Source of the DNA: a virus | Taxonomy: Duplodnaviria; Caudoviricetes | Virus record (IMG/VR): IMGVR_UViG_3300005077_000032 | Span: 1-44,742 of that record | Length of the DNA stretch: 44,742 nt | Reading direction: 5' to 3' (one strand) | Part shown: one piece after another, positions 1-44,742 of the stretch | Position numbering within the stretch: position 1 is the first letter of the stretch | Layout: each line of letters begins with the position of its first letter | The notes under the pieces: generated by a model | The model's input: only the letters and a program-made list of their open reading frames with translations | The model's database searches: none | Told to the model about the DNA's origin: nothing | Position numbers and translations under genes: made by a program

Positions 1-4
1 ATTT

Positions 5-118
5 ATGAAGATGAGAATTACCACAAAAGAAAATCCACAAAGAATGACCAAAGAAGATATCTTCTTATTAATCAATACAAAATATGATGAATATAAAAAG
101 ATGATCGGAGTAGAATAA
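5..118 (+). CDS. Small hypothetical protein (may extend upstream of the window)
   Basis: MKMRITTKENPQRMTKEDIFLL...GVE*; TAA overlaps the next ATG (TAATG). Confidence 0.45.
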   Translation: MKMRITTKENPQRMTKEDIFLLINTKYDEYKKMIGVE

Positions 119-291
119 TGGAACCATTTACAGTTGGAGCATTATTAGGAGCAATGTATTATTGATCAAATAGAGAGAATAAGAAAAAAGAATATTCTCC
201 TCCAAAGAGAGAAGGTCATATATGAGTTAATCACAAGGGAGTATTCTATAGCATTCCAGATCGTGATACACACTATGTAAAGGAAATATAA
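118..291 (+). CDS. Small hypothetical protein with hydrophobic N-terminus
   Basis: MEPFTVGALLGAMYYW...; 2 in-frame TGA; fills the gap between neighbours exactly under code 4. Confidence 0.6.
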
Positions 292-293
292 TC

Positions 294-560
294 ATGCAAC
301 TCTATAAACTACACACATTTATTTACAAAGATAAAATAAGAAACGTATTCGTAACTGAATCAGATGATCACCTACTAGCAGGATATGAAATACCAGATGA
401 CAAGTATAAAGACTTCTTAATTGAAGAGTTAAGCAAGACATTTGCACTATTAGAAATGAATCAAAAAGTAGCATTTGCAAGAATGTTGGAGAATCTCAAA
501 AAAAATAATCTATTAACATTCAAAAAGTATAAAAAAAATGAAATAAAAAGGACAAGATAA
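294..560 (+). CDS. Hypothetical protein
   Basis: 88 aa ORF with upstream AAGGA; no Trp. Confidence 0.65.
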   Translation: MQLYKLHTFIYKDKIRNVFVTESDDHLLAGYEIPDDKYKDFLIEELSKTFALLEMNQKVAFARMLENLKKNNLLTFKKYKKNEIKRTR

Positions 561-562
561 TT

Positions 563-940
563 ATGGCATGAATACTAGGAATATTGCTATTTATAAGCAT
601 TGGAATCAATATATTTCAATATAAAACAATAAAACTAAGGACAATGAACTTTGGAAAACAAATTAATATATTAAATGCAAGATTTATGAAGATAATGGAA
701 AGGTATGAAATGATGGTATTGTTTATGGATGGTATCGTAAACAATCCAAGATATGCTGAAACTTATGTGAAGTTCGATCCAATCATTCAAGAGATCATCA
801 ACAAGATAAGAGACTTTCAGACAACTTTGGTTAATATATTCAATGTAAAACTTGATGAAATTGAAGACAATGAAGACGCTACTGTGCCTCAAGATTTACA
901 GCAAGGAGAAAGAATACATGAAGAAAGTAGAAATCAATAA
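563..940 (+). CDS. Hypothetical membrane-anchored coiled-coil protein
   Basis: With TGA=Trp it starts at ATG 563: MAWILGILLFISIGINIFQY (one TM helix), then a helical region. Confidence 0.65.
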
Positions 941-1676
941 TAAAGGAATATATTGACCTGATGAAGTTGATGAAGCAATTTGATTGTTCATAGATGAAAA
1001 GAATGAAGAAGAAAGAAACAGGATTTATAGCAAGTATATTCACAATGCATTGACTAGCTTGATAGATGCATTGATTCATAAGTTCAAGTTCAATGGATTG
1101 GAAGGAAGTGAAATAGATGTAGATTGATTAAGATCAGAATGCTATTTGAAGTTTCTGGAAATCATAGACAAGGGTTATTTAGATCCATCCAAAGGTAGAC
1201 CTTTCAATTATCTCACTTCAGTATTGAAGTTTCACATGATAGCGGTTAGAAAGCTATCTCACAAGCAGAAGTTGATATTGGAATCGAATTACTTTGGAAA
1301 TGAAGAATTCATCTATAATGAAAGTGAATCCGAAGAGGATTATTTTCCAATAGAAAGAGCGATTTCCATATTGGAAGAAGAAGAGGAAGAAGAGGATGCA
1401 TCACTCATAACTTATGCCAAAATCATGGAATATTTAAAAGATGATATAAAGAATAATCGATTTGCTTCCACAAAGGAAGGTATATTTGCTCAACAACTAT
1501 TGGAATTAATGGAATCATTGCAGAAATTTACATTTCAAAACAAGTTCTTTATCAAGTTCATGTTGAGGGAATTGTCTACTACAGCAGGATGCTCGATGAA
1601 ACCTTTCACGATCAATTACTATCTATTGAAATTCTGAAAGAGATATAAGAAGAGAATGCAGTCAGAATTGAATTAA
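918..1676 (+). CDS. Phage late-transcription sigma factor (T4 gp55-like, sigma region 2)
   Basis: ...DEAIWLF...ERNRIYSKYIH...DWLRSECYLKFLE...LDPSKGRPFNYLTSVLK matches the sigma region-2 FDPxKGxxFxY pattern; SD AAGGAG upstream; 4 in-frame TGA. Confidence 0.7.
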
Positions 1677-1758
1677 AGATAATTATACAGTTTTTTTTGT
1701 CAAACCCGGATATATCCAGTAATTTCATTTTTATCTGTATGAATTATTCTATATTATC

Positions 1759-1793
1759 AGTGGTAGTATATATATACTAATAGTGGTAGTATA
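1759..1793. repeat. Direct repeat AGTGGTAGTATA x2 overlapping the perfect palindrome TAGTATATATATACTA (1764-1779)
   Basis: Read directly: copies at 1759-1770 and 1782-1793, just upstream of the AGGAG SD of the HNH gene. Confidence 0.85.
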
Positions 1794-1805
1794 GGAGATA
1801 TTCGC

Positions 1806-2405
1806 ATGACAAATTTAAAAAAAGTACAATTGGAAATTAATGAGCTTGAAGAAATCAAGAGAAATCAAATTCAACAAGGATTGAATCTTTGAAAGAAGGA
1901 TGAGAATAGACTTAAAAGATTGATTCTAAAAAAAGAACAACTTGAAAAACCAAAAGAATCAAAAATAAAGACTCCAGAACAACTTCAAAGAGCAAGAGAT
2001 AAATCCAAAGAATGAAGAAAGAAGAATTTCATTCGACAGCGATGAATAAGCTTAAAAAATAGACAAACAGTAACCATATCTTGAGATGATTTTTATAAAT
2101 GATGAAATGAAACTCCAGATATATGTGAATATTGCGGAATAACAATAGATAAATACTTATTTCTAAAGGAAAAATGTGAATCTATAAAAAATAAATCAAC
2201 TGCAATGAAACAATTATTAGTAGCTAATACAATGTCAGTTGAAAGAATTGATTCTGATAGAGGATATGATAAGGATAATATAGTTAAGGCTTGCATGATT
2301 TGTAACGCTACAAAGGGTTCCAACATAGATTATGATGATTATAAACTCATTGCAAAATCTGTGATGATGAAGTTAGTCAAAAAGATTAAAGTTGGGCTAG
2401 ATTAA
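1806..2405 (+). CDS. HNH (His-Me finger) endonuclease
   Basis: CEYCG ... MSVERIDSDRGYDKDNIVKACMICNATKG; both CxxC pairs lie in one ORF only with TGA=Trp; SD AGGAG at 1793. Confidence 0.8.
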
Positions 2406-2440
2406 ATTGAAATTATACTGAATACTGATATCAACTTCTC

Positions 2441-2471
2441 TTGACTTTTACAATTTATCTTCGTATCTTGG
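2441..2471 (+). promoter_or_regulatory. Host-RNA-polymerase (early-type) promoter
   Basis: TTGACT-17 nt-TATCTT (sigma70-like); also fits the FCB-group pattern TTG-N20-TAnnTTTG with one mismatch (TATCTTGG); SD AAGGAG at 2485-2490. Confidence 0.65.
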
Positions 2472-2497
2472 AGCAAATCCAAACAAGGAGAATGATC

Positions 2498-2905
2498 ATG
2501 AAGAAGCTTCAGAGTGCTGCCGAAGTGATGGCAAATCTTATGGATGGTGTCAAGATTGCAAAGAGTAATTGGTCTAATGCTTTAAATTGTTATGTTACAA
2601 TATACAATGGCAGGATTGTAATTGTCAACTCTGAGACATATGAAATAAATGATTTTGATGGATCATTCAATGATGATAATTGGTATGTTTGGGAAAAGCC
2701 GATTGTCAAGTTTGATTTCATGACTGCCGTAAGGTATATGGGAGATGGCAAGAAGGTTAGAGTTTGTGACGGTGATAATGATTATGTTTATTATAAAGAT
2801 GATGATGGTGAAATTGTGATGATTGATGTTGATGGTGATTGTTGGCCCGCGAATTTCTACGATTATCAAAGCATGTCCGATCAATGGTATATTCATGAAG
2901 ATTAA
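2498..2905 (+). CDS. Acidic protein with two tandem DUF2829/Tad2-like repeats; putative early anti-defence protein
   Basis: Repeat 1 AEVMANLMDGVKIAKSNW...DDNWYV; repeat 2 FDFMTAVRYMGDGKKVR...SDQWYI; all 5 Trp are TGG; own promoter and terminator. Confidence 0.6.
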   Translation: MKKLQSAAEVMANLMDGVKIAKSNWSNALNCYVTIYNGRIVIVNSETYEINDFDGSFNDDNWYVWEKPIVKFDFMTAVRYMGDGKKVRVCDGDNDYVYYKDDDGEIVMIDVDGDCWPANFYDYQSMSDQWYIHED

Positions 2906-2937
2906 CCAATCATAACAAATTCAAACATGACAATTAC

Positions 2938-2961
2938 AAGGGAGCAAATGCTCCCTTTTTT
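2938..2961 (+). terminator. Intrinsic (rho-independent) terminator
   Basis: AAGGGAGC-AAAT-GCTCCCTT stem-loop followed by a T run, just downstream of the 2498-2905 gene. Confidence 0.85.
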
Positions 2962-3007
2962 CATTATATAAATATCTGTTAATGCAAAGGTTAGATTTCC
3001 TTAATAC

Positions 3008-3024
3008 TTGTGCCTTTGGCACAA
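3008..3024. repeat. Perfect inverted repeat TTGTGCC-TTT-GGCACAA
   Basis: Read directly in the intergenic region upstream of the long co-oriented gene run. Confidence 0.7.
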
Positions 3025-3118
3025 ATTTATATAGTAGATAAAAATAGAAACAAAGGATATTAATTGACATTGAACAAATACAATCATTTTACCTATATAA
3101 AAGAAAAAGGATACCATC

Positions 3119-3553
3119 ATGGCAATCGAGAATGAAGATCTTTTTGATGGCAAGAAGATATCGGACATATTGAAAGAATACTATCACCATCTAAAAGAAG
3201 ATCGTAACGAAGTGACAGGATTAATCAAGGATTTAAAGATCAACAAACCACTCATAAGCCCTTTCGAAGCCGAGGGGAGGGCTAGGCTTATATCCGTCTT
3301 GTTGGACAACAAGCAGAAGACCACAACCGGCCTGATCAACATTGCAAATGCCGCTGCAAGGCTTCAGGGAAATCAATCTAGGAAAAAGGAAGACGGCACA
3401 ACTGACATCTTCTCTCAGGCTCTAGAAGCGATGGAAGCAAGAAAGGAATTGAAGCAATTGAAATCCTCGAAGGAAATAGACGAAGTGGAGGATTTAGTAA
3501 AGCAAATGGAGACATTGAATGAAACAGCGCGATCTATCAACGAAGAAGATTAA
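3119..3553 (+). CDS. Large-phage hypothetical helical protein
   Basis: LFDGKKISDILKEYY... helical protein; SD AAGGA; no Trp. Confidence 0.7.
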   Translation: MAIENEDLFDGKKISDILKEYYHHLKEDRNEVTGLIKDLKINKPLISPFEAEGRARLISVLLDNKQKTTTGLINIANAAARLQGNQSRKKEDGTTDIFSQALEAMEARKELKQLKSSKEIDEVEDLVKQMETLNETARSINEED

Positions 3554-3842
3554 CGATGCGGCCAAGTCTAGCATTGTACTTGAAGCTCAGAAAGAATTCA
3601 TGTTGAACACCAATGAAGACTTATTGAATAGACGAACAGAACTATTTGAAAAGATCGTAAAGTTCTACCAAAATGAATACATTCCAGTCATAGAGAAACA
3701 TGCTACCATTCTTACTTTATGAAACAAGTTGAATGTAGCGTTGTCATTGAGAGGAGCATTGTCTGAAACTCAAGTAAAAGAAACAAACCTATTACTTGAT
3801 AACAAATTGAAGCATATGTTTTCTCGACAAGGGGATATATAA
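3519..3842 (+). CDS. Hypothetical protein
   Basis: Supplied ORF extended through TGA 3720 to TAA 3840. Confidence 0.55.
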
Positions 3843-4034
3843 GGATATGAATGATCCTATTAGTAAAATTTCTGTGCCGATTTTTTATATGTAAAGGGAA
3901 TGATGAGGAGGGTTTTACCCCATACACAACGCACCCAATTTTTCAAAGTCATGGAGGAAAATTCCATTGAAAAAATGAAACATGATTGATTCAAAAAATA
4001 GCGGGGAAAATTTTTAAATTGACAAGGAAAAAAC

Positions 4035-4280
4035 ATGAACATGAACATGTATGAAAGATTGATGAACGAGATAACGACTTCGAGAATGGCATACGACATT
4101 CTTTCCAATCTGAATCGCGGAAAATCCTTTTCGGTCGTGGACAAGAACATTCTCTTGAAGAAGAGAAAGAATGTCTTTGTCTTGACCGTCGATGGAAAGG
4201 AGGCGATTCGAATTCAGCATTACGATGTCGATGATGTGATTGATTTGATAAGGAATTACGATTGAAGAATGGTGAAGTAG
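4035..4280 (+). CDS. Small protein carrying the MNMYERLxNE leader shared with the module family
   Basis: 23 nt at 4041-4063 identical to 4569-4591; ends at TAG 4278 after one TGA. Confidence 0.65.
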
Positions 4281-4282
4281 AC

Positions 4283-4507
4283 ATGAAGGAAGCGAATCGC
4301 GCGGTTCCGTTCGAACCGAAGAGACATTTCGAAGTGATCGAGATGGAGACTGGACTGATCGTGGTTCGACCGGATGGAAGAAGAGCATGGCTTTCGGAAT
4401 TCGAAGCGGATGAACTTCGAAAGGAATTGCATGATGCTGGATTCGATGATTTCACGAACAATGACGAAGCGGACGAGATCATTGAGAAATGAGTTGGATA
4501 TCAATAA
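4283..4507 (+). CDS. Small acidic hypothetical protein
   Basis: MKEANRAVPF...EIIEKWVGYQ*; starts 2 nt after the previous stop. Confidence 0.6.
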
Positions 4508-4568
4508 AAGAACCGATTGATTGTCAATTGCATTGAATGAAAAATTAAAAATCGTGGACACTTTTAAT

Positions 4569-5420
4569 ATGAACATGTATGAAAGATTGATAAATGAAAT
4601 TTTGATGATGGAAGGTCTTCGATCTGCCAAGAAGAGATTCAATGCTATTGTTTGCGATGAATTTATTGAAAAAATTGCTGAAATATGCGATCCTTCCAAG
4701 ACAAAGAAATACACTGAATGAATCGTTCATCAATTCATCAAGAGCGTGGAAAAAAATAAAGTTGATGGTTCATATTCATTTTCTAAATGGATCGCTTTTG
4801 ATAACATTTATGAAATTTCCAAAAAATTTTCTGAAGAATTTGATCAATGAAAGAAATGAGGAATTTTTGATTGATCAATTGATTGGTTGCCGAAATATGA
4901 TCTCTGCGTAAATCGAAAATTGATAACTGGAAAGGATGCTGACATTTACAGTTATGACATGGAATCGCAAAGCGACATGGCAAGATTTAATAAAATTTTA
5001 CGAAATGCCATAAATAAGATCAATCAAAGAAATTTGGAGAAGGTTCCACACGCTCAACGATTTCAATACGAGGACAGTCAGATTTTTTTCGTGAAAACGA
5101 GAGAGCAAGCTTGCAAATATGGGTACAGAACCACTTGATGCACATCTTCGATCAATGCTCCAAATCCTTTTAACGACTATAATTCAAAATTCTATGTATT
5201 TTTTGTCGTGAACAATAACAAAAAATACATGGTCATGGTGTCAAAAAATAAAAGATTTTTGGCAATCGAAGATGATGATTTACCATTTTATACAGACAGT
5301 GTTGAAGTTTGAAATCAAAAAAACGAACGACTAGATATGAAGGATATGAAGAGCTTCTTTGACAACATTATTCCTTTTAAATTCTTTAAAGATATCATCA
5401 AAAAGGAAATTGATAACTAA
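4569..5420 (+). CDS. DPxPxKKY/WC-module protein, copy 1 (putative internal head/injected protein)
   Basis: MMEGLRSA...DPSKTKKYTEW...GKDADIYSY...ACKYGYRTTWCTS; 283 aa under code 4. Confidence 0.8.
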
Positions 5421-5431
5421 AGGAAATTGAT

Positions 5432-6187
5432 ATGACGATTTATGAACGATTGATTTCAGAGATTTATTTAATGGAAGGACTTCGATCTGCTCTGAAAAGG
5501 TTCGGCAATGTGCTTTCGCAAGAATTCATCGAATGAGTGGTCTTGTATTTTGATCCGACTCCTCAAAAGAAATACGCGGAATGAATTCTTCGAGAATTCA
5601 TCAAGAACAAAAATTTCAAAAATGTAAAGGACAATGTGAACAAGATCATGGATAAATTCGAAACGCATTATAATTCAATGCATTTCCGAAGATCTTGATT
5701 TCCATCGGCTCGAAACACACTGAAAAGCTTTGAAGATTTGAAGGATACCAAGCATTTGAAAGGAATCGATGTTTATCAATTTTCTTTTACAGAATTGTTT
5801 CTTCTTGTCCAAGATGCCGAGAAAAAAAGAGACGAAGAAGTACAAAAAAAGAATGAAAGAATGGCGAAGATTTTAGGGCCGAAAGCGGAGAGAAAGCAGA
5901 TTGGAAAATGATTGGTCGTGAAATGTGCGAACATGCATGAAGCCATGTATTGAGGTTCTGGAGCGAACTGGTGCATGTCGACAAAATCAAGATCGAATCA
6001 ATTTGATGCATATGCTAGAACTCATGAAATATTCATTCTCAAAAATGAAGATGAAATGTTTGCCGTATTGGTGGATTGAAGCGATTATGGGGTTCAAATA
6101 TGAACGAAATCAAACGACAAAATGGACAAGGACATCTCGATTGAGAAAATGTTCGGATTCGAACTGTCGAAATTGTATGATTTTTAA
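5432..6187 (+). CDS. DPxPxKKY/WC-module protein, copy 2
   Basis: LMEGLRSA...DPTPQKKYAEW...GIDVYQF...AMYWGSGANWCMS (this motif W is TGG at 5969); absent from the supplied track. Confidence 0.8.
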
Positions 6188-6200
6188 AGGAAAGCGAAGC

Positions 6201-6494
6201 ATGAACATAAGAAGTATGATCAACGAAGGAATCAATTCAGCCATCAAGAAGTATGGCAAGCATGTTGGCCAGAAATTCATTCAAGCGGTCGCGGATGTTC
6301 TAGATCCATCTCCGACGAAGAAGTATGTGGAATGAATCGTTGCCACATTTCTGAGGAGGATCATGATTATATGCAAGGCTTGGATCTCTATGAATCTTTG
6401 ATCATGCATGAATCTTTGATCATGCATGAATCTTTGAACAAACAAACGAATGCATATTATAGATTGCTGGAGGATTAAACATGAAGAGATTTAA
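6201..6494 (+). pseudogene. Truncated DPxPxKKY/WC-module gene (N-terminal ~50 aa only) joined out of frame to another gene's 3' end
   Basis: MNIRSMINEG...DPSPTKKYVEW, then similarity stops near 6350; another frame reads EEDHDYMQGLDLYESLIMHESL...LLED* (TAA 6476). Confidence 0.55.
6390..6437. repeat. Tandem repeat ATGAATCTTTGATCATGC x2.7
   Basis: Units at 6390-6407 and 6408-6425, partial unit 6426-6437. Confidence 0.9.
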
Positions 6495-7188
6495 TTTCAA
6501 TTGAACTCAAGTGCGCGTCAGCGACGATGAGGAGTCGAACAAGATTCTGGCTGAAGAAATTCTTGAAAATGGATTGTACATGCTGAACGGTGGCATGGAA
6601 GCTTGATGCTACGATGTATTGGATGGTGAAGAAGACAGGAAATGATATCATGACGATGCTGGATATTTCTTCATGGTTGCCTATGCCGACGAGGCTCCTG
6701 TCGCTTCAGCCGCATTCGGTCGATCCACGAATCTTTATCAGGTATATGTTGAAAGGGCATATCGATCCTATGGGCTTTCGAAATTGTTGACGAAGATGGC
6801 AAGGAAGCTGTGAAGTCGAAATTTGAAAGCGGTGTATTGAAACCGTCAGGCTGGAAGGTTCTTCAAGAGCGAAGGAATACCACATCTTGAAAATCCAGAA
6901 TATCCAATGAAGGAAAACAAGAACATGACAATATTTGATGAATTGATGAATGAAATAAAAAGATCTCAGGCTTGAGATCAAGTTTCAAGAGGAGAATTGA
7001 AGAAGGCTCTGGATTCTGGAGCCAGAATTCGAATGGTTCATTGAAAACATGCTGCTCCGAATCGATTCGTCTCGATTGGAGACGATGGAAGATACTACAT
7101 TCACGATACGGATAATCCAGAAGTGGATGGACGAACCATATCAATTTATTTATTGTCTCAATTCGATTGGGAGTCGTTGAATGCATAA
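6481..7188 (+). CDS. GNAT acetyltransferase fused to a C-terminal DUF2829/Tad2-like domain
   Basis: QVYVERAYRSYGLSKLL (motif A) and NRQAGRFFKSEG (motif B); then MTIFDELMNE leader and KKALDSGARIRMVHW...LLSQFDWE; SD GGAGG upstream. Confidence 0.65.
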
Positions 7189-8554
7189 GAAAATCATGAA
7201 TGAAGGAATCCGTTCCGCTTTCAAGAAGTATTTAAAAAAGTTTTCGAGGAAGCAGATTGAAAAAATCGCAGAATATGCCGATCCGACTCCTAAAAAGAAG
7301 TATTTGGAATGACTTTGCAAGCAAGCCGTTGATTTTAATTTGCAAGACCTTTGATTCGGTAGTCAGGATGATAGAATAAATGCTTTGTATATGAATTTAT
7401 ATTTCACAACTCTTAAACAATTCGAATTCCTTGTTCAGAGAAATCAATTGGTTGGAAAGGAAGCCGACATCAATTCTTATGAAAGTTATATATCTGTGTG
7501 ACAAAAAGTCAAAGATAAATATTTTGAATATAAACTTGAACAGGGAAAGAAAAATGAAAAGGCACCATCGTTTTGACACAATGGATTTCATATCTATTAC
7601 ATCACGAACATAAGTCAAGCCATCAAGTACGGGGCGAATACGAAATGATGCATTTCGGCAAAGACTGCCACGAATCAATTTGAAAAATATTATGAAAAAA
7701 ATCATATATTCATTTTGATTACGGAAAATGTAAAATATGCCGTTTTAATAAATAGACAAGATTTTCAAAAATTCAATGTTTTCAACGAACAGGATCTCAA
7801 TATTTCTTTGAAATGAGATGTATATCGAACCATTCCCAAAGAGGTGTTCATGAAAATAATCAATCAATCTCCAATCAAGGAGGGAACCAATTCGGCATTT
7901 GCAAAATTCAAGAGACTTCTTCCAAACGAAGACAAAGCATGATTTCATCGTCTTTCCAATGTCGATCCAACTTCTCAAAAGAAATATCTTGACAAAATGG
8001 TTGAATGATTCGCAGTCTATGTGAACAACAATCAGGACATATATGATGTGTGAGATCAGCGTGACAGGCAAGATTTCGAAAGAGGAAAAGATGCGCAAAC
8101 TCGCATGATCGGAGATGCAATACATACATTTCATTATCTGATTAAAAATCATCGAATTTCTGGAAGAGTTGCGGACATTCAATCATACAAGGATTATTAT
8201 GATCTTAAAAGATTCGTTGACGAACAACAATACAGTCTTTCAAATAGACAAAAGAAAATAGCAACAAGCCACAAAGGAGTGGAATTCATTTTCCAGAATG
8301 ACAAGTACATCATGTACAAGTTGAAGACTCCAGAAGCTTCGTCATTTTTCTGCAAGGGTACTGGATGATGCATTCGATTTCGAGATTCGTTCGTTTCAAG
8401 AATCAGTCGTTTGACGAATCTTTATTATATCAATGAAAAGGGAACCGACAACAAATACATTGTGGAGATGATGGTCGATCATTTTTACAGTTGAGTTCAT
8501 TATTCAAAAACTGGAGGGGGCAATGGATTTGGCGATACAGATGAACCTTGGTAA
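7181..8554 (+). CDS. Tandem two-module DPxPxKKY/WC protein; probably extended to 8728 before an internal TAA arose
   Basis: DPTPKKKYLEW...YGANTKWCIS, linker SPIKEG, DPTSQKKYLD...FCKGTGWCIR; TAA at 8552, but the same frame continues protein-like to TAA 8726. Confidence 0.75.
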
Positions 8555-8712
8555 TATTTTGAAGGCATACCGAAGGAGCATTTCAGAAAATTCTGATTGG
8601 ATTACAGTGACTGAAAGTGGAGGCGCGATGTTTGCAAGAAGCATGGAGCATTGGAGAGTTTCAATTTCTGAATTAAGAAATTCATAGAAAACAACAAGCT
8701 GGAGGCACCGGA

Positions 8713-10074
8713 ATGACTGATAAATTAAACGAGGGATATCGAGCAGCATTGGAAAGATATGTCAACAAGTTGAATCAGGAAACAATTCAATTCATTGCCA
8801 ACGAAATCGATCCGTCTCCAACAAAGAAATATACAGAATGATTTTGTGGAATAATATGACACACCTTTCCAGACTGAATGCATGTTTTCAAATATGCCAA
8901 ATGAGACATGGTTTCTACATATAGACCAGTTTTTGAAGAATTTAATGAAATGTGCAAGAAGAAATATATTTCTGGAAGGGCGGCGGACATCTATTCGTAT
9001 AAGAATATAAAAGATCTTCGAGAGGCAGTGGATGCAGCTTATGATCGATACATGCAGAAGAAAAAGATTCCAGTTAAAAAATTTCAATACAACGATTTAT
9101 GAATTCTTCAGATTGAAACCAAGGAACAAGCCATCAAGTATGGTCGCAAAACGAATTGATGCATATCTGCTGTGGTGTATCCGAATAAGTTTCATGAATA
9201 TAATGAAAAATATCATGTATTTATTGTTTTGTATCGAACATTGAAATATTGCGTCTTGATAGGAAGGGAAAAAGCAAAACACATGATATTCGTTTACAAC
9301 GAAAAAGACATTTCAGTTCCATCGGAAGAAGTGTTCAATCATGTTCCAAAAGAAATATTCTTCAACATCATAAATCATGGAAACATGAATGAAAGCTTGA
9401 ACAAGGCATTGGCAAGATACGCTTACAAGCTTGAACCAAAATACATCAGAATGGTGGCTTCAAACATCGATCCGTCTCCGACGAAGAAATATACGGAATG
9501 AATTGTAGACAAGATTGTAAAATATTTCAAACCGCTTCTTGCTCCAACAAAACTGCAATCGGAATATGAAAAATGATTGAGTTTGGAAAATTATTTTAAA
9601 AACATTATCGTTCCGTTTGACGAATTGGTGAAAAATCATGTGATTTCTGGAAGGGAAGCGGACATTTACTCTTATAATAAAATAGATCAATTTTCAAACT
9701 TTGTTAAAAAAAAGCATTATGAATACATCAACAAGAAAAAAGTTCCTGTTAAGAAATTCAAGCATGAAAACTGATGAATCTTGAAAATTGAAAATCAAGA
9801 ACAAGCAATTCGATATGGAAAAGGAACAAGATGATGTTTGTCATCCATCCATCATCGAAATGCGTTTAATGAATACAATGAAAATTGATATATTTTTTAT
9901 CTTTATTGTGGACTTGACAAGTTCACATATCTAATGAACAGGGAGGATAGAAACGAAATAGAAATCTATGACAATGAAGACAATGAAGTCGAACCGGGAT
10001 CTGGAGAATGGATGGATATAACCGATCAAATTCCAAGAAAAATATTCTTGGATATTATTAGGAACAATCGATAA
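8713..10074 (+). CDS. Tandem two-module DPxPxKKY/WC protein
   Basis: Two DPSPTKKYTEW...GRxADIYSY...YGxxTxWCxS units joined by GNMNES; TAATG coupling to the next gene. Confidence 0.82.
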
Positions 10075-11291
10075 TGGCACAGGTATTGTACACATTTGGA
10101 CAAGTTGAAGACATTGCTCCATTCAATCAATTCACAACGATTGCGAGATTGAGCAATTATGCGATTTTTCAAGACAATCTAAACAATTCATTGACTTCGG
10201 ATCTTGAGAAATCATTCCAGTATGTTCAGGTGGTTGGAGAGGGAATGTCTGTTTCTGGAATGATGCAGAAATATGAAAATTTGATGAATGATCCGAATCG
10301 ATACAAGGAATTGATGACCATTCCGGTTGTCACCGTAACAATTCCAACGGAAAATGTTCTTCCGACAACGATCAGTTGCCTTCCATTGTTTGCCGACATT
10401 ATCAAGGCTCCTCAAAAGGGACAATGAGTTTACATCATGGGAATTCCAAAATCAATGTTAGGAATGAATCGAGACGATGGATACATGTTCTATTACATAC
10501 CGTATTCATATTTCTTCAAAACATCAAATAATTTTTATTCCATCACTCCAGACAATGCTGAAACTGGACAGAACGCAAGAAACATATTGTGACCAAGAGA
10601 GGGTTCTACTATCTTTTCCAATGAGAATGGAACTTCATATATTCAATTGGACAACAACGACATTCTCATGTCTTCTGGATATGTTGATTTGGCTGCGAAC
10701 AACAAGAATGTGATAGATACAAAATATGAACAATTTCGCAGAATAAATCCTGTAAATCAGCTTGATGCTTTTATTTACATATCGAAATACAATCGACTTT
10801 GAGAAGAATTGTTGTTCAATTACTTAAAGGAGTTGTATGAAACAAATCAAAATGAACGAATAAATACATACATTGAAAAGCTTTTGGGTGCTAAATCATT
10901 CGAAGAAAGATTGAGAGTTATCTTCAACATAAATCTTTCAAGAAAACCAGCATATGATTACGCACAATCTCCAGAAGAAACGAATGATGAAAACGACAAA
11001 GACTCTGGAATTGCCATCGTTGCAAAAAATATATATTTGACATCTCAGACTCCCGAAGCTCGTTACCATGCAGGGAGAGGGGATCGCATCTTGGACTTGC
11101 TGACAGGTATTGTAATGCATTTGGAGAATGTGAACAGGATGATTCAGAGTCATCAACATTTAGGAACTCCGGCATCCGTCTTGACTCCTGATCCAAGTAC
11201 GATTTCAACCATTGCTCAACTCAACACTTCACTAGCTCAAATAAAAGGAAAGCTCGAATCCATTCTATCTCCTAATATTTTCATATCATAA
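10074..11291 (+). CDS. Baseplate central spike/hub protein (gp5/VgrG-like)
   Basis: OB-fold-like CLPLFADIIKAPQKGQWVYI; C-terminal RGDRILDLL...SHQH (HxH tip motif); adjacent to the gp25-like gene. Confidence 0.68.
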
Positions 11292-11323
11292 ACTATATAT
11301 TTGTAAACGGAATTATATGAAAA

Positions 11324-11860
11324 ATGATTAAAGAACCATTGGATTCAGAACTAGCTTTAATTGATCCAAATAAGTTAAATGTACTAAATCCACCAAAAAC
11401 AGAACTTGAGTCCAAACTCAGTTTGTTGTATGTCATGCTCAATACAAGAGAGGGTGAATGAATATATAACAACGATTTTGGAATCAATTGAACTTCCATA
11501 TTGCCAGAAAACATGACGGATGAAGGTATTCGATCATTCGAATATAGTGTTGTGGAAGTTGTCAACGAAAAGCTTAAAAAATATATTCCAGATTTCAGAG
11601 TAAAAGATGTTGAGGCATATGTGGCAACGAATGTTACCTATGTTGAATCTGGAGTTGTTGTCATGATGACATTTCTTTATAACAATAAGTTTGTGACGGA
11701 TTCGATTACATTGATCAAGTGAAACAGTCAATTTGGAACCTTGTTTGGAAATGTAAGAAAATGAAGTCCACAAGAAGGAGATTCTGGAAATGGTCTTGGA
11801 AATCGAGTCATTTTGAACTTGATTGATACAATAAATGAACAATTGAAGCAAGCATTTTAA
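11324..11860 (+). CDS. Baseplate wedge subunit, gp25/GPW-like
   Basis: LNTREGEWIYNNDFGINW motif (both W are TGA) and LKKYIPDFRVKDV. Confidence 0.75.
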
Positions 11861-11875
11861 GGAGAATAATAAAAA

Positions 11876-12076
11876 ATGATAGACAAATGAATAGAATTGT
11901 TAAAGAAGGGCCACAGATTGACATTTACGGAAAGTTGAGAAACGGATGGAGCTACTATCTGAATGAATGATGCGAATGTTTTTGTCATTCAAAGAGGAAA
12001 TGATATAAAATATTATGATGAAGAGATGATAGAACACATTCTTGCAGGAATGCCTGAAAATCCAGACATAAGCTAG
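11876..12076 (+). CDS. Small hypothetical protein (weak DUF2829/Tad2-like N-terminus)
   Basis: MIDKWIELLKKGHRLTFTESW...; SD AAGGAG; 3 TGA. Confidence 0.55.
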
Positions 12077-12083
12077 GAGATTC

Positions 12084-13454
12084 ATGATGGAAATAATTCT
12101 TGAAGGTGTCAGGTCTGTCATAAAGAAATATAATGGAAAAATTAGTCCAACATTCATCAAATTGGTTGCTGACAAGGTTGATCCGTCTCCAACAAAGAAA
12201 TATACGGAATGATTAATAAAACAATGATGACTAATTTTTAGTGAAAAAGAAAAAGCAAATGCCTCGTGGCTGGCAGATTATGCAATCAAATATCCTGAAA
12301 ATTTTATTGTTTTTGTGAGAAATTGAGCTGATGTCATATCGAAATATTATGAACTTTGCAAAAATAATGTTTTAAAAGGAAAGGAATCTGATATTTATTC
12401 AATTGATAGTTTGCCGGAATTGAGAAGGGTTGTTGATGATGCATGGATTAAATGAAAATCCAAGAGCGAAAAAGTCAACAAATATGATTTTAATAATTGA
12501 TTGATTGTGATTCCATCAAACAAAATTCAATCTATAATATATGGGCAACACACAAAATGATGCATATCGTCATCAATTTTAGGTAATCAATTTGATGAAT
12601 ATAATGAGAAAAATTATATTTTCATTTTCATAAACAAGAATACAAATTCAAAATATGCCGTATTGTTGAATCGAAACATGCCATGAACATATGCAATATG
12701 AAATGAGTTGGATGATAGACTTCCTAACTCATTGAATCAAATATTTGGAATTACTATAGAAAAATTAATGGATTTTTATAGATCTGCCAACAATGTTCAA
12801 CATGAATTGTATAAAAAATATGTTGATTCTGGATTGATATCGACATTCGAATTTCATTATGGAAAAATGAAGAATGATGATACCATAGTTTTATCGGAAG
12901 AAGTATCCTTGGATGGAATTCGAGTACCTTCGGCTCAATTGATAGGAAAGAAAAAGAAAGAATACGGTAATCGAAATATTCATAAATTTGCAGAATGATT
13001 ATCGAAATACATAGAGGTTTGCACGGTAAAGTTTGATACAAAATATTCTGGAGCCGCCTATGATGATGAAACGGATATTATTTACATAAATCCATTCTAT
13101 TACAGATCTGCAAATAGATTGGAAGATGTGTTGAGACATGAATTGACTCATTATGTTCAGACAAAGAAATCAAAAGGAAAAATGGGTCAAAATTATAAAG
13201 GTGGGCCAACGAATACAAGAAAATCAGATATTATTTATGCATTGCAAGATGCCGAAATTGGCGCTAACGCTATTCAATGAGCATTGAGAGGTCATGAAAC
13301 ATTTGAAGATGCTTTGGAAAAAGAAAGTCCATTCTTAAAGTTTACAATCAATTGAGAATGAGACAGGTTAACAAAAAATGAAAAAATTTGGATAAATAAG
13401 CAATGAAAGAAATTCAGAATGCAATTTTACAATCAAAAGGCAAGGAATGAATAA
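12084..13454 (+). CDS. DPxPxKKY/WC module fused to a C-terminal HExxH zinc metallopeptidase
   Basis: DPSPTKKYTEW...YGQHTKWCIS; then GAAYDDETDIIYIN...VLRHELTHYVQ (13137)...DAEIGANA; SD AGGAG. Confidence 0.8.
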
Positions 13455-14419
13455 TGGACATTCATAATATATTGATACAAGAAGTCATTGACATGAGTGA
13501 AGTACCATTTCCAGACATTGAAGACATATTAAAGTATGTCAAGATGGATTTGAGATTTAATCGAATCATTGGATCTGTGAAGAAGTCGTTCACAGAAACA
13601 TATTTAAGTAATTTCTATAAGGAAATGGATCTTAAGTTCAAAATAACATACAAAAAAGGAAAAGGTTATTCCAAATCTGGAAGGTTTAGTTTTGTTCATG
13701 ATTCTTCGAGTGTGATATTTATAGAAACAACCTTTCCACCAAATCCAAATCCAGAATACATTGCTACAATGATAAGGAGAGTGTTGATTCATGAAATGGT
13801 ACATTCTGTTCAATATTCAAAAAAGCATTCAGAAAGAATTGAAAAATTATATCAAAATTATCATTCTCCAAAAAGTGACGATAATTTGAAAACAATAAAT
13901 TATTACATGCAACACGCTGAACGAGGTGCGGAAATGTATGCTATGGCAAGAATGTATTTTAAAGATCCAGAAGCAGAAAATTTTCATAAATGTTTTAAAG
14001 AAACATATCCAAAACTCATCGATGCAATAAATGATGTTTGACCATCATTAAGCAATATGCAAAAGAAAAAAATTAAATCATCGCTTGAAAGAATGAGAAG
14101 AGAATATTTAAATCAATTGTACAATTTGCAAAAGAAATATGGAAAGGTAAATGAAGAAATGCTAGGAGGAAGCACGATTCCTAGAAATTCTGGAAGAGGT
14201 TTTTATCCATATAATACTGAACCCAAAGAGGATGATACGATGAATCATTACATGAATCTTTTAAGAAGAGGAAGAAGGCTGAAAATCATGGACGAAGATC
14301 CCTCGGAAAAGTATCTTGTAATGAAAGATAATAAGTTTTATGTTCTTTATTTGCCGACACAAGAAACAACTCCTGTTGATATGAATTTTATCATGAGCAT
14401 TACTTTGGACGAGGAATAA
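13454..14419 (+). CDS. HExxH zinc metallopeptidase (zincin) with C-terminal extension
   Basis: VLIHEMVHSVQ (13790)...YYMQHAERGA; joins two supplied ORFs across TGA 14039. Confidence 0.78.
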
Positions 14420-14424
14420 AATAA

Positions 14425-16155
14425 ATGATAATAAATGAAATTCTCAAAGAAAAATTTGATTATCTTGTAAAGAATAAAATCATTAAAGGAAAAGTTGCAG
14501 ACATTCGATCTTATGAAAGTGAAGATCAATTGTCATGATTCTTGGAAAAATTTGATGATCAGATTATGACAGCAAAAATGGAAGAAAGGTTGAATTCTTG
14601 GCAAGAACAATATCCAAACAAGAAAATAATCTTTGTTGGATTTGGAAACTGGATCAGTCTTGAAAATGATCTTTGACCTTGAAGAATGGAATTGTGGCAC
14701 AGAGATGTTGAAAATCGAATAGCTGATATTGTTTTCAATCAAAAGAAATTGCAAGGAAAAGTTTATTTGAATATAATTTCTACAAGGCTTGAAAAGAAAT
14801 ATCAAGGTCGTGCATATGGAAATTTATTATATGAAACATTGCTGGATCTAAGTCAAGATGGATTGATCATAGATACGACGAAGAGATCAAATGTCGGAAT
14901 GGCTTCAGATATATGGAAGAAATTTGGTGGTAAAAAGTTTGGTGAATATATTATCATTCCAAAATCGATCAATGAATCCGTTAAAACAGCTATTAAAAGA
15001 TTTGGTCATATTTATGGAGAAGATCTCATTCGAAGGATGGCTAATGCTTTAGATCCAACACCAATAAAAAAATATATTGAATGAGTATGTAAACAATATT
15101 TAAATGATATACCTAATATTAAATATTTTGAAAAACAAGGAGATCTTCAAAATTTTTTTAATTCTGATCTAAAGCTATTTTCAAAATTTGAAGATTTGAT
15201 AAAAAGGAATATTGTTACTGGAAAAGAAGCCGATATTAATTCGTATAAAAACCATCAAGAGCTTTTTCAATTTTTGTCAGAAAAGGAGATGGTTATAACT
15301 CGTTCACAAATAAAAAGAGAGTTTTCAAAAGTAAAAAACAAAACAATTGAAAATGGAAATATGATTATATTGATATCAAATGAAGAAGAGGCAAAAAAAT
15401 ATGGAAAGGGAACAAAATGATGCATATCGGCAGAAGAAGATAATCAATTCAATACATACAGATATGGTTCTAGAATATATACAATTTATTTTATAATTAC
15501 AAAAAACAATGAAAAATATGCAGTTTTGATTCCTCAAAAATTAGATGATGATTTTTCTATATGCGATGCACAAGATGATAAAATAGAGTATGATGTAAAT
15601 TTGTCGCAATCAAAAGTTCTTAAAAGATTGGGAATTTCATGAAGAAATTTTAAATATGTTCCTCTTTCATATGATGAATTGATTTCTATTCCCGGCGCAT
15701 TGGCTCGTGCAATTCTTCGTTTAAAAAGAATGCCAAAAGGCGAAAGAAAAAATGAAATGTTCGAAAAAGTCATATTAAATTATAAAGTAAAAAACATGAT
15801 ACCGATGCTTATATGTAGATATGTGGAAGCAACAGAAGAAAGATGACCAGAAATTGAAGAGATGATATTCGATTCAGGTTATTGTTTTAAATATGCAGAA
15901 AATTTAAAAATGAGACTTTCGGATGAAATAGAAAATAAATGATTACATCACGATTGAAAAAATGAAAATAATTTTTCGTGATTTTTGGATAATATTCCGT
16001 ATTATTGTGTTCGTGGAAGAAAACAAAGATGACCAGAAATGGAAAAAGTATTTCCAATATTTTGAAGCGAAGCTTATTGTCATTTTTTTGATATTGACAA
16101 TGACGAACAAGAAAAGCTGAATTTAAAATATGATGAAATCTTTAAACAAAAATAA
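14425..16155 (+). CDS. Mosaic protein: partial module + GNAT-like domain + full DPxPxKKY/WC module + RWPExE helical repeats
   Basis: GKVADIRSY; LEKKYQGRAYGNLLY...ASDIWKKFG; SINES linker; DPTPIKKYIEW...YGKGTKWCIS; ERWPEIEE and QRWPEMEK. Confidence 0.75.
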
Positions 16156-16197
16156 CAAAATTAAACTAAATATAAGTATATAAAAGGAAAAATATCG

Positions 16198-18066
16198 ATG
16201 GATCGAAAAACATTACAAGGATTTGATTATACTTCATTCAATGACTTCTCTTCTGCAAAAGCTGAATTGGAGAAGTTTTTGAAGAGGTTTTATCCTGATA
16301 CTTATAAGAATTATATGAGTGGTGCCGCTGGCGCACCTGTTGTTGATTTATTCGCATTTGTTGCAGATGTATTGAACTTTTCACAAGGACAATATTTTAA
16401 TCAAGTTTTTCCACAAACGGTAACGGATTATCAGTCTGCTGTCAATCTTGCTCAATGAAGAGGATTGAAAGAAATAGGTGCTTCACTACCATGAGTTGAA
16501 ATAAATGCTACGATAACAGTTCCAGCAAGCGCAAACACGATATACAAAGATCAAATTCCAAAAATATTATCTGGAGCTACATTGTTGTCGAGAGACTCAA
16601 GAGTTCAGAATTTTTATTTATCTAGCAATATAGATTTTACAAAGACCGATGAATCAGAATGAACAAAATATTACAATACAGATGGAACATTAAAGCAAGT
16701 AGACATTCCAGCAAGAGGATTTGCAACAACATACGAAGCAAAGGTTGTTAATCATACCATTACAACTCCAAATAATGAATTTCAAAAATTTTATGAAATA
16801 AACCTTCCAGACGAAAATGTTCAACAGATCATGAGCGTTGAGGACGATGATGGAAATATTTATTATGAAGTTGCTTATTTAGCTCAAGATACAATCTATG
16901 ATTTTCAATTAAATGACAACGATGTTCAGGACAATATTCCGTATTTAATTTTTGAAAAGAGAGTTCCAAGAAGATTCATTAGAAAACAATATGTTGGATC
17001 TGATGGTTTGCTTTATACAAAAATTGTATTCGGAAATACAAACGAAACAAATTATAATCAATCTTTATTCTCAATAAATCCGAATGACCTTGTGCTTCCA
17101 ACTCAATTGGCTGGACTTGCAGCAAATTCAATTTCTATTCAAAAGCTTGCCAACAAAGAATATGATCCAAACAATCTATTATCAGTTGATTCGTTAGGAA
17201 TAGCTCCAACTGTTGGAAACATCATAATCATAAAATATTTGGTAGGTGGTGGATCTTTAAAGGTTGAAAGTGGGAAGTTAAATAGAATTCAAAATGTGAC
17301 ATGAAGCTGAATAAATCAAGACAATAGTGTTCCAATTATTGCTTCCTTGAAGGTCAATAATGATAATCCTGCCATTGGAGGAAAAGACAAGATGTCGATT
17401 GAAGAAATAAAGAATTCATTGTTGCAATATTCTGAAACTCAACAAAGAGCGGTTACGCAACAGGATTATATGTCATTGATTCGATTTATGCCAACTTATC
17501 TTGGAAGACCAGACAAGGTATTTGTTACTAGATCCGATGAGGTTTTAGACCCATTCAAATTCTATGCATATCTATTGTCAATAGATAACAATGGATATTT
17601 TATAGATCCAACTTCAAATGCTGCATTTATTCATAATTTGAGATTATACTTAAAAAGATATAAGGGATTGAATGATCTTGTTGTAATAAAGAAGGGATTG
17701 GTTGCCAATGCAATAGTTGAATGCAATATATTGATAAACAGAGGATACAACGCATCTCAGGTTTCATACAATGCAGCATTGAAGGCAAAGGAATTCTTTA
17801 AGAAGGACAACTGAGATTTTGGAAAACATTTCTACACAGATGATTTGTTGCAATATTTGATGCAAAATGTAGAGGGTATTATAGGAGTGTCATCGATAAG
17901 AGCAAAGACTCCGACAGCTTTCTCTTCGAGATATCCGATGAATAGCTATTACAATGGATTGCAGTATGAACCAAAATTAAAGAGGTATTTTATACCACAG
18001 AATACAATCTTGGAAATTAGAGATTTAAACAAGGATATTATTATAAATGCAGAAACTCTCAAGTAA
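16198..18066 (+). CDS. Baseplate wedge subunit, T4 gp6-like (baseplate J family)
   Basis: DFSSAKAEL...YPDTYKNY...DLFAFVADVLNF; YYEVAYLAQD; PAIGGKD...QQRAVTQQDY; four supplied ORFs share one frame. Confidence 0.88.
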
Positions 18067-18511
18067 ACATGTACTGTTAGAAGATCCGCATAGAGCTATT
18101 ATTGATGCAGATTACTATAATGAATATCAAGCGGATGTTATTATTGTAATGGATAGAGAACTTTGTGCAATAGGACTGAGAAAGGAAAGTGTATTATTTT
18201 TAAATGACAAATCAAAAGAAATACCACAACACGAAAGATTTAAGTTTGTTACTCATGCTGATCTTTTAATTCAATGCAAAGAAGCATTTGGTGAATTTCC
18301 ATATTTAAAAGATGAAAACGATGGTGCTATTGGAAGAGGATGAATCATAAATAATATCTTATATATTGCTTGATGAGGAACTTATCAAGATATTCAAGGA
18401 ATGTGATATATGATAGATCGATATTTATTTAATAAATTTAATAGAGAAATTTATTTTTCATATGCAAAAGATGAACCATCATTAGAAGATGAATGAATAA
18501 GGGTAAAATAA
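18047..18511 (+). CDS. Hypothetical protein with N-terminal LLE motif (putative head-packaged cargo)
   Basis: HVLLEDP...THADL...GRGWIINNILYIAWW; ends at TAA 18509. Confidence 0.6.
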
Positions 18512-18513
18512 AA

Positions 18514-19923
18514 ATGATAATAAAGAAATATTTCAGCATCAAATATAATACTTTGTATTTTCCATTCAAAGCTGATGGTTCTGAGGATACTACTAGAATA
18601 GTGACAAAACTTCAGAACTATGGTGGAGAAAAGAGAATTGATGTAGGAGGTGGTGTTGTTGAAGATGATCAATTGACATATGGACTCTATTGCATGGCAA
18701 GAGGATTGGTTGGATTTGATACGAATGATCTCGATAGTTCAATTGCCGGAAAAAGTATAACTGCATATATAAGACTTTATAATTTAACACCACTTCCCAC
18801 AACATATACTCCATCTTCTTTGACGATAGAAGTCTATCCAATTACTGCATCATGAGACGCTGGAACATACACTTCAGCTAGTGCTGCAACTGGTACTTCA
18901 AACTGAGTGAGTAGAACACCTACTCAATCGTGAACTGTTACCGGAGGCATGGATGTTGATACTTCAATGTCATCTTCGGTATCATTGAGTCCCGGTAATA
19001 AAAATCTTGAATTGGATGTAACGAATCATATTATACATTCCTTAACTGGAGGAATTAGATATTATGGATTCTTATTAAAGCTTCCGAGCGCAATGGAATC
19101 GTCAACATCTGTTTCATATTGAAGAAAATCATTTTATATGGGAGATTTTTCAATTTTGTCGAACCTTCCTAGATTGGATATTGTTTATAATCAAATAATA
19201 GCAGACGATAGAGACAAATTAATAGCTGGATCTAGTGGAACTTTATATTTTTACAATTTCTTAAATGGAACTCCAACATCAATTAATTTTTCTGTTGCAA
19301 CCGCGCAGATAATAAATGAGAATGGACAAACGGTGGCTAGTTCCACAACAGTATCTCAGGATTCAAATTATACTGGATATTATAGTTCTGTGCTTACAGT
19401 TCCAATTTCATCGTGAGCCATGCAGAGAGATTTTAGAGATAAGTGAACATTTTCATTCAGCGATGGTTCTACCATATCAAAAGAAAATTACACAAAAGTT
19501 TTGGGGCCAGTCGGCGAAAGCTTCAATCAAAAAAATGTTGAAAACATGAATGTAATATTTGAAAAAGATGAATCATATAAAGATATTTTATGCAAGGTAA
19601 AATGAAATGAAAGAAAATTTATGTTCTTTAGAAGATCGTTTAATTATGAAAATGCTGAACTTTTTGTTCCTAATAATGCTTATTATAGAGTTTATACATT
19701 GGTAGAAGGATTGACGAGAGAAAAATGATATCAAAGTGATTGAGACAAGATGAGTTATGATAAGAACGGAAATTGATTTACAATAGATAAAACGAATTTT
19801 CCAATTGGAAAATTTTATATTGAATTTATGGTAAACATATTTGGAAATACATTGTATTATACAGATCCTAAGTGATATTTTACTGTTTCTGAAGATTTTA
19901 TAACAAATTCATTATATTGATAG
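18514..19923 (+). CDS. Virion structural protein with N-terminal DNRLRE-like beta-sandwich
   Basis: NYGG..IDVG...RGLVGFD...AYIRLYN...VYPITASWDAGT...NW..R...W...GG; located in the baseplate module. Confidence 0.65.
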
Positions 19924-19934
19924 GAGATTATATC

Positions 19935-20102
19935 ATGGCAATAGCGCAAGGACAAACACTACCACCACCAGCAGAGATACCGATTAACTTTGCAATAAAG
20001 TTTGCAGATATAAATGTAAACAGGGCAGTTCAAATTGAACCAAACAAAAGAACTGTGATATTGATTAATTTAACAAAAAACATTATAACTCCGGTAAAGT
20101 AA
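19935..20102 (+). CDS. Small hypothetical protein
   Basis: SD AGGAG at 19922; MAIAQGQTLPPP... Confidence 0.6.
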   Translation: MAIAQGQTLPPPAEIPINFAIKFADINVNRAVQIEPNKRTVILINLTKNIITPVK

Positions 20103-20103
20103 A

Positions 20104-22026
20104 ATGCCCAATTTAACTACAACTGTAAATTGAGAATTTAACGAACCGAATTCTAATTTTCGATTCGGTGATTCATTATATCTGTATGAATTTGTTGATG
20201 GATCATTTGTTTATAATACAGATGCTTCTAATGTAAGAGATGGTAGATTTACAATAAACTCTTCACAGCAATTTTTATCATTTTTTCATGATAATGATCC
20301 GTTAATTAGTCAGATTTCATTTGAAATTGGACAACCGTTTCAATTAACAATCAATGTTGATTGAGATCAAATTGATTGAGGATCTAATAGTTATTATGAT
20401 GTTTATATTGAAACTCAATATGTAATTACTGTTGCCGAAGGCGCACAACATAGTTTTGGAGAGTATCTTCAAATAAAATTATGAAAAGATGCAAGGTCAT
20501 TGCAAATTAATTATCTTGACATGTATATGTTTCCAAAAATGTTAGAAAATGATAAAGAAATGATATCTTATTATAGTGCTAGACAAAATGAAGTTATTAG
20601 ACTAAAAGCTATAGATTCATTTATTTTGAGATATAATTATAATGATTGAGTAACTTCGGGAAGTACATTAAACTGAAATTCTTCAACTCAAAATGTTAGT
20701 TTTTTAAGAGATTGGAATGATGAATCAATGTCTGCATATACATTGGAACAAAATATTCCATATTGACACGATAATACTCTTGTTCATGTAGATGGAATGT
20801 CGTGCAGCGCAAGAGATGCAAATGGAAATATATCAATTTCACCATGAGATAGCGCTTGGATTAAATTCACATCAACTGGATTGGCAGAAGTTATTATATC
20901 CTCTCCATTGACGGCAAATAAAAATATCAGAATGGTATTTTCTGTTAGTAATGGGCCAGTTATTGTTCCAAATTGAGTGGCAGAAAATTCATTAACATCT
21001 GAAAATCCTTCGTTTTTGCAATTCAGGCACGATTTGAGAAATGCTATATATGAAGCAATAGATCAAAAGGTTAGAGATACCATTTTAGATGAAGTTTCTA
21101 GATATACAAGATTTAGCGATGGAGATCCTTTAGAAAATTTCAATATCTATGTTGCAAACAATACAGAATTATTAAATAGAATTGATAATTACATTAAGCA
21201 ATTGGAATATGGCGTAGAGGGTGCAATGAATGCTTTAGGAGAGGAAGAAATTCAGAGTGTTTATACATCGTTATATGCAAGACTAAAGGAATGAGAAGCA
21301 AACTTGGGCCAATTGATAACTGAAACCTTGCAAAAAACTGTTGAAAATTATCAAAGGTCAGAAGAATTAGTTAATTTGCTTGAGCAAAGGGCAAAAAGTG
21401 AAACTTTAATTCAATATTCGACAACAATAAGTCAATATCCAATAGAAAAAATTGAATTTTGATTAAATTCTCAATATGGCGAACAATATTGAGATATTTC
21501 TCGATATGCAACAATAAAAAATGATCAATTAATGATAGAATTGCCAAAAATTTCAGAAATAACAGGAATTCAAACAATTGACAAGTTTGTTCCATGATAT
21601 ATTTACATATGACCAAAAAGAGAAATCATTTTGCAATATGAAGTTTTGGAAAATAGAAGAATTATCTTTGAAACCGACAAAGATTTAACTGATGTTTTAT
21701 GATCTACCATATATGATACCAATAATCAATCATACAAGATTGTAAATTATGAAGATGTTGAAAATCAAAGAGTATGGATTTTGGATAAAAATATAGATTC
21801 TAATGCGATAGGAAATCCATTGACAATTTATTATAATTATTTTGATCCACAAGCAATCAAGGTAGATATATCATGGTTGCATAACTATATACCTAAAGAA
21901 ATACCAATAGGATCATTGTATCAACCAAGTTCAGAAGAAATACCCGAAGAAATAGAAGAGACTCAAGTTGAAACCGAAGTAATTTCTAGATCCGCTCAAA
22001 AAGAATACAATAAGGAGATTTTCTAA
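20104..22026 (+). CDS. Hypothetical virion structural protein (640 aa)
   Basis: No TAA/TAG in frame; TAATG coupling downstream; baseplate context. Confidence 0.7.
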
Positions 22027-22886
22027 TGTTTGCACCAATTCTTTTAATAGAACATATAGAAGAAGTAAAGCGAATGCTTAAACAATATTTAGGAGATGAT
22101 AGCATGGCAGATGATATTATCTCTATAGATCCAACACCGGGAAAGGGATATTCAAATTGAATAGCTAAAATGTATATATTTTCAGATAAGGATGAATTTG
22201 ATTTATTATATGATTTAATTCCTGTATATTACGAATTGGTTAGAAGAAAAAAAATATTACCTCCTTATGCTGATATTTATAGAATTGAAAATATTAATCA
22301 ATTGTCAAATGTCATAACCAAAGCAAAAACAAACATTCAGACAAAAAGTAGATCATATACAAATTATGGAAAATCAGAAATTGTAACAAAAGAAACAGAT
22401 TGAATATACAAGGGAAAAAATATAATGGTTTTTGTTCCAAAAACACATAGATCATGATGTTATTGATTTCCTGATAGATGGTGTATAACTCATCAAAATG
22501 ACTTGTCGAGAGAAACTTATCATTCATATGTAGATACTCATGGATTTAAATGCATAGCTCTTGTTGATAAATCAAAACCAGAAGGTCATCATAAGAAATA
22601 TGTTTGTGTAACAAATTATAATGTGCAAATGCCAATTCCAAAAGGTGAAGATTTTAAAAAATATGTTAATATGGTAAGAAATTTAAATTTGAGGCAAGGA
22701 TGAACAGAAGAAGAAATTGGTGGTCACTTTGATACCTATGATTTTGGTCATGATTTAGATACAATGTCATATGAAATATCATTCGCTGATAATAACCATT
22801 CAAGAATTGCAAACAGTCCAGAAATGGTAGCTGAAATTCTACAACCATACTATGATGAAAAAATTAAACCGGAGTGATTTAAGTAG
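22026..22886 (+). CDS. Divergent DPxPxKKY/WC-module protein
   Basis: LLIEH...IDPTPGKGYSNW...PYADIYRI...FPDRWCIT (motif W is TGG at 22479). Confidence 0.72.
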
Positions 22887-24049
22887 TGCCAAATAGAACT
22901 TACATAGACCTTAAAAATGATACTACAAAATACGAAGGAGAGTGAGTTTCCATAGCGAATCGTTATGAAAAAATTCAAGAAACTTTAAATTCTCCGGATG
23001 TAGATCCAATTATTCGAGAGGCTATATTTTATTCACTTTATAATTTTAAGTCATGATATTCTACTTATGCGATGACTTTTAAGAATATGGAAAGTTTAAG
23101 TGGAGAATATCACTCTTCCTATTTTTTGATACAATCTTTGCTTGATAGACTTGAATATTGATCTTCAAGAACAGATGAATTGCTGAGTATATTGAAATCA
23201 TCATCTGCTGAATGACAAGCTCCAGACATTTGAGGTTATGAAAAAAGATTTGAAGAATGAGAAAATAATTTATATGATCAACTTAAATTAATTGATGGAT
23301 TGTACGGAAGAAGCATATCTACAAATCAAGATGTATATAATTCAATAGTTGCAATAGAAAATTTAAATACTAGTATTGCTGAATTAAATACTAGATTCAA
23401 AGGATTGGTATTGCCTTATCAACTTTATTTTGCAAAAAGTACAGAAGATATAGATTATTCTAAAGTTGTTGGAGAAATTATAGGTATAGATAATAATTTA
23501 ATAACAACATTGTCTGATTCTGATTTTGTACAATCAAACAAATTGACTTCATTGACCATTCCAGTCTTGCAGGAGGGTCAATATATGTTAAGAGTTCGAA
23601 ACAAAAATTCTGTATCTATTTTAGAATCATCTCAACTTGAAAATAATTGATATCAAATTGCCGTAAACAGGAGTGATAATTTTGTTGGATGATTGATTGA
23701 TGGAAAATATCCAATCATATATTCAGAGAGTTTGGGAAACAGACAATATAAAGTATATTTGGGAAATCCAAATTTATTGATAGCAAATAAACAAATTTTT
23801 GAAAACTATATAAATCCAATATCCTTAATCCTAGATGTGAAGCCAGACGAAGATAGAATGATATATGATTTCTTTTATGGTCAATATATTGATGAATTTA
23901 AAGAAATATTATCAAATGGAAATCATTTGTATTTGAGAACCATAAAGGACAGAGATGGAACGGTGATCTCGGTTTATCGAATTGAATTAAATTTCAACAC
24001 AAAGACCGATCAGGGCCTTCCAACAATTTATTATCAAAAGGTTAGATAA
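22886..24049 (+). CDS. Hypothetical virion structural protein
   Basis: GTG start overlapping the previous TAG (TAGTG); joins supplied ORFs 23300 and 23693. Confidence 0.65.
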
Positions 24050-27000
24050 TGAAATTCACGATTCAAAATTTAAGAAAAGTCAAAGAGCTAAAACAGAATG
24101 AAAATGTAGAGTTCATTTATGAAACAGGAGAACATGTTCCTGTTATTGTATTCAAGGAATTCTTTAATAAATCATTATGTGTAAAATCTAAAAATGGTGG
24201 AGATCTATATGATTTGAATCCATTTGACAAGAACATTCTAGGTTTCAGATCAAACAGAGTTGGATTGGTTTTTGATACTTTTAAGAACAAAATGACATTA
24301 AAGGAGGATTTTGATAGCAAGGTTGCTTACATGATGAGTCATATTGAAAAATATGCGAATGAATATGCTTCTAAATTAAAGAATCAATTGGGATTTGAAG
24401 ATCAATATTTGGACAAAGAGCGTGACAAATTAATAAATCATATTATATCAATTGCAAAAGATTCAGATCCTACATCTGACAAGGCAGCAAAATATACTCC
24501 TTGAGTTATTAAAATGATCATACAAGCTCTTAGAAATCATAAAGGATTTTCAGACAAAATCTTTAGAAGATATTTAACTACTTTTGATGATATCATTCAA
24601 TATAAAGAATTTACAGGAAAGAAGGACATCAATTCATACAAGAACATTGACGAGTTGCAAGAAACCGTTGATGTAGCAGAAAGCATTGTCAACAAAGTAA
24701 AAAAAGATCGTTGATTAAATAACGAATCAAAATCTGGATATAGAAAGATAGGTGAAAATGGAAAATATTCTGTTTTTGAAATATCCAATGTTGGATCTTG
24801 CATCAAGCACATTACCAGAGATCTCTTGTGATGTGTAAAGAACGAAGTTGATGCTGCTCATTATTTATGAAAACAAAATCCAATAAGAAGTGATTCTATA
24901 ACCATTGATGAGTTGGAAAAAGCCGTTTATGATAAAAAGATATGATTGATTAAAGAAGGAAATGATCCAAAATGATTGTTGGCAGAGTGAACTTTTGAAT
25001 TTGCCAACAATCGCAATTCTCCAGCCGATTTGTTACATGAAGATATATTGATGTTAAGACCAATATTTAAAAACATAAAAACAGAAAAAAAACATGAATT
25101 TCAACAAATGAAAGAGCGAAATATGTGGCATGTCATAAACTGATTAGCGATCATGCCAGAGTTATGAAATTGAGTTGATAATAAAGAATGATATATTAAT
25201 ATGTTTCAACAAAAATATGGACATGAACTCCTTCCAGAAGAATTAGAAGACATAGCGAGACGAGAAAGAGAAAATAGAATGAAAATTTCTAATAAAAGAG
25301 AATTCGTTAACATGGTAAACACAAAAGAAATAACCGATGAAGAAACAATTCAAGAAAGATTTGAAAATATCAGATGAGATGAAAGTTTGTTTTCAAAATT
25401 AGATGTTTCCTTGATGAAAAAATATGCTAAATATATTGACTTTGATGAATATATCGATGAATTTTTTGGAGATGCAGGTAATCAGTATATTGTACATTGA
25501 ATTGATAATAATAATGATTCTGTTTTGCATTATTTAAAAGAGCGCACATCCAATGTGTTTGTTGAATACATTGCAAAGCAAATTGTTAATTTTGTGGTGA
25601 GCAGAAGAATGTATTGACCATTGGAAAGAACATATATTGAACAAACAGAAAAGATCGCAATTGCTGTCTATCAAAATTTACTTAAAGAATTAGATAAAAG
25701 TATGCATTTCCCGCTCTTGTCAATTTGATATACTATGCAAAATGGAAAGGCTGATGGCGTATATGCATTCAATAATGATTTGTATAATGTTGAAGATTTT
25801 GAAATGGCATGATCTTCGATAGATGACTTTTCTGATTATTGAGATGTTTCTGAGCTTGATTATTCAAAGATGATTGTTGATACATTCAATAAATTATATT
25901 TTGAAATTGAAGAGGATGATGTAATTTCATATGATTTTATCAAAATCAACATGGCACCAATAATAGCCGAACATGATTTGGCATCTGAAGATCTTTCGAT
26001 GTTGATAATTCAAAAACTTTCAGATGACAAATTGCAAGAAAAAGCTATAGATCTTGCTATGGCACTTTCGGAAAATGGTGTTAAAATAGATGGATTCAAA
26101 GAAATCATTAACAAACATCCAGATTTGCTCGATGACATGGATTGAGAGATTGCAAGAAAAATATTTGCTCCAAAAAAAGGAGAGGTTGGTTTTCAAGAAA
26201 AACTTCCATTGGAAGAAGATTGGGAATCAAAAATGAAGAAGGTATTTGATCCAGCCATCGTGAAATTGGCAAACAAGATGGCTGAAAAGGGTCAACATGT
26301 GGAACCAGAGAAAAGAGAAGAATATGCAAGAGAAATATTAGAACATTATAGAAATGTTTTAATATATGGAGATCCAACATTTCCAAAAGGAAAATATATG
26401 CATTGAATTTACGCGCAACTTGCAAATAGATCGCTTGAAAATTCTGGTTATATGAGATACTATTATGCGTATGCAATTAAAGAACAAATACAAAGATTCA
26501 TAAGAAATTCAAGACTTGAAGAGTTTGAAGAATCAAAGAACATCAATGATTATAATTTTAAAGAATTGAAAGATATTAATAAAGAATACGATGGAATAGT
26601 ATCTTTCAAAGAAATGCAAAAAAATTACAAACCAAATGCTGTTTATAAAGATTGAAAATTTTATGTTTTAAGCAATTTACAACAAGTAACCGATTTATGT
26701 GCTGGATCTACATGATGCGTGAAAGATGAAGAGTCTGCATGAAGCTATTTGTATCCAGATCATGAAAGAATAACGGAACCTAGCGATGAAGAATGACAAT
26801 CGTATGTGGAATCGCAAGCTGATGGTGTTTGGGAAGATTTAAAATATGATATCGATAATTCTTCATACTGAGATGATTTTTTGGAATATTTGAAAGAGAA
26901 TGATCTTATCGATGAACAAGAAGACGAAGATGATGAAATTTCAGATGGGGACAAGGCTAGATATATTCGCTTGTATGCAAAAGATTTTGCAAGCGAACAT

Positions 27001-27840
27001 GCGTCAAATAATGCCGATTGGAATGAATTTGTAAGTGAGTGAGCAAAAGAAGATCATGGTGATGAACCATATGAAGGAAACGATCTATTGTTGTTCACCA
27101 ATAGAAATAGAAGAAAATATTTGATTGGAATAAATGATAATTCTACCGAGTTTAATGACGCTGACAATTATGGAATAGATTTGTCCGATGAAGATTATAT
27201 ACGAGATTTGAAGATCATGCAGAAATTAATTACGAATTCTGATTATCATATCGGTGTTGAATTTACAATCAAAGAATCAGAAGACAGCATTGCTGCATGA
27301 TTGTTGGACATGAAAGTTTGACACAAAGATCCGATGACAGCAATTCGAAAAATTAAAGAAGTATTAAAAAATTATCCCATGACACTTCCTCTTGTAGAAG
27401 ATTTTGTGAAAATAAATAAAGACAATGTTCAAGATTGGAAAGAATATTATTCTGGATATTTTGAAAAATTAAAATCAGGTTCATTTTTTCAAAATGTAGA
27501 TAAAAATTATAAAAATGAAGATGATGTGTTAAAAAGAATAAAAAAGACAAACGATACCATGTTGATGCATTACAAGCATTTTACGCAACAAATATTAAAC
27601 ATTGAAGAAATACCAAGATGAAAATCTATGGAAGATGAATTGTTGAGAACAAAAGATTATGAAAATTTATTAAACTATGTATACATATTAAAACAAAGAA
27701 TTCCAGAAATAGAACAGGCTTTGAAAGAAAGTCCAGAACATATGAAAAAATATATTGAATTCATGAAAAGAGAATTCTTGCTTGATAGACAACAAAATTT
27801 ACCATTAGAAGATGAGGAAAAGACAATAAATGTCCAGTAG
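24049..27840 (+). CDS. Large (1263 aa) multidomain protein with two divergent DPxPxKKY/WC modules
   Basis: LKEDFDSK...DPTSDKAAKYTPW...KKDINSY...LLWCVKN and LEEDWESK...DPTFPKGKYMHW...SKNINDY...CAGSTWCVKD; eight supplied ORFs in one frame. Confidence 0.78.
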
Positions 27841-30800
27841 ATCATATACGCTGAATTCATTATCATCGCATGAAAAAGTCCTTGCTTCTTTGTCGAAAAG
27901 AAATGCAAAAAGAATAAGAGAAAATATTGATTTTTCATCATTTTCAAATTTTGTGTATTTTGGATCTGCCTTGTATGAAGTCAATTATGCAATCAACGAG
28001 ATATTGGACTTTTATCCTTCGTTTGAAAAATGAGGAGTTTCAGCAACGAATCTTGTAGTTACTGCCGATGATAGTTTCGTTGCTGAATATTTGGGTTGGA
28101 AATATGATTCAGATCCATTCTCTGTTTATCTCGCAAATCGAATAGCAACAACTTCAATAACAGCTACGATTACTGGAGCAACCTATGCTTCTTCGAGCGC
28201 ACAATCTTATAGTTTTGTAATTCCATTTTTGCATAGACAATATTTAAATCAATGATATTTTAGCTCAGATGCTGTAGTTTCGGAAGTAAATTCTTGGATT
28301 GCATCAGCTACAGATTATGATGTATACAATTTAGGAAAGTTGACCGATTTTCTTCCTGATGTGATGACTCAACAAGATGATGAATTTGATACATTGATAA
28401 AGGCAATTGCAAAACAGTTTGATGATTTGTATATTACAATGAAAGATATCAAAAATCTATATGCAATGGAATATCAATTTGATAATTTACCAAATGATTT
28501 CATATTGAATCAATTTATAGATTCTTTAGGATTTAGAAGAGTATATGATCTAACCGAAAAGAATTTAATAGATTATTATCAAGCTGTTCATGGAACAACT
28601 TATTCTGGAGTTGATATATCAAGGTATTTCAAAGCTGCATTTGTAAACAATATTTCGGGAATCATAAAGTCCAAAGGAACAAGAAAAGCAGTTAGAATGC
28701 TTGGGAACATTTTTGGATGACCAGAAAATTTAATTCAGATCAATGAATATATTACCATTTCAAAGGATGCACCATCATCAGGATTTACATATCATAATTG
28801 AACATATCAACCAGTAAATATTCCAGTTAAGACTCTTTATGGTGGATCTCAAAAATTTCAGGCGGCACCAAGCGAACCTAATTTTATAGTAACACATTTT
28901 ACATTTCCAGATTTTTATAAATTAAGAAATGGTACGATTGACTCAAATATTGATGGAATGGAAATTATTACATTAGTATATGATGGAGGTGGAGTAGAGA
29001 ATAAGGCTTATATAAACTATTCTTCAAGTGCAATAGGAATGATGGGAACACCAATGGCATTTCCTGCTACTGATAGTACATTTGATTATGTAACAACAGA
29101 CACAATATTTACTCTATCTTATGATTTAAAAGTTGGTGTTGCTTATTTGTCATATTATTCTCCTATTATAAATCATAAGATAGAAGATTCATCTACGGCC
29201 AAATCAATAGGAACTATATATTCATTATCAGCAAATGTGGGAACTTCAGCATCTCCGATTGCAACATGATACAATTTAATTATTGATTATCATGGAAATG
29301 AATGATTAAACACTCTTGGAGTTAAAATATATGTAAATTCAAATCCTGTAACTATTGCTTCATTGTCTTCGTTAATCATGGACTATCAGACATTAAAATG
29401 AAATTCAAATAATCCATATGGATATTGAGAAATTCCTAGCATTCCACAATACGGAGAAGCGATTACTCATTATGTTGATAAAATAGGAAAAGAAAATGCC
29501 ATTGCTGCAATTTCTCCATCTTCTGCCGAATTAAAAACAATTTATGTATTAAAAGCTCAAGAGATGAAATTTTCTGCTGGAGTTGCCATTGATCCTATTG
29601 GAATATATGTAGATAAAGATGGAAATGTATCAAATTATTTAAGATCAAACAATAGATTAGAAATTATTTGTTCTCCAACAAAAATAATTAATGATTTTAT
29701 TCAAAATTTATTGACAAATTATAATATAGATGATCTATATGGAAAAGCAAGCGATTTATACGAACCAAATTATTCAAAATTAACTACATTGATGGATACA
29801 ATTAATGCCTTCTTGTCTGCCTATAGTTCATATTTCGACTTTCAGACATTTTATAAGGTTTTAAAGACACAATATCCAGAAAATATCATAAAAATGATAA
29901 TCGAATTCTTGGTTCCAGCAAAAAGTGATGTGGAAGGCGGAATTTTAGTTGAAAACGACATGCTTTATGACAAAAAATATGCTTGAAAGAAACCACAATG
30001 TTCAGACGAAGAATTACAGCATTCAATTTATCAAGAAAAAACAAGCAATTCATTAATAGTTGATGAATCGGTAATTTTTAAAGAAATATTGAAAAATCAA
30101 GCTAGTGAACAGTCTGAATCTTCTGAAGAGGTTGTTGTATCTGTTTTGGAATCACTTTATAACATATATGAATCAAACAAAATTCAAAATATTCAAAACT
30201 CTGCCGTAAATCAATTGGATAATGTAGATTGTAATCATGTAATTCAAAAAACATCATCAGCAGTAACAATAAGTGAATGTACAATAGCAAGTCCATCAAA
30301 CAATTTATCACTTTCTTCATATGAAAATCGATATCTTATAAGTTCGTCTTGAGGATTAAACGATTATCAAGGAAATGAAACTAGTGTGAATAGCATAACT
30401 GGATTGTTTAAGTTTGGTGAGACTTTGACGAATTCAAATTGGATTATAGAAAATGCTTATGAAGAAAAAATAGCACATTCAGAAATATCTCAGTTGAATA
30501 TGTCATGAAATAAAACAGAAATGAAAAACAATGATGAATATGGAACATTAAATTTAAGCTTAACAAGATATGGCAATCAAAGTCCAAATGCAAAAATAAA
30601 ATTAATTATACCATCAAGAACAGAGAGTGATTTAGAACCAATTATTGTATTTTCAAATGTCTATTCTGCATCTGGAGATATTGGATATCCATCATTGTCT
30701 ACTGCAACAGAACTGACAATAAAATTAGGTTCTGATGGATTTAGACATTTGAATTATTCGCTTAATGTTCCAGAAATTGCATCTTCGGCAATTTCAAATG

Positions 30801-31309
30801 CATCTACGATAGTTAATTTTGGAAATTTAGGCCCAAGCGCAACTCCTATTACAATGCCTGTAATTGGAAATAATGCGTTTTTGGGTGATGCTGGAAATTT
30901 ATTGTCGTTTATTATCGAAGAAGATCAAAATATGCATTCATCTTATGCTAAGTGTGAGATAATAAAAAATAAAATTATTAAATTGAGCGTAATAGAAGTG
31001 CCTTATGTAGTATATAATATTATAGATGCATTGACATCAAATTCAAATATCAACAATTTTGTAACATTGGATCTGTCATCTTTATATTTGGCAAGGGATA
31101 ATTCTACATCTGATCTTGATTGAATGTCAAAAACTGTTGGAGAATTCAAATTACAGAATGGATTAGGAGAGATGTCAACAATAAAAAATAAAGATTATGA
31201 TATTCAGGCATTGAACATATATAATTATGAGAAAAAGCAATTTAGAATTACTCCAAGAGTTGATTCGATTGCCATAGATGAAAATCAACCGATTAAAGAA
31301 ACAACATAA
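27830..31309 (+). CDS. Large baseplate wedge protein (gp7 / P2 gpI-like)
   Basis: DFSSFSNFVYFGSA; LPD...IAKQFDDLY; IIKSKGTRKAVRMLGNIFGW; seven supplied ORFs in one frame, 1159 aa. Confidence 0.75.
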
Positions 31310-31324
31310 TAGGAGAAGTGGAAT

Positions 31325-31909
31325 ATGTTTTTGTCAAGTACAGGAAACATTATAGAAGCTAGATTGACCCGTGCTGGTCGTGAAGCTTTGGCAAGGGGAG
31401 AATTCAACATCACTCAATTTGCATTATCAGATGACGGAGTTAATTACAATCTGTATGATTCAACATTGGGAGATAATGCCGATGCTCAAATTTTAGCACT
31501 TCCAGTTTTGGAAGCTAATACAAATGATAATTCTGCATTGCAAAACTTGTTGATCACTATGGATGATGGAACTCAAATAATGACATTCATAACTGTTAAT
31601 GGAACTCCAGCCATTACTTCAACAAGTCCAAGATGTACATTATTCATAAAAACAAATAATGTTGAAGACATTTCAGAGAATTATTCAATTATAGATTTAA
31701 ACAACGAATTGTCATTCACACAAAATATTAAAGTAACACAAGATAAAGCATCTGGTGGCGGTGTTAATATGATCTTGGAATATAGTTCAAATTCAAACAT
31801 TTCAGAAAGTACAACATATACATTCAAGGTTCAGGGGCAGAAATCCGGTGTTCAGTCGGACACTATCACCATGACGGTTGCTGCATGAATTCCCGCTCCA
31901 ACAGCTTAA
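31325..31909 (+). CDS. Baseplate/tail-collar-like structural protein
   Basis: ARLTRAGREALARGEFNITQFALSDDGVNY resembles the tail-collar fibre N-terminal pattern (LTxxG..LA...IT.FA..D); SD AGGAG. Confidence 0.65.
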
Positions 31910-31928
31910 TCAAAAAGGATAAAGGAAA

Positions 31929-32918
31929 ATGAGATACACATATAAGAAGTTTGAAACAGATGATGTCGTTCTTCAAGAAAATGATCCAACATATTTCTTA
32001 TGATATTTGGCAAATGATGGAACTGGAACTGATGGATCTGGGGACAAATGGGTAAATTCTAGTATTTCTGGATGGATCAAACATGCCATTGCTATGACGG
32101 GATCAACTGCTGCATTGTCTGGATCTAACGGGTCTGTTTTGGACGGAAATATAACAAGCAAAGAAATATATAATGTTATAGGAACAAAATATTTTGCGCT
32201 TGATGATCCAACAACGGATCTAATTCAATGAAGTGGAAGTTCAATTTCAAAATTTTATGTAATTATGATAAATTCACAATTGTTTTTAGATAGACTAAGA
32301 CAAAGTGGTACTACTTTTGATCTAAAATGAACAAATAATAGTTGAACTACTACTGGATATAAATTTAGACTAGTAAATGATAGTTCGACAGCAACAGTAT
32401 ATGACCCGGCACAGGCTTCTATTTACTATCATGGTAATCATGGATCTTTGTCTTCAACAAAAGTTGGAACTGCATTTTTGGATGATGGATTGCTTTGTTT
32501 TATGATTGCAGGAAATGAAACTGTAACTGGCTTATTAAGAGCTATATTTGACGAAACAACCTCTCCATTGACTGCTGCACAAAACCTACCAGCATTTATT
32601 AATTCTGTAGCAGCAAGTTCAGTATGTCAAGGAATTACAGCTAATTCAATTGAATATCAAAATAGCTATATTTATTTCTGCGAAGCGAAAAATAAAGAAT
32701 TTAATTATTCATTAAATACAACTTGATCAGTTACAGCATCTCCATATGTTGGAACTAGAAGGGTTAGAGATGCATTTACAATCACTCCAAAGACATATAT
32801 TACTGGAGTTGGGTTATATGATGATAACGGTCAACTTTTAGCTGTTGCAAAAGCAAACATTCCAAGAAAGAAGGATAGGTATAATAGAGCATTGTTTAAG
32901 GTTAAAATTACCTTATAA
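31929..32918 (+). CDS. Baseplate/tail-collar-like structural protein, paralog 1
   Basis: EFNYSLN...PKTYITGVGLYDDNGQLLAVAK C-terminal motif. Confidence 0.7.
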
Positions 32919-32926
32919 GGAATTAA

Positions 32927-34027
32927 ATGAAAGTTCAACATGACAGAGAATACATATATCATCAAATACCAACCTCGTCAGTTCCAATTGTAGAGAGGAT
33001 AGAATATCTATATGAAAACAATGATATAAAGTTTGATTCTAATAATAATAATGTTCCATTGTACATAGAAGCATTTACGGCAAGAACCTTATCGTCTAGA
33101 ACCGATCCTGACGATAAGGTTTTTTTTAGAGGATTTGATAATGGACATTCATTGTCTGGAAGTTGGTTTTGGGCCGATAATATTTTTTATCAATTACAAT
33201 CACAATTTTTTAAGACAGATGCTTATAATAATAGATCATATATAACAAATCCATGAACTGGAGCTTCTGTGTCTTCTTTACATTGTATTGCTTTTTCAAA
33301 TCATTTATTCAAAGATAAATTGGATAGTTTTAATTCAGATATTATTATTTCAATTACTGGAGATTTGGAAAATTCTTGGTATATTGGATATAGTGAATAT
33401 GATACTACTACATTCATTTATACTTCTGACATGACAACTATGGCTACAATAACTAACCTTACAAAAGCAGAAGATGGATTGAAAGTTCAAGAATGAGATG
33501 ATATGGAATTAGATTATGTCTACATTCAGGCAAAAGTATTTTATAATAGCAATTCGTTTTATAGAATTTCTGGAGTTTTATTCAAAGATTATGGATTGAT
33601 AATGTTGTTTAATGACATAGATTCTTGACCACAATTTGAAACTGCAAGACTGACAAACAAGAATGATAGTAATTTAGGATCAACGGCAAATCCGGCAGTT
33701 TGATGAAATATTCTTGAACAAAGAATTAAATATAATTATGTTCAATATTATTATGATTATAAAGTTACAATCAATATACCATGAGATAGAGCAAATTATA
33801 CATCTAATCAAACAGTAAAAAGTTTAAGTGGAAATTATATGTTTAATAAAATAAATGATCTTAACGAATTGGCAAAAATGGAAAAAACACTTCATCCAAA
33901 AACATATATTTCTACAATTTCATTGATGAATGATAAAAATGATGTAATGGCAATTTGTAAATTTCCACATCCAATAAAAAAAGATTTTTTAAATGAATAT
34001 GATTTTAACATAAGGATTAGAAGATAA
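32927..34027 (+). CDS. Baseplate/tail-collar-like structural protein, paralog 2
   Basis: ANYTSN...PKTYISTISLMNDKNDVMAICKFPHPIKK C-terminal motif. Confidence 0.68.
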
Positions 34028-34413
34028 TGTCAGTACCAAGCGGAATGCAAGTTGGATTACCCGTTAGCGCAGCAGATGTGAGATATATATATGAAGCATT
34101 AACTGCTGGCGAGCAGGAAATAAACATAGGCACTATATTTTTAAATATTATGTGTGCTAGTTCTGATCCTATTTATATTCATTCTTTAGATTTGATAGAT
34201 TCTACTGAATCAAACAGAGAAAAAACTTCGTTAACAGATATAAATGATATATTTAATTTATATAGTATGAGTGCGATGTCAACTAATCATGGTCATATAA
34301 AAAAGATTTCTTGAATAGATTCAAATTTAAGAATTTATAAATTAACAGCTATATGTATGCAAAAAGGAATATCAACATATACTTGAGTAGAAATTTCGAG
34401 AGGAATTGGATAA
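34027..34413 (+). CDS. Hypothetical tail-associated protein
   Basis: TAATG coupling on both sides; N-terminus (ADVRYIYEALTAG) resembles that of the next gene (SHVTSIYTQLTDG). Confidence 0.62.
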
Positions 34414-34826
34414 TGTCATGAATTGAAGTTCCAGCAACTTTATATAGTGATAAAGCAGTAACATCGGATGCGTCACATGTTACTAGTATCTATACACAAT
34501 TAACTGATGGCACAAGAGAATTTATTGCAAATACTATTGTTTGCAAGGATTTTATATGTAATTCTTTTACTGGTTGCGTCTCTGATATGTTTAAATTAGT
34601 ATTACTTCCTATTGATTCTACCATTATAGGAAATTATTCTCAAAATATAGATTATATATTAAAATCACAAGAGTATCATCCAGACAAGTATCAAAATAAA
34701 ATATTAAATTTTGTTGGAATAAATTATTCTTATGCTTATAATAATTTTTCAGCAACTGTTCAATCTTTAAAAAATCAATATAATGTTTGAGAGTGAAATT
34801 TAGTAGGAATTTATCAATGGAACTAA
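34413..34826 (+). CDS. Hypothetical tail-associated protein
   Basis: MSWIEVP... (codon 3 is TGA); ends at TAA 34824. Confidence 0.62.
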
Positions 34827-35734
34827 TATCATCAGTAAATATTCAAAATGGATATACTCCTTATATTAATGCATATACAAATATTTATTCATATTTGACT
34901 GGATATAGTGGTTTTGGAATTGGAGATGATTCATATGCAATATCTGCTTATAGTACAACTGGCGCTATCAATCATGTTATAATTGAAAATCTTTCTGCCT
35001 CTCAAATTTGATTACATGATTCTTCATATGCAAATGGAAATGTAATAAGTGGTAGTAGTACAAGTGTAATTTTTGGAATTAGTGCTGTTACTGGAGATTA
35101 TGGAGTTTATCTTGTCGGAGATCATTTGCAACCAAATTGAGCTGTCACTGCTGATTATGATAATTCTACATATCAAAGAATATTAAAATATTTTTCTTGA
35201 TCTTATTGAATCCAAGATGCAGCATCGGCATCAGTTAGCGGATGTTTTGCGTATCCAACTGATGATATTAATGGAAAAACAAAAGTTGGTGATACAATAA
35301 GCGCATATCCAGCATCAAAATATTTTTGCGTATCTGCCACATCATGAAATATAGATCCGTCAAATTCATTAAATCAAAATGAATCATATTTAATTTATAA
35401 AATAGATAGTGGAGAAAATATATTTTGTTCAGCAACATATGCTAATGGGTCAAATTATTTTTGAGTAGTTTCTTTGAGAGGTATTGCGACTGGATCGATA
35501 GTAGATTGATATCTTTATTTAACAGAAACATGATCTTCAAAAAATACAAGCACTCAATCTGGATCTGGAACCTTTAGAATAGATGATGAAAATATTAATT
35601 CTGCATCTGGAAATACATATGGTGGCACAAGAGGGGACGCTCCAATTACCGGAGCAAGAAGTAGTTTGGCTCAATCTATTGGAAATTCTTCTAACTTTAA
35701 ATGAGTTGAATTTTGTGGAGTAAATTGAATATAA
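34817..35734 (+). CDS. Ser/Gly/Tyr-rich beta-structured virion protein (possible receptor-binding/fibre component)
   Basis: 305 aa open frame under code 4 with many TGA; TAATG coupling downstream. Confidence 0.62.
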
Positions 35735-36630
35735 TGCATTATAATTTTGTAAATAAAAATGATTTTCAAAGAATGACAAATTCCGGCATGTCTGGATATA
35801 ATGGAAGTGTTTCATATTATACTTCTTTTGTTCCAATTGGTAAAAAATCATTGAGAACAAAAGAGCTTCATAGTATTGAAACCATAACTTCTTCTGGAGA
35901 TCTTGCTTTGGTCGGGCCATATTTGATTTCTAGTTCTAATTTTGCTCCATATAAAAATTATTTTGATGGACTATATCCAGATTTCTTTGATTGAGATTCA
36001 AATTCTTCTGCTGCCATCGTGGTTCTTCCTCATGGAGATGGAATTGTATTGCAATCAATTAATTATACATTTAATAATGTAGCGGCAACTGGTTCTGTTT
36101 ATGATTTCTTAACAACTTCGGCAAATGAAAATTTTCCCGTACATTATAAAAAGATAGGATATTTGCAGACAGCTATTGACAATTTGATAAAAGGTTATAT
36201 ATTATATGGTGATGGAGTCTGCATTTTCTTTAATGAAATAGCAAATTCATTAAGTTCATTTGAATCTGGTGATTCCTTACAGTTTTCTACAATTTTAGAT
36301 CAGCACGAAATGACATATAGTTGTTTGGTTGATGGAGAAAAAATTTGATCTTCAAGCAATTCAACATATTGAAGTTCGATAGATGAATCAAATACAGCAG
36401 TTACCAGTTCATTAACCGCTTATTGAAATGAAAATAATTATTCAAATAATACTATTGCAAATAGTGCCTCTGCATGAATGATCATTGAACAAAATGACAA
36501 GCCAGTCTTCGTTACTTCAATAGGACTATATAATAATAAGAATGAGTGTCTGGCGGTTGCGACATTGGCCGAACCATTTAGGATATTGGAGAATTTTGAT
36601 ATAACATTCTTGGTTAAATTTAGATTTTAG
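35734..36630 (+). CDS. Baseplate/tail-collar-like structural protein, paralog 3
   Basis: KPVFVTSIGLYNNKNECLAVATLAEP C-terminal motif. Confidence 0.7.
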
Positions 36631-36637
36631 GTGATTT

Positions 36638-37186
36638 ATGACAAAAGTATTGGGATTAGACATCAGTACATCAAATATTGGAATTTGTGTGTCTGACGAG
36701 AGTGATATCATTTATGAATTCATATCAATTCCGTTAAATAAAATAGTTAAAGATAAAGATCTTTTTAAAAAAGTATCGGTTTTTGAAGTTGCAATCAATA
36801 AGATTTTTGCAAAGCATGACATTTCTCACACCTTCATAGAAAAACCACTTGAATTTTTCAAACAAAGTGAAAGTATGGCTCATACAATAATTTTATTAAA
36901 TTGTTTCAATATTTTATGTCAATATATTCTTCATGGAAAGAAAATAAAGTATACATTGGTATCTCCATCAACTGCATTAAAATGTGCTATTGGAAGAGGA
37001 ACTAAGCCAACCTGAGTCAAGGATAAGAAATCGTGATTGGCAAAGATATTTGAACAAACACATCCTGAAATCGAATTAAAAAAATATGAAAAGGGTAAGA
37101 GCGTCGGAGAAATACATGCAGAAATGTACGATCCAATAGACGCATGAGTGTTGACGAGAAGCATAAACGCGCAAAACATAAAATAG
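36638..37186 (+). CDS. ruvC: RuvC-like Holliday junction resolvase
   Basis: VLGLDISTSNIGI, FIEKP and C-terminal YDPIDA catalytic acids; the last are reached only through two TGA codons. Confidence 0.82.
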
Positions 37187-37193
37187 AGGGTTT

Positions 37194-38141
37194 ATGGACA
37201 AATCAATAATACTTCCAGCATTTGAAGATGCTATGGGATCTTATATAGACAAAGATCCAGAATTTCTTTTCACATGTCCAAACGATGATTGTCCAAGTAG
37301 AGCAAAGGGAAAGAAAAAGTTACAAGTAAATATAGAAAAAAACATGTTTCATTGTTGGGTTTGTGAATTCAAGGGAAGATCTCTGCTTTATCTAGTTAAA
37401 TATCTTAATTTAGATCCATCCATATTGGGATTGGATACCATACCACAAGATACAGATTTGGAATCCATCATTTTAGACAACCCACCAGAAATTGAAATCC
37501 AGCACATGGTAAAAATTCCAGAAAATTACATTTTGATAGATGGATGCAAGGATAAAAAGTCAAATAATTATTTAAAAGCAATGAAATATCTTTCCAAAAG
37601 AGGAATTTCTGAATTTGATATTGCAAAATATAGAATTCATTATCAATTTGATGGTTATTCCGTATTAATTCCTAGCTATAATAAGAATGGAGATTGTAAT
37701 ACATATTTTGTTAGAGGAATTCTTGATAATATGAAGTATATTCCTCCATTTCCTAGAAAAAGTATCATAGCAAATGAAATCTTTATAGATTGGAAAGAAA
37801 AAATATATTTGGTTGAAGGATTTTTTGATGCTATAACTGCTGGAGACAATGCAGTTCCATTGCTTGGATCTTTTATTAAATCAGACCATCTGATTTTCGA
37901 TAGGATATTGCAAAATAGGCCAGAATGTGTTATATTAGCATTGGATAGGGATGCCTTTGAAAAGAAAACATTAAGAATTGCAAATTTATTCCATAAACAT
38001 GAAGTTCCAGTTAAGTTGGTTAGATTTCCCAATGATAGAGATATCAATGATATAGGAAGAAAGCAATTTATGAGATTGGTTGAAGATGCAGAAGTGTTTC
38101 ACAATTTGTATATTTTAGAACATGAATTGGACAATATTTAG
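37194..38141 (+). CDS. dnaG: DNA primase (Zn-binding domain + TOPRIM)
   Basis: CPNDDC...FHCWVC, YLSKRGI, LVEGFFDA, LALDRDA, DIND; both Trp are TGG. Confidence 0.88.
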   Translation: MDKSIILPAFEDAMGSYIDKDPEFLFTCPNDDCPSRAKGKKKLQVNIEKNMFHCWVCEFKGRSLLYLVKYLNLDPSILGLDTIPQDTDLESIILDNPPEIEIQHMVKIPENYILIDGCKDKKSNNYLKAMKYLSKRGISEFDIAKYRIHYQFDGYSVLIPSYNKNGDCNTYFVRGILDNMKYIPPFPRKSIIANEIFIDWKEKIYLVEGFFDAITAGDNAVPLLGSFIKSDHLIFDRILQNRPECVILALDRDAFEKKTLRIANLFHKHEVPVKLVRFPNDRDINDIGRKQFMRLVEDAEVFHNLYILEHELDNI

Positions 38142-38150
38142 GAGTAATTA

Positions 38151-41100
38151 ATGAATAATTGAAAAATAGTTGCATTATCAGATATACATATTAGAACAGT
38201 TAATAGACACGAAGAATATAAATTAATTTTTGAAAAGACATTGCAAGAAATTGAAAAGCTGCAACCAGATTATATCTTCAATCTTGGAGATACATTTCAT
38301 AATAAATTGCAATTAAGTCCAGAATCTATCATTCTTGCAAAATGATTTTTTGAAAAGCTCGCCCTAATTGCTCCAACATATACCCTTGTTGGAAATCATG
38401 ATATGAATGTAACGAATCCAAACAGGCCAAGCTCCGTCAACGCAGTTTTAAATGATATTCCAAATCATTTTATTTTGGATAGCAGTAAATTTATTACACT
38501 GAACAAGCCATCAGATGAAAGAATGGGATTGTGCATAGGTCATTATGCGTTCAATCAACCAAAGAGTGAGTGACCTATAAAGGTCGATAAAAAGCATAGA
38601 AACGACTACATCAACATTGCATTATATCATGGGGCAGTTGACCTATATCAGACGGATGCGGGTTGGCAAGACGATTCTATGATTAAATATAATGAATGCT
38701 TTTTGGATTATGATATGCTATTGTGTGGAGATATTCACAGCACTCAGAAGCTAAACAAAAAAGCGTGAATGGTAGGGAATCTTATTCAACAAAATTTTGG
38801 AGAAGATGTTAACAAAGGATTTTTGTATTTAGAAATTGGAAACAAAGAAGATAATTTCGTTGAAAAACATTCGATATTAAATGATTATAATTATTTGAAT
38901 GTATTTATTCCAATTTCAAAAGTTGAAAATGCAAAAAATGTAATAGTTGAAACATTGGAAGATCAACATATTACAAATAAAAGCAATATAAGAATCGTTG
39001 TTTCTACAAATAATATATTGGATGTGAGTTTTAAAGAAGATATAACATCATTTGTTTTAAACAAATATGGAATTAATCCAATTATTGAAGAAGCGTTCAG
39101 GTTGAACGAAAATCAAATAGAAACAAAAGAAGTCAGAGATAATTATACTCCAATAAATTTTTCAAATGTAAGTTATCAAAATGAATTAATAGAAAATTAT
39201 CTAAAAAATAATTTTACGGTTCCAGATGGAGTTGAATTGAATGATATCTTTAACATAAACAAAGAAATAAATAATGAACTTGGAATAACAAAATCTGATG
39301 GCTCTTCTAGACTTTGGAATATATTAAAATTGGAATTTCAGAATATGTTCCAATATAGTCATGTTGAGATAGATTTTCAAAATGATATGTCTGGATTAAT
39401 TGGATTATTTGGAGATAACGCTTCTGGAAAATCCAATCTATTTAATGCGTTGTCATTCATAATTTTTGGAAAAACGACAACAAATGTTGCTTTTGCAGAT
39501 GTTATTAGAAGTGGCGAAGATTTTGCAAAAGGTCAAGTTTATTTAACAAATGGGGATTCTGTTTTTAGAATTAATAGGGAATTGATAACTGGAACAAGAG
39601 CAGCAAAGCATATAGTTAAATTTGAAAAGTTGGAAAATGGTAGTTGGATTCCGATGAATGAAGAAACTGTTCCGCTAACCAACAAGGCAATAGCAGATAT
39701 CTTTGGATCATTTGAAAATTTCATTCTCACAACATTGTCCGTTCAAAACAATTATTTTTCATTTGTTAGATCAACAAATACGCAAAGAAAAGATGTTGTT
39801 ATGGAAAATTTAGGAATTGGAATTTTCAATTCTTTGTTTGATATATCAAAACAGAAGATAAAGGAGGTAAATGCTGTCATAGATGTTCTTGGAGATACAA
39901 AACCATTACTTACCAATCTTCAATTGCATAAAGATGAAATCAATAAAATAAAAGAAGACAACAAGAGTCAAAAGGAACTGTTAGAAAAATCAACCAATAT
40001 TCTAAAATCAGTAGATGAAAAAGTAAGCGTTTTTTTAAGCAAGATTAAACCAATAAATTGTGTAATTATTGACAAAGACAATATTCAAAATCAAATAAAA
40101 GAATATGAATCTGAAATTAAAAAATTAGAATTGTTGAGATCAAAGATCGAAATGGAAGGTGTTGAATTAAAAGAGAAAATAACAAAATCAAAAGAAGACA
40201 TTAAAAAATTAGTTAATGCTTGCAGAGATCAGATCAATAATTTAAATATTCAAATTGGAATATTAAAAGAATCTATTAAAAAATATAATTCAATAAAAGA
40301 AAAATATGGTGAAATTAATTGTAAAGAATCTACATGCGTTCTTTTGATGCGATATCAAGAAGAAGCAGGAAATATAGATGGTATAGAGGATGATTTGCAA
40401 TTGAAATTACAAAATCAACAAAAATATAAAAAAATGTTGGAAAGATTTGAAAATGAAATGGATTGGCATCAACAATTGGAGAGAATTACAAACCAATCTT
40501 CGGAAGTTGAATCAAAGATCATCAATCTCAATTTAAGAATTGAAAACAAAAAGCAATTGATAGAAGAATTTGACAAAAGCAAGCACATAATTCAAGAAAA
40601 TGAAAAAGTTCAGAAATCAATAGATGATCTTTCTTTCAAAAGAGGAAAAATAGTTGAAATTTTATCTATGGCTAAAGCCAAGATCGAAGCAAATAAAAAG
40701 TTAACCATAGAACACGAAAGACAGATAACAACAATTAATTTACAAATTGAACAATTATTTGAGATGAGAAGAAAAGCAAATGCATTGATTGTATATAGAG
40801 ATATAATGAATCAAAATTCTTTGCCAAATACCATCTTAAATAATTATATTTCAATATTGGAAACGGAAGTTAATAGAATATTGGGAACATCTTTGGGATT
40901 GTCTGTAAAAATATTATTGGACTTAAAAGATGGAAACAAAAAGTCTGAATTGAATATTTCATTTAAGAATATAAAAGATGAGTGGTATCCGATAGAAGCA
41001 TCCTCTGGAGCGGAAGAAATGTTGTTGTCGTTGGCTATTAGAGTGGCACTAATCAACATAACAAGTATAAGTAGATGTAACATGTTAGTTATAGATGAAG

Positions 41101-41273
41101 GATTTGGAAACTTGCATAGCACAAAGATACCAGAGCTTGGCTTGTTGTTTGATAAAATAAAGAGAATGTTTAAGACCATAATCATAATTTCTCATTTAGA
41201 ATCAATTCATGATTTTGTTGAAAAAGCGATTGTGGTTAGTGTTGAAGATAAGGTTTCTAAATTAGTTGTTTAA
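38151..41273 (+). CDS. Fused SbcD/Mre11 nuclease - SbcC/Rad50 ATPase (gp47-gp46-like), 1040 aa
   Basis: SDIH, GDTFH, GNHD, YHG, GDIH phosphoesterase motifs, then Walker A GDNASGKS, coiled coil, SSGAE, IDEGFG, ISH; one frame with 4 TGA; SD AGGAG. Confidence 0.88.
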
Positions 41274-41745
41274 AATTAAGAACAGATGAATAAACACCTT
41301 CGTTTTGTTGCTTATTTTTAAATACTCAATCTAAATAAAATTTTGCTTGATATTTGTCTAAAACATTTCAAAAACTTTCAGATTTCATTCATTGAACATT
41401 TTCAACTTCTGGATATTCTTCCACATCATCTTCATTATATTTAAAATATGAATTGCAACGGAGAGGCGATTTTGCTTCTCTTTCGTTTACTTCATAATAA
41501 AATGATGTTAAAGTGTGTTCCTGTCTTCTTCCGTAAGGAATTGTTCCCATTAATTTCATGTTATTCGGTCTTGTTATGGTTATGTTACATTCTTCTTTAA
41601 CTTCTCTGATTGCTGCTTGTCTTGCATTTTCACCATTATCAATATGCCCCTTTGGTACGGTTCATCCATGTCATCCATAAACTTTAGATATAACATAAGA
41701 ATCCATTGACGGATTGTATATTAATACAGATACCTTTTGCGCCAT
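41257..41745 (-). CDS. Nudix hydrolase
   Basis: WTVPKGHIDNGENARQAAIREVKEECNI Nudix box and EYPEVENVQW; SD AAGGA; 5 TGA; absent from the supplied track. Confidence 0.88.
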
Positions 41746-41799
41746 TAAAACCAATTCCTTTCATATATAATTTTATATAGTACAACTAAAGGAGATTAT

Positions 41800-42060
41800 A
41801 TGGCATTAAATTTGTATGTTGAGCCTCTTTGAAAAGGAGAGCCAGAAGGCAGAATGGTCAATAGATTCTGTAAAAAATACCGCGAATCAGGATTGTACGA
41901 TGAAATCAAAGCAAAAAGTTTTTATGAAAAGCCATCAGTTAAAAGACATAGACAAAAAAGAAAAAAGATGTTCATAAATGACATAGTAAATAAAATACGA
42001 CAGGGAAAGTTAAGACCTAAAAATAAAAGACTGTACGCAGAAATAATGGGAACTAGATAA
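41800..42060 (+). CDS. rpsU: Phage-encoded 30S ribosomal protein bS21
   Basis: RMVNRFCKKYRESGLYDEIKAKSFYEKPSVKRHRQK; SD AAAGGAG; TGA at codon 11. Confidence 0.85.
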
Positions 42061-42398
42061 TGCATCCATATTTTGAAACAATATATATTCCAAGAAATAC
42101 ATTTGGAACTCAGTTGGAATTTACCGTCTATGATTCATATGATCAAAATGAGCCATTAACTTCTTATAGCTCTATCGTACTGAGAGCCTTCAATCCAAGA
42201 AAAGAAGAAGAATTTTCTGGAAATGTTGTTGAATCAATTTCGGGATTGGGATCATCTAATGTTGTTCATTATTTATTACAAGATGGTGATTTAAAAAATA
42301 TTGGAATATATGATTTATTTCTTGAATTTATCAAATCATCCAATGGAACTATCACTTACAAAAATACTGTTCATGCAGGAAGGATTAAAGTAGAATAA
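42060..42398 (+). CDS. Ig-like structural protein (BppU-like)
   Basis: LEFTVYD...VVHYLLQDGDLKNIGIYDLFLEFI pattern; TAATG coupling on both sides. Confidence 0.55.
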   Translation: MHPYFETIYIPRNTFGTQLEFTVYDSYDQNEPLTSYSSIVLRAFNPRKEEEFSGNVVESISGLGSSNVVHYLLQDGDLKNIGIYDLFLEFIKSSNGTITYKNTVHAGRIKVE

Positions 42399-42904
42399 TG
42401 AGATTAAAAGATGTTGTTGAAATAAAAACGGATTTTCCAGAAGCCGATTTTTGATTAATAAGGGTAAATTCTGTAAATATAGTTGGCAAGCCAGTAAATG
42501 AATTCAAAAATACAAGAATTGGTATAAGAGTTATAAGAACTGATATCTTAAATTCTAAATATTTATATTATGCTATGATGTTCTTATGACAAAAGGGATA
42601 TTGAAAAGAAAGGCATTATGGAATGCAAAATAGAGTTAATATTAGGATAGAAGATGTAAAAAATATATCAATTAGTAAAAATGTAAATGAAAATATTATT
42701 GCCAATTTACAACAAGGATTCGATATGTCCAATGAAATTGTTATAGATGATCATGTGCTTTCGCCATCTGATGCTCATGTAATTTTAGCAATATATAATA
42801 AATTAAACAGGTATAATGCTGAACGATTTCTAAACCTTGGAATAATAAAAATGAAAAAGTTAGCATATGCTATATGAGAATGATTGGACAATAGCGTAAT
42901 ATAA
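42398..42904 (+). CDS. Protein with N-terminal restriction-modification specificity (TRD)-like domain and a second helical domain
   Basis: MRLKDVVEIKT...ILNSKYLYYAM...NIRIEDVKNISI resembles HsdS TRD flanks; VNE linker, then ILAIYNKLNRYNAERFL. Confidence 0.5.
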
Positions 42905-42913
42905 GAGGTGTAT

Positions 42914-44266
42914 ATGGATTTATCTAAGCTTACCATGTATGAACGACAGTTCTATGACAGAATTTGTGAAATTGAAAAAAATATGGAGACAGAAAGTGAT
43001 TTTAACGAAATTCATAATTTTTTCAAAGGAATGTGAGATAATTATGACTATAAAACAGAAACAAGACCAGCTATAGTATTATCAACACCAGCAGAAACAG
43101 GAACTTGCTGATTTAGACTTAGGGTTCCATTGTTTAATTTGTTTAAGCATTACGCTGATGAATTTTACTTCATTTATACAGATAGATTCAATATGAATAT
43201 GATGAAATTTGCCGACATCATTATTCAACACAGGGCAAGTCCAATACACGCTTTGATCAATGATATTGAAGGACTATGACCAAAAGGATTCAAAAAGCCC
43301 GCCATCATACACGAAGTTGATGACAATGAATTTGACCTTCCAGATTCACATCCTCTAAAGCCACAATGAATTCAAGCTGGAAAGGATAAAATGTCCAAGA
43401 AGCAAATTCAAAAATCACACTATGTTACAACAACCGGACGAGTATTGAAGATGATCTTCTCCAATTTAAATGCTTTTGACAATATTACCATTGTACCGAA
43501 TGCTTTTAGGTGAACGCAAAAGCAATGAAAAAAACTCTCAGATGAAGAGAAAGAAAATTCAAAGCCAGAAGGCGCAAAGGGAAAGGTCACTATTGGATGG
43601 GCAGGACTTACATCTCACTTTCCCGATCTTATTGGAATGTTAAAAATATTTGAAGAAGCAAAAAATAGCACAAAAGATCCAACAAGTATTCATTTTATTC
43701 TTTCTGGAATGCCCGTTAAGGACATTATGACACAAAGAACAAGTGACGGTAGGATGGTTGAGCTTCCAACTCCAAAAGAACAAACTTATAAGCATAAAAT
43801 AATGTATGGATTTGATAATTTTAAAGGATATATTCCAGTTCTTGGCGAAGACATTTGCACATTTCAAGATGTGAAGGGATTGTTTGATTATGGTGAGTTT
43901 TATGATCAATACGATATAAATCTTGCTTATTTGGCAGAAAAATCAAAATTCAATAAGTCTAAATCGGCTATTAAAGTAATAGAAGGATTTGCAAAAGGAG
44001 CCATATCTATTTGAACTAATTTTGGAGGATATCAAGAATTTTATTACCATCTTCCAGAGGATTTGAAGGATATAGCAACAAAATATATGGCTTGTGAAAC
44101 AGAAAAAGATTTTGCAAAAAATATAACTTATTGAGTCGAACATCCAGAAGAAAGAAAATATTGAGCAGAAAAGTTTCAAAATTATGTCTTAAAAACTTTT
44201 GATATTGAAGAAGTTAATAAAATTAGATATAATCTTTATCGACAAGTCTTAAAGTGTAATATATAA
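42914..44266 (+). CDS. GT-B fold glycosyltransferase (GT4-like)
   Basis: GTCWFRLRVP, IIHEVDD, IVPNA, IGWAGLTSHFPDL, DINLAYL...FNKSKSAIKVIE; SD GAGGTG. Confidence 0.8.
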
Positions 44267-44287
44267 TATGAAAAAGGAACAAGTATA

Positions 44288-44731
44288 ATGAAAAAGACTT
44301 GCAGTGTAATTAAGAAAACCAAAGTTCAAAAAGAGATAGTAAATAAAAAGATTAAGTTCGTAGAAGTAAAATCCATCGACCTTCCAACAATTGTTGGTCA
44401 AGAACTCAAAAAGTTAAACGAAATTGGAGAGTTGGGAATTTATTCAACTCCAACAGCTTCTATAACAACTGATTTAAAAGGCTCTAGACCGCCAGAAGAG
44501 CAATTACATGCAATTATGGAAAAACAGCGCATAGCTGCAATTATCGAATTTTGGAAGAACTTCAAACCAAGCGAGGAAAACATACATATTGAAAGTGAAA
44601 ATACTGCTGTAATATCAGATGGTGCAGGAACTTCATTTGTAATGTTTTATAAGCTAAGTTCTTATGAACCACCAATTGCAACTTGCGAATCCTTAAAAAA
44701 AGTAAACATTGATCGCACAAATTTACCATAA
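44288..44731 (+). CDS. Hypothetical protein
   Basis: 147 aa ORF with SD AAGGA. Confidence 0.6.
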   Translation: MKKTCSVIKKTKVQKEIVNKKIKFVEVKSIDLPTIVGQELKKLNEIGELGIYSTPTASITTDLKGSRPPEEQLHAIMEKQRIAAIIEFWKNFKPSEENIHIESENTAVISDGAGTSFVMFYKLSSYEPPIATCESLKKVNIDRTNLP

Positions 44732-44742
44732 TTTCAAAATTA

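Follow-up and report, generated by a model that had tools for sequence, protein, structure and literature searches.

Phages that read TGA as a sense codon have already been published, and the first-pass annotation of the DNA studied here was right to treat them as established. Borges et al. (bioRxiv 10.1101/2021.08.26.457843) describe the Jade and Agate clades of code-4 (TGA-recoded) gut phages, and they detected a UGA suppressor in just 35% of the code-4 genomes. Seki et al. (PMC12636597) show that the phage TrpRS:tRNA-Trp(UCA) pairs AP1 and HF2 incorporate Trp at UGA in vitro. Reading of UGA by a tRNA-Trp(CCA) whose stem has 4 bp has also been described. Large freshwater myophages carrying the ribosomal protein bS21 were presented by Chen et al. 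(PMC9723584). Among cultured phages, the best matches for the clade reported here are Immutovirus (Flavobacterium phage vB_FspM_immuto, NC_055915) and Mel-JY01 (Microcystis phage, PP395634), whose full-length genes, unlike those of the clade, are annotated with the standard code.

The window, that is the whole stretch of 44,742 nt analysed here (IMG/VR record IMGVR_UViG_3300005077_000032, made of one contig only), is a fragment of a large myophage genome (1..44742) with 31% GC and 44 of 45 curated genes on the plus strand. Plus-strand ORFs of at least 150 aa cover 0.18 of it under table 11, 0.90 when TGA is a sense codon and 0.18 when TAG is, and in 20 base shuffles the cover was 0.00 under both codes tested. 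The 45 curated genes (14,500 codons) contain 252 in-frame TGA and 50 TGG codons. At least one TGA is found in 38 of them, and it is missing from just 3 of the 41 genes that contain Trp; a single large gene can have up to 28. As the first-pass annotation had claimed, the full-length genes end in TAA (38) or TAG (7), but TGA gene ends were in part bound to be absent, since gene calling itself used a code with TGA as sense. Independent support comes from the gene junctions, of which 29 of 42 span no more than 20 nt and 10 of 42 have a one-base overlap, and all ten TAATG junctions noted earlier are present (118, 10074, 13454, 22026, 24049, 34027, 34413, 35734, 42060 and 42398). No excess of TAA/TAG or of frameshifts was detected in the window, where genes are full length compared with their homologues. 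TGA accounts for 83% of Trp codons, to be compared with 86% for GAA, 81% for CAA and 83% for AGA.

Alignments with relatives establish, at the level of sequence, that TGA is a sense codon sitting at Trp positions in all clade members fetched. At 11 clade loci, the 350 codon pairs that involve a window TGA place it, among other counterparts, opposite TGA (174), TGG (30), F (29), Y (29), L (17) and G (7), and a window TGG faces TGA in 18 of 34 cases; the control codon GGA faces G in 513 of 826. Counted by site, at least one relative has TGA at 70 of 99 aligned window TGA sites, TGG at 22 and G at 3. The best single-gene proof is the glycosyltransferase (42914..44266, plus strand; 9 TGA, 1 TGG): in 14 stop-free outgroup homologues, TGA sites 152, 122, 205 and 200 are W in 14/14, 13/14, 13/14 and 12/14, respectively. 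Terminase TGA sites of a relative, compared with 73 stop-free outgroup terminases, face W in 590 of 916 pairs and F in 231. At residue 65 of SbcCD (TGA), 30 of 39 outgroup alignments have W, and so do 104 of 111 distant homologues at site 539 of the baseplate wedge protein (TGA); the remaining wedge TGA sites (5 of 6) are not W in distant homologues. In 54 distant primase loci taken together, the window TGA faces W in 33 of 246 pairs, the top residue, followed by Y (30), A (26) and T (24), and the window TGG faces W in 148 of 266. All 12 baseplate loci gain coding cover once TGA is sense, and TGA/TGG counts are 97/31, 163/46 and 152/10 in relatives G005, G006 and G007. TGA/TGG interchange among close relatives and the Trp columns of standard-code homologues thus support Trp rather than Gly, as first proposed. 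Gly, against which the reading was checked, is opposite 0 of 916 terminase pairs and none of the window's glycosyltransferase TGA sites, besides the 7 of 350 above, which is not the pattern of table 25. The window is very likely translated by table 4.

In the window, an accessory gene of 137 aa (2492..2905, plus strand; phrog_6670) has no TGA and 5 TGG, is readable under both codes and is followed on its 3' side by a terminator-like hairpin (2938-2957). A paralogous-domain region (4569..27840, plus strand) comprises eight genes and one broken copy interleaved with baseplate genes. It contains 11 copies of a DP(S/T)PxKKYxEW...WC domain, whose fold had no match in the PDB, and its eight intact genes total 96 TGA and 18 TGG. 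The W of the WC motif is encoded, as already noticed, by TGA-TGY in nine copies (5136, 7646, 8366, 9157, 9832, 12558, 15418, 24829 and 26713) and TGG-TGY in two (5969 and 22479), and the second invariant Trp of the paralogues is TGA in 11 of 11. One paralogue near 6177-6494 is apparently broken by short tandem repeats. The gp25-like baseplate gene (11324..11860, plus strand) has the reported TGA at the GEW motif (11459); its label is weak by itself (Pfam GPW_gp25 E = 0.12) and relies on gene position, equivalent to that of a baseplate assembly gene of Immutovirus. The baseplate wedge protein (16198..18066, plus strand; 6 TGA, 0 TGG) serves as a clade marker, with 44-63% identity inside the clade and then a gap down to 26-30%. 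Downstream are a likely baseplate/tail-fibre module (27830..36630, plus strand), heavily TGA-coded and syntenic with Immutovirus and Mel-JY01, and genes for a RuvC-like resolvase, a primase and a fused SbcD-SbcC nuclease (36638..41273, plus strand; TGA/TGG 3/0, 0/2 and 4/5). The Nudix hydrolase (41257..41745, minus strand; 5 TGA, 0 TGG) does have TGA at the W of its WTVPKG motif (41662-41664), and the ribosomal protein bS21 (41800..42060, plus strand) was recovered as announced (PF01165, 36.3 bits for a cut-off of 27). A single in-frame TGA lies in the bS21 gene, at codon 11 (41830), before the part that matches the family domain. It is a clade gene, with orthologues found in G005 and G007.

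Every close relative fetched is also recoded. The clade consists of myophages of roughly 200-220 kb according to CheckV estimates for four relatives, in agreement with the large phage proposed at first. Its terminases are only 49-54% identical to one another. A PhoH scan gave no further clade record, and neither a baseplate protein scan of viral contigs nor an alignment scan of genome contigs gave matches. The host is likely walled, Shine-Dalgarno-using and not one of the Bacteroidia. Shine-Dalgarno-like motifs precede 33 of 44 window genes (background 8%), compared with 1 of 68 in Immutovirus, and an M15 peptidase above the Pfam cut-off in one relative suggests a walled host. Mycoplasmatales lack a cell wall. 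A sigma-70 promoter scan of positions 1-5000 found 24 sites for 25.4 expected. Two candidate host markers were rejected as not diagnostic, the NAD synthase of relative G001 and bS21. The latter had no match among phages and a best solved structure at E = 2e-6; its 57 matches in genomes (29-61% identity) are scattered over Marinimicrobia, Planctomycetota, Alphaproteobacteria, Clostridia and others.

TGA is partitioned among genes in several clade members. In the window, virion genes have TGA/TGG counts of 92/13 and replication genes 7/7 (p = 0.002). In G001, virion genes (68/29) contrast with a block of small genes (7/43, p = 7e-11), in which 12 of 16 genes have Trp but no TGA, with similar GC3 and Shine-Dalgarno motifs kept; a minus-strand insert has 0/14. 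The counts are 55/1 versus 10/15 in L010/L011 (p = 6e-9) and 49/10 versus 1/4 in L009. No partition was seen in the L007/L008 subclade (26/7 versus 18/6, p = 0.76) or in the left block of G001 (20/16, p = 0.15). Replication genes of relatives are themselves recoded (primase 2/0, 2/0 and 3/1; SbcCD 8/0 and 4/1), and the major capsid gene of G006 has 1 TGA and 8 TGG, versus 162/38 in the rest (p = 2e-5), which together do not fit a simple late-gene gate. Some families differ between relatives, such as the PD-(D/E)XK nuclease (8/0 in G001 versus 0/4 in L011) and the gene-918 family (4/0, 6/0 and 0/2). Small genes with TGG only might have been acquired recently, irrespective of the code used by the host.

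We also looked for decoding genes. No tRNA was found in the window, G001, G005-G007 or G008-G010, and no release factor in the window, G001 or G005-G007, all partial records (3-22% complete). In partial records too, a class Ib synthetase search was negative in G001 and G005-G007, as was a TrpRS search in the window. Relaxed ARAGORN with introns made 10 low-credibility tRNA calls in G005-G007, none of them UCA. A broad tRNA(UCA) pattern, followed up in 120 of about 1200 stretches, gave no clade member, and a double-arm pattern gave 82 viral loci, none with clade-specific proteins; both returned only generic PhoH/ClpP-type matches (about 24-49%). A second recoded lineage of the wider group (G002-G004) does have a tRNA(UCA), which includes a spare CCA loop and adjoins an amidase in G004. 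ARAGORN labels it SeC, but it scores 38.2 against the Rfam Sec cut-off of 47 and folds 7/5. The primase tree separates this lineage from the window clade (p-AU 0.037), and SbcCD (95 and 81) and terminase (99) trees group the two on the same side of a branch, long branches being involved and the G004 terminase row being 32% filled.

We consider it probable that the phage uses table 4 in a standard-code host switched by a tRNA-Trp(UCA) of the phage, which is predicted to be encoded beyond this fragment. The small accessory genes that avoid TGA in several relatives point to such a phage-driven switch. They would be made first, under the host code; the suppressor tRNA, aminoacylated by the TrpRS of either host or phage and perhaps helped by damping of RF2, would then open the TGA-containing genes, here virion genes, most replication genes and bS21. 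TGA at the level of ordinary A-ending codons suggests that the reassignment probably took place long ago and has ceased to time single genes finely.

An unlikely alternative, still worth weighing, is that the host itself uses table 4, having lost RF2 and having its own tRNA-Trp(UCA), so that the phage follows and the TGG-only genes are recent standard-code imports. It would accommodate recoded replication genes, bS21, PurA, IMPDH and PhoH in the clade, the unpartitioned L007/L008 subclade and fragments without a decoding gene. Moreover, the share of window genes with TGA (38 of 45) is close to the 90% that Borges et al. give where phage and host both use code 25, and exceeds their 26-71% range for standard-code-host phages, a comparison of whole genomes with a virion-rich fragment. 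However, the small-gene block of G001, where 12 of 16 genes have Trp but no TGA, is similar in GC3 and keeps Shine-Dalgarno motifs, orthologous core genes differ among relatives as expected if the recoded border moves, and the standard code is found at almost every outgroup locus. According to Parks et al., the bacteria known to use table 4 have reduced genomes and a host-associated lifestyle, and the M15 peptidase suggests a walled host.

A standard-code host could also be converted without any phage tRNA(UCA), by blocking RF2, by altering the host tRNA-Trp(CCA) or by supplying a tRNA-Trp(CCA) with a short anticodon stem, which seems doubtful to us. The empty tRNA(UCA) searches in the window and seven partial relatives and among the 82 double-arm loci are consistent with this idea, as are the 35% figure of Borges et al. 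and the 4-bp-stem tRNA. Yet no fragment exceeds about a fifth of a genome and none has any tRNA at all, so that the part with the tRNA genes was probably not captured; the large genes, with up to 28 TGA, need near-complete decoding, and the neighbouring recoded lineage has a tRNA(UCA). More speculative, and held with little confidence, is an old, almost fully table-4 non-gut lineage in an undescribed walled, Shine-Dalgarno-using host that itself reads UGA as Trp. Such a host, if true, would be the first beyond the table-4 groups with reduced genomes and a host-associated lifestyle. In a milder version, one ancient reassignment common to the clade and G002-G004, via the tRNA(UCA) with a spare CCA loop, would be switched early enough for replication genes.

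A sense TGA that stands for Gly (table 25), Sec/Cys or some other amino acid is very improbable: the three sites facing G and the SeC label of the G004 tRNA would fit, but TGG is opposite 22 of 99 sites, substitutions are aromatic, standard-code homologues have invariant Trp columns without G, TGG alone would leave only 50 Trp in 14,500 codons, and that tRNA falls below the Sec cut-off with a 7/5 fold. A sequencing or assembly artefact, or mass pseudogenisation, is scarcely credible, since apart from the broken-looking paralogue near 6177-6494 the genes are full length without stop or frameshift excess, and independent contigs have the same TGA positions (70 of 99 aligned sites).

The TGA-Trp recoding described here is thus a known phage habit seen in a further lineage. 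The AP1 and HF2 pairs of Seki et al. prove by experiment that components encoded by phages are able to insert Trp at UGA, as in the mechanism favoured above; no similar genes were found in the window or the partial relatives. With the code-4 phages of Borges et al., the clade shares TGA opposite Trp, low GC, TAA as main stop, recoded virion genes, TGA-free genes, a size near 200 kb (that of Jade being compatible with 200-220 kb) and an inferred standard-code host. That survey covers human and animal guts only, whereas the nearest cultured relatives of the clade are aquatic; table-4 recoding extends here to a lineage akin to aquatic myophages. In the literature searched, mostly open-access, there was no report of a non-gut table-4 phage clade or a long-arm tRNA(UCA). 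Where the same text stresses code changes among close relatives, the code is kept here across a deep clade, in all members fetched. Replication genes are largely recoded, unlike its Agate and crAss examples, and no code-change module, to be expected next to the lysis cassette in Jade, was found on the clade fragments. TGA makes up 83% of Trp codons and extends to replication genes and bS21, which makes the clade well suited to testing whether recoding serves as a late-gene timer or is simply fixed by AT pressure once a suppressor exists. In practice, table-11 gene calling shreds these genomes, and public protein clusters already contain fragments ending at Trp positions.

The first-pass annotation considered code 4 with bS21 an uncommon combination in a T4-like phage. 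Code-4 phages as such are published, but the pairing is absent from Chen et al., whose phages have no alternative code. Those phages are likewise large myophages of about 31% GC, and both there and in G005 and G007 a few genes separate bS21 from those for terminase, portal, protease and capsid. They differ in that bS21 is encoded on the reverse strand, inside the terminase-capsid block, and in their genomes of 293-331 kb and Bacteroidetes hosts; in the window bS21 is on the same strand and adjoins SbcCD, with TGA inside the gene in the window and G007. "T4-like" holds loosely, the clade having only distant homology to T4 relatives, but not in the strict sense: the terminase of G007 is 36% identical to those of Immutovirus and Mel-JY01 and 26-29% to those of T4-like cyanophages, and its capsid best matches Mel-JY01, RM378 and Immutovirus. 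Identity to Immutovirus and Mel-JY01 (baseplate wedge 26-28%, capsid 32-38%) is far below genus membership, yet the three share baseplate and tail gene order, and Mel-JY01 the order of primase and SbcCD too.

The record, analyzed in its entirety, comprises 44,742 bases with a GC content of 31%. Plus-strand ORFs of at least 150 aa cover 18% of it under the standard code (table 11), 90% when TGA is read as sense and 18% when TAG is, and 20 shuffles of the window gave zero cover. The coding-density comparison thus agrees with the first-pass annotation, which had read TGA as a sense codon throughout. We curated 45 genes from the ORF tiling, containing 252 in-frame TGA and 50 TGG codons and ending in TAA (38) or TAG (7); that none ends in TGA follows in part from calling them with TGA read as sense. 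The gene junctions are a counterweight to this bias, with 29 of 42 lying within 20 nt and 10 of 42 having a one-base overlap. TGA is present in 38 of the 45 genes, and four of the seven TGA-free genes contain no Trp at all. It makes up 83% of Trp codons in the window, a share matched by A-ending codons for Glu (86%), Gln (81%) and AGA/AGG (83%). The 11 sites of a repeated WC motif, the 10 TAATG junctions and the TGA codons at the Nudix and GEW motifs were all found as previously described.

To which residue TGA corresponds was assessed by alignment. With every TGA replaced by X, 29 genes of the window were aligned to 11 clade loci, after exclusion of duplicates or near-duplicates (L003, L004 and L008). 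In the 350 resulting pairs, window TGA faces TGA (174), TGG (30), Phe (29), Tyr (29), Leu (17) and Gly (7); conversely, window TGG stands opposite TGA in 18 of 34 cases. Among 99 window TGA sites, 22 have TGG in some relative and three have Gly. For the glycosyltransferase and terminase, the outgroup comparison used homologues whose DNA has no in-frame stop. Window TGA sites 152, 122, 205 and 200 in the glycosyltransferase are Trp in 14, 13, 13 and 12 of 14 such loci; at the other five sites Phe/Tyr predominates, Trp occurs in part or the residue varies, and Gly never appears. Against 73 stop-free terminases, 590 of 916 pairs place a TGA of one relative's terminase opposite Trp and none opposite Gly. 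In outgroup alignments, residue 65 of SbcCD, also TGA, matches Trp 30 times out of 39. A phage using table 25, in which TGA encodes Gly, was therefore rejected, the conserved TGA columns being Trp. Less favourable results came from all alignments to 54 distant primase loci, where TGA stands opposite Trp in only 33 of 246 cases, compared with 148 of 266 for TGG, and from the baseplate gene, where 111 distant proteins have a residue other than Trp at five of six TGA sites. These poorly matching sites are mostly weakly conserved columns, the conserved ones pointing to Trp. The earlier reading of TGA as Trp is thus borne out by TGG interchange in the clade and by Trp columns in stop-free homologues. 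The reassignment is real and well supported, and we regard Trp as its meaning in the window with near certainty.

The WC motif belongs to a repeated domain of about 220 aa, DP(S/T)PxKKYxEW...WC, present at 4569-27840 as 11 copies spread over nine genes, of which one is broken. A second invariant Trp of the domain is encoded by TGA in all 11 copies. Some of these genes are fused to GNAT-like or zincin-like parts. An AlphaFold model of the domain (pLDDT 88.6) has no match in the PDB, and its 26 matches in predicted viral proteins include a structural protein of PA5oct and, more weakly, PcfJ-like proteins; the proteins are possibly virion-internal. The broken copy (6177-6494) stops after the first motif and runs into short tandem repeats (HESLIM x3, in another frame), reflecting either gene decay or a slip in assembly.

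We then delimited the clade. The baseplate wedge gene has eight relatives at 44-63% identity, followed by a gap down to 26-30%, and the glycosyltransferase and primase give a similarly tight group. Its orthologues P0007, P0009 and P0008 come from contigs of 108, 71 and 45 kb. Reading TGA as sense raises the coding cover of all 12 baseplate loci; the rise is slight in L012 because that locus has its genes on the opposite strand. Public protein clusters of this gene (P0004) contain baseplate fragments of 40-203 aa that stop exactly before Trp positions, the result of calling genes of recoded relatives under table 11. Among terminase loci, six with at least 48% identity show 11-15 in-frame stops apiece when read with that table. 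Independent lineages are fewer than loci, since several records are near-copies. In-frame TGA/TGG counts are 97/31, 163/46 and 152/10 in the partial relatives G005, G006 and G007. CheckV completeness (20% for a further relative, G001, and 16%, 22% and 18% for G005-G007) implies a genome of about 200-220 kb. Past the glycosyltransferase, the relatives carry predicted terminase, portal, protease, capsid, sheath and tube genes, labelled from sequence. Other genes carried by the relatives L008, L012, L001, L011 and L014 are IMPDH, adenylosuccinate synthetase, NAD synthase, ClpP-like, PhoH, DUF1599 and cREC/HAD. Terminase matches in L309/L310 and in G004, from a second TGA-sense lineage, are interrupted by an insertion, and the portal-position gene of G006 is unusually long, which suggests inteins. 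Outside the clade, the standard code is used by all 14 glycosyltransferase loci and by 73 of 74 terminase loci, with a single stop in the remaining one. The 54 primase loci include three clear TGA-sense cases (L031, L032 and L058), and seven more, mostly GC-richer, gain 0.10-0.22 in cover.

TGA use differs between gene classes, in hand-picked gene sets. TGA/TGG counts in G001 are 68/29 in virion genes against 7/43 in a block of 18 small genes (p = 7e-11), from which two doubtful ORFs were dropped and one start moved, removing 4 TGA and 3 TGG. A four-gene insert has 0/14, with five doubtful ORFs around it left out. The lower A-ending share of Glu/Gln/Lys codons in the small genes (0.67 vs 0.79) is too little to account for TGA shares of 0.14 vs 0.70. 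Counts are 55/1 against 10/15 in L010/L011 and 49/10 against 1/4 in L009. The window itself has 92/13 in virion genes and 7/7 in its three replication genes (p = 0.002, with p = 0.003 for overdispersion). Such a partition is absent from L007/L008 (p = 0.76), the G001 left block has 20/16, and primase and SbcCD are recoded in relatives. The major capsid gene of G006 (L302:4740-6359, minus strand) has 1/8 against 162/38 in the rest of the record, possibly through selection for efficient decoding of a highly expressed gene; its G007 orthologue has 7/1. This unevenness argues that a code switch, if one exists, would likely come early, and that per-gene TGA use is probably not a fine timer. A gene without Pfam match at window 918-1676, a few genes upstream of the baseplate block, is conserved at L001:6100-6858, L011:6595-7323 and in L009. 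Its family is recoded in the window (4/0) and G001 (6/0) and lacks TGA in L011 and L009; both its location and its length would fit a candidate late regulator.

A search of the window and partial relatives for a tRNA, release factor or class Ib synthetase found none. These fragments hold no credible tRNA of any kind, so the tRNA genes probably lie outside the sampled sequence. The second recoded lineage (G004, L073/L094; 19-23% GC) carries a tRNA with anticodon UCA (G004:C1:1242-1339, minus strand), one of a seven-tRNA cluster, adjoining an amidase gene with 5 TGA and 0 TGG. It has a 7/5 fold with A1-U72, G2-C71 and G73, which are identity marks of Trp tRNAs. A selenocysteine tRNA is unlikely, given this fold and a score under the Rfam Sec cut-off. 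The loop of its long variable arm contains UCCAA, common to 9 of 14 aligned long-arm UCA tRNAs. A pattern scan for such tRNAs returned 82 viral loci, 70 with an ARAGORN UCA call and none from the window's clade.

Clues to the host were also sought. An SD-like motif stands before 33 of 44 genes in the window (background 8%), before 1 of 68 in a Flavobacterium phage (Immutovirus) and before 12 of 44 in Microcystis phage Mel-JY01. Since Bacteroidia ribosomes are described as ignoring SD sequences (PMC9976891, PMC7797042), the host is unlikely to belong to the Bacteroidia. L008 encodes an M15 peptidase, which points to a host with a cell wall. The bS21 gene, correctly identified in the first pass, is kept beside SbcCD in G005 (without TGA) and G007 (one TGA, at a different site), and is too diverged for its comparison to name a host. 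A new table-4 bacterium as host of the clade seems improbable: TGA-poor small genes beside TGA-rich virion genes, a contrast seen in some of the relatives, are given as a sign of a standard-code host by Borges et al. (bioRxiv 10.1101/2021.08.26.457843), and known table-4 bacteria are, according to Parks et al. (10.64898/2025.12.01.691617), host-associated with reduced genomes.

The closest cultured phages are Immutovirus and Mel-JY01 (terminase, 36%). The label "T4-like" given earlier applies in a loose sense only, a relative's terminase matching T4-like cyanophages at 26-29%, behind these two. The window phage is not one of the bS21 phages of Chen et al. (PMC9723584), and none of the papers listed by the literature searches deals with this clade. 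That stop-codon-recoded phages are already known holds: the window phage resembles the table-4 phages of Borges et al., with the same coding gain, Trp alignment and TAA/TAG stops. The window phage is a further lineage of this known kind, TGA-Trp recoded phages; what is new is the lineage itself, the depth of its recoding and the stability of the code across a deep clade.

Follow-up and report, generated by a model that had tools for sequence, protein, structure and literature searches.

We examined tryptophan codon use in a 44,742-nt stretch of viral DNA (the window), a fragment of a T4-like phage whose relatives have genomes estimated at ~180-210 kb. ORFs cover 0.98 of the window with code 4, compared with 0.55 with code 11 and 0.58 with TAG read-through, and across 595 aligned pairs TGA is partnered by TGG 92 times, by Phe or Tyr 94 times and never by Gly. 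In this phage, TGA encodes Trp; code 25 (TGA as Gly) is excluded by the lack of Gly partners, and TAG recoding by its lower ORF cover. Using 49 genes picked by hand from the ORF candidates, with antisense and nested low-score ORFs left out, we counted 249 TGA and 49 TGG codons. The TGG-only counts that an earlier sequence-only reading gave for the gene at 2498-2905 and for the primase are right. TGA is present in 71-84% of genes in each of eight phage locus sets, where the bulk TGG share (0.06-0.22) equals the share of other G-ending codons. Distant syntenic relatives use code 11, and among eight loci that we inspected, three distant ones marked as code 4 from their coverage proved to be code 11.

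Table 1 Features of the window, with Trp codon counts where available.
Feature	Coordinates	Strand	Details
252-aa protein, candidate sigma	918..1676	+	4 TGA/0 TGG, codons 13, 22, 70, 240
HNH/endonuclease VII-like gene	1806..2405	+	PHROGs E 2.6e-10; 6 TGA/0 TGG
Promoter-like site, sigma-70 type, TTGACT-17-TATCTT	2441..2469	+	9/12 consensus; in 92-nt intergenic gap
AAGGAG, Shine-Dalgarno-like	2485..2490	+	read from sequence
Tandem two-domain Tad2-like protein, 135 aa	2498..2905	+	0 TGA/5 TGG; Atlas, relatives, fold
Hairpin and T run, intrinsic terminator-like	2938..2963 (2938-2957 in the scan)	+	terminator scan
TATATA motif, candidate phage-type promoter of downstream operon	2965..2970	+	motif density
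Mostly virion-type genes and a repeated family of unknown kind	10074..36630	+	background TGA use
RuvC-like resolvase	36638..37186	+	3 TGA/0 TGG; TGG 0/9 over four lineages
DNA primase	37194..38141	+	PHROGs E 1.3e-33; 0 TGA/2 TGG
Fused SbcD-SbcC (Mre11-Rad50-like) nuclease	38151..41273	+	4 TGA/5 TGG
Ribosomal protein bS21	41800..42060	+	Pfam E 4.7e-9; TGA at codon 11

The TGG-only gene at 2498-2905 is predicted to encode a protein of Tad2-like fold and family, and it is likely an anti-defence gene. Its top ESM Atlas match (0.92) is to PF11195, and its two closest relatives exceed the Pfam Tad2-like cut-off; a Pfam search with the protein itself gave no direct match. The single-sequence fold was poor (pLDDT 43), and we took instead a three-sequence fold with a pLDDT of 84, for which the top 11 Foldseek rows are all Tad2 structures at E 0.02-0.07, none reaching E<=0.001. 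Compared with the Tad2 sponge proteins (PF11195) covered in the available part of 10.1101/2025.08.24.671296, the protein is alike in fold and family, while it differs from solved Tad2 in being a tandem fusion of two domains with 15-19% identity. It has no relative above ~32% identity, and its AAG use is high (8 of 9), a feature that its neighbours share. The promoter ahead of it had been called clear: its match to consensus is near shuffle level (80 sites matching as well, compared with 70 +/- 8.5 in shuffles), and what supports it is that it lies between genes and that locus L009 has an almost identical motif ahead of a divergent gene. The terminator that had been assigned to this gene was recovered by our scan. 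TATATA motifs occur across the clade at 3.2 per kb in intergenic and 0.6 per kb in coding DNA, consistent with a role as a phage-type promoter before the downstream operon.

TGG is unevenly spread among the window genes (chi-square 86.4, 42 df, permutation p 5e-5). The permutation p rises to 0.011 without the 2498 gene and to 0.21 without this gene, the primase and SbcCD; the unevenness is real, and these three genes carry it. They remain the top outliers when general codon bias is modelled, and the family-wise p for any gene as extreme as 5/5 TGG is 0.0012. Other TGG-only small genes lie at 8523-8687 (0 TGA/2 TGG) and 44288-44731 (0/1). In the window, TGG dispersion between genes reaches 2.06 (p 0.0002), departing from the even spread expected with a natively code-4 host; it is 2.0-4.0 in six of the eight phage locus sets, with an even spread only in G002 (0.75) and L009 (0.53).

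The base preceding the codon matters somewhat (TGG share 0.11 after A and 0.21 after T, p 7e-4), whereas the following base has little effect (p 0.06), and following-base context or motif avoidance was set aside as a cause. Invariant Trp columns are richer in TGG (46/141 versus 30/181) and are mostly TGA, save in the primase, capsid, SbcCD and a head-region gene. Synonymous sites are saturated between lineages (9 GG pairs observed, 8.5 expected), so TGG common to lineages is not simple inheritance; this saturation, together with TGA at most invariant columns, rules out inherited TGG at conserved Trp sites. TGA does occur within the first 13 codons of several genes, as had been pointed out, but without enrichment (8 of 49 genes at codons 2-13, 9.2 expected), and N-terminal TGA as a gate was rejected at this chance-level frequency. 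Non-random retention of TGG is supported.

The primase favours TGG. Over four lineages, 10 of its 13 Trp codons are TGG, compared with 1.4 expected (p 1e-8; 8/11 without the window), while its use of G-ending Lys, Glu, Gln and Arg codons is at background in all four. It lacks TGA in the window and likewise in two of three related lineages, the G002 primase having TGA at codons 52, 55 and 182. Within the clade the gene is related by vertical descent (40-66% identity), and in L002, L014 and L015 it is preceded by a TATATA motif rather than a host-type promoter. Selection on primase TGG is likely because relatives repeat the preference with little other codon shift. In the adjacent SbcD-SbcC fusion, TGA falls at codons 4, 65, 141 and 206 and TGG at codons 172, 389, 499, 772 and 945. 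The Rad50 half had been described as TGG-only; the counts are right, but it forms one ORF with SbcD, whose TGA at codon 4 would block it under code 11. Ten possible internal starts lie at codons 207-399, one of them with an SD-like motif; an internal start for the Rad50 half was discarded, with this one weak candidate and TGA placed differently in relatives. SbcCD contains TGA in every one of four lineages (4, 8, 9 and 2). The polymerase of G001, behind a TTGACA-17-TATATT site, uses TGG at four of five Trp, with TGA at codon 98.

Structural genes are mostly at background TGA use, whereas the major capsid gene avoids TGA and is TGG-rich in three of four lineages (TGG 21/34, 4.7 expected); no lysis gene could be recognised. 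The capsid excess comes with a broad shift in codon choice, as is usual for highly expressed genes; the G002 capsid has 7 TGA and 1 TGG despite such a shift. The capsid and a small head-region gene family were chosen after ranking 37 Trp-containing families, and TGG is above genome background in both, as it is in the primase, SbcCD and the Tad2-like gene. Tail sheath shows no excess (5/27) and tail tube a weak one (7/17, p 0.035). In the window, with classes assigned by hand, 14 baseplate/tail-like genes contain 92 TGA and 13 TGG, with baseplate wedge matches at 11324 and 16198, and eight repeat-family genes, five of which sit at 4434-10074 or inside the 10074-36630 span, contain 97 TGA and 18 TGG. 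TGA is the sole Trp codon of bS21, the resolvase and the HNH gene. The protein at 918-1676 had been labelled a sigma factor and is sigma-like by motif; no library searched returned a match that supports the label. Among its homologues in the protein collection, two stop immediately before Trp 240 and one begins past Trp 70, boundaries that TGA taken as a stop would give.

We also looked for the host and for decoding machinery. No suppressor tRNA(UCA), release factor or TrpRS was found in any fragment (the records of four relatives are 13-22% complete), nor a release factor in a Pfam scan of the window genes, and none of 38 viral loci with a UCA-tRNA pattern is tied to the clade. The clade capsid was not found in species genomes, no host link was found, and the bS21 comparison was non-specific. 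As a control we used one natively TGA-recoded bacterial family. Comparing 40 kb of the window with 12 of its genomes gave spacer-like matches at chance level only, two of which were checked for arrays, and its bS21 differs from that of the phage. TGG dispersion in five control genomes is 0.76-1.79, with one over-dispersed (1.79), and their bulk TGG share (0.19-0.37) overlaps the phage range. In this family TGG is not preferred in ribosomal-protein genes (42 TGA/6 TGG) or in dnaG (28/5); one native genome, G004, has TGG-only genes (0/8 and 0/4).

The sequence-only reading had proposed a hard timed switch, in which the host uses the standard code, early genes are strictly TGA-free and later ones are unreadable before the code changes. 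This model is published for gut phages (in the part of 10.1101/2021.08.26.457843 available) and fits the one gene in the window that has both a host-type promoter and a terminator (an anti-defence family member lacking TGA), the primase in three of four lineages, the mostly TGG polymerase of G001, and the TGA-only bS21, resolvase and HNH genes. However, the clean partition breaks down in the relatives. The same promoter motif in L009 drives a 482-codon ORF with 14 TGA and 2 TGG, the first TGA at codon 26, contradicting the claim that early-promoter genes lack TGA. A TGA-free rule for early/replication genes holds for the 2498 gene and primase and fails for this ORF, the G002 primase, the G001 polymerase and all four SbcCD. 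The primase promoters, the TGG excess of the late capsid, which runs opposite to the predicted direction, and the chance-level N-terminal TGA also argue against a hard switch, which we consider improbable. The window does not extend into the early region of its phage; a promoter-motif scan for that region returned 24 loci, none from the clade, and primase and sheath scans gave no further clade contigs. Chance or sequence context alone could draw on the small per-gene counts and the preceding-base effect, but it is very hard to reconcile with the family-wise p of the 2498 gene, the recurrent primase excess in independent lineages and the slight influence of the following base, and we give it little credence.

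A natively code-4 host, with TGA ordinary from the start, the Tad2-like gene recently arrived from a standard-code phage and the rest due to host tRNA supply, is unlikely in our judgement, although much is consistent with it: a TGG share matching other G-ending codons and overlapping native bacteria, TGA in most genes, the L009 ORF and its Tad2-like segment with TGA at 3/3 Trp, the uniform G002, the lack of close relatives of the 2498 protein, the TGG-only genes of G004, and the existence of code-4 Patescibacteria (in the available part of PMC13695967). It leaves unexplained a primase of vertical descent in the clade that is rich in TGG while its other codons shift little; in the control family the preference for TGA extends to ribosomal proteins and dnaG, and neither its bS21 nor its spacer-like matches point to the phage. 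The high AAG of the 2498 gene is a weak sign of foreign origin, since its neighbours are alike. We tentatively favour, at slightly below an even chance, a reading in which TGA is a costlier Trp codon than TGG and selection keeps TGG in genes that must act early or be made in large amounts. In a host assumed to be standard-code, a UCA-reading tRNA, presumably encoded outside the sequenced fragments, would act against host release factor 2, and each TGA would risk premature termination, most so soon after infection. The outcome would be a graded, soft bias with no hard gate, sparing the Tad2-like gene and primase for timing and the capsid for dose, with a cost that would vary by lineage and be undetectable in G002. 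We count the code-11 syntenic relatives in favour of this cost.

Several observations run against a TGA cost. The TGA-rich early-type gene of L009 is difficult to reconcile with inefficient readthrough early in infection; the partial fragments contain no suppressor tRNA or release factor and have no host link; G002 and L009 lack unevenness and the sheath lacks TGG excess; and the control is a single bacterial family, with one of five genomes over-dispersed. It is also conceivable, though doubtful, that the ~200-kb T4-like clade spans two states, most members imposing TGA as Trp on a standard-code host and sisters like G002, 73-80% identical in their marker proteins, having moved to a code-4 bacterium and lost the bias.

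Published recoded phages share with ours TGA as Trp in structural genes, a TGA-rich homing-type endonuclease, variably spared replication genes, low G+C and called genes that never end in TGA. In our mostly late fragments recoding approaches saturation; in the part of 10.1101/2021.08.26.457843 available, clade means of recoded genes are 26-71% where the host uses the standard code and 90% where it uses code 25. Unlike published recoded phages, ours has no TGA-free block, single genes including the capsid being spared, and no code-change module was found in the fragments. According to the accessible text on Mgcod (10.1101/2022.06.29.495998), dual-coded genes form early-gene blocks and a soft transition is proposed; some genes here likewise translate alike under both codes, but they are isolated inside recoded operons. 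Dense in-frame TGA in most genes is common to code-25 Absconditabacteria/Gracilibacteria phages (PMC10746230) and code-4 Patescibacteria (PMC13695967), as far as the available portions describe them, and G002 and L009 resemble the phages that share a recoded host's code in the former. Unlike those code-25 phages, TGA here is Trp and not Gly, no such host link was found, and six locus sets are over-dispersed. The large freshwater phages in the available part of PMC9723584 are also T4-like and carry bS21, which they express late, with no mention of recoding; here, bS21 is near SbcCD and shares the strand of the genes downstream of it, instead of being carried on the reverse strand of the head module, and SD motifs are common (72 of 130 long genes).

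These results refine a known phenomenon with moderate weight and come from fragments without a host. In the published model, stop-codon recoding is a timer, while this clade suggests a per-codon cost left over after near-complete recoding and visible in a handful of genes: an anti-defence sponge, the primase and the capsid. Specific genes and sister lineages are now named for comparing readthrough efficiency. If the clade does span two states, phage recoding would be a way towards jumps between hosts of different genetic codes, or what such jumps leave behind.

Amid genome-wide reading of TGA as tryptophan, TGG is retained beyond chance in a few gene families. The window, a virus contig of 44,742 bases (G+C 31%), is covered by open reading frames of at least 80 codons to 55% under code 11, where TGA is a stop, to 98% with TGA read through and to 58% with TAG read through. 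In 595 pairs from clade alignments, TGA lies opposite TGG 92 times, opposite Phe or Tyr 94 times and never opposite Gly, and we therefore read it as Trp. The 49 window genes, hand-selected from candidate ORFs, hold 249 TGA and 49 TGG codons and end in 39 TAA and 10 TAG stops. Profile searches identify baseplate wedge-like genes, a RuvC-like resolvase, a primase, a fused SbcD-SbcC nuclease (SbcCD), a Nudix hydrolase, bS21 and a glycosyltransferase; in relatives, capsid, sheath and tube are of T4 type. Since four related records, 25-44 kb long, have completeness ratings of 13-22%, the relatives' genomes should measure about 180-210 kb.

Compositional features also emerged. Among 14,547 codons, CGG occurs a single time. 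ACGT is nearly missing from the window (1 seen vs 38 expected) and from the related set L017 (1 vs 17), while G001 lacks CGCG and L015 lacks GTAC instead, which suggests that the lineages may meet different host restriction systems. A block of higher G+C is possibly a recent gain, although it is TGA-rich.

Features of the window and of related loci
Feature	Location	Strand	Remarks
Nudix gene	window 41257-41745	minus	no other gene on this strand; diverges from bS21, the 54-nt gap between them holding two TATATA motifs; 5 TGA/0 TGG
TTGACA-16-TATCTT site, 10/12 consensus	window 1676-1703	minus	antisense, reading into the end of gene 918-1676
Higher-G+C block	window 3119-9000		G+C 0.35-0.40 and third-position G+C above rest of window; short tandem repeats at 6371-6478
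Repeated domain, DP-P-KKY-EW ... ADIYSY ... WC pattern	window genes at 4434, 5432, 7181, 8713, 12087, 14425, 22026, 24049 (span 4434-27840)		eight genes, twice in several; PHROG matches unnamed only (17056, 28193)
GNAT acetyltransferase fused to C-terminal segment	window 6481-7188		Tad2-like by eye; TGA for some Trp; no Tad2 match in Pfam search
Small genes	window 4041-4280, 11876-12076		as for the GNAT fusion
bS21-position genes	L002 5984-6313; L014 7637-7948; L015 5726-6052		far diverged from window bS21 in three lineages
Hc1 histone-like protein	L001 3975-4175 and orthologues		Pfam E 5e-14; without Trp; kept across clade
Over-long portal-/terminase-region genes	L001 9800-13358; L009 14029-18249; L339 1472-3678		far longer than orthologues; seem to contain inserted inteins or endonucleases

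The sequence-only reading had proposed that TGA and TGG are partitioned by gene class, possibly through a timed code switch. Its per-gene counts were correct on recount, and the unevenness is significant (permutation p 5e-5), with p rising to 0.011 without the TGG-only gene at 2498-2905 and to 0.21 without that gene, primase and SbcCD; a 5/5 TGG gene such as 2498 has a family-wise p of 0.0012. The early-gene picture is weaker, because TGA in codons 2-13 occurs at chance level (8 genes vs 9.2 expected) instead of being concentrated there, because the TGG-rich Rad50 half, though correctly counted, shares a single frame with SbcD, whose codon 4 is TGA, and because the promoter-like site at 2441 matches 9/12 consensus bases, a class with 80 sites vs 70 by chance. 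The observation was confirmed, and the interpretation supported, in part.

We then consider the relatives. Scans yielded seven further locus sets of the recoded clade (G001, G002, L009, L014, L015, L017 and L019), some of which may belong to one phage; with the window they comprise 234 genes, 933 TGA and 181 TGG. Across the eight sets 71-84% of genes contain TGA, and the TGG share, 0.06-0.22, resembles that of other codons ending in G. More remote primase relatives, at 29-37% identity and in several cases in the same gene order, use code 11. Primase has TGG at 10/13 Trp codons vs 1.4 expected (p 1e-8; window 2/2, L014 3/3, L015 4/4, G002 1/4), with its G-ending Lys, Glu, Gln and Arg codons at background in all four lineages; synonymous sites between lineages are saturated, so this TGG is not leftover ancestry. 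SbcCD has 15/38 TGG over four lineages (5/9, 0/8, 1/10, 9/11). Both genes had been named beforehand, and these results therefore support selection against TGA there. A codon-bias model shows TGG kept beyond general bias in primase, SbcCD and the 2498 gene. The major capsid gene has 21/34 TGG (8/9, 5/9, 7/8 and 1/8 by lineage) plus a general shift toward G-/C-ending codons, and a small head-region gene, labelled from position only, has 8/13; both families were picked after ranking 37 Trp-bearing families, and both excesses survive correction for that choice. The tube gene has 7/17; sheath, resolvase, glycosyltransferase and a gene we take to be terminase-like are at or below background.

A hard timed switch, with early genes kept TGA-free, is doubtful. 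In the fragments examined, which lie outside this phage's early region, no clean early/late split is seen: the late capsid gene is TGG-rich in three of four lineages, and a promoter-led L009 ORF is TGA-rich. The promoter motif at 2440 recurs almost exactly in L009, the two being its only exact matches in 6.1 Mb on both strands in a search whose motif was derived from these very sites. In L009 it heads a divergent ORF of 482 codons (14 TGA/2 TGG), TGA first appearing at codon 26. Within that ORF a Tad2-like segment, whose Pfam E of 1.5e-4 falls narrowly short of the cut-off, has TGA at 3/3 Trp, and a small downstream gene has 3 TGA/0 TGG. The G001 family-A polymerase, behind TTGACA-17-TATATT, has 4/5 TGG with TGA at codon 98, and primase is preceded in three lineages by TATATA, a common intergenic motif of the clade.

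The 2498 product is a tandem Tad2-like protein (ESM Atlas first match 0.92, to a PF11195 cluster; model pLDDT 84; top 11 Foldseek rows Tad2 structures, none at E<=0.001). Tad2 proteins capture immune signals (10.1101/2025.08.24.671296). The 2498 gene would presumably act early. Among 1.84 billion representatives it has just two relatives, at 29-31% identity, both of which pass the Pfam cut-off; lacking a close relative, it could have been acquired recently from a standard-code phage. Neighbouring genes share its high AAG use.

A natively code-4 host, in which TGA is always Trp, is somewhat less doubtful, if still unlikely. As a control we used 12 small Patescibacteria-type genomes, reached by a tRNA-pattern scan of species genomes and carrying in-frame TGA in rpsC (11/11 matches); they are probably the JAKLIH01 family of PMC13695967. 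The UCA-anticodon tRNA pattern also occurs in further Patescibacteria-labelled genomes (L250, JBAZTY010000004.1; L221; L268). Over 395 genes from five control genomes, TGG makes up 0.19-0.37 of Trp codons, and dispersion, the unevenness among genes, is 0.76-1.79; phage dispersion is 2.0-4.0 in 6/8 sets and <1 in G002 and L009. Control ribosomal-protein genes (42 TGA, 6 TGG) and dnaG (28 TGA, 5 TGG in 11 genomes) show that a native code-4 cell need not prefer TGG in busy genes or primase, while one control genome has TGG-only genes (0 TGA/8 TGG, 0/4), so single imported genes can resemble 2498. Between 40 kb of the window and these 12 genomes no spacer-like match was found, and their bS21 is unlike the phage's. 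Chance alone is very improbable.

We tentatively favour, at close to an even chance, a reading in which decoding is less reliable at TGA than at TGG. In the simplest version, the host would have the standard code and a phage tRNA(UCA) would compete there with its release factor 2; TGA would be avoided in genes whose products are required early or in large amounts, with a strength that may differ by lineage. The difference from a hard switch is one of degree. Searches of the fragments, with the relatives' records only 13-22% complete, found no suppressor tRNA or release factor, and no host link came to light. Borges et al. (10.1101/2021.08.26.457843) report gut phages recoded at TGA, in which structural and lysis genes are recoded and replication genes vary; the words capsid and primase are absent from the main text. 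Mgcod (10.1101/2022.06.29.495998) puts forward a soft switch in which early genes form dual-coded blocks. A literature search covering largely non-subscription main texts gave no account of this clade, nor of capsid and primase sparing in a TGA-recoded phage. The pattern is a real but modest variation on known phage stop-codon recoding.
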